NCBI RefSeq assembly: GCF_026571515.1
Contig: NW_026855648.1
Coordinates: 186,001-250,000, forward strand
Length of the DNA: 64,000 nucleotides
Source of the DNA: Ruditapes philippinarum
Taxonomy: Eukaryota
Direction of reading: 5' to 3'
The position numbers were made by a program, and so were the translations under genes. The first letter of the stretch is position 1. Each line of letters opens with the position of its first letter. Below, in pieces: positions 1 to 64,000 of this stretch. The notes below the pieces were generated by a model that did not search any database, was not told where the DNA came from, and saw nothing but the letters and a program-made list of their open reading frames with translations.

Positions 1-135
1 TGGTGGAGGAAGACCTCAGGTGCACTTTCGTGCATTATTTCAGGCACGAACGGGCACCTGAGTAGAACCACCGACATTCCGTAAGCTAGCTTGATAGCTT
101 CCTCACATGAAAGAATCCAAAGTCCCTGTCGGGAC
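1..135 (-). mobile_element. Probable fragment of a mollusc-type tRNA-derived SINE within an intron
   Basis: GC-richer segment (tggtggaggaagacc...gaaccaccgac...cttcctcacatga) resembling, from recall only, the antisense of common mollusc SINE cores. Confidence 0.4.
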
Positions 136-194
136 AAGTGACCTTTCATTATATTTCTAGTGTAAAGCTTTAGTTATTGTTTTATTTTTTCAAG

Positions 195-422
195 GGTTAT
201 AAAATACTGACAGGATCGTATGTTGGGCATGACGCCCTTCAGATCTGGGATTATAGTACAGATTATGGAGCAAGCACGAAGAATAAGCCAAAGTTAATTG
301 ATTTCCCAGCTGGACCAAATGGTCCATTCATATACGCATCTCAATTCTGTGACAATGATGTTGTAGTAGCTGGTGGTAGTGGAACTAATAGTGCAATGGC
401 AATTAATTCAGAGACCAATGAG
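195..422 (+). CDS. Penultimate coding exon of a WD40-repeat protein (gene begins upstream of the window)
   Basis: Acceptor ttttcaAG at 193-194 and donor GTATGT at 423. Translation GYKILTGSYVGHDALQIWDY...DVVVAGGSG contains WD40 motifs (ILTGS...LQIWD). Confidence 0.8.
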
Positions 423-433
423 GTATGTTTGTA

Positions 434-900
434 AGATATATTTGTATGTGTCTGTGAGATATATTTGTTTATGTCTGTGAGATATATTTGTTTATGTCTT
501 TGAGGTATATTTGTTTGTGTTAGTGAGGTATATTTGTTTGTGTCTGTGAGATATATTTGTTTGTGTCTGTGAGATATATTTGTTTGTGTCTGTGATATAT
601 TTGTTTGTGTCTGTGAGATATATTTGTTTGTGTCTGTGAGATATATTTGTTTGTGTCTGTGAGATATATTTGTTTGTGTCTGTGAGATATATTTGTTTGT
701 GTCTGTGAGGTATATTTGTTTGTGTTTGTGAGATATATTTTTTCGTGTCTATGAGATATATTTGTTTGTGTCTGTGAGATATATTTGTTTGTTTCTGCTA
801 GGTGTGTTTGTTTGTTTTTTGCTAGGTATGTTTGTTGTGTTTGTGAGATATATGTTTGCTTATGTCTGTGAGATATGTTTGTTTGTTTCTGCTAGATTTG
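434..900. repeat. Intronic minisatellite, 23-bp unit GAGATATATTTGTTTGTGTCTGT, degenerating at both edges
   Basis: Directly visible tandem copies, e.g. 661-683 and 684-706. Confidence 0.95.
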
Positions 901-1129
901 TTTGATTATGTATGTCAGACAGACAGACAGACAGGTTTGTTTGTATCTGTGAGGGTTTAAGATAAATGAATCTGTGTGGTATGTATATTTTGTCTGTTTG
1001 GTATGTATGCTTGAAGTTACTGAATATAGGTAAAAATATGTTATCTTATTTGCCTTGAGTACTATATAAGTGAAACAGAATTTTAGAAATGCCAGGCAAC
1101 TAATATGTGTAATGATTTATTTTGTTCAG

Positions 1130-1246
1130 GTACTTGGGGAGGTTAAATTTGATCATCCGGTTCAAGCCATTGATACATTTAATGGAGGAAGAATGTTTGC
1201 TGTGGGAGACGGTAAAAGATGTCTCAAGTTGTGCAGTCTTCACTAA
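1130..1246 (+). CDS. Terminal coding exon of the WD40-repeat gene (VLGEVKFDHPVQAIDTFNGGRMFAVGDGKRCLKLCSLH*)
   Basis: Acceptor tttgttcAG at 1128-1129. Phase-0 join to exon 195-422 stays in frame, gives a WD-like blade, and ends at TAA 1244-1246. Not in the ORF track. Confidence 0.8.
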   Translation, partial: VLGEVKFDHPVQAIDTFNGGRMFAVGDGKRCLKLCSLH

Positions 1247-2628
1247 ACAATTATTCTACATTTAAAACTTTATAATGTTCATTAAACTAAAGGTGGACAC
1301 AAGTATTATAGTTGCATGAAATTAAGTATTTAAATGTAACTGAAAAACAAAATGCATTTTTGTTTGTTTTGGCCTTGGAAAAAAGGCATTGTAAGAAAAG
1401 TCGCTACTCAGCATAAGGTGTTTTGACATTAATGTCATACATATCCTTTATGTTGAAAGGCAGTATGACATTGTTATATGATAAATATCTTGACATTGAA
1501 CAAGAATGTTTGACATTAATGTATTCCATTGTATTTTGATCTAGAATCTTGAAGGTGTTACAGAGTAAAGAGCTTGATATATTAAACAGAATATTTTATA
1601 ATGATTAATTTGACTTTAACATTTCAAAGTTTTGTTTTTAAAAGATTGTTTCTGTACCTGAGTTCTTGTTATCTTAAGAGCTGAATTGCTAAGTATTATT
1701 AATAATATTTGTGGCAAACATATTTTGACAGTATCAACAATATGTTGAGCAATACAGATATGACTACATCATTTTATATACAGGAAATGTTGGCCTTTAA
1801 CAGAGTCTTTTTTGTTTGATGATTGCCGTATTATGAAGAAAAAAAAAGAAATATTTTATATGTTGTTTATATTTAGATGGATCAGTGGTATGATATAAGA
1901 CATTTCTGGAAATAAGTCAGCGGTTCTTCTCTTATATTATGCAGACTTGTTAACATTTAAAAAAGGTAATGTTGAAATCATGTCATGTGTTTTTTGCCAA
2001 TCTAGTAAATATTTTAAACAGCCGTATGTCATTGGAACTGTTCTCAATTTTAAAAAAGCTTATTTCCAGGACAAGTTTTAAGGTTCAAAGCTGATATTTG
2101 TCAGGAAATCATTTCCATCATCCTGAGTATAGTATATTTTTGCATAAATGGTTGTCAATGAGCTTATTATGTGACACATATAAACATTTTTATAAGTCAT
2201 AGTATTTTGAAAATTGTAAAAAAAGCACAAAAGTAAAACTTTAAATGATTTATGTGCCTGTAAGATATAACTAAGTATTATATTACAATTCCAAAGAAGT
2301 TATTACTATTATAAAGCATTCCGTCCATGTATACGTATTGTCTCAATATTTAATTTTGTAAAACTCTATTTGTACAATTTGTGATACTCAAAAGCTTCAA
2401 ATATATTTCATACTTTAATTTTAAATAATGTATCATTATGCAATGATTAACATTCCAACCAGGGTTATATCATACTTGCTACAATTATATTGTAACTTTA
2501 TGTTTGAAGATTCATCATTCCGTCCTGTAGCAGAATATATATTTTTGAATGATATATACACATATGTGTTAGTGATACTGCTGGCTTTACTTTCATTCTG
2601 ATTTTGTCATCGTGTTGCTGATTCTAAA

Positions 2629-2634
2629 AATAAA
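2629..2634 (+). promoter_or_regulatory. Candidate polyadenylation signal of the WD40 gene
   Basis: AATAAA followed by a GT/T-rich tract, about 1.4 kb after the stop. Confidence 0.35.
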
Positions 2635-3062
2635 TATTTTGATATGTTTCTATCTCTGTTTGTTTCTTTTAAAATAAAATGTACCTGAAAGCTGCTGTTT
2701 TTTGAAATAGTTCAACAGTGTTTTTATGTATACTATATATCCTCATTCATAAGACACATTTTTAAGACTAATCTTTATAGCCAAACGAAAGAGGTCGTCT
2801 TATAAGTAAGATAAATAGCATCATCGTAACAGTCCTAAGGTTTATTCTACGTTAACTTTGTAGACTGTCTTGTACACGTTTGTAGACATCTTAGTATTTT
2901 GTTTAAAAGTGTTAAAGTAATCACCTGTGCTTTGCCTTCCGCCCTGTCCTACTTTTGCTTGGTGTCCTGCTGGGGCTCCTTGCGGGTGGTCCTGTATTGC
3001 TGGGTTGTATGGGGGTTAGGTTCATTGAACGCCGCCCTTTCTTACTGATCTTGTTTTTTTCC

Positions 3063-4498
3063 TTTTTGTGCCCCCACGTTAGTGGCGGGCATTTAGATTT
3101 ACCCTTGTCCGTCCGTCCGTCTGTCCGTCCGAGCCAACATTTGATTATTATGAGCTTCATTCCGTAGTTAAATAAAGAACATAAACTCATAAAATTTAAA
3201 ATTAAGAGCTATTTTTTGTTTTTATGAGCTTATTTTGCTTATGGACGTTGGTCCAGGTGGTGTTTATGAGCTCTTTTGCCTCATAAACATCAAATTTTGG
3301 TATGTCCGTCCGTCCGTTCACTTTTGTGTCGCATGTAACTCAAAAAGTATTTGACCTAGAGTCATGAAACTTTACAGGAATGTTGATCAGCATGTGTTGT
3401 TGTGCACCTGGGTATTTTCGTCTGGATATTTTTAGTATTTTCAGAGTTATTGCCCTTGACTTAGTAAAATTTTGCAATTTTCAACTTGTGTCGCATGTAA
3501 CTCAAAAAGTATTTGACCTAGAGTCATGAAACTTTACAGGAATGTTGATCAGCATGTGTAGTTGTGCACCTGGGTATTTTCGTCTGGATATTTTTAGTAT
3601 TTTCAGAGTTATTGCCCTTGACTTAGTAAAATTTTGCAATTTTCAACTTGTGTCGCACGTAACTCAAAAAAGTATTTGACCTAGAGTCATGAAACTTTAC
3701 AGGAATGTTGATCAGCATGTGTTGTTATGCACCTGGGTATTTTCGTCTGGATATTTTTAGTATTTTCAGAGTTATTGCCCTTGACTTAGTAAAATTTTGC
3801 AATTTTCAACTTGTGTCGCATGTAACTCAAAAAGTATTTGACCTAGAGTCATGAAACTTTACAGGAATGTTGATCAGCATGTGTAGTTGTGCACCTGGGT
3901 ATTTTCGTTCGGATATTTTTAGTATTTTCAGAGTTATTGCCCTTGACTTAGTAAAATTTTGCAATTTTCAACTTGTGTCGCATGTTACTCAAAAAGTATT
4001 TGACCTAGAGGCATGAAACTTTATAGGAATGTTGATCAGCATGTGTAGTTGTGCACCTGGGTATTTTCGTCTGGATATTTTTAGTATTTTCAGAGTTATT
4101 GCCCTTGACTTAGTAAAATTTTGCAATTTTCAACATGTGTCGCACGTAACTCAAAAAGTATTTGACCTAGAGTCATGTAACTTTACAGGAATATTGATCA
4201 GCATGTGCAGTTGTGCACCAGGTATTTCGTCTGGATTTATTTAGTATTTTTAGAGTTAATGCCCTTCACTTAGAAATTTTTTGCAATTTTCAACTTGTGT
4301 CGCAAGTTACTCAAAAAGGATTTGACATTGTCATTAAACCTTATGGGCAGGTTGCTCAGCATATTTAGATTTGCACCTGGGGTTTCGCTTGTGGATTTAT
4401 CCAGTATTTGTAGAGTAATTTCCCTTGACTTAGTAAAAAGATTGATAGAACAGTGGCGCGGTGGGGGCACCCGTGTCCTATGGACACATTTCTAGTTT
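3063..4498 (+). mobile_element. Non-autonomous Helentron/HINE-type (pearl/BIV160-like) element with an internal 162-bp tandem array
   Basis: T-rich flanks, subterminal inverted repeats GTGCCCCCAC (3068-3077) / GTGGGGGCAC (4461-4470), (GTCC)n microsatellite, 3' hairpin GTGTCC..GGACAC (4473-4487), internal satellite. Confidence 0.85.
3326..4440. repeat. Tandem array of ~162-bp units (6 near-identical plus 1 diverged terminal unit)
   Basis: Unit starts at 3326, 3488, 3650, 3813, 3975, 4137 and 4297. Confidence 0.95.
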
Positions 4499-7087
4499 CT
4501 TCATATTTTATAATGCCTTTGACAAAACTTTTCAAAAACACGTTTTTTTACAATAACCTTCTATTGTGAATATTTTTAATAAGTGAATTCATTTCTGTTA
4601 TGCGACAACTTTTCGTGCTTTTATGTTCATTTATATCAAAAGTTTCTATGGAAAAAAAATAATCGAATTTATTATGTATAACACTATTGAAAAAGTGAAA
4701 CAGTATAAAAGTGTAACAAAGGCATTCATGAAATTGTGCAATTATTCACCAGATACAAACATAAATTCCTCATTTGGTCTGAGTACCGGATGGATATAGT
4801 ACTAAAATGAAAACGGAACTTTTCAACCTATTCCATTTAACTTGATACGGACATCAAAGAAAACAGTAAAGATACATCGACGTATATTTGGTCATTTCGG
4901 TTAACATGCGCTACAAAATAAAGAAATAAATAAAATAAAATAGGGAAAAAAAGTATACAAATAGTAAGGAATTGCTTCCTTTTATTTTATCTTGCCGTGT
5001 TAAAGTCAACTTATATAATGTAAATTCAAAAATAAAAGAATAAAAGATACGTCTAAGTATTGTGTTTTTACAAAACAAATGTATAACTGAGATGGCTTTG
5101 TTTATTTAATTTATTTAATTTGTATGTTAAAAAGTTTCATGTCGGAAATCCACATGATAGCTGTAAGATTCAATTGGACATAAGGTTTTTTGGATGAAAA
5201 TGTCATGTTGTGAAAAATATATCGGCTACCCTTATATGGTATAAACAAAATTGAATATTTATGTATAATGTAACTCATTCTCCTCCCCCACCATGAGGAT
5301 GAATACTCAGTTTTGAGTTATGTTGAAGGATCTGGGCCCGAGGTTACAAAGAAATTGTATAAGCCCGTTCAGAGTTCTGGATTTCTGGTATATTTCACTT
5401 TTTTACAGTTTCAAAATGAGTACATATTTACCATATAGATTAGTTAATATAATATTTTGGCAGTTTTAATATACATGTAGTGTAGTGTTAAGTGTTTAGA
5501 AAAATATATGCGTTAATCACTGAGTCATAAAGTGCCTTTTAGCCTTCCCAGTCTGTGGTACCAAGCAAAATTAGAGCTTTTAGCACTTTACGCTGTGGGA
5601 CAATGTATTCCCTTTTCGCAAGCTTAATGCACCGGAGTCCATAGTTACAGTTTATTTTATTGATTCTTTACTCTCGGGGTATTTCAAAACAATTTAGCTA
5701 TCGGCAAATTACATCATACATCTTGTTATATATAATTTATCATCACTACCTTTAATAAGGTAAAAGCATTTTATTTGATGTTGTTAATGAGATTATATTA
5801 AAACGTTCATCAGTACAAAATATATATCGATCAATGATAGAATATAATAACTGCTAAACTTTAAAGTTCCATGGAGTTTTAGGCTCACATCAAAGATGAC
5901 ATTTACCTCGGGATTTTACGAGATTAGCTTTTATAAGCTTTTATAAGTAAGGTAAGTGCATTGTGTTTTACTTACTATTCATTCGTATACACAATTTCTC
6001 AGAATATTTTTAATTTTCAAGAAAAATGCACATGAAATGTAATTTCTTTTAAAAAGATCCTTGCTTAATGTCATTTATGTATATTGATGTTTAAATATAT
6101 AAATTTAATTTCTCATACTTCCATTTTAGTATTGCAATTTGCAAAGTGTATGTGCAAATTATTTGACACGCCCGTTAATAACATTTAATTTCAGATATGA
6201 AAACGCTGATCAACCGCAGATATGCCTTTATAATACTTAAATACATTTGTTAGATTTCGTTTTCGTAGAAATTTCTGTTGCTCTTTGGAATAAATTGAAA
6301 TATTTTACCATTTTAGTGGGTTAGTGGACAATAATGAAAAGCGGATGTTTTTTATATCTCTATTGCTAAACGAATATATAGACTAATTATGCGAGAGGAA
6401 AATATTTTAGATTTTATTTTATTAAAATAAATTATCATTAATCTCCTTGTAATAGTAAGAGAGTTTTATTTTGTTTGAGTAAAATATGGAATATTACTTT
6501 CACGAAATATGATAAAATTCCATATATTTTCAAGAGCCGGATCGGCTGGTGTAAAGAATTTTTATTTTATTATTTTGAGTGAAAATGTGTTCTAGATTTC
6601 ACGAAAAAAGAAAAAAATACTTATTTTATTTTACCAAGAAGCAGAAGAAGAAAAAATAAACAAAATTTAACGGTTACTGACGCGGTTCAATACACAATAA
6701 ATTATTTTCAGATTTTCTGTTGATAAACTGCATGTCTGTTAAATTTAGCTTTTACCGTATCACACCTGATTATTAAGTGAAGAGAACCGAATATTTTTAC
6801 TCCATACTATTTTGAAAATATCAAAATATTTTATAGAATAGAATCTTTAAACATTAAAGTATCTCTTAGAATTGATAAACACATTCGGGACTATTTCTTA
6901 TAGATATGGCCATCAGCGCTGTAAATGTGCATATTTTGCGCGCGGCATGTAATCGTCTAATCGAGAGGTTCTTGACAAGTTTTTTTTTCAAAATACACGC
7001 GTGGAAAATCAATGCATTCCTATTTTTTGTGTTTTCCTTGCATACAACATATTAATCATATTTCTGATTAATATTTTCATTTAGCAC

Positions 7088-7703
7088 TTTTTAGCTCGAC
7101 TATTCGATAAGAATAAGTAGAGATATTGTAGTCACCCGAGCGTCGGCGTCTGCGTCTGCGTCCGCGTCCGCGTCGGCGTAACCACTTATGTTAAAGTTTT
7201 TGTAATACTTCAAATATTTTCTAAGTTCATTGACATATGGCTTTGAAACTTTGCACACTTGTTCACCATCATGACCCCAACCTGTAGACAGGAGGAGATA
7301 ACTGTATCAAGCATTTTGACAGAATTATGCCTCTTTTTCGACTTAGAATTTACGTTAAAGTTTTTGTAATACCTCAAAGATTTTCAAAGTCCATTGACAT
7401 ATGGCTTTGAAACTTTGCACACTTGTTCATCAATATGATCCCAACCTGTAGACAGGAGGAGATAACTGTATCAAGCATTTTGACAGAATTATGCCCCTTT
7501 TTCGACTTAGAATTTACGTTAAAGTTTTTGTAATACCTCAAATATTTTCAAAGGCCATTGACATATGGCTTTGAAACTTTGCACACTTGTTCACCATCAT
7601 TTCCCCAACCTGTAAACAGGAGAAGGTAACTGTATCAAGCATTTTTTTTACTATCAAGCACTAAGAATAGTCGAGCGTTGCTGTCCTACCGACAGCTCTT
7701 GTT
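7088..7703 (+). mobile_element. Second Helentron/HINE-type element with ~2.8 copies of a 164-bp unit
   Basis: SubTIR GCTCGACTATTC (7094) / GAATAGTCGAGC (7665-7676), (GCGTCY)n microsatellite, units at 7190, 7354 and 7518, 3' hairpin GCTGTC..GACAGC then CTTGTT. Confidence 0.85.
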
Positions 7704-9605
7704 ATTTGTTTGGGTCGTCAGACCAAACAAATAATGGTAGCGAAATTTCAGACTCTGATACTGTTAATTGCAAATGCCGAAAGTAGTCCGGTTTTTTGAA
7801 GCGGTTACTTCTCTTTATATGTACACTAACGCCGAAAATTCCAGGGGACATCACTGCGTAAAGATGGTCAAATGACAGGCGCATTAATTTTCAAGCAAAA
7901 TAGTTCCCGAATGGTCGAAGATATTGTTTTATTCTTTGTAGATATACATTCTTATAGTAAGCTCCATGATTATTAACATCTGTATTAAACAACAGTTAGC
8001 GTCGTTACAAACCCTAATTTAGAATAATATGGTTTTCTTCAGGCCGTTAACATATAACTTCATCGTGGCCGAGGGGTTTGGAGTTCAAATCCCAGTTAAC
8101 GCAACTCATTTTTTTTTCAAATTGTTTAAGTCAAATAAACATTGAATTAAATATCAGTGTTGCAATTAGTTTTATAGCCAAAATGCTGGAAAGCATTGGT
8201 GGCACTATACAAAAACAAATTGGTTTATAATCTCACAACCTTCACCTTTCTGACATTCTGAGACCCAAACAAATTCAGCGCCTTCTGTGCTTTGATTTCT
8301 TATAGTAGGGTATGATTTTCAACTTCATTCATAACGGTAAAATCCTAAGAACGCAATACATTCATAAAAGGTGCGCAAGAATTAAAAGGAACGAGTATTC
8401 CTATCAGAACCGCAAACAATGTCTGTTATATTTTCTTGCATACTCTACCATATTCCATTATACCTTAAACCCCTTACCTTAATAAACAAATTTTCTATGG
8501 AAATTTATGTCATTTTACTCGTTTCTATTTTCTTACCACAGCGTATGAAATTACAACTACATTCATAACGGTAAAAATACGTCATCATAAGCCTGCAATT
8601 GTACAGCACGAGACTCATTGGCACCCTTTTGCAAGATGAAATTTCCAGCATGGGTAAAACTAACGGAAACGCCAGTCTGATATGCAAGAAAGGATTTTTT
8701 TAGCACCTGTGTAAACGGTAGACCTTTAATCTTATCCGATATGCAAGAATAACTGCATATGAGACCCTGTCAGAGTATTATTCTAAACTGTTTGTGTGTG
8801 ATATGATCTGAGACAATTGGAAGTATTAGTTGAGTATAGGTTTATAAACATTTGCCACTACTATCTAATAAATACATATATAAATATTCCCTGTGACACA
8901 TTCCCTCTAGCTGGAAAATGTCATCCCTACACAGAAATATAATTATGTACAAATAATATATACTGAAACAAATATTGTTCAGCATGAATATATTACATCA
9001 ACTTGATCTACGAGACCAGTACAATATTAGTTGGATTTTACACATATATGAGTTATCATACTACAGTATATGAGAATAATTTTGAACAACACAAATGCAA
9101 GTCTGTTTCATCTAGTTTCATCTATGAACGAAATGTCATATTTCCGCGATATGGATATATCTGTACGTTATTAAGGCACCGATTATTGCGACATATGTAC
9201 TCGTTTCGGATAAACTCTGTTTGGGCACATATGTAAGTGTATTTTTATATACGATATATCAATGTTATAATGTGATAGATTAATGAGTGTTGATATATTT
9301 TTGGTCCTGTTGATTCAATGAGTCCAGCACTTTTAAGTGTTGAAAATTGAGTACCGCTCAAACCGGTGCTAGGGGGCGTAAGTGATGTTGCACTTTTTCA
9401 TTATCCTTCATTTACAGATGCAATGAAATCTAGTCTGTAATTGTCATGTTATTTTGCTGTTTTAATGCTTCCGAGGGATTATTTTTTCCAGATATTTATC
9501 ACAATAGTAAGTTCAAGTGCTGTGTGTAATGTTTGGTCTGGTTGCGAAACTACGATACAAGGGTCTGATTCCCATTTGTCTGTCATTTTATGTTTTCCTC
9601 TGAGT

Positions 9606-9882
9606 CACAGGGGGAAGACGCTGTGATCTGACATTATCCCGGGCCCCCTCCCCCCGAATGCCCTGCTACAACCCATTAAAAATATCAATGCAAGTTGATT
9701 TGCACAATAAAAATTCATATAGTATAGGGGTATAATGAAAATCGTCGAAACGTGTCAGAATATTGTTTTTATGAATTTTTATTGTGCAAATCAACTTGCA
9801 TTGATATTTTTAATGGGTTGTAGCAGGGCATTCGGGGGAGGGGGCCCGGGATAATGTCAGATCACAGCGTCTTCCCCCTGTG
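9606..9882. mobile_element. Young 277-bp MITE with ~113-bp TIRs and 8-bp TSD (P- or hAT-superfamily), nested in the Gypsy relic
   Basis: Near-perfect inverted arms 9606-9718 / 9771-9882, termini CACAG...CTGTG, perfect TSD CTCTGAGT at 9598-9605 and 9883-9890. Confidence 0.93.
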
Positions 9883-10322
9883 CTCTGAGTAAAACATTCC
9901 TCATTAAATCTATATTTTCTGGGTGTAATGTAGCTGTTCTAGCCTAAATGTCGTACCTATCTATTTATTTCTGCGGGGTTTTCTACTGTTTGTTCAAATG
10001 TGTAGGCAAGTAAAAGTTCGTCTCGATGTTTTCTAACATATTCAATCCCAATTCGGATTTGGATGAGTTTTCTACGATAGTAATTCCATGTAAAGCATCA
10101 ATAGCTTGTTTGGTAGTGTGTCAAACATGATATAGTACGGCAGAACGCATGTCCTTTCGTGGATTGAAAAGTTATAGGCATGAACGAGTGAAGCGACATA
10201 TGATTTCCAGAAAGCTTTCTTGCTTTCAGATAAGGTACAACGCATCTTTAAAAGAGTTTTATTAAATCGTTGCCCACCGCATGATATGTTGTGGTGTCAG
10301 ACTAAATTACAAAATTCTTTGA

Positions 10323-10922
10323 TTAAATGACGCCTTGATCACAGTGTATTTTGTCTGGAAAGCCGTAAAGAACGAGGAATGTATCAAACAAATCCTGTGC
10401 TGTAGTTGTAGTCATCTGAATTTTGGTAGTAAACCCTTGAACATATCTTGTGAAGTGGTCTGTGACAATAAGAATATGATCGAATCTACCGTTAGAACTT
10501 TCTAGGCTAAAATAATAAATGCAGATTATTTTCATTGGCGAAGTAGATGAAATCGATACTAACAGTGCAGTTGAAGGTTGTGTTTTTCTCTTGATGCATC
10601 TTTCATATAAACTGACTTTTTTTTTTATAAAAGTATCCATTCCAAGCCATTTAAAACGCTGTTTGAAAAAAGATGTAGTCCAATCGCGACCCTGATTTCG
10701 GAGATCATCTGGAAGAGCGCGGAAGATTTCTTCTCTTACGGCTTCAGGAAGTATAAGATGAACATATGCTTGGCCTTTGAATTGAGGACGCCTCAGAACA
10801 CCATCTTTGAATTCAAAATTATAACCACTGACCCGCTGAGCTGACGGTCTAGTATCATTTTCCATGTCGTTAACAACTGTAGATATGGCGAATCTTGGGA
10901 TTGGGCTTGAGCTTGTTTTCAA
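10323..10922 (-). pseudogene. Gypsy integrase fragment
   Basis: Degenerate zinc-finger region and rve core (DHFTRY, GFPDKIHCDQG), truncated by a stop. Confidence 0.85.
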
Positions 10923-11999
10923 TTCTTTGAATTCAAAGACTGTGATAATATAAAATCGTTGTAAATTTCGCCCGTTCCTAAAGGGTCAAGGTCTTCCAAA
11001 AATTTTGGTTCCAAGACTTATACTGCATCAGGTATTTGCGATGGTTTAACAGAGATCGTTTGTGACATTGTTGAGATCTCGTTGTTAGTTATTCATGATT
11101 ATCCGTCGGCGTCAGCGTTATTTTTACCACTTTTGTAAGTTATTGAAAATTTGTAATTTGATAAGGAAGCCATCCATCTCGGACCTGTACTATCGTTGTC
11201 ACATACGTCACAGGATTGTTGTCTGTGACGACTTCGAAAGTGGTGCCGTACAAATAATCATGGAATTTGTCTGTGATTAACAAGATGAAAGCAATTTAGT
11301 CTAGCTTTTGAGCAGAAAAGTGTTTTTTTCCCGAAGGTTTAAGACTTTTACTGGCATAAGCAATAACTCTGTTGACGCCGTTTTGTCGTTGGTATAACAC
11401 AAATCCAAACCTTTTGATGATGCGTCTGTATGGGGTTTAAGGGTAATTTGTCATTTGCATATGCGAGTACTGGTGGATGTATTAATTTTCTTTTAATTCT
11501 TCAAACGCTGGGTGTTGTTCGAAGTTCCAAATGAATGTGTTTTTCTGTTGAGAAGGTTTGTGGGACCAATAAGTAGGTTTTTCAATGGTCTGGCAATTGA
11601 TAGAGTCACTTTACTGAAATTTCTGAAATATCCTTTATATCCGAAAAATGTTCATACTTCCTTGGCGGACTTTGGAGTGGGCCAATTTTTAATAACTTTT
11701 GTCTTTTCTAGGTCTGCTTGAATACCTTCCTTTGATACCCCATGACCTTAATAAGTTACTTTCTCTTTAAAAAAAAAAATCGCATTTAAATGGGTTTATT
11801 TTAAAGTTGTTTTCTGACAAGCGTTTGAATACGACATCTAGGCGATTTATAAGAGTATGAATGTTACCTGAGAATATGAGATAAAATCTAGGTAAATGAG
11901 GCTTATCAAATTTATGTCTCTCGTTTAAGGAAGGTAGCTGGGGCGTTACAACGCCCAAATGACATTCGGTAACTGAAAATGGAAGCATTTCAGCGTTTA

Positions 12000-13500
12000 A
12001 TTTTTCACTTTTAGGTTCAGTGTCACTCTTACTAGTAATATGGTCTTCTTCATCTAGAGTAATTTCTTCTGTATATATAATGTTGGTTTCTATATTGTGT
12101 GTTGTATTCTGGTTGTTCCTTCTTTCTTCTTTCTTGTTATAAGAGTTCTAACTGTTTCACTATTTTATTCATTTTCTCCATTAAATGTTACATCATCATC
12201 ATCATCATTTGTTTGTCAAATGGTATCTTGTTTTTATCTGTTGTTTTTTTTAAATCAGAGTATCTCCTTTATCTCTATTTTCTAATAATGTCTGTATGCA
12301 TCTTTAATACCTCTATTACTCTCACAAGGTCTCTGTGTATCCCTTATGTAGTTATGATATTCGAATTCGAATTTCGAATTCATGCAACATATGTGTTGTC
12401 ATCAATAAAATTTACACATGCAACTTTTTCACATTGAATATCTCTGTCTATGTTTATCAATCTTCGGGTTAGTGTTTTTTCCTGATTTTTCAACAATAAC
12501 AATCTTTCCATAAGCAGCCGTTCAAGTTCATTCTTTTTCTCAATTTCTCTTTGTTATCTTTCTAATCTTCTATTTATCAAGTTCATATTCTTTCACTTTA
12601 AATGTGTATCCTTTTCTTTACTTTCTTTTTTCTCTTTATTTCTTTTTCGTTCGAAATCTATTTGTTTATTTGTTGTAAGAAAATATTCTCTATCTGAGTC
12701 TTATTGAATTTTGTTCTCTTGTCTATTGTACTGATCACCCAATCTGTTTACACTACGATCACGTTCAATGTCTTTGCTATTGTCGTCACTGATTTTAACT
12801 TTTGGTCGACATGATGAATATTTTAGTTTGGATTTGTGTCTTTAACTGTATCATTATGTCATTATTATCATGTCAAAGAGACTTCATTTTTATATCTAAT
12901 TTCTCATTTCTTTGATGATATTTACATATGAATCATCACTCAATAAAAAATATCACTTACACATTTTGAAGCAAATATTTCAAATGAAACACTCTTTTCT
13001 ATTTGTTTTCGGTTGTCCATTTGTTTGTATACCTCCTTTAACATTGTAAACACTGTCTTTTGAACTAGATTCCAATCTTTGTAATCTGTCATTGTCAACG
13101 TAATCTACGTTTCAAAGATCTTCCATATTTTAAATTTTTGCTGTTATACACTTGTTGTATGTATTGTTGTTGTTCTTTTAAAACATGTCTATCTTGTCTT
13201 CGTTCATTTAGCATAACATACTCTTCATCAACATTTTGTATTGGTCTACTTTGTATATCTTCATTTACATGTGCAATCACATTGTCACTATATATTTTCT
13301 TTGTCTACCATCATTTAATACTCAATCCATATTTAATCCTTGTCTATCTGCACTTTGTACACTTTTTAATTCATTTTCCCTGATATTATCTAGTCTATAT
13401 TCATTTGTTAATTCACTCTATTAGTGTATTTGTTTTTGTTTCTTTATACGATATCTTCTTACATTTCTCTTTCATAAATTGTTTGATCCATATTTGAATT
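12000..13500 (-). mobile_element. Probable degenerate gag/5' region of the same Gypsy element
   Basis: Strongly purine-rich minus strand encoding broken K/E/R-rich coiled-coil-like peptides, contiguous with pol. Confidence 0.4.
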
Positions 13501-13592
13501 ACACTTTTAGTACACTGTTCTATTTTTGTATATGGCAAATGAAATATGTTTTGTTTCATATTTCAGAGTATTGTTCATACAACAGGTGAAGG

Positions 13593-14867
13593 ATGTACGA
13601 CAAAATTTTGTATGCTTACACAACCATGGTCATAACATTGTCCAGTAATTTATGTTCCAGTTTGAATATTACAGACGCCAACTTTCTCTATTCTAAGTTG
13701 TTTAAGAATTACAACAAAAACATTCTGCCTTTACAAAATCAATGTGAAGCTGTCGATGTCAGTATGTACATGTATTTGTCGAGTATAAACAGTTTTGATG
13801 AATTGTCTGGTGAACTATCATTCAGCGTTCTTTTTAATTTCACTTGGAGGGAAGAGCGAATAAATTGGTCAGTTGACGATTATGGCGGGAAAACGTCGCT
13901 GCTTTTTGCGCCGGAAGATATGTGGAAGCCTAAAATATTCGTTCGTGAATCTGTCGATAATATGGGAGAAATTGGGAAACTATCTGACATGTTGAGGATA
14001 ACATATGACGGTTTCGTTGTGTGGACAATTGGAGAGGTTCTTAAGGTTGTTTGCCCAGTAGATGTTACATTCTTCCCTTTTGATAGCCAAAAATGTCCAG
14101 TTACTTTGACAACTGTGACAGTGAGGTCGGAGGAAATGAAAATCAAGACATTGTCATCGTCTGTTGACACGGTATTCTTGATGAATAACAGTCAGTGGAG
14201 CTACGTCAGCAGCAGGATATTTAGTTTTTCTGAACCGACCAGACAATCTGGAACACTTCTTGAAATTTCATTGAAGCGAAGAAGCGAATTTTACGTTATT
14301 TACCTTATAATTCCATTAGTATTTCTTGGAAAAATAAACAATCTCGTCTTTGCCATACCGGCATTTGCAGGCGAAAGAAATTCTGTGGCAATAACTTCTT
14401 TCTTATCATTTGCTGTGTATATGCAAATTGTCAACAGCAGCGTTCCACAAAGTTCCAAACCGATAGCGTATATTTATTACTATCTGTTGTTTTTACTTAT
14501 ATACAGTTCATACATCATGTTTGCTTGCATTGTGTCTTTGCGTATCTATGACAAGCAAGGAAAGGTTCCTGCATGTGTAGAAAATCTAGTCAGTACTTTA
14601 AGATTCTGGTGCTGTAAACAAAGAAGAAGACCACTTGATAAAATAAACTCTCTCTACCGCTCCGATTCACAAACTGACATTTCTGAAACTGAGCAAGACA
14701 ATACTGACGTGAAACCGAATCTTGAAGACAAATTCGAGGATAAAGAGGTTACTTGGACGCTTGTTGGAAAAACGTTTGATATATATTGTGGAGTTTTCAA
14801 CTTTATTATTTTTATTACTTTTACCTGGTCGTCATTTATCAACTTATATCTTAACCAAAGTTTATAA
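13593..14867 (+). CDS. Cys-loop ligand-gated ion channel subunit, nAChR-like, non-alpha, subfamily B (divergent); intronless CDS (gene 1)
   Basis: 424 aa. Signal peptide, WKP loop A, Cys-loop CPVDVTFFPFDSQKC, four TM helices, M2 GERNSVAITSFLSF. Splice acceptor tttcAG at 13565-13566 in the 5' UTR. Confidence 0.93.
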   Translation: MYDKILYAYTTMVITLSSNLCSSLNITDANFLYSKLFKNYNKNILPLQNQCEAVDVSMYMYLSSINSFDELSGELSFSVLFNFTWREERINWSVDDYGGKTSLLFAPEDMWKPKIFVRESVDNMGEIGKLSDMLRITYDGFVVWTIGEVLKVVCPVDVTFFPFDSQKCPVTLTTVTVRSEEMKIKTLSSSVDTVFLMNNSQWSYVSSRIFSFSEPTRQSGTLLEISLKRRSEFYVIYLIIPLVFLGKINNLVFAIPAFAGERNSVAITSFLSFAVYMQIVNSSVPQSSKPIAYIYYYLLFLLIYSSYIMFACIVSLRIYDKQGKVPACVENLVSTLRFWCCKQRRRPLDKINSLYRSDSQTDISETEQDNTDVKPNLEDKFEDKEVTWTLVGKTFDIYCGVFNFIIFITFTWSSFINLYLNQSL

Positions 14868-15239
14868 TATTCCGAAGTTTTGTCTAAGCAATGATAAAAA
14901 ATGATAAAGTATACTTTTCATCGTGACATACATATTTTAAATTATGTTTTATTTTGCAAATCAACATATATAAATTTGTGACAGCAAATGTATATAGTGT
15001 AGCATTATTTAGGAAGTGAATTGATCAGATTTTACGATATGCATTACACCCAAAAAATGAAATTGAAATTTATCTTATGATGTACTATGTCTAAAGGCAT
15101 TAATTCAAATTGTTTATTGTTATTATTTGTTATTGTTTATACCCATTTATGACATTTACCTGTTTGTTATAAATGACTTAAATTATTATGTTTCTATGGT
15201 AAAAACTCTTTTAGTGAGATATTGCATTGTATTATTTAT

Positions 15240-15760
15240 TTATCTTCTTTGTTTCCGCCAACTCTACCAGAAATTACTTCTTATCCTTTGCGAATACAAA
15301 AGACAAAACAATTATATTACTATAGCTAGGCGCACTCAGTTAAACAATGCATCCTTTTTACCATCCTTAGAATTAAAGAATACCATCGACCCAGGTATAC
15401 GAAACCCTCCAACACATAACATGTTTAAATCTAGGCTTAAAACCTGTTTAAAGCACCAACAGTTCCGAAATATTTTCTTCAAAGCCAGAGAAACGTTTAT
15501 GAAATAATTGCAGTAATTCAAATAACGATTAATGTAATAATAATTTGCGAGAAGACCTTTTAATCAATGTGATTTTGTGATTGAAAATGCCAAGTATTGT
15601 TATCGTTACGTCGAACAACCAATAATACTCTTTCGAGAAACTCGATCTTATATCATCTATTTAACATTGACGCACAATTTTGTGGTCGCGAAACTTTTGA
15701 ATACGAAGTTAACGTTGTCATTTTCGAATCTATTGACGACCAATCGTTTTGATAATAATT
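15240..15760 (+). mobile_element. 3' fragment of a CR1-clade LINE (ORF2 C-terminus)
   Basis: RRTQLNNASFLPS..IRNPPTHNMFKSRLK matches the RT..SFxP..WN.L...IRN..S...FK..LK signature of CR1/L2 ORF2 ends. Confidence 0.65.
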
Positions 15761-17170
15761 GACATTACACATTTTTCTTTTTTTATTCCAAAGATTTTCA
15801 TTTATTTAGGCTAGTTTGCTCTAAACTTAATGAACATAAATGTCAAACATACAAAAACCATCATTCTCTAACTTATAGTTATTAATCATTGCTACAGCAA
15901 GATCAGGATAGACACCTGTTGATGGATAGCACATTTAAATCAAAATCGTTGTACATTTAATGAATAAATGAACTGAATGATTGTTGCCGTAATAGTATTT
16001 TTTCTAGTATATTTATTCCTGTGAAGGGCATATTCTATTGTTGCTAGAACTTGTTGCCCAACCCTTTTGCTTTTTTTGTTACGTACTTTATTATTTGTAC
16101 AATATTTTACATGTAAATATGTTTAAACTAATTGAATTGTATAACGCAATGTTGAATTTCCTTTGTATGGCACATGTATTGTCTTTGTATGGCATTTTTT
16201 GAATTGTTTTTGTACTGTACTATATACATGTATATTTACCGTTGTGTTGCTGTTTAGGTAATATTCTGTTATTAAGATAGAAATTTTTTTAATAGAAACC
16301 CTTGAAAAACGCCCAAAACGGCAAAATTGGAGATATTACCACGGGCTCGGTTTGACTGAGCCTGATCATGGACAGTAGTGGTATATGCAAGCTGCCGTCC
16401 ACCCTGGCTCAAACTTTAGCGGTATGCAACAATTTATTTTATTTTTATCAAAATATCTACTTTTTATGAAGACAATCTACATTATACATTATCTGATTGT
16501 TTGAACATCTGTCAGGTCTGTCGGTAAAATATAATAAATATTGAAGTCCATTCGGAGTTCATGTGCAGTTACAATGCATCGCTTTGAATTACACCAAATG
16601 ACAGCGTAAATAAATGATTATGATTATGCGTTGCTGCGTACAACAATAATTGGGAAAAAAACACAAGTTATTAAGTGATTGCAATCCACAACTTAATATT
16701 TTTAATTATCATGTGATACTAATGGGATGTCATTATCTAAAAGTTGCTTGTAAATAGCAACCGTGACTCTTTAAAATGATATATCTAATAGTGCGTGCTG
16801 TTTATCTAATATAAATGCTTTTAGAGGAAATATAAAAATAATGTGTCTTGCGCAAACAACTATGCTTTTATCAAAACGTAAACATATAAATTGACTCTAC
16901 CCCATAGGACTGTTTAAAAGCTGTGCTGGTGCCGTGACAAATATTCAATTGCTTTGGCAGATTACGAAATATCGTATTGATTCTTTGAAAAAGTTGTTAT
17001 CATCTCTGAAACTTAATAGTTTTGTTGCTTTGGGAATTGTATCCAGTGATGGGTAATAAAGCGTTTTAATTGCCAATAATTCTATAAGAATTTCATTTTG
17101 CTTTTCTAAAAACTAAATGCGGTAACGGATTATCGTGGTTATGCAAGAAGAAATATACATATCAACTAAG

Positions 17171-17448
17171 GTAAGATATATTGTTCTCCTGGAAATTGCA
17201 GTTTAGAGATTTATAGATGAATTAAATTTTGTCATTCTACCGATTTATGAATATAAGATATCTTGGTATACTTAGATTTCTTTCATATTTGGTGGGAACA
17301 TTTGTTAATCGAGATAATCCAATATTTCTTTTTTAAACAATTTTGAGAAACAATTTCAATGGGTTTTCAATTTATTAACCAATACCAAATTTCAGCTGCT
17401 TTTTTAATGTGCAATTGACAATTTCAGATTAATATCTTTAATTTTCAG
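17171..17448 (+). other. Predicted 5' UTR intron of gene 2
   Basis: Donor AAG|GTAAGA at 17171 and acceptor ttttcAG at 17447-17448, 49 nt before the ATG. Confidence 0.55.
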
Positions 17449-17497
17449 ATATGTACTACATGTTACTTCAAGAATCCTATTAGCGTACATTGCTATA

Positions 17498-18838
17498 ATG
17501 AAAAATAAGTCTTGTTCTGCTAACAAGTCTATTGCGGTACTTATTCTGATCGTTTTAGCAGATATACCGGTGTCACCTCTCAATGTATCTGAAGCAGATA
17601 ATCTCTACACAAAGCTATTAAATGGTTATAATAAAAGGCTTTTGCCTGTCACTAATCAAAGCGGACCAGCTCATGTTGGTGTCTATATATATTTACTTAG
17701 TATCAATAAGTTTGATGAACTCTCTGGCGAGTTAGCTCTCACTTTAATTTTCAATTTCACATGGAGGGAAGAGCGCATGTCATGGTCTCCTGACGACTTC
17801 GACAGTAAAGCATCTCTTCTTATGTCACCAGAAGATGTATGGCGACCTAAAGCATTTGTTCGTGAATCATTCGACAATATTCAAGAAATAGGTAACGGGT
17901 CTGAAATGGTACGGATTACTTATGAGGGAATTGTTGTTTGGACACTTGGTTCTGTAACACGAGTTACATGTCCTGTGGATGTGACATTTTTTCCATTTGA
18001 CATTCAATCTTGTTCAATAACACTGACCACTCTTACAGTAAGAAGTGAGGACTTAACGTTTCATTCAATGGAACCTTCAGCCGATATAAGATACTGGGCT
18101 AACAACAGTCGATGGGAGTTCCAGAAAAGCATAATTCACAGCTATGCTATACGAGATGGACCATCTGGTCTTGTTTTAACTATAACATTGAAACGACGTA
18201 GCGAGTTTTACATAATTTACATAGTTGTACCGTTAGTTTTCCTTGGTGGAATGAATAACCTTGTGTTTTACATGCCGGCTTCATTTGGGGAGCGCACTTC
18301 AGTTGCAATTACGGCCTTTCTTTCATTTGCTGTATACATGCAAATTGTAAACAATAATGTTCCGCAAAGCTCGTCGCCAATAGCTTACATATATTATTAT
18401 CTGATGTTTCTTTTGTTATATAGCTCGTACATTACATTTGCTTGCATCGTGTCGATGCGAATATATGACAGGAAAGGCAAAGTTCCGGTATTCACAAAAT
18501 ACCTCGTTATCTGTTTAAAATGCATGTGTTTCAGAAGAATGTGTAAGAAGAGGAAAGTAAAAGATCTAAAGCCAAAATTGCCAGATTGTACAATGGAAAC
18601 AAATATTGACGGCGAGGAAAGTTATGGTGATGAATGCAAGCAAGTAAAGTCAAAGGATGAACACGCAAATGAACAAGAAAACGATGAAATAACTTGGACA
18701 ATAGTTGGAAAAACATTTGATATGTATTGTTCTGGATTCAATTTTCTAATTTATTGGGTAGTTACTGGTGTTACATTATTAAGTTTGTATCTTAACGCTG
18801 AATTTTTGAAATCATTCTCTCTTGAAAAGCACTATTAA
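17498..18838 (+). CDS. Cys-loop LGIC subunit, nAChR-like, non-alpha, subfamily B; intronless CDS (gene 2)
   Basis: 446 aa. Signal peptide, Cys-loop CPVDVTFFPFDIQSC, M2 GERTSVAITAFLSFAVYMQ, M4. Confidence 0.95.
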   Translation: MKNKSCSANKSIAVLILIVLADIPVSPLNVSEADNLYTKLLNGYNKRLLPVTNQSGPAHVGVYIYLLSINKFDELSGELALTLIFNFTWREERMSWSPDDFDSKASLLMSPEDVWRPKAFVRESFDNIQEIGNGSEMVRITYEGIVVWTLGSVTRVTCPVDVTFFPFDIQSCSITLTTLTVRSEDLTFHSMEPSADIRYWANNSRWEFQKSIIHSYAIRDGPSGLVLTITLKRRSEFYIIYIVVPLVFLGGMNNLVFYMPASFGERTSVAITAFLSFAVYMQIVNNNVPQSSSPIAYIYYYLMFLLLYSSYITFACIVSMRIYDRKGKVPVFTKYLVICLKCMCFRRMCKKRKVKDLKPKLPDCTMETNIDGEESYGDECKQVKSKDEHANEQENDEITWTIVGKTFDMYCSGFNFLIYWVVTGVTLLSLYLNAEFLKSFSLEKHY

Positions 18839-21800
18839 TATAATATCCGGAATAATAATACTGGTACAAATGTTTTTCCTTGATCAATACCAAAAACATG
18901 ATCATTGGTTAACACAAGTGTTTACCCGGGACAAAAACATGAAGCTTTAATTTGTTTCTTCGATCAGAACTAGTAATGTATTTGCCGGACCGATAAACAG
19001 GTATGCATGTGTTGCCCAGGCCAATTTCAATTTTCTTTGTTGACAAGTATTACAAATGTAGCTGTGTAAATGTCGACTTCGGACTTATCTATGTTGTTAA
19101 ATGCTTGACCAATATGAGTTATGTAAATGTTCACTCTGGGAAAGTAGTGTTATATTGATAAATAATTAAACCTTTTGACCGAACAGGAGTAGTGATATTC
19201 ACCCCCGACCGATCCTAAGGATTATTGCGACGGACGCGCCCTCAGGCGCGTTCAGAGCTAAGTCATCTACACATGGGATTTCGTCGGCTACAATCGCGCA
19301 AAGTGTCCTAAACCGATTAACAGCCCAAGAAATAGTACATGAATTTGATCCTTCAAAACTCCCATACTTTGTCGGGATATCTTAAAGTCTTCCATAATTA
19401 GCCTTTTTAATTTCAAATTAAGTTATCCAAGTTAAAATATGAACGTATATTATTGATAAAAACGTTGTAGTCCCGTAGTATTATTGCGCAATATGCAAAT
19501 TACTGCCAAAACGATTTACCGCTGTTGAAAAAGTAGGACAGCAAATTATACTACAATAAAGGTGTAAGCTCTGAGTTCCAAGACATTATTAGTAGAAAAT
19601 AAATATTTCTACATTATACAAAACATTATTATTAACAAATCAAAAGTTTTTCGTGACTCTAGGATAACTCGCGCATTAATAAAAGAAGAACTATTTTCGT
19701 GACTCATACCGCGGGTTTAGCTGAATATTCAGCAGTTATTAATAAATTAGATACAGTACAATGGTTAGTATAAATATCTATTTTTGAAAATGCATGTAAG
19801 AAGAGAGTTTTTCAACACTTTACCACCATGTAGTCTTTCATGGTAAGGAAGTTATAATATAAGTAGAAACAGTTCTACTTCCGATTTACATATTTTTCTA
19901 GGTCACGATATGAGTTAACCTTCGCTATTCTAAAAATAGATTCTGCTTCACTTGTGCTGATTTTTGGACAGGCGATTATGGAGTACACATTATACATGTA
20001 ATAAACCAACGGATTACATGCAATACTTTTAGAAATTCTATACGATTGTAAGAAGCAAACAAGTTGAAAATGGAATTTACTGTGAAATTGAAAAGGACAA
20101 CTAAACACTGTAGTGCTTAAGTGACATTTAAATTAAAATAAAAACGATGTGCTCTGGCCTCTACATCTTTACCTTGTAAATAAAAAAAAATCTAAAAAAT
20201 ACACTATTAATTGCTGATGATTTTAACCATTTTTTTTTTTTAATGAGACATATCCAAGAGAAATAAAAATACAAATGACTTATATTTTATTGTCTATATG
20301 TCCACTATGATATAACACGAGGCAATTCTAAATAGCATTCTCAAATGTATAATGTATTATGCTTGAAGTATATTTGCATGGTTTTATTTTAGAAATATTT
20401 CGTTGACAGTATATTTTTTTTTCTATTTACATATCATTTCTTGGAATAAATCGATAAGGACACTGATTTACAAGTTTGACCAGAGTTTTAAGGCATAAAT
20501 TTCATTCTGTATTTAAGTGCTTGAAAGTAAAAAATCTAAATTATATCAGTTTGGGACACAAAATATATTGCTCTACAAATCTCGAACTTGTATGGAACAA
20601 ATTTTCTTTGTTATATATTTTGTGTTTCGATTTTGTTTTTTTTTTTTCTAAAAAAAGCCTTAATGTCTCTCCGGTTGCATGTCCGTCGCATTCAGTGCTG
20701 CAGCACTTTGATTATTTCTGTTATCTTGATCGATGATTTCAATGTCACTTCTTTACTCACTCTAATTATTCAAACATTTTCCCTTTGCATGCACTATCAG
20801 TGTCATTCCTTGTCAATATAAATAATGTAAAATAATTTGTATTGCATTATTGTTCCCTAGAAGCGTCAAACTGGAATGACAAAACGTATGGGTAAACAAA
20901 CAAACTTGTTTATGTTGCCAGGAACATTTCTAAAAATGTAAATATTATTTCTGTTTCAATGTCAGTGTAGATATTACCTTTTGATGATACTAAATATAAA
21001 CTAGCCTTTGTAAAACCCAAAAACTTTAGAAATATATTATTGGTTTGAATATACATGTATATAAAGGAATAAAGCACAATCAAATTTGACTATAGTTTAT
21101 TCTTTTTCTACTCCATCTTGCAGGCTGCGACTCATAGCGACAACAAGGTGTATCTATGTTTTTGTATTTTAGGTTTATATTTTAAAGCATAATGTCTGTG
21201 ACAGAGGCAACTTTAGACAATTATTACGCGTTGATAAATGTAATATAGTTCATGAATCAGAAATCAGAAAAAAGTTTGTTTAGCTTATCTACAAAAGACT
21301 TTCTCCGAAATCAAGAATATTTTGTGTTTTCCCCAGCTAATCCGGGGTTACCGTTTACAGCTTAGAAAATAATCGAAACAGGTTGACCGGTAGTGCACCG
21401 TTAAGCTTAAACGGTAAAAAGTTGTTTGTACCTGCCCATCTATTGCACGACGTTATTCGTTATGCTAGAAAAGAGGTTCCATCTGAAAATTTATATTCAA
21501 AATAAAAGAATTCCTATCAGTAAATCCTACAATGAAAGCATACTTGAATTTCAACACTAACGTGAATATCTTCCCTTTTAATTCCGTAAAACATAAAACC
21601 AACTAACTTGTACATATTAAAGCAATTTTATTGCTAAAATATTTTATCTCTTAAAGAAAATCTGTTTGTAAACATTCAAGTATTTTCCGTATCTATTTTC
21701 CGTATGTTTTGTATATTCAACGGCATGATTTTATTGTATTTTCGATCTTTAACATTTGAAATATTGAAACCCGTGATGTTAAACATGAAGACACTGATTT

Positions 21801-21849
21801 AAAGTACGTGGCAACTTTTTGACAGCCTCATAACACCTGCTTGTTGTTA

Positions 21850-22050
21850 TTATAAAATAGAGAAAATAAGAATACCCAAAAGTAAGCCCAACACGGCAAA
21901 AATTAAAAGTGTTGCAAGCTTGATTCGACTGAACTTGTTCCTGGACGGTACCGTTAAGTTCAAACTATCCTCCACGCCCCTAGCACCGGTTTAAGCAGAT
22001 TCCAACATTTAAACATGAAATGGTAAGATTTTGAATTTAGAAACATCCGC
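21850..22050 (+). repeat. Copy of an old unclassified dispersed repeat (core CCCCTAGCACCGGTTTAAG)
   Basis: Related copies at ~9340-9480(-), 16300-16410(+), 26040-26331(-), 34365-34420(+, partial), 50075-50150(+), 51560-51740(-) and 56130-56230(+, partial). Confidence 0.75.
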
Positions 22051-23289
22051 AGATCGATGTGTTCATACGTAAATGACGTCAAGTCAATACATACGAATGG
22101 CAGTGCAGCATCATTTTTTTTCTGAGTCGCAGTTAAGACGTCACGGGTATGTGATGATAAGTCACATGTTACTATAAATATTAACAAATTTAACAAATAT
22201 TTCAACTTGTTATGAATGTCATATGACCGATTATGAGTTTTGTGACACGGGATCATAATCGGCCCGCTTAACATAAGCGCGTGAAAAATCGGTCAAATGT
22301 CAACGCAGTCTAGGCGGGGTTTATAGTAATGATGACTAGATTTTAAGACAAGTTTAACTGAAACGCAAATAATCCTTTATAAATAATGAATCTCAGGCTG
22401 AAGTCCTTGGGGCCATAATTTATTAAGCAAACCAATATTAACCTGCCGGTCCTACTCTGCCGTGTTTTAACCTCTTATTACGTACAGGTATCAGATTTTG
22501 TAAGGGTTCTTAAATCAGTTTAGAAAAGTCATGACCGGGCATAGATTTATACAATTAAATATTGTTTGCTGGCTATTAACACATACAACGGGTCCATAAT
22601 GATCACTTAATGTGTACTTTCAAAATATTGGAACTGTAATTATTGATTATGATTCCATACCTGAACTGTTCTATAAATGTTTATCAATATTTCAATTTCA
22701 CCATTCTTTCCTTTAACAATGGACTGACAATAATACAGTTCTAGTTTACGTAGCGCGTGATTGAACTTTTTGAACGGCTTTTATTATTTGGTTTATCGTC
22801 AGTCAATGGTTTGAGTATTCAAGAAAAAACACTAGTTATGTTAGCCCTGCAATTATGTTTTAATAATTACACGTAAATATGTTTGTGGAAAAAAACAACA
22901 ACAATAACAGCAGCAACAACAAAATGGAAAACAGTCTCTCACTTATTTGGAATAAATATTTCTTTTGCATTTGCATTGCAAATCTAAGGATATATCTCTA
23001 CAATGCCAGTTTATTACTGAAAATATATTTGAATACATCAGCAATATAAAGTGAATCGGGAATGCAGTTTACCGTTTGTTTACCAAAATGTGAGTTCAAC
23101 ATCTTATTTTGTGAATGAATAAATGACAGACTAAATTTCTTAATCGCTAATTGTTTTTCACGTGCATTTTTGGTACATCTGATAATTATTTATCATAAAA
23201 AGCCGAAGGTGACAGAAACCTGCAAACATTCAATTCCCCTTTAGCTTAAAAGTCATGATGAATATTGTGAAATATACTTGTTGTTAATT

Positions 23290-23319
23290 TTTATACGATG
23301 ATGATAAAATAAGTCAGTT
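23290..23319 (+). promoter_or_regulatory. Candidate TATA-like plus Inr (TCAGTT) core promoter of gene 3
   Basis: TTTATAC about 24 nt before TCAGTT (23314-23319). Same spacing is conserved before gene 5 (36098) and gene 9 (58054). Confidence 0.4.
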
Positions 23320-23349
23320 GAAACAATAAAAATCATGTTTTAAGCTGCG

Positions 23350-24618
23350 ATGAAGACCATAATTACAATGGATTACAAACTATTAATCGTGAACTTTTTA
23401 CTATTTCGACTTGAATACATTCACTGCTCAAATATTACACAGGTCGAAAGTTTATACACAAATTTATTCCAGAATTATAACAGGAAACTTTTTCCATTAA
23501 TAAATCACAACAATTCAATGGAAATAAATTTCACGATAGGAATCGTAAGTATAAATAATTTCGATGAGCTGTCTGGTGAAATAGAACTTACAATGTATTT
23601 CACTTTGCAATGGACTGATGAAAACTTGGTATGGACACCATCTCAATATGGCGGCAAATCGGTGTTGTTAGTAGCTCCAGAAGACATTTGGCGACCACAA
23701 CTTTATCTTCTACAATCATATGACACACTCCAGGAGATAAGTAACAATTCAGTCATGGCACGATTATTCTCGAATGGCCAAGTCATGTGGAATATTGGAA
23801 GTGTTTTGAAAATTGTTTGTTCTGTTGACGTGACGTATTTTCCTTTTGATACCCAGACATGTTTATTAATGGTTTCAGGCTGGGCCTACACAAACGAGGA
23901 AGTGTTGTTTTTCGTGAATGATGCAAAAGTAAGTGAAGATTATTTTTACAACAATAGTCAATGGATACTTCAGTCGGCAACGTCACAGAACTATTATGAT
24001 ATAATATCATCATTTCCACCGACGATTTTTGTGATACTACAACTACAAAGGCGAAGTGATTTTTTTGTAGTCTACATAATATTTCCAATGGTGTTCCTTG
24101 GCCTTATAAATAATCTTGTGTTTGTTATGCCTGCAAATTCTGGAGAGAGAACATCAGTTGCTATAACAACATTTTTGTCATTTATTGTTTTTATGCAAAT
24201 GATAAATTCGATTGTTCCGGAGAGTTCAGAACCTATGGCTTATATATATTATTATATTCTTTTTCTATTGGTTTATAGCTCACTCATTTTATTTTTGTGT
24301 ATATGCTCGTTATGTATCTATGACAAGGACACACCAGTTCCTCCGTCCATAGAAAAGATGATTTATTGTTTTCGATGTTGGTATTTCAAGAAAAACAAAG
24401 ACAAAGTAACACCTGAGAGGAGAGCATCCATTTTGTCTGAGCAAGTTGACGTAAAAAGCATTAACGAAAAGATATCATTCAGTCAACATGTTGATGATAC
24501 TCCTTTAGTGACTTGGATATTGGTTGGCAAGACATTTGATTTCTGCTGCTATGTTTTTCTGTTGTTGACATATTTGGCGGTAACCATTCATACGTTCGTA
24601 AAATTATATTTTAACTAG
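23350..24618 (+). CDS. Cys-loop LGIC subunit, nAChR-like, non-alpha, subfamily A; intronless (gene 3)
   Basis: 422 aa. Cys-loop CSVDVTYFPFDTQTC, loop B SGWAY, M2 GERTSVAITTFLSFIVFMQ. Confidence 0.95.
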   Translation: MKTIITMDYKLLIVNFLLFRLEYIHCSNITQVESLYTNLFQNYNRKLFPLINHNNSMEINFTIGIVSINNFDELSGEIELTMYFTLQWTDENLVWTPSQYGGKSVLLVAPEDIWRPQLYLLQSYDTLQEISNNSVMARLFSNGQVMWNIGSVLKIVCSVDVTYFPFDTQTCLLMVSGWAYTNEEVLFFVNDAKVSEDYFYNNSQWILQSATSQNYYDIISSFPPTIFVILQLQRRSDFFVVYIIFPMVFLGLINNLVFVMPANSGERTSVAITTFLSFIVFMQMINSIVPESSEPMAYIYYYILFLLVYSSLILFLCICSLCIYDKDTPVPPSIEKMIYCFRCWYFKKNKDKVTPERRASILSEQVDVKSINEKISFSQHVDDTPLVTWILVGKTFDFCCYVFLLLTYLAVTIHTFVKLYFN

Positions 24619-24644
24619 TTTCTGAATATCTTTTATATACATTT

Positions 24645-25553
24645 AATGGAGGATATTCGTTTGTTTGTGTGTAAGATGAAATTTTATTTCATCGAGTGGG
24701 CTTTAGAAACAGTATTCTCACGAGTGGCGTAAGCAAGAGCGAGAATACTGTTTTTAAAGTTCACGAGATGAAATAAAATTACATCTTACACAACAAACAA
24801 ACAAACTTTCTTTTTATTTGATGCTCAAAAACAAGTTTAAACGAAGTTTCCTTAATATTAACTTAAACATTGAAACTGGTAGTCTTTATTAGTCAAATTT
24901 CTCATAAAATACAAGAAGTCTTGGGCTGAAAAAAATAAGTTCGACAATCAACGTTAAATGGCTTGATATTATTCATTTTACTCAAAACAATATGAATGAT
25001 CTCTTCTTTTAATAATAAAAACAAACAATACAGTAAAAGAAAAAGTTACAATATCCGACCTTATTTCGTTACTTACGGCTAATTTATATTAGACCTGGCT
25101 TTGTGAAATGTAAGCGGTCGCCATTTTTTTCGGGCTGATGGCTGCCATTGCTTTTCAAGTTTTCACATTGCATTTGGCAGTTTTTGCTGGTAGGATACTT
25201 AAATATGCCCAAATGTCACCAAGAGCAGTTTTGCATGTGGAAGGAATTGCATTTTTCAGACTGAAAAGTAAGCAAAAAATTTAAAGACGATATTTGGTGA
25301 TTGGTAATTCGAATGAATTGATGAAAGTTTTCTTCTTTTCATTACTTTTGAAATTCAAGTTGTTTATCAAGTTAAGCTTTGCGTTTCTCAGAATTGTCAG
25401 CAAAAATAAAATTGAGGTACCACATTGGGAAAAACTTAAAAAAGTAGTTTCGTCATTGAAAAGTGTGAAATTATATTTTGATAATTTTCACTTTGAAATT
25501 TTAAAATATATTTTTCACGGATAAATCAGTAATCGACTGAAAAGCATAAAATA
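24645..25553. mobile_element. ~0.9-kb insertion in the gene 3 3' flank with a ~150-bp terminal palindrome (unclassified DNA element)
   Basis: Absent at the paralogous sites after genes 5 and 9. Arms tgtaagatgaaattttatttcatc..cagtattctc / gagaatactg..gatgaaataaaattacatcttaca around 24728. Confidence 0.7.
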
Positions 25554-28500
25554 ATATGAACTATTCTGATATAGATTCGCAATGCACTTATATCTGTATA
25601 TACATAGTGTTTGATATTACAATGATAAATGAAAATTACATTCATATTTCTTAATACAATAGTATAAATAGTACAGATTTATACAAATGTATATTTTTTA
25701 ATGTTTCTTCTGTGTATTATCAAATTTCAAAATGAAAAATGTTAAAATGCAAAATATAGATGTTAATAAACCTGAATATACAGCATGATTGTATATCGTT
25801 TTTTAAATATAAATTTTGCTTAATATGAGTTTAAGGAGATAAGGTGTTCAATAAACTCACATATTTTGTGTTGTTTAATAAATAAAAGTTTTGTCAAAGG
25901 AAAAATATAATATGCATGTGTATAGATAAAATATTTTCAACGCCAATTCTTATCTAAGAGCAATTTGCAAATGGAGAAGATAATTTGTCAAATGGAAAAC
26001 GCGAACATTCTCAATATTCTTTTTCTAATATTTATACTATTCTGTTTTTCTCTATTTTATAATAATAATTATACATAATTTATGGAATGGGACAAACGAG
26101 TCATATTGAAGATTTCATGATAACAGCCGTATGTGGATGTTTCTAAAATTCAAATTCCACCATTTTCATGGTCAATGTTGAGTTCTTCTTAAGCCGGTGC
26201 TAGTGGACATGGACGTTAACTTGCGCTTTCCAGTACCATTCATGAACAGGCGCAATCAAACCGAGCCTGCAACATTTTCAATTTTGTCTTTTTGAATTTT
26301 TTTTACCGATTCCGCTTTTCTCTATTTTATACCACATGTCTCTTTTCTCCAGCCATTATAATTCATCTTGTCTCCGATGAAAAGTCAAGCTAATAGTCAA
26401 AGTTGAAATTATTGATTTAAAAAAAATAAAGTTCCCAGGTATGTTAGTTAAAATTAGTGTGTGATTCAAAGCTCTGCAAAAGAAATATGTACATATGTTA
26501 AAAAAAGCCAACATAGATATAGAGAAAAAAATAAACATGGGGAAAACATTTAACCGTTTTTTAGTTTTTTAATGTTCCTTTTATTTAACAGTTAACAATT
26601 TCTTCATAAGTAAAGAATTGCGCATTTAGAAAGATGTATTTCCGTTTGAACGGTTAACTGCATGTCTTGATTTACCTGTCCTGCTTAATGATGAACTGAA
26701 ATTGCATTACATTGTTCAGAGGATAATCTTATTGCAATATTTCAGAGAATAACTGATATATATGAATCACTTTTTCTTTATTATTATTTATTATATTTTA
26801 TTAAAATTCACATACATGCATTCATTTCACATCAATATATAAACATATCGATATACTAGTTAAATTATATTATATTTTGTTTATTCATATCTATACGTAA
26901 TATTTATGTAGTTCTTAAATTTTACTTCATATGTTATAATTTGGAATCTTCCATGTATCATAATTCACTTATTACCACTATTAAGTATCATATTTATAAC
27001 TGTTGAAAATTTTTTATTTGAAACGAAATACAACATATATTTCACATTACATTATATTGAATGTCTATTAAATGTAAAGTAATCAAATTAGTAGAACTAT
27101 GAAAGGGTGGTTTTCATCAGAACATAATTGTTATAATTTACAACATTTGTACCATCAAAGTTCGTTTATGTTCTACGCGCTTTAATGAAGTTAAGACCAT
27201 TAGGGAAATATGATATTTGATAACATTAATTTTCAACAATATTTTAAATTATTTATATTATCAACACCAATCCCTATAGGAGAATCTGACGTTCATATTA
27301 GGGCATTCTATAGAAGGCATTCCCTATTGAATAAAGGTAAACACAACTTAAAATTAAAATATCATTTATGACATGCAGTAACATTACAGTTACTGGTTAA
27401 ATAATCTATTTTGGAATCTAAAGTTTACAAATTATTGATTAAATGCAGATCTGTGAAAACCAGAACATAAAAAACGATCATGATGACATGCAATAAATTA
27501 CATCAATCATAGGATCAAGAATAATGACTTGAATGAATGGCCTTAGAACAAATGTCACAATGTCAATGGTATCCCAAAAGAATTATTACATTAATGAAAG
27601 TTCTTTGAAAATGTATTGAATAAAACTGACGTGCACATGGTCTGTTTATGAAAATTAATATATTCAAACGAATCCGTCATTTAAAAAATCTTTTTGGATA
27701 TCCAATTCTTTGAAACTTAGAAACTTGACATACGAACTTCTCAAAATTTACATATAAGAATAGTGTATTAAAAGTCCTAAAAATAATATAGCACTCAAAG
27801 AGCACCCAAGTACGCAACCCCGTCACATCCTCCGAAAAAAAAAAATTAAACAAGGACTATTTCCAAAAAAACCACATGCAATAGCTACACATACGCCTAC
27901 TGCATTGTGGGACATTAATAATGTCACATACAACAAGACGATATGGTTGACAAAACTGACCAAAGCCACAGGGATATATATTATTCAGTACTTTTGTTCA
28001 TTATATATTTTTATTTCCATTGCTGGCACAACTTCTATATACATTTATGTGTATTGTATTTTATACAGAAATAGTATATTTGTATGTTAATAGTTACTTT
28101 GGATGTATTATGGCAGAAATGATGTTGAAATATTTATCATGTACAGGACTGCTGATTTATTTTACATGTATGCATTTTATGTTAATATGTGGCGTATTTG
28201 TAAATATGTTGTCTGGAATTTACTTGATTAAAATTGATATCCAATTAGCCTTCTACATATTCAATATAATATTTAATTACGCAGTACCAATGCAAGTGAT
28301 ATATTTAAGTAAAAAAAGAGTCCAAAGCAATTCAAACTATTGATTTATTAGAATACAATATTGCAAATCATTAACTTTTAGCGTGACTGATATATCTCGT
28401 TTAAACTTTAATATGAAATTAAAAACCAACAAGGGAGAGAAACCTAAAACGGATATTAAACTCATTCAACAATCATAATTTAGATATTATATTAAAAAAT

Positions 28501-28788
28501 AAAAAATTATAAACAACAACAACAACAGTAACAAAAACAACAAAAAAACCTTCTCTGATTGCTTTATTGCAATCACAAATAAAAAAATAAAATGATGATG
28601 TAGTGTTACGAAATTAAAAGTAACGCCTTGCAAAATGTTTCCCCTTTTCGGTAAGTTAAATGTCAATGATATCAATTGTTTCCTGTTTTATAATATGAAA
28701 TATTGACATTTTTTTCACCCACAAGAAGAAAAAAACACGAAAGGGTAAAGGTGCACGGCTGTTACCACTAGATATCACATTTGTACAT

Positions 28789-29045
28789 CCGCTTAGTTCA
28801 CTAGTAAGAATATCGGATTTGTAATAAAATGGTCGCTGGTTCGGGCGAGGTACTTTTTCTGTTCGACAGTTGATCTCAGAGTTTGAGACTAATAATACTC
28901 ATTTTATTCAGGGATCATGTGGGATTAGTAGTCGGGCACTTGCGAAGACATTGGTATTTGCTGGTAAGTTATCCAGGCAAAACGGTAAGGTAGATTGACA
29001 GCCGAGATATGACCAAAATGTTTGTCAACAAAACAAATAAACAAT
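28789..29045 (+). mobile_element. Degenerate tRNA-derived SINE (partial paralogous copy at ~40300-40470)
   Basis: A/B-box-like head (cttagttca...ggttcg) and tail gccgagatatgacc...aaacaaataaacaa. Confidence 0.55.
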
Positions 29046-29683
29046 CATATCAACAATTATTGCATTTATGTTCTATGTTTTTTAAGCATTTTATGAAAAA
29101 GCAATTTAAACTTTTCTAAACATATAAAAACAAACATTTCTTGATTAGAAACATGGATGTGAATGAGATCTAAATGTCTTGATTATCATAGGTAGGATCA
29201 ACATGTTAAAAGAAAATGCGATATATTAATATCGTACTAATTAATTGTACATAATACAGCAGTTTTATACAATAAATTAACGCTTTGTTAATTTATATAG
29301 TAAGCTTCATTGTGTTTGGAATTGTGTCGTGATTACAGTTGCAAGCAATGATGTATCAGCAGAAGCAAACATTTCGATTATACATTGCTTAAGCAACATT
29401 TTCATATAGAACGTTTAATTGAATATGATAAAATTCGTCTTTCTTTAATTATATATTTATATATAATTGACAAATTTATTGTTTAAAAGATTTAATGGCA
29501 TAATCATAAAATATTTCAATTAACAGAAACCAAATGATTTACATGGGATGAATTAATTGCAAAATGATAATTTTAATTATTGTATTTTCCATAGAACGAA
29601 ACATGACTATGATATAAGCAAATACTTTTTTCGATAAGTCTAACTATATTATTGTTTTTCTTTTTTAATTTATCAAATTTTCT

Positions 29684-30706
29684 ACAAGTTAAATGTTGAT
29701 GCTGCACATCAAAGACGCCGCCAAATGATGTGAACAGTCAATCAGCATTGAAAATCGTTCTCTATTACAGTTGAATATCCGAAGCACAAATCAATTTTTT
29801 CTCCATGTTCTTGGTATGTGCTCGTTGTTTAATAATAAAGATGCATATTTTTTGTGAAAAAGTAGAACCTAATGCATAAATTCACAAAATAATGCCAGGT
29901 CTGACATTCTTCAATGCTTGTCTGTTGCGACAAAGACTGAAACGTCTGGTCGAATCAAAATAAATTGGATAACAAATAAAATTGAAATAATTGGTATACT
30001 TAAAATAAATTCAAGACAATATGTGCCGAGAATATACCCATTTAAATATTGGTACGAATTGCATAATGTTCGAATGATTTTGAGGACAAACTGTTCTGCA
30101 GTGATCTCCCCTTACAGGCCGTAGCGTAACAGGTTTGTTGTACTTACTTAACGGTTGAGTGAGAACCGCCTCTCTGATAGTGGGCGTGGTTTAGGCTTTG
30201 TAACTTGTAATTTAATGATTCGACAAGTGATATTGATCAAAGTTGTCCTGGTTCCCTTCTACCCCGTAAACGAAGACTAAATGCTTGCATATGGAGCATA
30301 ATATCAAATTTATATGACAATTTAAGGCGGAGCCGAACTTCAACAGAGGCGAAACAAATGAGGCAAGTGACACTGCCTCAGTTGTCACCTCTCTCAACGG
30401 TTAAGTTTTAGAACGATCGACTACAGACTGGCTCATTGGCACGTGATTTATTATGTAATAAAATTAGATAATGATAAAAAGAGTATGATATTCAAACATG
30501 GCACTATCACTTCAGTTAAACGTTTATTCTAATCCCTTAAAGCTCTGTGACATGTTGTACATCATAAAAGCTATTTTTATTAGAAAATTTAAAAACAGTG
30601 TGATTTTGTTAAACAAAAAGAATACACACCATTAAGTCTAAAATTTTCCCCATGGCTGTATGGACAAATGCATATCTACTAGACACCGCTTGCAAGCGGC
30701 GTCTAA
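29684..30706 (-). mobile_element. Third Helentron/HINE-type element inserted in the 3' flank of gene 4
   Basis: Absent from the paralogous sites (~41340, ~63320). SubTIR AGACGCCGC (29713) / GCGGCGTCT (30696-30704), hairpin tgatg..catca, terminal ACTTGT on the minus strand. Confidence 0.7.
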
Positions 30707-30775
30707 TTACACTGCTATACATCAAATGGCCGTTTGACACGCGTTAAAATCAAATTCTTATTGTTTTATATGGTA

Positions 30776-32098
30776 TTATCGGAACGATTTCAAAATTTCT
30801 GCATTTGAATACAGACATATTATTGTAAAACCGGTAATTGTCCAATACACCAAAAAATTAAACCATGAACAGTAAATATCAAATGTTTCTCCGACATGTG
30901 TCCAAGTTATATCATCATCTTCCTTGGAGTCTTTCTTTGACTGATCTTTATCAGATTCAACTCGTTCACAATCAACATTAGTGATTTGACCATTGCTTAA
31001 ATCTGTTTCTACTACATTGATCACGCTTGTGGGCGTCTTGTCGTTACCAATACATATTTTTCCAATTCTGCACATCCTTTTAAAACACATACATCTTAAA
31101 CAATATACAAGATATTTAGTAACGATCGGTATTTTCCCTTTCCTGTCATATATTCGCATAGACACTATGCACATAAACATTATGTATGAACTATACAATA
31201 AAAGAAACATTAAATAGTAATAAATATATGCAATAGGAGACGAACTTTGTGGAACATTGTTGTTTACTATCTGCATGTAGACAGCAAATGACAAGAACGC
31301 TGTGATAGCCACCGATGTCCTCTCTCCAGACGAAGCTGGGATAGAAAACACAAGATTATTCATCCCTCCAAGAAACACTAATGGTGTTACTATATAAATT
31401 GCATAAAATTCACTTCGCCGCTTTAATGTGAAGTTGATTTTAATTCCAGATGGGCCATCGGGAATAGCAAAGTTGTAAACACTGCTATTTTCGTAAAACC
31501 ACTGACTGTTTTCAGTCCAATAGGTTGTAATAAGAGATGGTTTTAAAGAAAGGAACCTTACATCATCGCTCCTGACTGTAAAGGAAGTCAAAGTTATAGA
31601 ACAATATTGCCTATCAAAAGGGAAAAATGTCACATCAACTGGACAAGTGATTTTTGTAACAGAACCCATTGTCAACACAACTATACCTTCATGGTTGATC
31701 CTTAACATATCAGATCCTTGGCCGATTTCTTGCATATTATCAAACGATTCACGTACAAAAGTTTTTGGTCGCCATATGTCTTCCGGTGCTATAAGAAGAG
31801 ATTTTTTCCCGTCATAATCTTCAGGTAACCATGACATACGTTCTTCCGTCCATGTGAAGTTAAATATTAATGTCAACGCTAATTCACCGGACAGTTCATC
31901 AAATGTGTTGATACTACGTAAATAAACAAAAACACCAACTTCCGCCGCTTCACTTTGATTTTTGAGGGGCAATAGTTTGCTGTTGTAATCAATAAGGAGG
32001 CTTGAATACAGATTGTTTGCCTCTGTTGTGTTAAGGCATAAAGCTATTATGTCAGATTTTATGACAAATGCTAATAAAACGTGTAAATATTTTTGCAT
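30776..32098 (-). CDS. Cys-loop LGIC subunit, nAChR-like, non-alpha, subfamily B; intronless CDS (gene 4)
   Basis: 440 aa. Cys-loop CPVDVTFFPFDRQYC, M2 GERTSVAITAFLSF. Confidence 0.95.
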   Translation of the reverse strand: MQKYLHVLLAFVIKSDIIALCLNTTEANNLYSSLLIDYNSKLLPLKNQSEAAEVGVFVYLRSINTFDELSGELALTLIFNFTWTEERMSWLPEDYDGKKSLLIAPEDIWRPKTFVRESFDNMQEIGQGSDMLRINHEGIVVLTMGSVTKITCPVDVTFFPFDRQYCSITLTSFTVRSDDVRFLSLKPSLITTYWTENSQWFYENSSVYNFAIPDGPSGIKINFTLKRRSEFYAIYIVTPLVFLGGMNNLVFSIPASSGERTSVAITAFLSFAVYMQIVNNNVPQSSSPIAYIYYYLMFLLLYSSYIMFMCIVSMRIYDRKGKIPIVTKYLVYCLRCMCFKRMCRIGKICIGNDKTPTSVINVVETDLSNGQITNVDCERVESDKDQSKKDSKEDDDITWTHVGETFDIYCSWFNFLVYWTITGFTIICLYSNAEILKSFR

Positions 32099-32122
32099 TT
32101 TCGAATGTATTCATTTAAAACC

Positions 32123-32938
32123 CTGAAAAATAAAGCATATAATTTAATTTATTACTAAGGCTATCCAACGCAAATCTTTGAAGGTAAAACTTCCGCTATA
32201 TGGCATTGAATATAGCATAGATGTATGTTGCTCAAATTTGAATGTTTTTAAATGTACAATAGACACCTTTTTACTATACACAGAGCATAATTGTTACGTT
32301 TCAATCCCTACTCATTATAGGTAAACACAGTATGAATTCATCATGTCATTAAAAAACTGGCAGTTTCTTTTTAAAGAATAAGGACCACATTAACTTGACC
32401 AGTTGCAGGGAAGGGAATGCAGCTCCCAAACATAGCTTTTGCTCTTTCTTTTTCAAATTAGAAATATTTAGTAAGAATGTCCTTCATTTCAATACATTCC
32501 TGCAATAAAAGTATTTTACCCAAAGACGAGCTTAGTATATATTTTATTATAAATATACTTAACGTTTTATTTCCGTCTGCATGTAATTCAAATGATGAAT
32601 TTAATTATAAAATTATAATAAATTTGCGTAAATCAGACTAAATTAGCATTGCAGTTTTGTTAAACTGAGTCAAAGATGTTCAGAGTTACATCAATAATAA
32701 AGTGTTATTATAAAGGAATTTTATTAAACGAAAATTAACAAATGAATTTTGTAATCTTAATTTATAGTTTAAGAAAACACGAAATGAATAATCACAGTTA
32801 TATCGTTTTCAATTAAATTAATATGCTAAGACTTAAGCATGATTTTGTAGCACGGTTAACAACCTTTGATTATTAATCTTCAAGATATAAATCCATTTAA
32901 TACAACCATAACTATTAAATAAAAAATCGTATACTCAC
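32123..32938 (-). other. Predicted 5' UTR intron of gene 4
   Basis: Minus-strand donor GAG|GTGAGT at 32938 and acceptor tttttcAG at 32123. Both sites are conserved in gene 6 (43309 / 42758). Confidence 0.65.
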
Positions 32939-33441
32939 CTCTTCAGTTGCTGTATTGCTAATAAAGTCTTCTCACCTAGATAAACCGTATTACATTGTAT
33001 TCTTCCAATATTACGAAATACGCACGTTATTTTGTTTCTACAGAACCTTTAACTGAATATTGTTATCTCCGATGTTTTGTTCAATTGTACAATATTTTAG
33101 AAATGATTTCAGTTATGTTTCAATAAATTATCACGGACTCCTGGGCGGTATGATTAATTGATGTATTTGTTCTGAAAAAGATTCGATGAGTTATACTTCA
33201 TTGGCGTGTGCGTTCTTCTAGATAGTAATTTAAATGAGCTGAACGACATGCATCATTTAAGTAATCAGCTTTCATATGAAAACCGTAAATTGACTGTAAT
33301 TGCCTTGAATAAATCAATATATTACACATACTATATAGGTGAACTACCAGAGTTACTTAATTCCTAAAATTAATAGCTTTTACTCAAGAGGAACGATGAC
33401 CAAGAATTCTGCGGGTCAATATGATACCGTGACAAGTCAAA

Positions 33442-33520
33442 GGCGTCCGTGCCCGAGTGGTCATTGACTTCAAACCACTCTTACCTCACCACTGTGGGTT
33501 CGAATCCTTCTGTACAGGCG
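33442..33520 (+). mobile_element. tRNA-derived SINE head (paralogous copy ~43785-43860)
   Basis: A-box GTGCCCGAGTGG and B-box GGGTTCGAATCC without a full cloverleaf. Confidence 0.6.
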
Positions 33521-34130
33521 TTTAAATGTGTGTTGTTTCTATACGAAAGTAATTTTAAAATACCGACATACACAATATTTTTTAAAGTAACAGGTCCTCA
33601 AGCCTGAAATAAAATATTGTTTGATTCCCCTCCTGCTACCAACGTACAAAATCAATGATTGCCCCAAATACATTTTATTTCTAACAAAAAAAATACAAAT
33701 ACAAAAACACAAAAGTTTACTAATCATGAGTAGAGAATATTTTGTATAAAAACGTAACGAGTAATTTATCTAAATGTATGCAAAATATTGATGTATCAGT
33801 ATATACAATTGTAATTGTGGTCGATACTTTACGTGGCATTAACATTTCGATTTATAGATGTTTTCAGTCTATTTAAATCTATATCATTTTGTTTAAACGA
33901 TGTTGATGTAAGTTTATCAAACTTATAGATCAATTCTTAATATCCTTCGTGCATCCGAAAAGCATACATGTAAATCTTAAACATAGAAGGTGACCAGATA
34001 TCATATATGCACGAAAGATGATTAACGGCTGCAAATATTTAATTCTTCTGTAATCAAGTGATCATTTTGTTTAGTGTAAAAAATGTTGATACAATTCACA
34101 CGATAATTACGTGTCAATTAAAATAGAAGT

Positions 34131-34223
34131 ATGGAGACCACGATGAATATGGAGTGTAAACTTCTCATTGTAATCATTTTACTCCATCTGCATGAATATA
34201 TTCATTGCTGAAGTATGACACAG
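34131..34223 (+). pseudogene. Truncated 5' fragment of a subfamily A gene (paralog of the gene 7 N-terminus)
   Basis: METTMNMECKLLIVIILLHLHEYIHC*SMTQ versus gene 7 MTMNMECKLLIVNILLLLHEYIHCSNVTQ. TGA at 34209. Upstream 33880-34130 matches 46595-46855. Confidence 0.9.
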
Positions 34224-36128
34224 CGGACAAATGGTGTGGATATTCATTTTGTAAGACAAGTCATTTACGTTAGTAATTTTATGATGAAAAATGCAGTACA
34301 GAAATGTGCCTTCCTCGGCAATCGTCATTTAAATCCGCCATTTGTACAGTATGTTTGCCATAATATAGGGAAAAGCAGAAGCCTCAAAGAACGCCCAAAA
34401 CCACGAAATTAAAAATGTCGTCAAACATGCTAGGTAGGGCGATGTAACGTAAGGCTAACCAGGGAGTTCATGTGGTAGCGCTAATATTTAGCGCGTCTTT
34501 ATCCTAATAAGTTTATATTACGCAAATGACATCAAGTCAAAACTATCAAAGTAAAAAATTATTTCAACTGGTTATGAATGTCATTGACTAATTATGAGAG
34601 TTAACTATCCTCAGGGCCAGAAAGTCATACTAGTAATCACACGGGATAGGAACTGTTACACGAAGGATTGAGTTATCAGAATGAGTTCATATGATAACTT
34701 GTCACGACTTCTTTGAATAACTGTCACGGCGTTCGTCGGTAAACAGTTGTATATATTACAAAAACACTCGTCAAAATTGTTTTTTTATTATTTTCATCTT
34801 TAAAAAGTGTGATATAAATGCTAATTGAAATTCAAACTTTAACCACATTCGGATGAGCGTACAAGATTTCATAATGATTTACAGTAATAGTAATGATACA
34901 TTGATCTTATGAAATTTATGACCAGTTTAACTGAAACGCAAAGAATCTCCTAACTCCAACGCCCCCCGCCCCCCCCATAAAAATCTACAAATATCCATAG
35001 CAGTTTGAGAGAAACAAACTTGCAACTTGGTTCTATTAGTCTTTCGTACCAATAAATGAAATAAACTATGTGTCAGGTCTCTGGGGTTTTATTCTCCGCC
35101 ATTATCTGATTAGCAAACCGGTCCTACTCTGCCGTGTTTTAACCTCTTATAACGTCTACATGTGAGATTTTGTAAGGGTTCTTAATTAAATCAATTTTGA
35201 AAAATCATGGCGACACTACCTATTAACGCATTAAAACGGTCTCTAATGATCACTCAATGTGTGCTCTCATCATTATGTTTATTGATCGTGATTCCATATC
35301 TAAACTTTTCTATTAATGTTTATCAATATTTCGATTGGACTGATGGACTAACAATAATTCAGTTCTTGTTTTTGTAGCACGTGATTGAACTATTTGAACA
35401 GCTATTATTATATGTTCCATAGCCAGTCATTGTTTTCATTGAGTATCTCAGAAAAACATTTAATTCTGTGAGTCTCGTCAATTAGTTGGACTGTTTTAAT
35501 CATTAACAATGTATAATACACGTAAATATATTTGGAAAAAAGTTAAGAATTCAGAGGATATATATAACAATGTCATTTTTATTTCTGAAAATATTTGAAA
35601 ACAACAAAAGTAGTATACGAACTGAATCGGAAATATAGTTAACTGTTAGTTATCGACATCTGTATGTATGCCTTGTTTTGTGCATAATAAAATGTCGGAC
35701 TCTACAGTATTTCTTATATCGTTCCTTGCTTTACACGTGTACTTTGTGAAAGCGTTTCCGGATTATGATATATGTGAAAGCGTGAAAATGTAACTATGAA
35801 AAGATATTCATAAATTAAGATCTTTGAATCATTTGTCAATGACGTAAACCAGAACACGAAGATATCAAATAAAGTTTAGAGGTCTTCTTGAACAGATTGG
35901 TACCAAAGTTTGTCTATCAGATGACCATGGAAGTATTCAAGTTCTACATCAGTTTTTAATATTTTGGTACATCTGGTAATTATTTATCATAAAACGCCGA
36001 AGGTGACAGAAACCTGCAAATATTTAATTCCTTATAAGTCATATGGAATATTGTGAAATATATTTGTTGTACATTTATACGATAACGAGACAATAAGTCA
36101 GTTGAAACAATAGATAACTACAATAAAT

Positions 36129-37388
36129 ATGGATTACAAGCTATTAATTGTGACTTTTTTATTATTTCAACTTGAATACATTCACTGCTCAAATATAACA
36201 CAGGTCGAAGGTTTATACACAAACTTGTTCAAGAACTATAACAAGAAACTTTTTCCATTGATAAATCACAACAATTCAATGGAAATAAATGTCACGATAG
36301 GAATCATAAGTATAAATAATTTCGATGAGCTGTCTGGCGAAATAGAAATTACAATGTATTTCAATTTTCAATGGATTGACGAAAACTTGATATGGACACC
36401 TTCTCAATATGGTGGCAAATCGGTGTTGTTAGTGGCTTCAGAAGACATTTGGCGACCACAACTTTATCTTCTACAATCATATGACACACTCCAGGAGATA
36501 ACGAATGTATCGTTGATGGCACGGTTATTCTCGAATGGCCTCGTCATGTGGAATATTGGAAGTGTTTTGAAAATTGTTTGTTCCGTTGACGTGACGTATT
36601 TTCCTTTTGATACCCAGACATGTTTATTAATGGTTTCAGGATGGGCTTACACAAACGACGAAGTGTTACTTATCGTCAATAGTGCGAAAGTAAATGAAGA
36701 TTCTTTTTCCAACAATAGTCAATGGATACTTCAGTCGGCAACGTCACAGAACAATTATGATATAATATCATCATTTCCCCCGACGATTTTTGTGATACTG
36801 AAACTACAAAGACGAAGTGATTTTTTTGTAGTCTACATAATATTTCCAATGGTTTTCCTTGGCCTTATAAATAATCTTGTGTTTGTTATGCCTGTAAATT
36901 CTGGGGAGAGGACATCAGTTGCTATTACAACATTTTTGTCATTTATTGTTTTTATGCAAATGATAAATTCGATTGTTCCGGAGAGTTCAGAACCTATGGC
37001 TTATATATATTATTATATTCTTTTTCTATTGGTTTACAGCTCTCTCATTTTATTTTTGTGTATATGCTCGTTATGTATCTATGAAAAGGACACACCAGTT
37101 CCTCAGTCCATAGAAAAGATGATTTATTGTATTCGATGTTGGTATTTCAAGAGAAACAAAGACAAAGTAACGCCTGAGAGGAGAACCTCCATTTTGTCTG
37201 AGCAAGTTGACGTTAAAAGCACTAACGTAAAGTTATCGTTCAGTCAATATGTTGATGAAACTCCTTTAGTGACTTGGATATTGGTTGGTAAGACATTTGA
37301 TTCCTGCTGCTATATTCTTCTGTTAATGACATATTTGGCGATGACCATTCATACCTTCGTAAAATTGTATTTAAACTACAGTTTCTGA
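36129..37388 (+). CDS. Cys-loop LGIC subunit, subfamily A; intronless (gene 5)
   Basis: 419 aa, close paralog of gene 3, all hallmark motifs intact. Confidence 0.95.
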   Translation: MDYKLLIVTFLLFQLEYIHCSNITQVEGLYTNLFKNYNKKLFPLINHNNSMEINVTIGIISINNFDELSGEIEITMYFNFQWIDENLIWTPSQYGGKSVLLVASEDIWRPQLYLLQSYDTLQEITNVSLMARLFSNGLVMWNIGSVLKIVCSVDVTYFPFDTQTCLLMVSGWAYTNDEVLLIVNSAKVNEDSFSNNSQWILQSATSQNNYDIISSFPPTIFVILKLQRRSDFFVVYIIFPMVFLGLINNLVFVMPVNSGERTSVAITTFLSFIVFMQMINSIVPESSEPMAYIYYYILFLLVYSSLILFLCICSLCIYEKDTPVPQSIEKMIYCIRCWYFKRNKDKVTPERRTSILSEQVDVKSTNVKLSFSQYVDETPLVTWILVGKTFDSCCYILLLMTYLAMTIHTFVKLYLNYSF

Positions 37389-40300
37389 ATATCTTTTACT
37401 TTTACATTGATATGAAATATTCTGACACAGTTTCTCAATGCGGTAAATATGCGTATCTCAAGACGTAACAATGAAATTCACATTTCTTTGTAATAATGAT
37501 AGTATATAATTGTGGCAAACAAATTTATACAAATGTATATTTTAAAATGTTTCTTGTGTATACCGTCAAATTTCAAAATGAAAATATGAAAAATTGATGT
37601 TAATAAAACTAGATATGTGAAATGATTGTATTTGTGTGTTTTTTTAAATATATAGTGCTTAATATAATTTGTTTAAGAAATTCAGATGTTTTCATAGACA
37701 TTACATTTTCTGTGTTGTTTTCATAAATGAAAATTATGTAACAAGAAAGCTTTATTATACTAGTATACAGATAAAACATTTTCAACATCAATTGTTGTGT
37801 TTACACAAATTTACGCAGGAACAATATGCAAATGAAGAAGAGAAATTTGTCAAATGGAAAATGCCAGCATTCTCAAAATATTTCAATTATTTACAATAAT
37901 AATTTACTGAATTGTATCCAACGTCAAACCCATACGGCATGTCTTTTTTCTCAATTCCTTATAATTTATCTTGTCCCCGAAGGAACAGTCACGCTAAATG
38001 TCAAAGCTGAAATCATTTATTTATAACAATAAAGTTCTCAGGTTTGTTAATTAACATTATTGTGTGATTTAGAGCTCTCTGCAAAAAGAAAATTGTAAAT
38101 AATTTCAAAAGTGCCTACATACGTACATATGGAGGAAAAAAACATTAATTTTTGTTAGGTTTTTAATGTTCCTTTTATGCAAAAGTTAAAATAAGGTTAT
38201 AATTTCTTCATCAGGAAAACTTGCGCATTTAGAAAGATGTATTTCCTTTTGAGCGGTTAACTGCATGTTTTGATTTACCTGTCCTGCTAAATTAACACTT
38301 GTCGTTATGAACTGAAATTACATTCCTTTGGTCAGCGGTCAAACTTCTTGCAATATTTCAGGGAATTATTGATATTTATGAATCACATTTTCTTTATCAT
38401 TATTATTTATTATCATTTTATGGCGTGCTTACATAAATTTCACATACATACATTCATTTCGCATCAATACGTAAACATATTAATATAATCATTAAAATAT
38501 ATTATACTTTGCGTATAATGAATATTTACATGTGATGTTTTATCTAAGTTTTTAAATTTAGCTTAATATGTCATTTTTTGGAATCTTCCATGCATCAATG
38601 AATCACTTCAATGTATCATATTTATAACTCTTGAAACATTTGATTTGAAATACATTATAACAGATATTTCTATTACATTACATTGAATGGTTATTATTAA
38701 AATGTCAAGCAATTAAATTGCTAGAGCTATGGGTGAATTGATTCTACAAGAGGATAATAGTTATCATTTACAACATTTTGTACCATAAAAACTCGTTAAT
38801 GTTCTAAGCGCTGTAATAAAGTGAATATCATTAGGGAATATGATATTGATTACATATTTATTTTCTTTTTCAAAACAATACTTTAGACTATTTAAATTAT
38901 CATAAAGCTAAAACTTAATCTCCTCTGGTAGAATCAGGCTTTCATATTGGGACAATGTATAGACGTCATTCCCTATTGATTAAACGTAAACAGAATTTTA
39001 AATGAACATTATTAACATTATGACATTCAGTTAAATTACAGTTACTGGTTAAATAATATTTTTTGGAATCTAAAATTTACAAATTATTGATGATGCAGAT
39101 CTGAGAACACTAAAACAATAAAAACGTTATGATGACATTATAAAAGGATTTTGCAATAAATTACATCAACCATAGGATCAAGAATAATGGCTTGCATGAA
39201 TGGCGTTACAACAAATATCACAATGTCATTGTTATCCCAAAAGAATTATAACATTAATGAAAGTTCTTTGAAAAAAAATGTATTGAATAATACTGACGTG
39301 CACATGGTCTGTTAATGACAATAAAAATATTCAATAAGTCATTTAAAATGACTTTTCGGATGTTCGATTCTTTCAAACATAGAGACTTGTCATACGAGCT
39401 TCTCAAAATTTATATATTATAATAAAGTATCAAAAGGCTTAAAAATAATATAAGACTCTAAAGAGCACCCAAGTACGCAACCCCGTCACATCCTCCAAAA
39501 AAATGAAATAAAAAAAAATAAAAGAAAAATTAAAAAGAAAAATAATTAAACAGGGACTATTTCCACAAAAACACATGCAAAAGCTACAAATACGCCTACT
39601 GAAATGTGGCACATTAATACTGTCACATACAACAAGACGATATGGCTAACAAAACAGACCAAAGTCACAGGGATATAATTCAATTCAGTACTTTTGTTCA
39701 TTTAATATTTTTATTTCCATTGCTGGCACAACTTCTATATACATTTATGTGTATTGTATTTTTATACAGAAATCGTATATTTGTAAGTTGATAGTTATTT
39801 CAGATGAATTATGGCAAAATGATGATGGAAAATCGAATTTTTTATACATGTATGCATTTTCTGTTAATATGTTGCGTATTTGTAAATATGTTGTTTGGAA
39901 TTTACTTGAATAAAATCGATATTCAATTAGCCTTATACATATTCAATCAATATTACCAAAAACCAATGCAAGTGACACACTTAATTAAAAAGAGAGCCCA
40001 AATCGATTCAAACTACTGATTTATTAGAATACAATATTGCAAATCATTATATTTTAGCGTGTCTGATATATCTCGTTTTAACTTAAATATGAAAAGAAAG
40101 ACCAACAAGGGAGAGAAACTAAGAACGGACATTAAACTCATTCAACAATCATAATTTAAATATTATATTAAAAATGTAAAAAAAAAGATTCTAAACAACA
40201 ACAACAACAACAAAACTTCTCTGATAGCTTTATTGCAATCACAAATAAAATGATGATATTGTGTTACCAAATTAAAAGTAACACCTTGCAAAATACTTAT

Positions 40301-41411
40301 GAATCTCAGATTTTGAGACTAATACTCATTTTATTCAGAAATCATGTGGGATTAGTAGTCAGGAACTTGCGAAAATATTGGTATTTGCTGGTAAGTTATC
40401 CGGGAAAACGGTAAGGTAGATTGACAGCTGAGATATGAGCAAAAGGTGTGTCAACAAAACAAATAAACACTCACATCAACAATTATTGCACTTTTGTTCA
40501 AAATGTTGTACATCATGCTTTTTAAAAAGATTTTATGTATAAGCAATTAACACTTTACTAAAATATAAAATGGAGACCAAACAACCTAGCTACAACACGA
40601 ATTCTTAGTTAAAATGTCACTAACAAATGCTAACTATTTGGTTTCAAAAGTCTTGTCGCTATATTTTATTGTTATAGGAGGTGTTACAGAGCATGAAGCG
40701 GCCATTACATATTTACTAAATGATGATCTTATATATTGTGAGGGTTACAAACATAAAAACAAACATTGTTTTATTAAAAACATGGATGTGAATGAGATTC
40801 AAATGTTGTGATTATCATAGGTAGTATCAACATGTTAATTGAATATACGATTTATCAATATCATACTAATTAACTGTACATAATACAACAGATTTATACA
40901 ATTAATTAACGTTTTGTTAATTTATATAGTAAGCTTTATTGTGTTTGGAATTGTGTTGTGATTACAGTTGCAAGAAATGATGTATCAGCAGAAGCAAACA
41001 TTTCGTTTATACATTGCTTAAGCAACATTTTCATATAAAACGTTTAATTGAATATGACGAAATTCGTCTTTCTTTAATTATATATTTATATATAATTGAC
41101 AAATTTATTGTTTAAAAGATTTAATGGCATAATCATAAAATATTTCAATTTACAGAAACCAAATAATTTACATGGGATGAATTAATTGCAAAATGATAAG
41201 TTTTATTATTGTATTTTCCATCGAACAAATAATGTTTTTGATGACTATGATATTAGCCTTTTTGATATTTGCAAAATTAATACTTTTTTCGATTAGTCTA
41301 ATTATATTATTGTTTTTCTCTAATAATTTATTAAATTTTCTATTAAACTGCTATACATCAATTGGTCGTTAAACATGCGGTTAAACCAAACTTTTATTGT
41401 TTTATATGGTA

Positions 41412-42749
41412 TTATCGAAACGATTTCAAAATTTCTGCATTTGAATACAGACATATTATTGTAAAACCTGTAATTGTCCAATACACCGAAAAATTAAACC
41501 ATGTACAGTAAGTATCAAATGTTTCTCCGACATTTGTCCAAGTTAGATCATCATCTACTTTGGAGTCTTCCTTTGACTGATCTTTATCAGATTCAACTCG
41601 GCCACAATCAACATTAGTGATTTGACCATTGCTTAAATCTGTTTCTATTTCATTGAACACTCTTGTGGGCGTTTTGTCGTTACCAATATATATTTTTCCA
41701 ATTTTGCACATCCTTTTAAAACACATACATTTTAAACAATATACAAGATATCTAGTAACGACCGGTATTTTCCCTTTCCTGTCATATATTCGCATAGACA
41801 CTATGCACATAAACATTATATATGAACTATACAATAAAAGAAACATTAAATAGTAATAAATATATGCAATAGGAGATGAACTTTGTGGAACATTGTTGTT
41901 TACTATCTGCATGTAAACTGCAAATGACAAGAACGCTGTGATAGCCACCGATGTCCTCTCTCCAGACGAGGCTGGCATAGAAAACACAAGATTATTCATC
42001 CCTCCAAGAAACACTAATGGTGCTACTATATAAATTGTATAAAATTCACTTCGCCGCTTTAATGTGAAGTTAATTTTAATTCCAGATGGGCCATCAGGAA
42101 TAGTAAAGTTGTAAACAGTGCTATTTCCGTATAACCACTGACTGTTTTCAGTCCAATAGGTTGTGATTAGAGATGGCTTTAACGAAAGAAACATTACATC
42201 TTCACTCCTGACTGTAAAGGAAGTCAAAGTTATAGAACAATATTGGCTATCAAACGGGAAAAATGTCACATCAACTGGACAAGTGATTTTTGTAACAGAA
42301 CCCATTGTCCACACAACTATTCCTTCATAGTTGATCCTTAACATTTCAGATCCTTGGCCAATTTCTTGTATATTATCAAACGATTCACGTACAAAAGTTT
42401 TTGGTCGCCATATGTCTTCCGGTGCTATAAGAAGAGATGTTTTCCCGTCATAATCTTCAGGAGACCATGACATACGTTGTTCCGTCCATGTGAAGTTGAA
42501 TATTAATGTTAACGCTAATTCACCGGACAGTTCATCAAAAGTGTTGATACTACGTAGATAAACAAAAACACCAACTTCCGCCGCTTCACTTTGATTTGTG
42601 AGGGGCAATAGTTTGCTGTTGTAATCATTAAGGAGGCTTGAATAGAGATTATTTGCCTCTGTTGTGTTAACGCATGAAGCTATTATGTCAGATTTTATAA
42701 CAAATGCTAATAAAACGTGTAAATATCGTTGCATTTTCGATGTATTCAT
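41412..42749 (-). CDS. Cys-loop LGIC subunit, subfamily B; intronless CDS (gene 6)
   Basis: 445 aa, close paralog of gene 4. Predicted 5' UTR intron 42758-43309. Confidence 0.95.
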   Translation of the reverse strand: MNTSKMQRYLHVLLAFVIKSDIIASCVNTTEANNLYSSLLNDYNSKLLPLTNQSEAAEVGVFVYLRSINTFDELSGELALTLIFNFTWTEQRMSWSPEDYDGKTSLLIAPEDIWRPKTFVRESFDNIQEIGQGSEMLRINYEGIVVWTMGSVTKITCPVDVTFFPFDSQYCSITLTSFTVRSEDVMFLSLKPSLITTYWTENSQWLYGNSTVYNFTIPDGPSGIKINFTLKRRSEFYTIYIVAPLVFLGGMNNLVFSMPASSGERTSVAITAFLSFAVYMQIVNNNVPQSSSPIAYIYYYLMFLLLYSSYIMFMCIVSMRIYDRKGKIPVVTRYLVYCLKCMCFKRMCKIGKIYIGNDKTPTRVFNEIETDLSNGQITNVDCGRVESDKDQSKEDSKVDDDLTWTNVGETFDTYCTWFNFSVYWTITGFTIICLYSNAEILKSFR

Positions 42750-44254
42750 TTAAAAACCTGAAATAAAAAAGCATATACTGTCGTTTAAGACTAAAATTAT
42801 CTAACATACATCTTTGAAGGTAAAACTTATGCTATATAGCATAGACCCCTTAATTATCATAATATATTCCGCCCGCATTGCTTTTCAACTATAAATTGAA
42901 TTTTATTTTTTTGCGTAAAGCAGACTGAATTAACATTAGTATTGCAGTTTTGTTAAACTGGGTCAAATGTGTTCAAGTTCAAGGTATGCATTAATAACAG
43001 AAATACTTCAATAAAAAAGAATTCAAGCATACCTTCCAAACGAAAGTTTAATTATAAAGGAAATTAACAAATGAATTTAAATAGTAAAAATTTATACTTA
43101 AAGAAAATACAAAATAAAAAATCACATCTATATCGTTTTCAATCAAATCTGCTAAGACTAAAGCATGATTTAGTAGCATGAGTAACAAACCTCAATGAAC
43201 GCCGCATTTCCTTGTTGATTTTGTTTATAATATTTCATACACTTTAATCTTTAAGATATAACTACATTAAATACAACCAAAACTATTAAATAAAAAATCA
43301 TATACTCACTTCTCCGGCATCTGTATTGCTAATAAAGTGTTCTCACGGAGATATACCATATTCTATTGATATTTTCCAATATTACCGGTATTTTATTTCT
43401 ACGGAACCTTTAACTAAATATTGTTTTTCCGTTGTGTTTTGTTCAAACGCACGGTATTTTAGAAATGATTTCAATTATAAATTATCACGGACTAAACGAA
43501 AACTCCTAGTCGGTATGATTAATTGATGCATGTTTTCTGAAATAGATGTTCTAAGTTATACATCATTAGCGTGAGCGTTCTTCCAGACAGTAATTTAAAT
43601 GAGCTGAACGACATACATCAGCTATCATAACAAAACGACAAAATGACTTTAATTGCCTTGAATAAATACACAAAATACGTGAACTATCCAAGTTACTTAA
43701 TTTCTTAAATTTATAGCTTTAACTTATGAGGAACGATGATCAAGAATTTTACGAGAAAATATGATTCCGTGACAAGACAAGAGTTTCTGTGCCCGTGTGG
43801 TCATTGACTTCAAGCCACACCTACCTCTCCACTGTGGGTTTGAATCCCTCTGTACAGGCGTTTGATTGTTAAATGGCTCTAAAAGACAGTAATTTTAAAA
43901 TACCGACATTCACAAAAATAGTAAGAGTTAACGGTCCTAAAGCCTGAAATAGAATATTATTTGATTCCCCTCCTGCCAACAATTTACAAAATCAATGAAT
44001 CTCCTAAAGAAGTTTAATTTCTTACAACGACAAAAATATTCGTACAAATAAAAAACAAAAACAAAAAACAAACAAACAAAAATCAGTTTACTAAACATGA
44101 AAGTTGAGGGTAATTATATATATTTTGTATAAAAAGTTACAAGTATTTTATCTAAATGTATGCACAAAATTGATGTATCAGAATATACAATTGCATTTGG
44201 TCGATACTTTATGCGACATTAACATTTCGAAGTATAGATCTTTTCAGTCTATTA

Positions 44255-46595
44255 CAATTCTTTCCATATGATGACTTATTTCTAATGATGGATAAACCAC
44301 ATTTAAATAATATATGCATGTATATAGCCTATGTCATATTTAATTTAATCATAGATAGAACACAAGAAAAGCATTGATGCAAAGCATCAAAGGGCGTCCA
44401 AGCAAAAAATGCAGCAGGTGAAGATGATCTAGTAGATATATGATGACAAGATATTCTTATAAACTTTTCAATGGTTAATTGGTTTTTACCAGAATTGTAT
44501 ATCACTTATGAATGAACGGATGAAAGACATTTTTCATTATTAACTATGCTAGAGATTAGAATATTACTTGTAATTTCTTTATGATCGTAATTATTAATAG
44601 CAACGGATATACATGATTGTATACAATCATTTATAATCCATATGTGTTATGCATGATCAATATCACACTTGTGTAATTGTCCCTTATTATGTTATTGCTT
44701 TTAGCGAAGACACCCTCTTAAGGTATCTGTTCACACTTAGTAACAAATATGACACTGGTTAAATTACCATGTTGATCATGTTGAGCATAATTGTTTATTA
44801 TACAACAATTATTATATCTATTTTAATAAAAAAATACAGATTTTATGAATATTGCTTTCTTTTCTTTTTTATGTTTTATGTGCTATTTTAATACTGAGTT
44901 TTTACGTTTACTACTATTTTAAGAATTCAATTGTCATATTGACCGACGATTATGAGTCAAAACTTAACTGTAAAAAGTCAGTAAATTATGGTTAATCTTT
45001 CAATATATAATATTGTTTATTCTTAAACCATATACATGTACATTTGTATTTTTCTTTATCATTTTTTAGAATTATTAATCAATTGAATAATTCATAATAT
45101 CTAATTTGTAACTTTGAATAATTCCTCGGCATCTTTACTAAACACGAATAACAAATTAAATAAAATGTTTCAAAGCTGATAGTGTCATATTAATTCCATA
45201 AAATGTACCTTTTTTCTCAACTATTATACATATTTATTGTTTTTATCTCATTTAGATAAAATAAAACACACTATTGTTGTTGTTGGTTTTTTTTGTTCGA
45301 ATTGTATGTTCATGTATAATAACAATAATAATCAATAAATGTGAGAGTTGATCTGTGTTTATTAATTATTGTAACCAAACTAAGTGACAAACATTCATTT
45401 TGGAAAAAAAAAACTTATTTATCTGTAAAATATTTGTTCTGTTCTGTAACGATATCAAATATCTACTTCAAAAACGGGAGAGACCGGACAATAAACGTGT
45501 GGTACTATTCGCCGGTCACTAGTAAATCCCGGTCAAAATAAACCAGGAGAGACCGGGAATTACCGATAGAAGTACATCCCTCAATAAATAGATTTTCGGA
45601 ATATTTAGGTCATCAACTCATCATTCTATTTACAGCTTTCGGATACATGTACATGTACAACAATAACATACCATAATAACCCACTGATAAATAAAAATAC
45701 TCCGAAGAGCGGAAAAGGTTTATTCATTTGAAACTGTTTGCAATGCGAAATACTCCATTTCGCTCGTCATTGTACATTCGCGACATTTCATTTTTAATTA
45801 ATAATCAAGCACCCTCATACCGATCGGAATGATCGGCTTTTAACATGACCGACTAAAAGGCTTGAGAAGATGTTGTCGCCCTTTCACAAAATCTGATTTC
45901 ATTCCATATAGGGCGCCGCGCTTCGGCGCGGACGCCAGTAATTGTTTGTTCGATAAATAGTAACTCACTTAAAGCTCTAATTTTGTTCAATAATTTTGCT
46001 CTTTCGAAATTTCGAAATATTGGAACAAAATATTGTTATTGATTGTGATTCTATACCTGAAATACCCGATATTAACTTATCAATAGTTCATTGTCACTGT
46101 CCATTCCTTTATGTGCGAGTTATACCGCCAATTATTGCTTCAATTTCAACACCATGTGCTGCTGGGATGACGGTATTACTTACATGTAAAGTGATATTTT
46201 CAGGACCTTTTGGTTTGGAGGATGAACATTATTTGGAGAATAAATTTTTCATTTTAAGACATTCTCCCGCTTTTAAAAATTATATTTCAACGGATATATC
46301 TTGATAATTCTACTACAATTTGTCATTGAAAACAATGAATACAGTAGCAATTGGACAGAAACTAAATCGGTTATTTTTTATCTGTTGAAGGGAAATAACA
46401 GAGCAAGTTTGAATATTTAAATGTTAATATTTCGCTGCACTTATGGTTAGATTACGTTTGTGGAGATTAAGACAATTGGGAAGTTTATGGATGTGCACTG
46501 ACAACATTTTGACAGAAATACACAAAATACTTAAATCTTTTATCAATAAAGTAAATTATAAACAGAAAATATACATAAAAGGTGTTTCTTATAGT
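44255..46595. mobile_element. ~2.3-kb insertion(s) in the divergent region between genes 6 and 7, unclassified
   Basis: The flanks ttttcagtctatt and tatatcattttgtttaaacg are nearly adjacent at 33860-33900 but separated here. Contains a GC hairpin at 45916-45931. Confidence 0.6.
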
Positions 46596-46858
46596 ATATC
46601 ATTTTGTTTAAACGATGTGTATGTCAGTTTACCAAACTTAGAGATCAATTCATAGTATCGTTCGTGAATCTGGAACGCATAGATGTATATCTTGTATATC
46701 TTAAACATGGAAGGTGACCAGATATCATAATGCACGAAAGTTGGACAACGGCTGCGAATATTATATTATTCTGTAATCAAGTGATAATTTTGTTTAGTGT
46801 AAAAATAGTTGATATAATTCACACGATGATTAAGTGTCAATTAAAATAGAAGTTGAAC

Positions 46859-48130
46859 ATGACGATGAATATGGAGTGTAAACTTTTGATTGTAAACATT
46901 TTACTCCTTCTGCATGAATACATTCACTGCTCAAATGTAACACAGGTTGAAAGTTTATACACAAACTTGTTCCAGAATTATAACAGGAAACTTTTTCCAT
47001 TGATAAATCACAACAACTCAGTGGAAATAAATGTCACGATTGGAATCATAAGTATAAATAATTTTGATGAAATGTCTGGAAAAATAGAACTTACAATGCA
47101 TTTCAATTTTCAATGGATTGACGAAAACTTGATATGGACACCTTCTCAATATGGTGGCAAATCGGTGTTGTTAGTAGATTCAGAAGACATTTGGCGACCA
47201 CAACTTTATCTTCTACAATCATATAACACACTCCAGGAGATAACTAATGTATCGTTGATGGCACGGTTATTCTCGAATGGCCTCGTCATGTGGAATATTG
47301 GAAGTGTTTTGAAAATTATTTGTTCTGTTGACGTGACGTACTTTCCTTTCGATACCCAAACATGCTTATTAACGGTTTCAGGTCGGTCTTACACAAACGA
47401 CGAAGTGTTACTTATGGTTAATGATGCAAAAGTAAGCGAAGATTATTTTTCCGACAATAGCCAATGGATACTTCAGTCGGCAACGTCACAGAACAATTAT
47501 GATATAATATCATCATTTCCCCCGACGATTTTTGTGATGCTAAAACTACAAAGGCGAAGTGATTTCTTTGTAGTCTATATAATATTTCCAATGGTGTTCC
47601 TTGGCCTTATAAATGATCTTGTGTTTGTTATGCCTGCAAATTCTGGAGAGAGGACATCAGTTGCTATAACAACATTTTTGTCATTTATTGTTTTTATGCA
47701 AATGATAAATTCGACTGTTCCGGAGAGTTCAGAACCTATGGCTTATTTATATTATTATATTCTTTTTCTGTTGGTTTACAGCTCACTCATTTTATTTCTG
47801 TGTATATTCTCGTTGCGTATTTATGACAAGGACACACCAGTTCCTCCAGCCGTAGAAAAGATGATTTATTACTTTCGATGTTGGTATTTCAAGAGAAAGA
47901 AAGCTACTGTAGCACCCGAGCGGAAAGCTTCCATTTTGTCTGAGCAAGTTGACGTAATAAACACTAACGAAAAGTTATTTATACAAAATGATGTTGATGC
48001 CACTCCTTTAGTGACTTGGAAATTAATTGGAAAGACATTTGACATCTACTGTTATGTTTTACTTTTGTTAATATATTTTGCAGTGACTATTCATACATTG
48101 GTGAAGTTGTATTTTAACATTAGTTTCTGA
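46859..48130 (+). CDS. Cys-loop LGIC subunit, subfamily A; intronless (gene 7)
   Basis: First ATG is 46859 (the track start 46853 is TTG). Intact ORF. Loop B is SGRSY instead of SGWAY. Confidence 0.93.
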   Translation: MTMNMECKLLIVNILLLLHEYIHCSNVTQVESLYTNLFQNYNRKLFPLINHNNSVEINVTIGIISINNFDEMSGKIELTMHFNFQWIDENLIWTPSQYGGKSVLLVDSEDIWRPQLYLLQSYNTLQEITNVSLMARLFSNGLVMWNIGSVLKIICSVDVTYFPFDTQTCLLTVSGRSYTNDEVLLMVNDAKVSEDYFSDNSQWILQSATSQNNYDIISSFPPTIFVMLKLQRRSDFFVVYIIFPMVFLGLINDLVFVMPANSGERTSVAITTFLSFIVFMQMINSTVPESSEPMAYLYYYILFLLVYSSLILFLCIFSLRIYDKDTPVPPAVEKMIYYFRCWYFKRKKATVAPERKASILSEQVDVINTNEKLFIQNDVDATPLVTWKLIGKTFDIYCYVLLLLIYFAVTIHTLVKLYFNISF

Positions 48131-51100
48131 AAACATTTATATGCATTGATATGAAATGTTTTGACAAAGTTTCTCGCTCCGATATTTTCTCTATTTTTTA
48201 AAAATCATATTGTTTGATATTACAAAAATACATACATTTTATATTTTCTTTTTATAATAGTTTATACGGCAAATATATTTATATATCATTTCAAAATGTG
48301 TCTTGTGTATACTCTCAAATGGTGTAAAATGTAAATACCGATGTAAATAGAACCAAATAGCATGTTTGTATTTTTGCTTTTATTCTTCAAATACATATTG
48401 TTTTCTTCCCAGAAACATTTCAGTGTAAGAAGTTAAACTGCTTCATAATCATTACAATTTCTAAGCTTCCTTCATACAATGGCGATTATTTCTAACGGCA
48501 GGGAAACATTTCAAAAAGTATACTTGGGTTTTACCTAAAGTTGAAATGGAGAAAAGAACATATCAACATAGGCCGGGGAGTGACATCCACCAAACACATC
48601 CATCGACAATACTCCGCTACACAAGGCTATCTGTATCCAGCCAGCAGGACAACAAATAAAACAGGAGAGGGTGACAATAAGATTAGTAAAGTCAGGAAAA
48701 ATGTAATGAGAATATGAAAAACCTAAAGGCTGCAATTGATATACCAAAATAGATGATATTGAATTACAGGGACAAGGGTGTATGAGTAGTGTATTAGGAG
48801 TTGATGGGGGCTAATGTTGAAAATTGGGAAGAGAGGGAAATACTTTCGGCGGCAAATTATAACTATGAAGTTAACAAGAACATAGGTGTACAGCCATGGA
48901 ACGGTAAGTAAGACAACCACAACTGGGCTGTTTAAACTTGTCAAAGGTCCATAAAACTACATTCTTAGGCTGGAAGGCAACACAACAAGAAAATCACCAA
49001 CACGGGCCCGACCAATCAATGCAGAAAACGAAAACTAAACTATTCTGTCACAATTGGTTTAAGAACTGCCCCTCATAGAGTGTCCCTCTTGGCCCATCAG
49101 ATGTAATTAAAGCGCAGTATTCAACTGTAAAAGGGTTAAATACTTACTATACAGTATGTTTCAATATATTTGGGTCATAATTTATTTTCATGAAATGTTT
49201 GGTAGTTTTAGTAAAAAGCAACGGGAAAATGTCAAGGACCCAAACTCTTACGTATTTTATATTGTTCTCGTTGATTAAGAGTAAAATGAAATCTGGCATA
49301 ATCTAGTAATAATTATTCGGTGTGATTGACAAATAAAGTAAGCTAAAAATCTGTTATCATATTTCATTTCACATGCGTGATAATTGTTATTTTAAGTGTA
49401 AGGGGAATAAACTAGAGCGATATCATTGATTTGTTTTGAAGAGGAAACATTCGTTATTGTGTTATTGTTTATCACTATCAAAGTTTGCTAGTGTTCTCCG
49501 CTCTATAATCAAATGTATAGATCATTTGGGAATATATATCTGATCACAAATTAATTTTCTCTTTCAAAACAATATTTCACATTATTGATCAAAGCATTTC
49601 AGTCAAACTTCATTTCTCCTAGTAGAATCATCAATTCACACGGTGACAATATAAACGAAGCTGTTCATATTGTAACAATGTAAACTGATGGAACGTAAAC
49701 AAATATAAGATCTCAGGAGATTATGTTTAACTCATTAAAATAAGGAATGGCGGTAAAATAATCTATTTAGGAATCCATAATAACAAATCATTGATCAGCA
49801 TTGTCAATTTCTGGTCCTACAATAATTATAAAGTTTAAATAACAATGGAAGTAATTATATTGACATTCGAATGAAAAATAATGATATTGAAAATGAATTA
49901 ATTTTACAACTTATCTATCAAAGTGATCGGATTATTATTGTAATCTCATTGATACTGTATTGAATTTAATTGACATGCGTATGGTCTGGCTATGGCATAA
50001 ACAATATTCACACTTATCCATACATTTAAAAAATCTTTTTGGAAATCGGATACTTTCCAACTAAGAATGATTTTGATTGAGCCTCTTCATAGACGGAAGT
50101 GGGTAAGTGCAAGCTACCGTCCACGCCCCCCCCTAGCACCGGTTTAAGAAGTTTACAATGATATAAGTATTATACAGTCATAATCTTTGGATGCACATGA
50201 CAATCGTCTTTTGGTTCACTTGATATCAGCGTTCATTCTACGTAAAGTCCATCAAATGTGTTACTTACTAAATGAAAAATGCAGACACCGTTTGATTGAG
50301 TCTATTCACGCTGGATGATGGAAATGTGATCTAACTAACTGATGAAAAAGTTTTCTAATGTAGTTCTTAAACAAGCCGTCGTATAAATTTACAACTTGTG
50401 TTGAACTTGAGCAGTGTGTGAAGTCGGGGCGTACAATAATAATTCTTACAAAAATGAGTTTGGTATTTATCATTGTTATTTGAAGTATACTCGTTTCAAT
50501 TTTTTATTTCTGAAAAGCAGGCAAGAAAATTTATTATTTAAGTACATGTATAATTACAATAATTTTTATTTTATGTTTTTATTTTTACTTTCTACCATTT
50601 TGAAGATAGAAATCATAGATAACATTAAAAACATTTTTTTCATTTCAAGATTCTTAATAGGAGCATCGTATTTAAATAAAAGGAACAACCGTAGTGGAAC
50701 TTATGTATTTTATTTATCATTATTCAATTTGTTATATATTATAAATGTAAATATATAAAGATATTTTACGTCGAAAAATATATATATTATTCTAGTAAAA
50801 TGTTTATGATGCAATTGACGGTATTTTACCTGTACGAGCTTTAAACACATCATAACCATCTAAATCGTTCTGTAATTAATAAATATATTTTAATTAAAAT
50901 GCCAATTATTGAACCGCTTGGGAATTCCCAATAAATCAAAGCTAAATATCTAGTAGGAATAACAGAATATCTTGTTCTACGCTATAGAAGACAGTATAAG
51001 AATAAACTTATCCGTAGCAATAGCAGCTAACATATGATATCCGAGATATAAATTGTTAATTGGTCTAGGCCTTATAGAAATATAATGACCTAACTGGAAA

Positions 51101-52336
51101 CTTAAATGACGCTTTCATTATATTAACAATGTCGTAAGCTCAGTTTGATTGAGCCTGTTTATGGCGTATATAAGTTAGATTTCGGAACTAGTTATTGTAT
51201 CGTACAAATAACTGTGTTGCAGATTATTTACGATAAAACTAAAAAATGAAACAATGTTTGCTCAAACATGTGCTTGCATTATTGTTATACTCAGCTTAAA
51301 GATAAATATGTTCTATGAAACTGAATATCCATTCACATTCAGTTCCAGAAGACACTTGGTGATCCCGTATCCGACCACTAAATAACTGCCAAAATAATGA
51401 TGCTCTAAATTACTATAAAAACATGTTACTTCTTTAGTTTTGGGGTTAATGTATAAAACACACACTCTATTGCTCGAATATATCTGTTTTAGCAATATTT
51501 CATTTATGAAATTTAGAGTTAGTAATCTCTTTTACTATAAAAACTGTAACGAACGTCTTTTTCTAAATTCTATTTGTTTCTAAATTCAAATTTCACAATT
51601 TTCGTGTTTTAAATGTTTAATTCTGCTTAAGCCGGTGCTAGGGGGTATGGACGGTCGCTTGTACTTTCAAGTACCGCCCATGAACAGACTCGCTCAAACC
51701 GAGCCTGTAACATTTTCAAATTATGTCATTTTGTGTGTTTACGTTTTTATTCTATCTGATTTGGATTATGACAGGGCGCCAAAAAGGAATGCATGTAGTC
51801 ATAAGTGGCTGAAGTAACTAAGAAAAATGCCTGGTAATATTGATAAAAATGTCGTTCGTAGTAATGGTTTAAAAAGTGTGACACATCGGTCGAAGGCAAT
51901 TTAATGGCTTTATGTTTGTTTTATTCAAGTATAATAACAGTTTTGTTAACAGTCAATATTCTAACAGATAGTTATAATGAATGGCTTTTAATCACGCATC
52001 ATCAATAACAATCCTTTATGAGACCAAACTCAAATAACGTGCTCTTAAGTAAATATTTTTAAAAAGGTAAAGAGGAAAGGATTTTATAAACGATAAAAAT
52101 GTAGTTTGAAAATGTAATTGCACGTGGCTTGATTAAGTAGGTATTTAAGACAATCAATAAATAAATGCCAATCATTATTTGTTTCTTCGTCATTAAATTA
52201 TAAAAAAATACAAATATACCTAGACTTATTAAAACAAACGTGTGAAGTAAAGTTTTAAATTTAAACAACTATGACCAAATGTTTAAGTTATTTCCACTTT
52301 TATCTGAAGCTCCCTTTTACACTCGTATGAAATAAA

Positions 52337-52574
52337 TGAGCCGCTTCACGACAAAACGAACATAATGGGTTTGCGACCAGCATGGATCCAGACCAGCTGC
52401 GCATCCGCGCAGTCCGATCAGGATCAAAGCTGTTCGCTTACAAACTATATTACAAGTAGAGAAACTGATAGCGAACAGCATGGATCATGATCAGACTGCG
52501 CGGAAGCGCAGGCTGGTCTGGATCCATGCTGGTCGCAAACCCATTATGTTGGTTTTGTCGTGACGCGGCTTCAA
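52337..52574. mobile_element. Palindromic MITE (~240 bp)
   Basis: ~100-bp inverted arms (gagccgc..cataatgggtttgcgaccagcatggatccagaccag / ctggtctggatccatgctggtcgcaaacccattatg..gcggct). Confidence 0.9.
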
Positions 52575-52845
52575 TGGACATGTTGTAATTTAACAAATAA
52601 CGTCGTTACCTGTCAATACTTTTTAATGATACTTTCCATAGAAACATAAATCTTTTTAAATAACAACTACAAAAACCACCTTAAAATCTTAACACATGAA
52701 TAGCAGATAAGTAATAACTCCTTAAAAATAACCAGTGCAATACATGTATTTTTAAAGCAAAGTTGTAAAATCACAGTAACAAAGAAATGATTATCAGCAT
52801 CATTTGCCTTAATATAACGATGAATCATTTTAGCATTTTAACAGT

Positions 52846-54111
52846 TTAAAGTTTGCGGTTATAATACAAATTGCTGAATGTATTGGCTGTCATAACAATA
52901 AATATAAAATACAGAATTAGGAAACAATACAAATCGAATGTTTTGCCAACCGTTTTCCATGTCACAGAGGGAGTTTCATTTTCTTTTTCTGTATTTTCAT
53001 TGATCTTGTTATGTTTCATCTCAATCTCTTCTGAAACAAATGACATTTTCCGTTCAGGCTTAACAACAGCAATTTTCTTTCGTTTAATCCACCAGCAACG
53101 AAGAATGTACACCAATTTTACAATTGCCGACGGAACGGGAGCATCCCTGTCATGTATACGTAATGAAAGTATACATAGAAAGAGGATAACTGAGCTGTAT
53201 ATCAATAGAAAAAGGACATAAAAATAAATGTAAGCCATTGGGTCAGAACTCTGGGAACAGTCGAATTTATCATTTGCATAAAAACAATGAATGACAAAAA
53301 TGTGGTTATAGCCACAGATGTTCTTTCCCCAGAATTCGCAGGCATAATGAACACCAGGTTATTCATACAACTTAAAAAACACCATCGGAACAATTATGTA
53401 AACTACAAAGAAATCACTTCTTCTTTTCAATGAAATTTTAATGTTTAATGATGGTGGAAAGCTTGGGGCGACGACAGCACTTCTATTATCCGCAGTTGCA
53501 GACGATATTATCCATTGACTATTCTGGCTTAAAAAATCTTTGTTTATCATACTCTCTGTTGTATAAAACAACACTTCATCGATTGTATACGCCCATCCTG
53601 AAATCGTCACGTAACAATCTTGCGTGTCAAAGGGAAAGTAAGTGACATCAACCGAGCAAACTAGTTTTAAAACATTCCCTGGGTTCCATATAATTTTACC
53701 GCTTGAAAGCAATCGCATCAGCATTGATACATTGGTAATTTCTTGAATTCTGTCAAAAGATTGTAGTACAAACAACTGTGGGTGCCACACATCTTCCGGT
53801 GGAATAAGAAGATTCGATTTCCCGCCAAATTCAGACGGTGTCCAGCTTAGTCTTTCATCACTCCATTGCATGTAAAATAACATGGTAATTTCTATCTCAC
53901 CAGACAATTCATCAAACTTATTGATACTCACAATCCCTATTGTACAAGCAATTTTTACAGTGTCATTATGATTTAACAGAGGAAAAAGTTTCCTATTGTA
54001 GTTCTTGAACAAGTTGTCGTGTAAACTTCTAACCTGTGTTGAATTTGAGCAGAAGATGAATTCCAACCGAATAAACATAATACTGACGATTAGGATTTTG
54101 GTGTTCATCAT
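52846..54111 (-). pseudogene. Divergent subfamily A Cys-loop LGIC gene (gene 8), broken by two 1-nt homopolymer indels; pseudogene or assembly error
   Basis: ORFs 53359-54138, 53202-53393 and 52846-53238 join into one full subunit. ATG at 54111, +1 T in the run at 53374-53379, -1 near 53253-53255. Confidence 0.85.
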
Positions 54112-54161
54112 GATTGCTGGTACAAAATATATGTTCAACGTTATAATCAGATGTCACATAT

Positions 54162-55620
54162 CTGGAAAAGAAAGAATAGATACATCGATTCAATATGAAC
54201 ACATTTAATACAAACTACAAACATTTTATCATCAATTAGAATTATGAAATATCCAGACCACACTTCTATTTCCTCAAGCGCCTGACGGTATGGCTATTTA
54301 TGGTCTTGTTAAACATTTCACATGGTCATTTTTAATTATTTAAGTATGCGTTATTGTCCGTAGAGCTCTTTGAAATGTTTACAATATAATAAAGGAAAAC
54401 CACGGGGGACTATTCACAAACAAAACTTTATTCTTTCCCATTACTGTTATTAAAATTGACAAATGTGTTTGTAAATGTTTGTTTTATATGACAAATCTTA
54501 ATTTGCACCATTGTACAAGTTCAGTATATCAATACAATCTAAATGTGGTTTTGAGTTATGGAAAAAAATGTTTATATTTCAATTTATATGAATGGTTGAA
54601 GATAGTTTGCAAACAAAAAGGATAACATCACCTAAATGGTTTTGTAATTGAAAGGCCAAATTGCACCATAACAACACAGAATTGCATGCTCCAGTACACT
54701 ACAAACGCAAAATGAAAAGGCTTTTTATAGGATGATAATTCCATAACAACAAGAGAGATATTTTGAGCATGTGCGTTATGCGTAGGGCAAAAAGCGAAGT
54801 CGATGTGATGAGCGGAAGAATAGTTATTTTAGATTAAACAATTTTTTATAAAAGTTATGATCTTACTCAATTTTATAGAATGTATATAATGCAATGAAAT
54901 GGTTAGAAAGGGTAGTTTTCTGTTTGTTTGTTTGTTTGTTTGTTTGTTTTTTTCATTCCCATAAAAGCTTCAATTATGGGCGATCGATTCTAAAATAAGA
55001 ACTTTCATCTTTAATTAAATCTATTGACTTTTTGTCCTTCGTGCATTGCGCATGCGCAAAAAATAATGCATCGCCTTGAATTTACATGGCAAAGAAGATC
55101 GTTGTAAAATGGTATGTAGATATGGCAGACAAAATAAAACCAAGGATTAAGATCTGATATTGACACATAAATGATTAATAATATTTATATTGATACAAAG
55201 CATTGTTAAGTAATATATTTATATCAAATTACACATATCAGACAGAGAAAGGGACCTGTCTACGAATGCACCAAACTCCAAACAGAATTTCCATATTGCT
55301 CCAAAATACGAAATAGATATAAATCAAACCCACGAGATTACCAATTCATTCATGTGTCCAAACATGAATTTGATTGAATATATGCGATGTGCACATTGTC
55401 TACATACAATGTATATCTAATTATAACTACATGTATAGCTATAACAAAATACAGTTTAAAATATTTTGTCAGATTTTTTTGTCTTAGAATATATAAATGA
55501 TTGATATTCTGTGATATTGATATTTTCATATATCTTACCTGTGCATATATTCACAGATAATACACGTAAATAAAACGTTCTATCTCAAAATAGTAGAAGT
55601 TAACTGTCCTTTTATATAAA
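54162..55620 (-). promoter_or_regulatory. Predicted TATA box, non-coding first exon and 5' UTR intron of gene 8
   Basis: Minus-strand TATATAAAAG ~55610-55619, donor CAG|GTAAGA at 55538, acceptor tctttcttttccAG at 54162. Confidence 0.55.
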
Positions 55621-58083
55621 CATTTTTTCACATTATTATCCCTCATCTCAAAAATTAAACTTCTTTGTCATTATATCTATAATTCATCGAAAACTAATTA
55701 AGTAATTATCATCATTCAGTCTATTTAATCTACTCGAACTAATTGTTTCTCGTGAACCTATCACGTGATCTGTTTCTCTTAGTATCTATTTATTTAAAGT
55801 CAGTATTAAATCGAACAAACGGCCATGCATAGTGATAGCTTGAAATTTGTACATCAATAATCTCTCCGATAATTTCTGGAAAGTCCGATAACATTTCAAG
55901 GAGTCTGTGGCTTATACAACATAGCACTGTTAAATTCTATGATTTATATCATTAAAATCCTTTAGAAACTAACAAAATGTAAAACAATGTTTAATTAATT
56001 TCTTTAATGAAAAAAAAACAACAACAAAAAACTTGAATAATTCATTGATGTCGTCATGTGGGTGATACCACGACAGTCCAATCTAATGAATTATTGTTAA
56101 TAATTACTGTACTGTGAACACAATATCAAATTGAAAAAGCGGACTCCCTAAAGAATACTCAAACCGGCAAAATTGTAAATGTTGAAGGCTTTGTTTGAAT
56201 GAACCTGTTCATTCTGTTGATAGTAATGGTAACCTCAACTAGTGTCGTATGATGAATCATGAACGTGACCCGAGTAGAGCTAGAACATACGATCCCTCGG
56301 TTGAGAGACAGAGGGCCACAGCCCACCTTAATTTAACTAACAAAAATAATTAGTATTGATTCATTCTAGGACAACTTCAAAATTATCACAAGAACTCAAG
56401 GACATTTGAAAAAGTCGGGTATAGATTTGTTAGCCGGGGCTGTATGTTTACAACTTTGCATTATAATTAGGTAATAATGTATGGCAAGTATGAAGACCAG
56501 AAATAATCAGGTCAATACGTGCGCATTGGCAAATAATTTAGAAATTTTACTAAAAACTACCAGATTTTTAGCAACAGGCGATGAAAAAATGGACTATGAA
56601 TTTTTACACATGAAACAATATGTAAGGCAAGCTTAATCATTAAAGTGTAATATTTAGCACCTAAAATTCACTGTTTAAAGATAATGATTATCATATTTGA
56701 CGAGTGTTTTTCTAATATATACAAATGTTATTCGACGAACTCCGAAGGCGGGGTTTATGGTAATGATACACTGATCAGTTTAACTGAAACGCAAAGAATC
56801 CCCCCTCCAGCTCCCAATAAAAATACAAAAATCCATAGCAGTTTGATAGAAACAAACTTGTAACTTGGTTCTACTAGTCTTTCGTACCATAAATGGAAAA
56901 AAAACTCTGTGTCTGTTCTCTGGGTTTTTAACGACATAAAAATTTAAGTTTTTGAAAAAAAATGTCTATAATTTCTATTTCGTTTAGCTTAAACTAAAAT
57001 AAATAATTGAAATAATAATAAATAATGAATCTCGGGCTGAAGAACACGGGGCCATTATCTGATTAGCAAAACAATTTTCACCGGTCCTACTCTGCCGTGT
57101 TTTAACCTCTTATAACGTCTACATGTGAGATTTTGTAAGGGTTCTTAATTAAATCAATTTTGAACATGGCGACACTACCTATTAACGCATTAAAACGGTC
57201 CCTAATGATCACTCAATGTGTGCTCTCAACATTATGTTTATTGATCGTGATTCCATATCTAAACTTTTCTATTAATGTTTATCAATATTACAATTGGACT
57301 GATGGACTAACAATAATTCAGTTCTTGTTTTTGTAGCACGTGATTGAAATATTTGAACAGGTATTATTATATATTCCATAGCCAGTCATTGCTTCTATTG
57401 AGTATCCCAGAAAAAACATTTAATTCTGAAAGCCTCGTGAATTAGTTGGACTTTTTTAATCAATTCACTTAAACATATTTGAAAAAAAGTTAAGAATTCA
57501 GAGGATATATATAACAATGTCATTTTTATTTCTGAAAATATTTTAAAACAACAAAAGTAGTATACGAACTGAATCGGAAATATAGTTAACTGTTAGTTGT
57601 CGACATCTGAATGTATGCCTTGTTTTGTGCATAATAAAATGTCGGACTATACAGTATTTCATATATCGTTCCTTGCTTTACACGTGTATTTTGTGAAAGC
57701 GTTTCCGGATTATAATACATGTGAAAGCGTGACAATGTAACTATGAAAAGATATTCATGATAGATCTAGATCTTTTATCATTTGTCAATGACGTGAACCA
57801 GAACCCGAAGATATAAATTACAGTTTAGCGTCTTCTTGAACAGATAAGTACCAAAGTTTGTCTATCAGACGACCATGGAAGTATTCAAGTTCTACATCAG
57901 TTTTTAATATTTTGGTACATCTGGTTATTATTTATCATACTACGCCAAATGTGACAGAAACCTGTAAATATTTAATTCTCTTTAAACTTAAAAGTCGTTT
58001 GAAATATTGTGAAATATATTTGTTGTACATTTATACGATGGCGATACAATAAGTCAGTTGAAACAATAGATAACATAATTAAT

Positions 58084-59344
58084 ATGGATTCCAAGCTATT
58101 AATCGTGACTTTTTTACTTTTCAGCTTGAATACATTCACTGCTCAAATATGACACAGGTCGAAGGTTAATACACAAACTTGTTCCAGAACTATAACAAGA
58201 AACTTTTTCCATTGATGAATCACAACAATTCAATGGAAATAAATGTCACGGTAGGTATTAGAAGTATAAATAATTTCGATGAGCTGTCTGGCGAAATTGA
58301 ACTTACAATGTATTTCACTTTACAATGGACTGATGAAAACTTGATATGGACACCTTCTCAATATGGTGGCAAGTCGGTGTTGTTAGTAGCTTCAGAAGAC
58401 ATTTGGCGACCACAACTTTATCTTCTACAATCATATGACACACTCCAGGAGATAACGAATGTATCGTTGATGGCACGGTTGTTGTCGAATGGCCTCGTCA
58501 TGTGGAATATTGGAAGTGTTTTGAAAAGTGTTTGTTCTGTTGACGTGACGTATTTTCCTTTTGATACCCTGACATGTGTATTAATGGTTTCAGGCTGGGC
58601 TTACACAAACGACGAAGTGTTACTTATCGTCAATAATGCTAAAGTAAATGAAGATTCTTTTTCCAACAATAGTCAATGGATACTTCAGTCGGCAACGTCA
58701 CAGAACAATTATGATATAATATCATCATTTCCCCCGACGATTTTTGTGATACTTAAACTAAAAAGACGAAGTGATTTATTTGTAGTGTACATAATATTTC
58801 CAATGGTGTTCTTTGGCCTTATAAATAATCTTGTGTTTGTTATGCCTGCGAATTCTGGAGAGAGGACATCAGTTGCTATAACAGCATTTTTGTCGTTTAT
58901 TGTTTTTATGCAAATGATAAATTCGATTGTTCCTGAGAGTTCAGAACCTATGGCTTATATATATATTATTATATACTTTTTCTATTGGTTTATAGCTCAC
59001 TCATTTTATTTCTATGTATATGCTCGTTATGTATCTATGACAAGGACACACCAGTTCCTCAGTCCATAGAAAAGATGATTTATTGTTTTCGATGTTGGTA
59101 TTTCAAGAGAAACAAAGACAAAGTAACACCTGTGAGGAAAGCATCCATTTTGTCTGAGCAAGTTGACGTTAAAAGCACGAACGAAAAGTTATCATTCAGT
59201 CAAAATGATGAGGATTCTCCTTTAATGACTTGGGTAACGGTTGGTAAGACATTTGATTCCTGCTGCTATGTTCTTTTGTTGATGACATATTTGGCGGTGA
59301 CCATTCACACATTCGTAAAATTGTATTTTAACTACAGTTGCTGA
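58084..59344 (+). pseudogene. Subfamily A Cys-loop LGIC pseudogene (gene 9)
   Basis: ATG 58084, -1 T at ~58118-58121, nonsense TTA>TAA at 58167-58169, +2 (AT) slippage at ~58955-58967. Confidence 0.9.
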
Positions 59345-62300
59345 ATATTTTTACTTACATTGATATGAAATGTTCTGACACAGTTACTCGATGCGGTAAT
59401 TTCTCTATATGCGTATTATAAGACATAACAATGAAATTCACATTTCTTTGTAATAATGATAATATATAATTATGGCAAACAAATTTATACAAATGTATAT
59501 CTTAAAATGTTTCTTGTGTAAAACGTCAAATTTCAAAATGAAAATGTGAAAAAGCGATGTAAATAAAACTAGATATGTGAAATGATTGTATTTGTTTTTT
59601 TTTTCTTAAATATATAGTGCTTAATATAATGTGTTTAAGAAGTTTAGATGTTTCATAGACATTACATTTTCGTGTTGTTTTCATAAATGAAAATTATGTA
59701 ACAAGAAAGATATATTATACCAGTATACAGATAAAATATTTTCAACGTCAATCTTGTGTTAACATAAATTTACACAGGAACAATATGCAAATGGAGAAGA
59801 GAAATTTGTCAAATGGAAAGCTCGAGGATTCTCAAAATGTTTTAACTATTTACAATAATGATACGAACGAATGACACTAAATTGTATCCAACGTCAAACC
59901 CATAAGGCATGTCTTTTTTCTCATGCCCTTATAATTTATCTTGTCCCCGAAGGAAAAGTCAAGCTAAATGTCAGAGCTGAAATCATTTATTTAAAACAAT
60001 AAAGTTCTCAGGTTTGTTAATTAACATTATTGTGTGATTTAGAGCTCTTTGCAAAAGAAATATGTACATATGTTCAAAAATGCCTACATAGATATGGAGA
60101 GAAAAAAATAAACATGGGAAAAACATTTAATTTTTGTTATGTTTTTAAGGTTCTTTTTATTTAAAAGTTAAAATAAGGTTACAATTTCTTCCTAAGCTAA
60201 GCTTGCGCATTTAGAAAGATGTATTTCCTTTTCAACGGTTAACTGCATGTCTTAATTAACCTGTCCTGCTTACTTGTCGTAATGAACTGAAATTGCATTC
60301 CTGTGGTCAGCGGTCAATCTTATTGCAATATTTCAGGGAATAATTGATATATATGAATCACGTTTTTTTTATCATTATTATTTATTATCATTTTATGGCG
60401 TGCTTACATAAATTTCACATACATACATTCATCTCACTTCAATACGAAAACATATTAATATATTCATTATAATATATTATACTTTGTGTATAATGAATAT
60501 TAACATGTGATGTTTTATCTAAGTTTTTAAATTTAGCTTAATATGTCATATTTTGAAATCTTCCATGCATCAATGAATCACTTCAATGTATCATATTTAT
60601 AACTCTTGAAACATTTGATTTGAAATAGATTATAACAGATATTTCCTATTACATTACATTGAATGGTTATTATTAAAATGTCAAGCAATTAAATTACTAG
60701 AGCTATGGGTGAATTGATTCTACAAGAGGATAATAGTTATCATTTACAACATTTTGTACCATCAAAGCTCGTTAATATTCTAAGCGCTGTAATAAAGTGA
60801 ATATCATTAGGGAATATGATATTGATTACATATTTATTTTCTTTTTCAAAACAATATTTTAGATTATTTAAATTATCATAAAGCTAAAACTTAATCCCTC
60901 TGGTAGAATCAGGCTTTCATATTGGGACAATGTATAGACGTCATTCCCTATTGATTAAACGTAAACAGAATTTTAAATGAACATAATTAACATTATGACA
61001 TTCAGTTAAATTACAGTTACTGGTTAAATAATATTTTTTGGAATCTAAAATTTACAAATTATTGATGATGCAGATCTGAGACCACTAGAACAATAAAACG
61101 TTATGATGACATTATAAAAGCATTTTGCAATAAATTACATCAACCATAGGATCAAGAATAATGCCTTGCATGAATGGCGTTAGAACAAATATCACAATGT
61201 CATTGATATCCCATAAGAATTATAACATTAATGAAAGTTCTTTGAAAATGTATTGAATAATACTGACGTGCACATGGTCTGTTAATGACAATAAATATAT
61301 TCAATAAGTCATTTAAAATGACTTTTCGGATGTTCAATTTTTTCAAACATAGAAACATGTCAAACGAGCTTCTCAAAATTTATATATTATAAGTATGAAA
61401 AGGCTTAAAAATAATATAAGACTCAAAGAGCACCCAAGTACGCAACCCCGTCACATCCTCCAAAAAAAAATAAAAATGAAAAAAAAAATGAAAAAAGATA
61501 AAAAGAAAAATAATAAAACAGAGACTATTTCCAAAAACCACATGCAATAGCTAGACATACGCCTACTGCATTGTGGGACATTAGTACCGTCACATACAAC
61601 AAGACAATATGGTTGACAAAACAGACCAAAGCCACAGGGATATATATCATTCAGTACTTTTTGTTCATTTTATATTTTTATTTCCATTGCTGGCACAACC
61701 TATATATACAATTTTGTGTGTTGTATTTATTACAGAAAGAGTGTATTTGTATGTTAATATTTACATGGGATGGAATATGGCAGAAAAAATATTGAAATAT
61801 CTATTATGTACAAAACTGCTGATATTGTTTTACATGTATGCATTTTATATTAATATGTTGCTTATTTGTAAATATGTTGTCCTCGTGGGTCTATGACCTG
61901 CTGGCATTTACTTGAATAAAATCATACTCAATTAGCCTTCTATATACATAATTAATTAGCCTTCTACATATTTAATCCATATTCAATTACGCAGTACCAA
62001 TGCCAGGTACAATGTATATATTTAAGTAAAAAAAAGAGTTCAAACAAATTCGAACTATTGATTTATTAGAATATAATATTGCAAATCATTAACTTTTAGC
62101 GTGACTGATATATCTCGTTTTAACTTAAATATGAAAATAAAGACCAACAAGGGAGAAAAACTAAACCCGGACCATGAAATCATTCAACAATCATAATTCA
62201 AATATTATATTCAAAATCGAAAAAATAAAAAAACACAACAACAACAAAAACAAAAACAACAAAACTTCTGTAACAGCTGCATTGATCATTTAGATTGCAA

Positions 62301-63390
62301 TTACAAATAAAAAATAAAATAAAAAGGGGATGTATAGTGTTACGAAATCAAAAGAAACGCCTTGTGAAATGTTTCCCCTTTACGGTTAGTAAAATGTCAA
62401 TGATATCAATTGTTTACATTTTATAATATGAAATAATAATATATTATTAATATTGACATTTTTTCAACCTGGAGAAGAAAACAAAAAACACAAAAAGGAA
62501 AAAGTGCATGTCTGTTACCACCAATAATAGCTAATTAGATGCATCTTTTGGCTAAGCTCAATAGGCCAATACGGAAACAGAATATTTCGGCCCCAAACTA
62601 AATCGGCCCGAATCGAAAAATCGACCATTGGACGTGTCGGCCATTTTCCGCGAGACGTTTCGGCCCTACTATAGGCTAAAGCTTGATTGTATAAACAAAC
62701 AATTATGACACTTTAATTCCTTAATTAATTAAGAAAGTTTATTACAGTTATTCCTTAGAAAACATAATCTATTGAACTTTATTATCGTAGGTAGGATAAA
62801 CATGTTAACTGATTATACCATTTATTTTTATCATAGTAATTGATTGTGCATGTATAATACAACAGTTGTATACAGTATCAATTTAGGTTTTGTTAATTTA
62901 TATAGTATGTTTCTTTGTGTTAGGAATTGTGTCTTGGTAACTGTTGCAAGCAATGCTATATCAGCAGCAGCAAACAGGTCATTTATACATTGCTTAAGTA
63001 ACATTGTCATATAAAAAGTTTAATTGAATTGGATTCAATTTATCTTTCTTATATAATAATAAATTTTCATATAACTGACAAAAATATTATTTTACAGATT
63101 TTATGAGATAATCTTAAATGTTTCTTCTTACAGAAAGCAAATGATCATCATGTGATGAACTTAATGTAAAATGTAAAATGATAAATAATCTCTAATCTTA
63201 TTCATCAAACAAAATATGTCTATGATCACTATGATATTTGCCTTTTTGATATTAGCAAATAATTTTCTTTTGATTAGTCTAAACATAGTAGAATTTTTTT
63301 TTAATTTATCAAATTCTCTATTAAACTACCATACATCAAATTGTCATTAAACACGCGGCAAAATCAAAATGTTATTAGTTTTAAATGATA

Positions 63391-64000
63391 TTATCGGAAT
63401 GATTTCAAAATTTCTGCATTTGAATACAGACATATTATTGTAAAACCGGTAATTGTCCAATACCCCAAACAATTAAACCATGAACAGTAGGTATCAAATG
63501 TTTCTCCGACATTTGTCCAAGTTAGATCATCATCTTCCTTGGAGCCTTCCTTTAACTGATCTTTATCAGATTCAACTCGTTCACAATCAACATTAGTGTT
63601 TTGACCATTGCTTAAATCTGTTTCTACTACATTGATCACTCTTGTGGGCGTCTTGTCGTTACCAATACATATTTTTCCAATTTTGCACATCCTTTTAAAA
63701 CACATACATCTTAAACAATATACAAGATATTTAGTAACGACCGGTATTTTCCCTTTCCTGTCATATATTCGCATAGACACTATGCACATAAACATTATGT
63801 ATGAACTATACAATAAAAGAAACATTAAATAGTAATAAATATATGCAATAGGAGATGAACTTTGTGGAACATTGTTGTTTACTATCTGCATGTAGACTGC
63901 AAATGATAAGAACGCTGTGATAGCGACCGATGTCCTCTCTCCAGACGAAGCTGGCATAGTAAACACCAGATTATTCATCCCTCCAAGAAACACTAATGGT
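63391..64000 (-). CDS. Cys-loop LGIC subunit, subfamily B, 3' part only (gene 10; continues beyond the window)
   Basis: Open frame to the window edge. M1-M4 nearly identical to genes 4 and 6. Confidence 0.9.
   Translation of the reverse strand, partial: PLVFLGGMNNLVFTMPASSGERTSVAITAFLSFAVYMQIVNNNVPQSSSPIAYIYYYLMFLLLYSSYIMFMCIVSMRIYDRKGKIPVVTKYLVYCLRCMCFKRMCKIGKICIGNDKTPTRVINVVETDLSNGQNTNVDCERVESDKDQLKEGSKEDDDLTWTNVGETFDTYCSWFNCLGYWTITGFTIICLYSNAEILKSFR

What the first reader, a model, noticed from the sequence alone, without database searches (positions are those of the whole stretch)
13593..64000. Tandem array of intronless nAChR-like channels that lack the acetylcholine site: candidate bivalve chemosensory ionotropic receptor system
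Seen: ten paralogs plus a fragment in 50 kb, all with intronless CDS. None of the nine whose extracellular domain is in the window has the loop C vicinal CC (A: YDIISSFPP; B: FAIPDGPS). The loop A WxPD..Y motif becomes WRPQLYLL (A) or WRPKTFVR (B). The loop D Trp becomes Y, H, L or I. The loop B Trp is kept only in A. The Cys-loop and pore are intact. Established: bivalves have expanded, often intronless nAChR-like genes, and cephalopod chemotactile receptors are tandem, intronless, ACh-insensitive nAChR derivatives. Inference: this is an orphan, diversifying receptor family for non-ACh, possibly environmental, ligands. It could be related to or convergent with chemotactile receptors.
Basis: partly seen in the sequence, partly recalled or inferred. 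Interest (0 to 1): 0.85.

Follow-up and report, generated by a model that had tools for sequence, protein, structure and literature searches.

The report
Clam cluster of orphan nicotinic-like channels
A 61-kb stretch of the Manila clam genome holds twelve single-exon genes (two of them broken) for nicotinic-receptor-like ion channels that have lost the usual acetylcholine-binding residues; it is a real but ordinary example of an already published bivalve gene expansion, and its ligand and any sensory role remain untested.

Summary
The window (Ruditapes philippinarum, contig C4135:186001-250000) holds ten Cys-loop channel paralogs plus a 5' relic. Seven are intact single ORFs, one is cut by the window end, and two are broken. 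The cluster runs on to twelve genes over 60.6 kb, in three subtypes (A, B, C). It grew by segmental duplication of convergent gene pairs.

- **Binding site:** none of the genes has the loop C Cys-Cys. Loop A Tyr and loop D Trp are replaced. Loop B Trp survives in A1, A2, both broken copies and C1, but not in A3, A4 or any B.
- **Pore:** G-E-R, Leu 9' and Val 13' are conserved across 55 family members, which predicts a cation channel.
- **Selection:** dN/dS is 0.27-0.59 overall between recent paralogs and 0.04-0.18 in TM1-3, so the proteins are constrained.

This is not special. Twenty of 20 other single-ORF paralogs sampled from other contigs also lack the Cys-Cys. The same scan flagged other such arrays in this genome (s1-811303, s1-803801). 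Bivalve intronless tandem nAChR expansions with degenerate ACh sites are published (Jiao 2019; MolluscaGenes 2026; Sun 2024).

Identity to octopus and squid chemotactile receptors (21-22%) is no higher than to vertebrate nAChRs. The chemosensory reading stays a hypothesis.

The parts
13593..14867 (+). B1: intact single-ORF Cys-loop channel gene (424 aa), the most divergent B-type copy
   Evidence: ORF. Pfam LBD 1.7e-38 and TM 1.6e-10. 53% identical to B3.
17498..18838 (+). B2: intact single-ORF gene (446 aa)
   Evidence: 65% identical to B3.
23350..24618 (+). A1: intact single-ORF gene (422 aa). Loop B Trp178 is kept; loop C has no Cys-Cys. This copy was modelled.
   Evidence: AF2 mean pLDDT 80.7 with four TM helices. 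VIA Z 29.0 to nAChR beta2.
30776..32098 (-). B3: intact single-ORF gene (440 aa), convergent partner of A1
36129..37388 (+). A2: intact single-ORF gene (419 aa), 90% identical to A1
   Evidence: It equals database protein P0001.
41412..42749 (-). B4: intact single-ORF gene (445 aa), 91% identical to B3
46859..48130 (+). A3: intact single-ORF gene (423 aa counted from the first ATG). Its loop B Trp is replaced by Arg.
50345..50479 (-). 5' relic of an A/C-type gene: signal peptide plus first helix only, about 48 codons
   Evidence: tblastn 47% identity, E 3e-07. Translation.
52846..54138 (-). psi-C: apparently broken C-type copy. The end of M1 through M2 is out of frame between two compensating frameshifts, with a TAA at 53359-53361. 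The shifted block is still open in the other frame, so the lesions need checking against reads.
   Evidence: The intact paralog C1 (= P0005) lies 20 kb downstream.
58084..59344 (+). psi-A: broken A-type copy. It has a frameshift in the signal peptide, a TAA at 58167-58169 where paralogs have Leu, and a frameshift in M3 inside an AT-rich run (58955-58979).
63391..64000 (-). B5: 3' part (M1 to stop) of an intact B-type gene cut by the window end. The full ORF is 440 aa and ends 713 bp beyond the window.
35098..56366 (.). First copy of a ~21-kb segmental duplication holding [A2, B4, A3, psi-C]. The second copy starts at 57051 and holds [psi-A, B5, A4, C1]. Noncoding DNA is 84-96% identical between copies. 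Each copy has lost a different gene.
   Evidence: Self-blastn of the window plus 20 kb.
23168..23349 (+). Conserved ~180-bp block directly upstream of the A-type start codons, with a TATA-like TTTATACGATG about 50 bp before the ATG. Putative compact promoter and 5' UTR; not verified.
   Evidence: The high-identity (~90%) match between the A1 and A2 loci begins here. Alignment of five upstream regions.

Best explanation
These genes encode subunits of cation-selective pentameric ligand-gated channels. They form one heterodont-clam branch of the published bivalve expansion of intronless, tandemly duplicated nAChR-like genes.

**Shown**
- The fold, the Cys-loop, four TM helices and a pore signature that barely varies (G-E-R at -2'/-1'/0', Leu 9' in all 55 sequences, Val 13' in 51).
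- Loss of the canonical acetylcholine-binding residues on both faces of the subunit interface.
- Purifying selection on the protein.
- Growth by segmental duplication of convergent A/B (or A/C) gene pairs, with birth-and-death turnover (two dead copies and one relic).

**Inferred**
- The channels open when a small molecule other than acetylcholine binds a remodelled inter-subunit pocket. That pocket is mostly aliphatic in A/C and carries Lys and Arg in loop A of B. Probability about 0.6.
- A-type and B-type subunits may co-assemble. Probability about 0.3.
- The ligand may be environmental and the cells sensory. Probability about 0.3.
For: - **Family and fold:** Pfam LBD and TM on every copy. 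Best solved relatives are nAChR subunits, E 1e-40 to 1e-43. AF2 pLDDT 80.7 with helices at 236-258, 266-288, 294-325 and 389-421. VIA Z 26.9-29.0 to nAChR beta2, epsilon, alpha7, gamma and 5-HT3A.
- **Binding site and pore:** residue mapping against muscle alpha1. Family-wide counts over 55 sequences show no loop C Cys-Cys, E -1' 55/55, L 9' 55/55 and V 13' 51/55. Loop D, the Tyr93 position and the Trp149 position are hypervariable.
- **Selection:** dN/dS is 0.27-0.59 overall for recent pairs and about 0.1 for old pairs. TM1-3 is 0.04-0.18 and the ICD 0.24-1.2.
- **Cluster structure:** the family is confined to one locus of twelve genes. Segmental duplication.
- **Phylogeny:** orthologous A/C and B clades in Mercenaria, with related sequences from Mya, Dreissena and Mactra inside the family.
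- **Genome context:** 582 candidate loci genome-wide (99 scored, most as a single open frame). 20 of 20 sampled lack the Cys-Cys and 19 of 20 keep GE[RK].
- **Literature:** PMC6896357 reports 99-217 nAChR genes per bivalve, intronless, in arrays of up to 12, with only 13 of 132 oyster genes keeping the principal site. PMC11592408 reports Neur_chan_LBD expanded in R. philippinarum and Mercenaria.
Against: - No expression or functional data could be obtained here.
- Absence of the Cys-Cys does not by itself exclude acetylcholine or amine binding. A1, A2 and C1 keep loop B Trp178, Tyr180 and aromatic residues at the loop D and loop C positions.
- Non-alpha nAChR subunits also lack the Cys-Cys, so a role as structural subunits of cholinergic receptors is not excluded.
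- The monomer model says nothing about which subunits assemble.
- Loop C alignment to alpha1 is uncertain.
Confidence: 0.7

Rival explanations
1. Environmental chemoreceptors. The channels sit in exposed epithelia (siphon tip, mantle edge, gill, palps) and are gated by waterborne or contact cues. They would be a bivalve counterpart of cephalopod chemotactile receptors, arisen independently.
For: - The evolutionary pattern (large tandem arrays, lineage-specific birth and death, a conserved pore with a hypervariable pocket) is typical of chemosensory families.
- The pocket is largely aliphatic or hydrophobic in A/C.
- Bivalve nAChR-like genes are most highly expressed in gills (PMC6896357).
- PMC13174522 raises the same idea for divergent molluscan clades.
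Against: - There are no expression data for these genes.
- There is no specific similarity to CRT1 or CRB1: 21-22% identity, the same as to vertebrate nAChRs.
- Recent paralogs show purifying rather than diversifying selection, and variable sites are not enriched in the binding loops.
Confidence: 0.3
2. Structural or accessory subunits. Like vertebrate muscle beta1 or neuronal alpha5/beta3, they would not bind agonist. They would co-assemble with canonical alpha subunits and tune cholinergic receptors, including non-neuronal ones that control gill cilia or haemocytes.
For: - The best PDB sequence hit for both A1 and B3 is the Torpedo beta chain.
- Both principal-face and complementary-face residues are lost, as in non-binding subunits.
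- Published links connect bivalve nAChRs to gill cilia and immunity (PMC5549309, PMC6896357).
Against: - Hundreds of such genes per genome, with fast lineage-specific turnover, is far more than a modulatory role needs.
- Scores to alpha, beta, gamma and delta subunits differ little.
Confidence: 0.2
3. Still amine-gated. A1, A2 and C1 would bind acetylcholine, choline or another quaternary or primary amine through cation-pi contact with the retained loop B Trp, in a non-canonical pocket as in 5-HT3 receptors, which also lack the Cys-Cys.
For: - Trp178, Tyr180, an aromatic residue at the loop D position (Tyr83) and a Phe in loop C are retained in A1 and A2.
- The annelid orphan Alpo4 lacks the Cys-Cys yet makes a cation-pi contact with a quaternary ammonium through its loop B Trp (PMC10338036).
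Against: - A3, A4 and all B copies lack the Trp. Only 26 of 55 family members keep it.
- Loop A Tyr is Leu or Arg.
- Alpo4 itself did not respond to acetylcholine or serotonin (PMC10338036).
Confidence: 0.15
4. Decaying retrocopies with no function.
For: - Two of the twelve copies are broken and one relic remains.
- Intron-poor bivalve nAChR genes more often show no expression (PMC6896357).
Against: - Ten copies have complete ORFs. dN/dS is well below 1, with TM1-3 at 0.04-0.18.
- Orthologs are conserved across Veneridae, Myida and Mactridae.
Confidence: 0.03

Closest known systems
Bivalve and lophotrochozoan intronless nAChR expansion (Jiao et al. 2019, PMC6896357; clade survey in MolluscaGenes 2026, PMC13174522)
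   Same: Single-exon genes in tandem arrays, with lineage-specific duplication. Most lack the alpha-type Cys-Cys and the conserved principal site, while the Cys-loop and pore are retained. Pseudogenes occur among them.
   Different: Nothing essential differs. This is an undescribed cluster in a different species, restricted to heterodont clams at 34% identity or more, with an alternating A/B pair arrangement.
Cephalopod chemotactile receptors (octopus CRT1, PDB 9e6b; squid CRB1, PDB 8eiz)
   Same: nAChR-derived fold (Z 22.3 and 22.6). Intronless and tandem, the canonical acetylcholine site is lost, and the channel is cationic.
   Different: Sequence identity is only 21-22%, no higher than to vertebrate nAChRs. 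Neither is among the 60 best PDB sequence hits. Clade membership, sensory expression and ligands are untested here. Recent paralogs show no sign of diversifying selection in the pocket.
Alpo4, orphan nAChR-like receptor of the annelid Alvinella pompejana (PDB 8bx5; PMC10338036)
   Same: A lophotrochozoan orphan without the loop C Cys-Cys. Similar fold (Z 24.1, 20% identity). Its ligand remains unknown despite screening.
   Different: Alpo4 keeps the full aromatic box (loops A, B, C and D). The clam proteins have lost most of it.
Vertebrate non-binding nAChR subunits (muscle beta1; neuronal alpha5 and beta3)
   Same: They lack the agonist-contacting residues and have a cationic pore. They give the best sequence scores (Torpedo beta, 153 and 140 bits).
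   Different: The vertebrate genes are single-copy, intron-rich and have a long intracellular domain. The clam genes are intronless, have a short ICD (about 60-85 residues) and belong to a family of hundreds.

Membership tests
[quoted passage not shown] | Extracellular beta-sandwich ligand-binding domain followed by a four-helix TM domain | tested here: met
   Pfam PF02931 and PF02932 above cut-off. AF2 model with four TM helices. Z 29.0 to nAChR beta2 over 351 residues.
[quoted passage not shown] | Cys-loop: two cysteines 13 residues apart with the FPFD motif | tested here: met
   C157 and C171 are invariant in 55 of 55 family sequences.
Cation-selective branch (nAChR / 5-HT3 type) | Glu at -1' without Pro at -2'; Leu 9' gate | tested here: met
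   G265-E266-R267 and L276 are invariant; V280 in 51 of 55. Selectivity itself was not measured.
Acetylcholine-gated nAChR (agonist-binding alpha subunit) | Vicinal Cys192-Cys193 in loop C | tested here: not met
   Absent in all nine ECDs of the window and in all 55 family members.
Acetylcholine-gated nAChR (agonist-binding alpha subunit) | Aromatic box: Tyr93, Trp149, Tyr190, Tyr198 | tested here: not met
   Tyr93 becomes Leu (A, C) or Arg (B). Trp149 is kept only in A1, A2, psi-A, psi-C and C1. By the HMMER alignment, Tyr190 becomes Ile and Tyr198 becomes Phe.
nAChR complementary (non-alpha, agonist-contacting) subunit | Loop D Trp55 | tested here: not met
   Y, H, L or I in the cluster. Trp in 1 of 55 family members.
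Acetylcholine-gated nAChR | Current evoked by acetylcholine or nicotine | not testable with these tools
   Needs electrophysiology.
Bivalve intronless tandem nAChR-like expansion (Jiao 2019) | Single-exon CDS in a tandem array, with lineage-specific paralogs in a bivalve genome | tested here: met
   Uninterrupted ORFs. Twelve genes in 60.6 kb. Ruditapes-specific A1-A4 and B3-B5 subclades. The species was identified through P0005 and the 491,392-bp contig.
Cephalopod chemotactile receptors | Membership of the CR (or CR-like) clade in a phylogeny | tested here: inconclusive
   No CR sequence could be fetched; two homolog searches found no cephalopod protein. The proxy is 21-22% identity to CRT1 and CRB1 against 20-26% to vertebrate nAChR and 5-HT3. 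CRs are absent from the top 60 PDB hits.
Cephalopod chemotactile receptors | Expression in sensory epithelium | not testable with these tools
Cephalopod chemotactile receptors | Binding-pocket residues under diversifying selection | tested here: not met
   ECD dN/dS is 0.19-0.54 between recent paralogs. Among the recent paralogs (A1-A4; B3-B5) variable sites are not enriched in loops A-F; a nominal p of 0.024 appears only when C1 is added to A. This is a pairwise test with few sequences; site models were not run.
Cephalopod chemotactile receptors | Gating by poorly soluble or hydrophobic compounds, with insensitivity to acetylcholine | not testable with these tools
   Needs heterologous expression.

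The most novel reading that the evidence does not exclude
The convergent A/B (and A/C) gene pairs, which were duplicated together as units, encode obligate partners of heteromeric channels. The A/C subunit would supply a Trp-containing principal face and the B subunit a Lys/Arg-bearing face. These channels would detect waterborne or contact cues in siphon, mantle-edge or gill epithelia. That would make them an independent bivalve invention of nAChR-derived ionotropic chemoreception, parallel to cephalopod chemotactile receptors.
Probability: 0.15. Interest if true: 0.75.

Novelty: new member of a known kind. Interest (0 to 1): 0.35.

Why it matters
Bivalves carry hundreds of orphan nicotinic-like channels whose ligands and roles are unknown. 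That is a genuine open question about how sessile filter feeders sense their surroundings.

This cluster is a compact and tractable example. It has ten intact genes in three subtypes, clear orthologs in other clams, and recent duplicates that differ at few pocket residues, such as Trp versus Arg in loop B between A1/A2 and A3/A4. If a ligand were found, it could serve as a test case.

By itself it adds no new principle. The expansion, the intronless tandem structure, the degenerate acetylcholine site and the idea of other ligands are all in the literature, and these genes are already annotated in NCBI.

Tried and rejected
3. **Phylogeny with cephalopod chemotactile receptors.**
   - Neither a single-protein search nor a broadened-profile search reached any cephalopod protein.
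   - PDB chain sequences cannot be fetched, and the van Giesen 2020 paper is not held.
   - I used structure-based identity as a proxy instead.
4. **Enrichment of paralog differences in binding loops.** Not significant for the recent paralogs (A1-A4, B3-B5) or for B1-B5. Only a nominal p of 0.024 appears when C1 is added to A.
5. **Gene-wide positive selection.** Rejected, since dN/dS is below 1 everywhere except the short intracellular loop of B3/B4/B5.
6. **Conserved Arg138 as a sign of a carboxylate ligand.**
   - Arg138 sits at the alpha7 Leu109 position and is Arg in 50 of 55 sequences.
   - I dropped the idea because, from my own knowledge (not checked here), Lymnaea AChBP has Arg104 at the equivalent loop E position and still binds acetylcholine.
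7. **Pseudogenes as introns.** Rejected. The breaks are frameshifts and stop codons inside otherwise colinear coding sequence.
8. **Model coordinates.** These are not available to scripts, so no pocket geometry was computed.
Full report
**What is there**

The window is G000:C4135:186001-250000 of a 1.41-Gb assembly. The database holds the window's own proteins on a 491,392-bp contig. The neighbouring paralog P0005, on the same contig, is named 'neuronal acetylcholine receptor subunit alpha-5-like [Ruditapes philippinarum]'. The organism is therefore the Manila clam.

ORF listing and tblastn with the A and B proteins find ten paralogous loci and one short relic between 13.6 and 64 kb.
- **Seven uninterrupted ORFs of 419-446 codons:**
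  - B1 at 13593-14867(+)
  - B2 at 17498-18838(+)
  - A1 at 23350-24618(+)
  - B3 at 30776-32098(-)
  - A2 at 36129-37388(+)
  - B4 at 41412-42749(-)
  - A3 at 46859-48130(+)
- **One copy cut by the window end:** B5 starts at 63391(-). It is complete (440 aa) once the next 10 kb are added.
- **Two broken copies:**
  - 52846-54138(-) is colinear with its intact paralog, but the end of M1 through M2 is out of frame between two compensating frameshifts and carries a TAA. The shifted block still reads as a perfect M2 in the other frame, so the lesions are either very recent or an assembly error.
  - 58084-59344(+) has a frameshift in the signal peptide, a TAA at 58167-58169 and a frameshift in M3.
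- **One relic:** 50345-50479(-) keeps only the signal peptide and first helix.

Beyond the window lie A4 and the intact C-type gene C1 (= P0005). Nothing follows in the next 10 kb. The whole cluster is twelve genes in 60.6 kb. No other locus in the genome exceeds 33% identity to A1.

**What the proteins are**

Every full-length copy has Pfam Neur_chan_LBD and Neur_chan_memb. The best solved relatives by sequence are nAChR subunits, led by the Torpedo beta chain (E 1e-43 for A1 and 5.5e-40 for B3).

An AlphaFold model of A1, built on 55 homologs, has mean pLDDT 80.7. It shows the beta-sandwich ECD, four TM helices and a disordered 349-383 loop. Against 48,161 PDB representatives the matches were:

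| Target | Z | % identity |
|---|---|---|
| nAChR beta2 | 29.0 | 20 |
| nAChR epsilon | 28.6 | 23 |
| nAChR alpha7 | 28.5 | 22 |
| nAChR gamma | 28.0 | 26 |
| 5-HT3A | 26.9 | 23 |
| Alpo4 | 24.1 | 20 |
| squid CRB1 | 22.6 | 22 |
| octopus CRT1 | 22.3 | 21 |

**Binding site and pore**

I mapped residues through the HMMER alignment to muscle alpha1 and the cluster alignment.
- **Loop A:** Trp86 and Pro88 are kept. Asp89 becomes Gln (A, C) or Lys (B). Tyr93 becomes Leu (A, C) or Arg (B).
- **Loop B:** Trp149 is kept in A1, A2, both broken copies and C1. It is Arg in A3 and A4, and Val, Leu or Phe in B.
- **Loop C:** it is short and has no Cys-Cys in any copy.
- **Loop D:** the Trp55 position is Tyr, His, Leu or Ile.

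Across 55 family members from several clams the picture is the same.
- Pocket positions are hypervariable. Trp149 is kept in only 26 of 55.
- The Cys-loop, G-E-R at -2'/-1'/0' and Leu 9' do not vary, and Val 13' is kept in 51 of 55. This predicts a cation channel with a normal gate.
- An Arg at the alpha7 Leu109 position is present in 50 of 55 sequences. I do not read a ligand class from it (see Tried and rejected).

**Evolution**

A and B are 40-43% identical, and C is 60% identical to A.

In a tree of the family, A/C and B fall in separate clades, each with a Mercenaria ortholog. Mya and Dreissena sequences lie near A/C, and a Mactra sequence lies near B. The split therefore predates the divergence of these clams, whereas A1-A4 and B3-B5 are Ruditapes-specific duplicates. 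The whole family is a supported clade nested among other single-ORF paralogs of the same genome.

Self-comparison shows a ~21-kb unit [A2, B4, A3, psi-C] duplicated in tandem as [psi-A, B5, A4, C1], with 84-96% identity in noncoding DNA. An older, related [A1, B3] unit is also present. Each young copy has lost a different gene, a plain birth-and-death pattern.

Pairwise dN/dS gives these values:
- 0.27-0.59 overall between recent paralogs (dS 0.07-0.31)
- about 0.1 between older pairs
- 0.04-0.18 in TM1-3
- 0.19-0.54 in the ECD
- 0.24-1.2 in the intracellular loop

The proteins are therefore constrained. Among the recent paralogs (A1-A4; B3-B5), sites that differ are not enriched in the six binding loops (p 0.28 and 0.83). 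Adding C1 to A gives a nominal p of 0.024.

**How ordinary it is**

The genome search returned 582 candidate loci. Ninety-nine were scored, most of them as a single open frame and many in arrays on other contigs. I fetched 20 of them from 20 contigs.
- All are single ORFs of 408-484 codons.
- All lack the loop C Cys-Cys and the loop A Tyr.
- About half keep the loop B Trp.
- 19 of 20 keep GE[RK].

Two other arrays of this kind were already flagged in this genome by the scan.

The literature already covers the phenomenon.
- Jiao et al. 2019 describe 99-217 nAChR genes in bivalves. These are largely intronless, sit in arrays of up to 12 genes, and include pseudogenes. Only 33 of 132 oyster genes have the Cys-Cys, and only 13 of those keep the full principal site. 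Expression is highest in gill. The authors suggest the genes bind diverse ligands.
- Sun et al. 2024 report Neur_chan_LBD and 'neuronal acetylcholine receptor' families expanded in R. philippinarum and Mercenaria.
- A 2026 preprint resolves 15 molluscan nAChR clades. These include divergent clades with pocket substitutions and a 'CR-like' clade reaching into bivalves. It raises an ionotropic chemosensory role for such clades.
- The annelid orphan Alpo4 is a solved precedent for a Cys-Cys-less lophotrochozoan receptor of unknown ligand.

**Relation to chemotactile receptors**

The resemblance is one of kind: nAChR-derived, intronless, tandem, with the canonical site lost. I found no sign of specific kinship.
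- Identity to CRT1 and CRB1 equals that to vertebrate receptors.
- Neither appears among the 60 best PDB sequence matches of A1 or B3.
- Two homolog searches found only bivalve relatives, one gastropod protein (26% identical to A1) and, in the second search, an alligator nAChR beta subunit.

I could not build a proper tree because no CR sequence could be obtained.

**What could not be done**

As a result there is no test of expression, transcript structure or synteny in Mercenaria, and no read-level check of the frameshifts.

**Verdict**

The genes are functional subunits of cation-selective Cys-loop channels that cannot bind acetylcholine in the canonical way. Their ligand is unknown. The chemosensory reading is reasonable and already voiced in the literature, but nothing here tests it. 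The cluster is a new member of a known, published kind.

Noticed in passing
window 10323-10922(-) and 11767-11988(-): Remains of an LTR retrotransposon just upstream of B1. There is an integrase fragment (Pfam rve 3.9e-06, Integrase_H2C2 5e-05, both below the curated cut-offs) and a weak reverse-transcriptase fragment (RVT_1 0.005).
   Followed up: partly
window 3324-4438; 426-919; 7186-7645: Tandem repeats. One has a 162-bp unit in 6.9 copies (92% matches), one a 23-bp unit in 21.5 copies, and one a 164-bp unit in 2.8 copies.
   Followed up: no
L003 4245-5819 (C4135:180245-181819): A satellite about 6 kb upstream of the window reads as a 524-codon open frame made of 8-residue repeats (VSPHLYTK-like, then SQSSSLYK-like). 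This is most likely a 24-bp tandem repeat rather than a gene.
   Followed up: no
window 35098-56366 versus 57051 onward: In the ~21-kb tandem duplication each copy has lost a different member. The C-type gene is broken in the first copy and the A-type gene in the second.
   Followed up: yes
window 53239-53375(-): The out-of-frame M1-M2 block of the broken C-type copy is fully open in the other frame and matches the intact paralog. Two compensating indels with no other damage could be an assembly error rather than a true pseudogene.
   Followed up: partly
window 23168-23349 and the equivalent stretches before A2, A3, psi-A and A4: A conserved block lies directly upstream of the A-type start codons, with a TATA-like motif about 50 bp before the ATG. 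No obvious polypyrimidine/AG acceptor is next to the ATG, which fits a compact promoter without a 5' intron. This is unverified.
   Followed up: partly
window 45996-46304(+) and L001 2498-2869(+): A 102-123-codon open frame recurs upstream of A3 and A4 inside the duplicated unit. It has no Pfam match.
   Followed up: partly
window 177-434(+): An 85-codon open frame at the window start could be an exon of an upstream gene. It has no Pfam match.
   Followed up: partly
loci L004-L023 (20 other contigs of G000): All 20 sampled single-ORF nAChR-like genes elsewhere in the genome lack the loop C Cys-Cys and the loop A Tyr, and 19 keep the GE[RK] pore motif. The loss of the canonical acetylcholine site is genome-wide in this expansion.
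   Followed up: yes
A2 alignment, loop C region (A1 residues 205-236): Many family members carry N-x-S/T sequons inside or next to the short loop C. This suggests a glycan near the pocket entrance.
   Followed up: no

What the first reader, a model, noticed from the sequence alone, without database searches (positions are those of the whole stretch)
21850..64000. A(+)/B(-) two-gene cassette duplicated as a unit, suggesting a heteromeric receptor pair
Seen: genes 3/4, 5/6 and 9/10 are convergent A/B pairs sharing non-coding landmarks. CCGGTCCTACTCTGCCGTGTTTTAACC occurs at ~22446, 35118 and 57081. AGAGCACCCAAGTACGCAACCCCGTCACATCCTCC occurs at ~27799, 39462 and 61427. The spacer after gene 7 (49440-50050) is an older, diverged copy of the same spacer. 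Inference: A keeps the principal-face loop B Trp while B has lost it, so they could play alpha-like and beta-like roles. Combinatorial A x B pentamers would multiply specificities. Co-duplication may also be purely mechanical.
Basis: partly seen in the sequence, partly recalled or inferred. Interest (0 to 1): 0.7.

Follow-up and report, generated by a model that had tools for sequence, protein, structure and literature searches.

The report
Clam ion-channel genes copied in blocks
This stretch of Manila clam DNA holds a run of twelve acetylcholine-receptor-like channel genes built mostly by repeating a four-gene block, so the A/B pairing is most likely a by-product of copying, although the two old subunit types could still mix in channels predicted not to respond to acetylcholine.

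Summary
The landmarks and the three convergent A+/B- pairs are real. The locus is a 12-gene array of intronless nAChR-like genes in Ruditapes philippinarum, all on one contig.

The repeated unit is not a two-gene cassette. It is a 20-22 kb block, A+ B- A'+ D-, present twice (35.1-56.4 kb and 57.1-76.8 kb). Genes 3/4 are a third copy, cut inside its A' gene. A' was copied with about 2 kb of flank and no B. A and B genealogies disagree. Landmark 1 lies in a dispersed repeat.

The alpha/beta reading fails as stated. A lacks the loop C cysteine pair and the loop A Tyr. B lacks the loop D Trp. A beta-4 reference keeps the loop B Trp. The Trp split is old: 23 of 27 A-clade relatives have it, against 5 of 32 others.

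Best reading: mechanical block duplication of orphan cation-channel subunits. Heteromers are plausible but unsupported by the layout. Such arrays are published for bivalves (PMC6896357).

The parts
13590..14867 (+). Gene 1 (C): intronless nAChR-like ORF of the narrow B clade, Val at loop B; no convergent partner
17408..18838 (+). Gene 2 (B2): intronless B-type ORF, 64-65% identical to B4/6/10, Leu at loop B; same strand as gene 3
22379..34223 (.). Block copy 1 (truncated): A3, spacer, B4, then the start of an A'-type gene
22446..22478 (+). Landmark 1 (copies at 35118, 57081), inside a ~100-bp dispersed repeat upstream of A
23344..24618 (+). Gene 3 (A3): intact; loop B Trp, loop D Tyr, no loop C cysteine pair
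27797..27833 (+). Landmark 2 (copies at 39460, 61425): locus-specific GC-rich 37-mer followed by an A-tract; absent from the gene-7 spacer
30776..32110 (-). Gene 4 (B4): intact; Phe at loop B, Ile at loop D
33880..34223 (+). Upstream region and first ~30 codons (with a stop) of a deleted A'-type gene; 89% identical to the start of gene 11
35098..56366 (.). Block copy 2: A5+ B6- A7+ D8-
36114..37388 (+). Gene 5 (A5): intact, loop B Trp
41412..42749 (-). Gene 6 (B6): intact, Phe at loop B
46850..48130 (+). Gene 7 (A'): intact A-type gene with Arg in place of the loop B Trp
48136..50067 (+). Older copy of the A-proximal half of the A/B spacer, ending before landmark 2
50336..50473 (-). 5' fragment of a D-type gene (copy at 70796-70879, beyond the window)
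52846..54153 (-). Gene 8 (D8): A-clade paralogue with loop B Trp; two 1-base frameshifts in homopolymers in this assembly, not seen in contigs of 4 of 4 other runs
56366..56772 (.). Junction of block copies 2 and 3, occupied by a high-copy repeat
57051..64000 (.). Block copy 3 (continues to 76845 in window numbering): A9+ B10- A11+ D12-
58071..59344 (+). Gene 9 (A9): loop B Trp; frame broken twice in this assembly (near 58118 and 58956); status in the population unresolved
63391..64000 (-). 3' part of gene 10 (B10; whole ORF 63391-64725, intact)

Best explanation
The region is a tandem array of twelve intronless nAChR-like channel-subunit genes in which a 20-22 kb four-gene block (A+ B- A'+ D-) is present twice plus one truncated copy, so the repeated A/B pairing most likely arose mechanically, by unequal crossing-over of the whole block, rather than by selection on a matched pair. 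Shown: the block structure, the truncated first copy, an older copy of A without B, discordant A and B genealogies, purifying selection on both types, and loss of the canonical acetylcholine-site residues. Inferred: copies were later reshuffled by gene conversion or recombination; the proteins form cation-selective pentamers (Glu at M2 -1' in all) gated by something other than acetylcholine, probably an external or tissue chemical, by analogy with other orphan lophotrochozoan subunits; the Trp-bearing A and D subunits would supply the aromatic side of a ligand site and could work without B. Optional mixing with Trp-less B or A' subunits is about 40% likely in my judgement, but the gene layout gives no evidence for it.
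For: Copies 2 and 3 are homologous over 35098-56366 vs 57051-76845, covering four genes. Copy 1 ends in an A'-type gene remnant. A' carries only the A-proximal ~2 kb of spacer and faces D, an A-clade gene 57-59% identical to A and 39-41% to B. Synonymous distances are not matched between partners: A3-A9 0.192+/-0.030 vs B4-B10 0.065+/-0.016; A3-A5 0.198 vs B4-B6 0.109. Informative sites favour A5+A9 (16 vs 5 and 4) but B4+B10 (12 vs 5 and 5), and the B-proximal spacer is a mosaic. Landmark 1 is in a dispersed repeat and a repeat sits at the copy 2/3 junction. dN/dS is 0.26-0.37 for 13 of 14 close pairs and 0.59 for B4-B10. No loop C cysteine pair in any of the 12 window proteins, and no loop A Tyr. 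Intronless tandem arrays of up to 12 nAChR genes grown by stepwise duplication are published for bivalves (PMC6896357).
Against: All 9 neighbouring pairs from gene 3 to gene 12 alternate in strand, whereas 26 of 33 neighbouring hits on 18 other contigs are same-strand; this may reflect only a few ancestral events. In 5 of 5 convergent pairs exactly one member has the loop B Trp (two independent origins). The Trp-bearing clade is old (30 rows, 99.4/98, including Mercenaria, Mya, Dreissena, Mactra). Mercenaria's three A-type and one B-type proteins share one 120.5 Mb sequence. Contigs of A, B and D types occur together in two probable RNA runs. Linked subunits that co-assemble have precedent (des-2/deg-3; CHRNB3-CHRNA6). 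The informative-site counts are small and the B outgroup (B2) is saturated.
Confidence: 0.7

Rival explanations
1. A and B are preferred or obligate partners in one heteropentamer. Trp-bearing subunits (A, D) give the principal face, Trp-less ones (B, A') are structural partners, and linkage or a shared spacer element keeps them co-expressed, so selection kept them together.
For: One Trp-bearing and one Trp-less gene in 5 of 5 convergent pairs. Old split with both types kept in Mercenaria on one chromosome-sized sequence. Locus-specific conserved 37-mer mid-spacer. Both types in the same probable RNA runs. Precedents in PMC8841521 and PMC4931601.
Against: Unit is four genes; A copied without B; B-type genes 1 and 2 have no convergent partner; genealogies discordant. 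Convergent genes share no promoter or transcript. The Trp is absent from 27 of 32 relatives outside the A clade, so its loss is not special to B. B lacks the loop D Trp. Mercenaria hits are 3 A-type to 1 B-type (lower bounds).
Confidence: 0.2
2. Copies 2 and 3 are two alleles of one block that the assembler laid in tandem, so the true array is shorter.
For: D8/D12 are 97.0% and A7/A11 95.6% identical. In run X1 the D coding contig (depth 6.6) is about twice the flank contigs (3-4), which a single diploid locus would also give (the tool warns depth is no copy number). No listed contig bridges the whole junction repeat (1177 pieces were not shown).
Against: A5/A9 differ by 6.2% and B6/B10 by 5.2%, dS 0.13-0.15; several non-coding windows are 54-81% identical. 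Contigs run from the copy-2 tail into the junction repeat (X2, X4) and from the repeat into the copy-3 head (X1, X4, X11), and copy 3's tail does not continue into that repeat.
Confidence: 0.1

Closest known systems
Expanded intronless bivalve nAChR-like tandem arrays (Jiao et al. 2019, PMC6896357; abstract, Background and Results read)
   Same: Single-exon coding regions, tandem arrays of up to 12 genes, lineage-specific stepwise duplication, most members lacking the alpha-type cysteines and full acetylcholine site.
   Different: That paper covers oyster, pearl oyster, scallop and mussels, not venerid clams. The parts read describe no multi-gene block repeat or strict strand alternation.
Cephalopod chemotactile receptors, CRs (passages of PMC11526382, PMC13174522, PMC10338036; the primary papers were not held)
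   Same: nAChR-derived, intronless, altered acetylcholine site; CRs form homo- and heteropentamers.
   Different: Clade membership not tested; the 60 best solved-structure hits shown are nAChRs and 5-HT3, no CR. No sensory expression or ligand is known here.
C. elegans des-2/deg-3 (passages of PMC8841521 and PMC8747062)
   Same: Neighbouring nAChR-like genes; the known pair forms a heteromer in sensory endings.
   Different: des-2/deg-3 are co-transcribed in an operon and both are alpha-type. A and B lie on opposite strands and neither is alpha-type.
Vertebrate CHRNB3-CHRNA6 (passage of PMC4931601)
   Same: Adjacent subunit genes; there they are co-expressed, with one accessory subunit.
   Different: Single-copy, intron-rich genes with a true alpha subunit and proven co-assembly; no such data exist here.
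Alpo4 of Alvinella pompejana (passages of PMC10338036)
   Same: Orphan lophotrochozoan nAChR-like subunit with loop B Trp and no loop C cysteine pair; did not respond to acetylcholine.
   Different: Alpo4 keeps loop C tyrosines and the loop D Trp; the clam proteins have lost more of the site.

Membership tests
Cys-loop pentameric ligand-gated channel, nAChR-like | Neur_chan_LBD and Neur_chan_memb domains with a C-x13-C loop | tested here: met
   7 of 7 intact window ORFs pass both Pfam cut-offs; Cys-loop present in all 12 proteins
Cation-selective Cys-loop channel | Glu at M2 -1', no Pro insertion | tested here: met
   11 of 11 window proteins with M2 in frame and 59 of 59 relatives; a motif only, no currents
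nAChR alpha subunit (for A) | Vicinal cysteines in loop C (definition in PMC8841521) | tested here: not met
   Absent from A3, A5, A7, A9, A11, D8, D12; present in two reference alpha-10-like proteins
nAChR alpha subunit (for A) | Loop A Tyr | tested here: not met
   Leu in A and D; Tyr in 0 of 59 relatives
nAChR alpha subunit (for A) | Loop B Trp | tested here: met
   A3, A5, A9, D8, D12 have it; A7 and A11 have Arg
nAChR beta subunit (for B) | Loop D Trp on the complementary face | tested here: not met
   Ile in B2/4/6/10; the lungfish beta-4 reference has Trp at both loop D and loop B
Bivalve intronless nAChR-like expansion | Single-exon coding region in a tandem array in a bivalve | tested here: met
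   Uninterrupted 424-476 codon ORFs, 12 genes in 61 kb; species named by the record of P0005 on a contig of the same length
Two-gene cassette duplicated as a unit | Duplication boundaries enclose only A and B | tested here: not met
   Boundaries enclose four genes; copy 1 includes an A' remnant
Two-gene cassette duplicated as a unit | Matching genealogy and divergence of A and B | tested here: not met
   A5+A9 vs B4+B10; dS 0.19 vs 0.065; few informative sites
Cephalopod CR / CR-like clade | Phylogenetic membership | not tested
   No CR sequence came from any tool; two searches returned nAChR-type neighbours
Cephalopod CR / CR-like clade | Sensory-epithelium expression and gating by hydrophobic ligands | not testable with these tools
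   No tissue-resolved RNA data or physiology
des-2/deg-3-type linked heteromer | Co-transcription from one operon | tested here: not met
   A and B are on opposite strands
des-2/deg-3-type linked heteromer | Function requires both subunits | not testable with these tools
   Needs co-expression electrophysiology

The most novel reading that the evidence does not exclude
The array is a clam counterpart of cephalopod chemotactile receptors with a built-in pairing rule: each convergent pair joins a Trp-bearing ligand subunit to a Trp-less partner (A with B, and independently D with an A' that swapped its Trp for Arg), and block duplication plus conversion yields a combinatorial set of non-acetylcholine sensing channels.
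Probability: 0.15. Interest if true: 0.7.

Novelty: new member of a known kind. Interest (0 to 1): 0.3.

Why it matters
Bivalves carry 99-217 nAChR-like genes (PMC6896357), and none of the papers I saw gives ligands or assembly rules for them. This compact locus holds all close members of its subfamily in the genome and has natural Trp/Phe/Arg contrasts at one binding-site position. That makes it a convenient test set for whether such subunits work alone or mix, and whether they sense non-acetylcholine chemicals. As it stands, the gene layout is ordinary segmental duplication and does not show a receptor pair.

Tried and rejected
Cross-species linkage: a metagenome scan gave 80 loci. The 11 closest (39-46% identity) lie on 2-8 kb contigs; none of the 20 of 80 loci checked held two separate complete genes. 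Adjacency and orientation in relatives therefore remain untested; protein records give only shared sequence lengths.

Expression: no indexed holder is on record as RNA ('no RNA holder listed'). Runs X23 and X24 are labelled RNA-Seq, but their reads are unstranded and break at GATC sites with GATC-starting loose ends. That looks like proximity-ligation DNA, so they were rejected as expression evidence. X15 had no cover over gene 7; a contig gap proves nothing.

Copy number from contig depth: ambiguous, not used.

Tree: the 24-row 'B clade' of the quick tree (timed out, careful search unfinished) was not recovered in the second tree (66 rows, 8 dropped as broken, near-duplicate or long-branch). 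Only an 8-row B clade (100/100) and the 30-row A clade hold. Whether the A/D and B2/B4 splits postdate Mercenaria differs between trees or was not printed, so the convergent layout is undated.

Atlas search added only generic Cys-loop clusters. Complex prediction and structure prediction were not run: homologous subunits would be expected to dock by likeness to solved pentamers, and the controls cannot tell heteromer from homomer.

Three primary papers were not held. Searches for this clam's nAChR family listed no paper on this locus; subscription papers and supplements were not seen.
Full report
What is there. The window lies at G000:C4135:186001-250000 in a 1.41 Gb genome. A relative found on a contig of the same length is named Ruditapes philippinarum (P0005). 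Seven uninterrupted ORFs of 424-476 codons pass both Pfam Cys-loop domains. With two frame-broken genes, one gene crossing the window end and two genes beyond it, the array has 12 genes between 13.6 and 74.2 kb in window numbering: C1+, B2+, A3+, B4-, A5+, B6-, A7+, D8-, A9+, B10-, A11+, D12-. No other contig holds a hit above 36% identity among the 99 and 13 matches listed, so the subfamily appears confined to this locus.

The observation. Both landmarks occur exactly three times at the stated coordinates. Landmark 1 is conserved beyond the local background (0 of 2000 shuffles) but lies within a ~100-bp dispersed repeat: 38 of 41 genome matches are on other contigs. Landmark 2 is unique to the locus. 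Its 37-nt run is unusual against the whole spacer (P=0.0035) but not clearly against the well-conserved centre (P=0.059). The spacer after gene 7 is a colinear older copy, but only of the A-proximal half; it ends near 50070, before landmark 2.

The duplicated unit. With 70 kb of flanking DNA added, homology between 35098-56366 and 57051-76845 covers A, B, A' and D. Most 500-column windows are 85-98% identical, with a few at 54-83%. Genes 3/4 are a third copy: after B4 comes the upstream region and first ~30 codons of an A'-type gene, 89% identical to the start of gene 11. So the unit is a four-gene block and the first copy lost its right half (inference). A' itself arose earlier from A (dS about 0.29), taking 2 kb of flank and no B. 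It faces D, which belongs to the A clade. A high-copy repeat occupies the copy 2/3 junction. Unequal crossing-over is the inferred mechanism.

A and B did not stay matched. A3-A9 dS is 0.192+/-0.030 while B4-B10 is 0.065+/-0.016; A3-A5 is 0.198 and B4-B6 0.109. Informative sites group A5+A9 (16 vs 5 and 4) but B4+B10 (12 vs 5 and 5, with a saturated outgroup). The spacer near B's 3' end switches affinity between copies. Conversion or recombination between copies is the inferred cause. It argues against fixed pair-wise partners but not against interchangeable ones. dN/dS is 0.26-0.37 in 13 of 14 close pairs and 0.59 for B4-B10. Amino-acid change per site is higher in the extracellular domain than in M1-M3 in 9 of 9 pairs, only marginally so in A7-A11, A5-A9 and A5-A7. 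No positive selection was tested.

Binding site and pore. A3/A5/A9 and D keep the loop B Trp. B4/6/10 have Phe, B2 Leu, C1 Val, and A7/A11 Arg. None of the 12 has the loop C cysteine pair that defines alpha subunits (definition in PMC8841521 passages) or the loop A Tyr. At the loop D Trp position A3/5/9/11 have Tyr, A7 His, B Ile and D Leu. The lungfish beta-4 reference keeps Trp at both loop B and loop D. So A is not alpha and B is not beta by the usual marks; B has lost aromatic residues on both faces. Among relatives, the loop B Trp is present in 23 of 27 A-clade proteins and in 5 of 32 others (0 of 19 and 5 of 13 in the two groups of the quick tree). The A clade is well supported (30 rows, 99.4/98) and includes Mercenaria, Mya, Dreissena and Mactra; a narrow B clade of 8 rows (100/100) includes Mercenaria. 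The contrast is therefore old, but lacking the Trp is the family's common state, not a mark of partnership with A. M2 has Glu at -1', Leu at 9', Val at 13' and Gln at 16' in all 11 window proteins where it is in frame, which predicts cation selectivity (residue numbering is recalled convention).

Evidence in favour of pairing. Strand alternation in 9 of 9 neighbours from gene 3 to 12 is unusual: among 55 of the 86 other hits (those on contigs with two or more), 26 of 33 neighbours under 30 kb apart are same-strand, 4 convergent and 3 divergent. Every convergent pair has exactly one Trp-bearing member, from two independent origins. Mercenaria's three A-type and one B-type records share one 120.5 Mb sequence and Mactra's two share a 37.5 Mb one, while Mya's lie on different ones. 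Adjacency could not be read. Runs X15 and X17 (RNA is the tool's guess) have contigs over A-, B- and D-type coding regions, with little cover of most of the A/B spacer. That is weak, bulk-level evidence.

Assembly checks. In contigs of 4 of 4 runs from four studies, both D8 frameshifts are absent at full listed depth. One X1 contig matches D8 at all but one of 668 bases apart from the indel, although D8 and D12 differ by 3%. D8 is probably intact and the breaks probably homopolymer errors; X1 is nearly identical to the assembly and may not be independent. For A9, the first break is absent in all of X11's depth and about three quarters of X2's and X4's, which paralogues could explain; the second is unresolved. 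Contigs enter the junction repeat from both sides but none listed spans it.

How it most likely works. Shown: block duplication, conserved intact subunits, altered binding site. Inferred: orphan cation channels gated by a non-acetylcholine chemical, as for CRs and as proposed for Alpo4 (passages). Jiao et al. report highest nAChR expression in bivalve gill. A and D would carry the aromatic ligand face; B and A' may be optional modifiers. I put 0.7 on mechanical co-duplication, 0.2 on a selected A+B heteromer and 0.1 on an allelic artefact.

Novelty. Intronless tandem nAChR-like arrays of up to 12 genes are published for bivalves (PMC6896357, abstract to start of Discussion read). Linked subunits that co-assemble are known (des-2/deg-3; CHRNB3-CHRNA6). 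Searches listed no paper on this locus. The scan's earlier notes showed nothing relevant (8 of 65 fitting notes shown; none by sequence). Verdict: a new member of a known kind, interest 0.3.

Noticed in passing
window 52846-54153 (gene 8): Two compensating 1-base frameshifts in homopolymers are absent from contigs of 4 of 4 other runs, so the gene is probably intact and mis-assembled here.
   Followed up: yes
window 46850-48130 and L001 (gene 11): A' genes replaced the loop B Trp with Arg while their convergent partner D keeps it, repeating the one-Trp-per-pair pattern independently of B.
   Followed up: partly
M2 helix of all array genes: Gln at 16' instead of the Leu of the three reference nAChRs, and Ser/Asn at 20'; relatives often have Glu, Gln, Gly or Ser at 16'. 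May alter gating or permeability.
   Followed up: no
window 27797-27833, 39460, 61425: Locus-specific GC-rich 37-mer followed by an A-tract, mid-spacer; candidate regulatory element or old retroposed fragment.
   Followed up: partly
window 50336-50473 and 70796-70879 (L002): 5' fragment of a further D-type gene in the A'/D spacer of both block copies.
   Followed up: partly
runs X23, X24: Labelled RNA-Seq but reads break at GATC sites with GATC-starting loose ends, as in proximity-ligation DNA libraries.
   Followed up: yes
proteins P0068 and P0092: A gene-1-like and a B-like protein from another source share the same longest contig length (6875), hinting that the C/B neighbourhood is conserved elsewhere.
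   Followed up: no
window 10323-10985: Integrase remnant (rve and Integrase_H2C2 below cut-off), probably a decayed LTR retrotransposon.
   Followed up: partly
window 3305-4502 and L004 (about 94.6-95.6 kb in window numbering): A ~162-bp tandem repeat array with an inverted copy at 92-96% identity about 90 kb away, flanking the gene array on both sides.
   Followed up: no
L005 (about 5.9 to 3.6 kb left of the window): A 2.3-kb array of a 27-bp unit giving long repetitive open frames.
   Followed up: no
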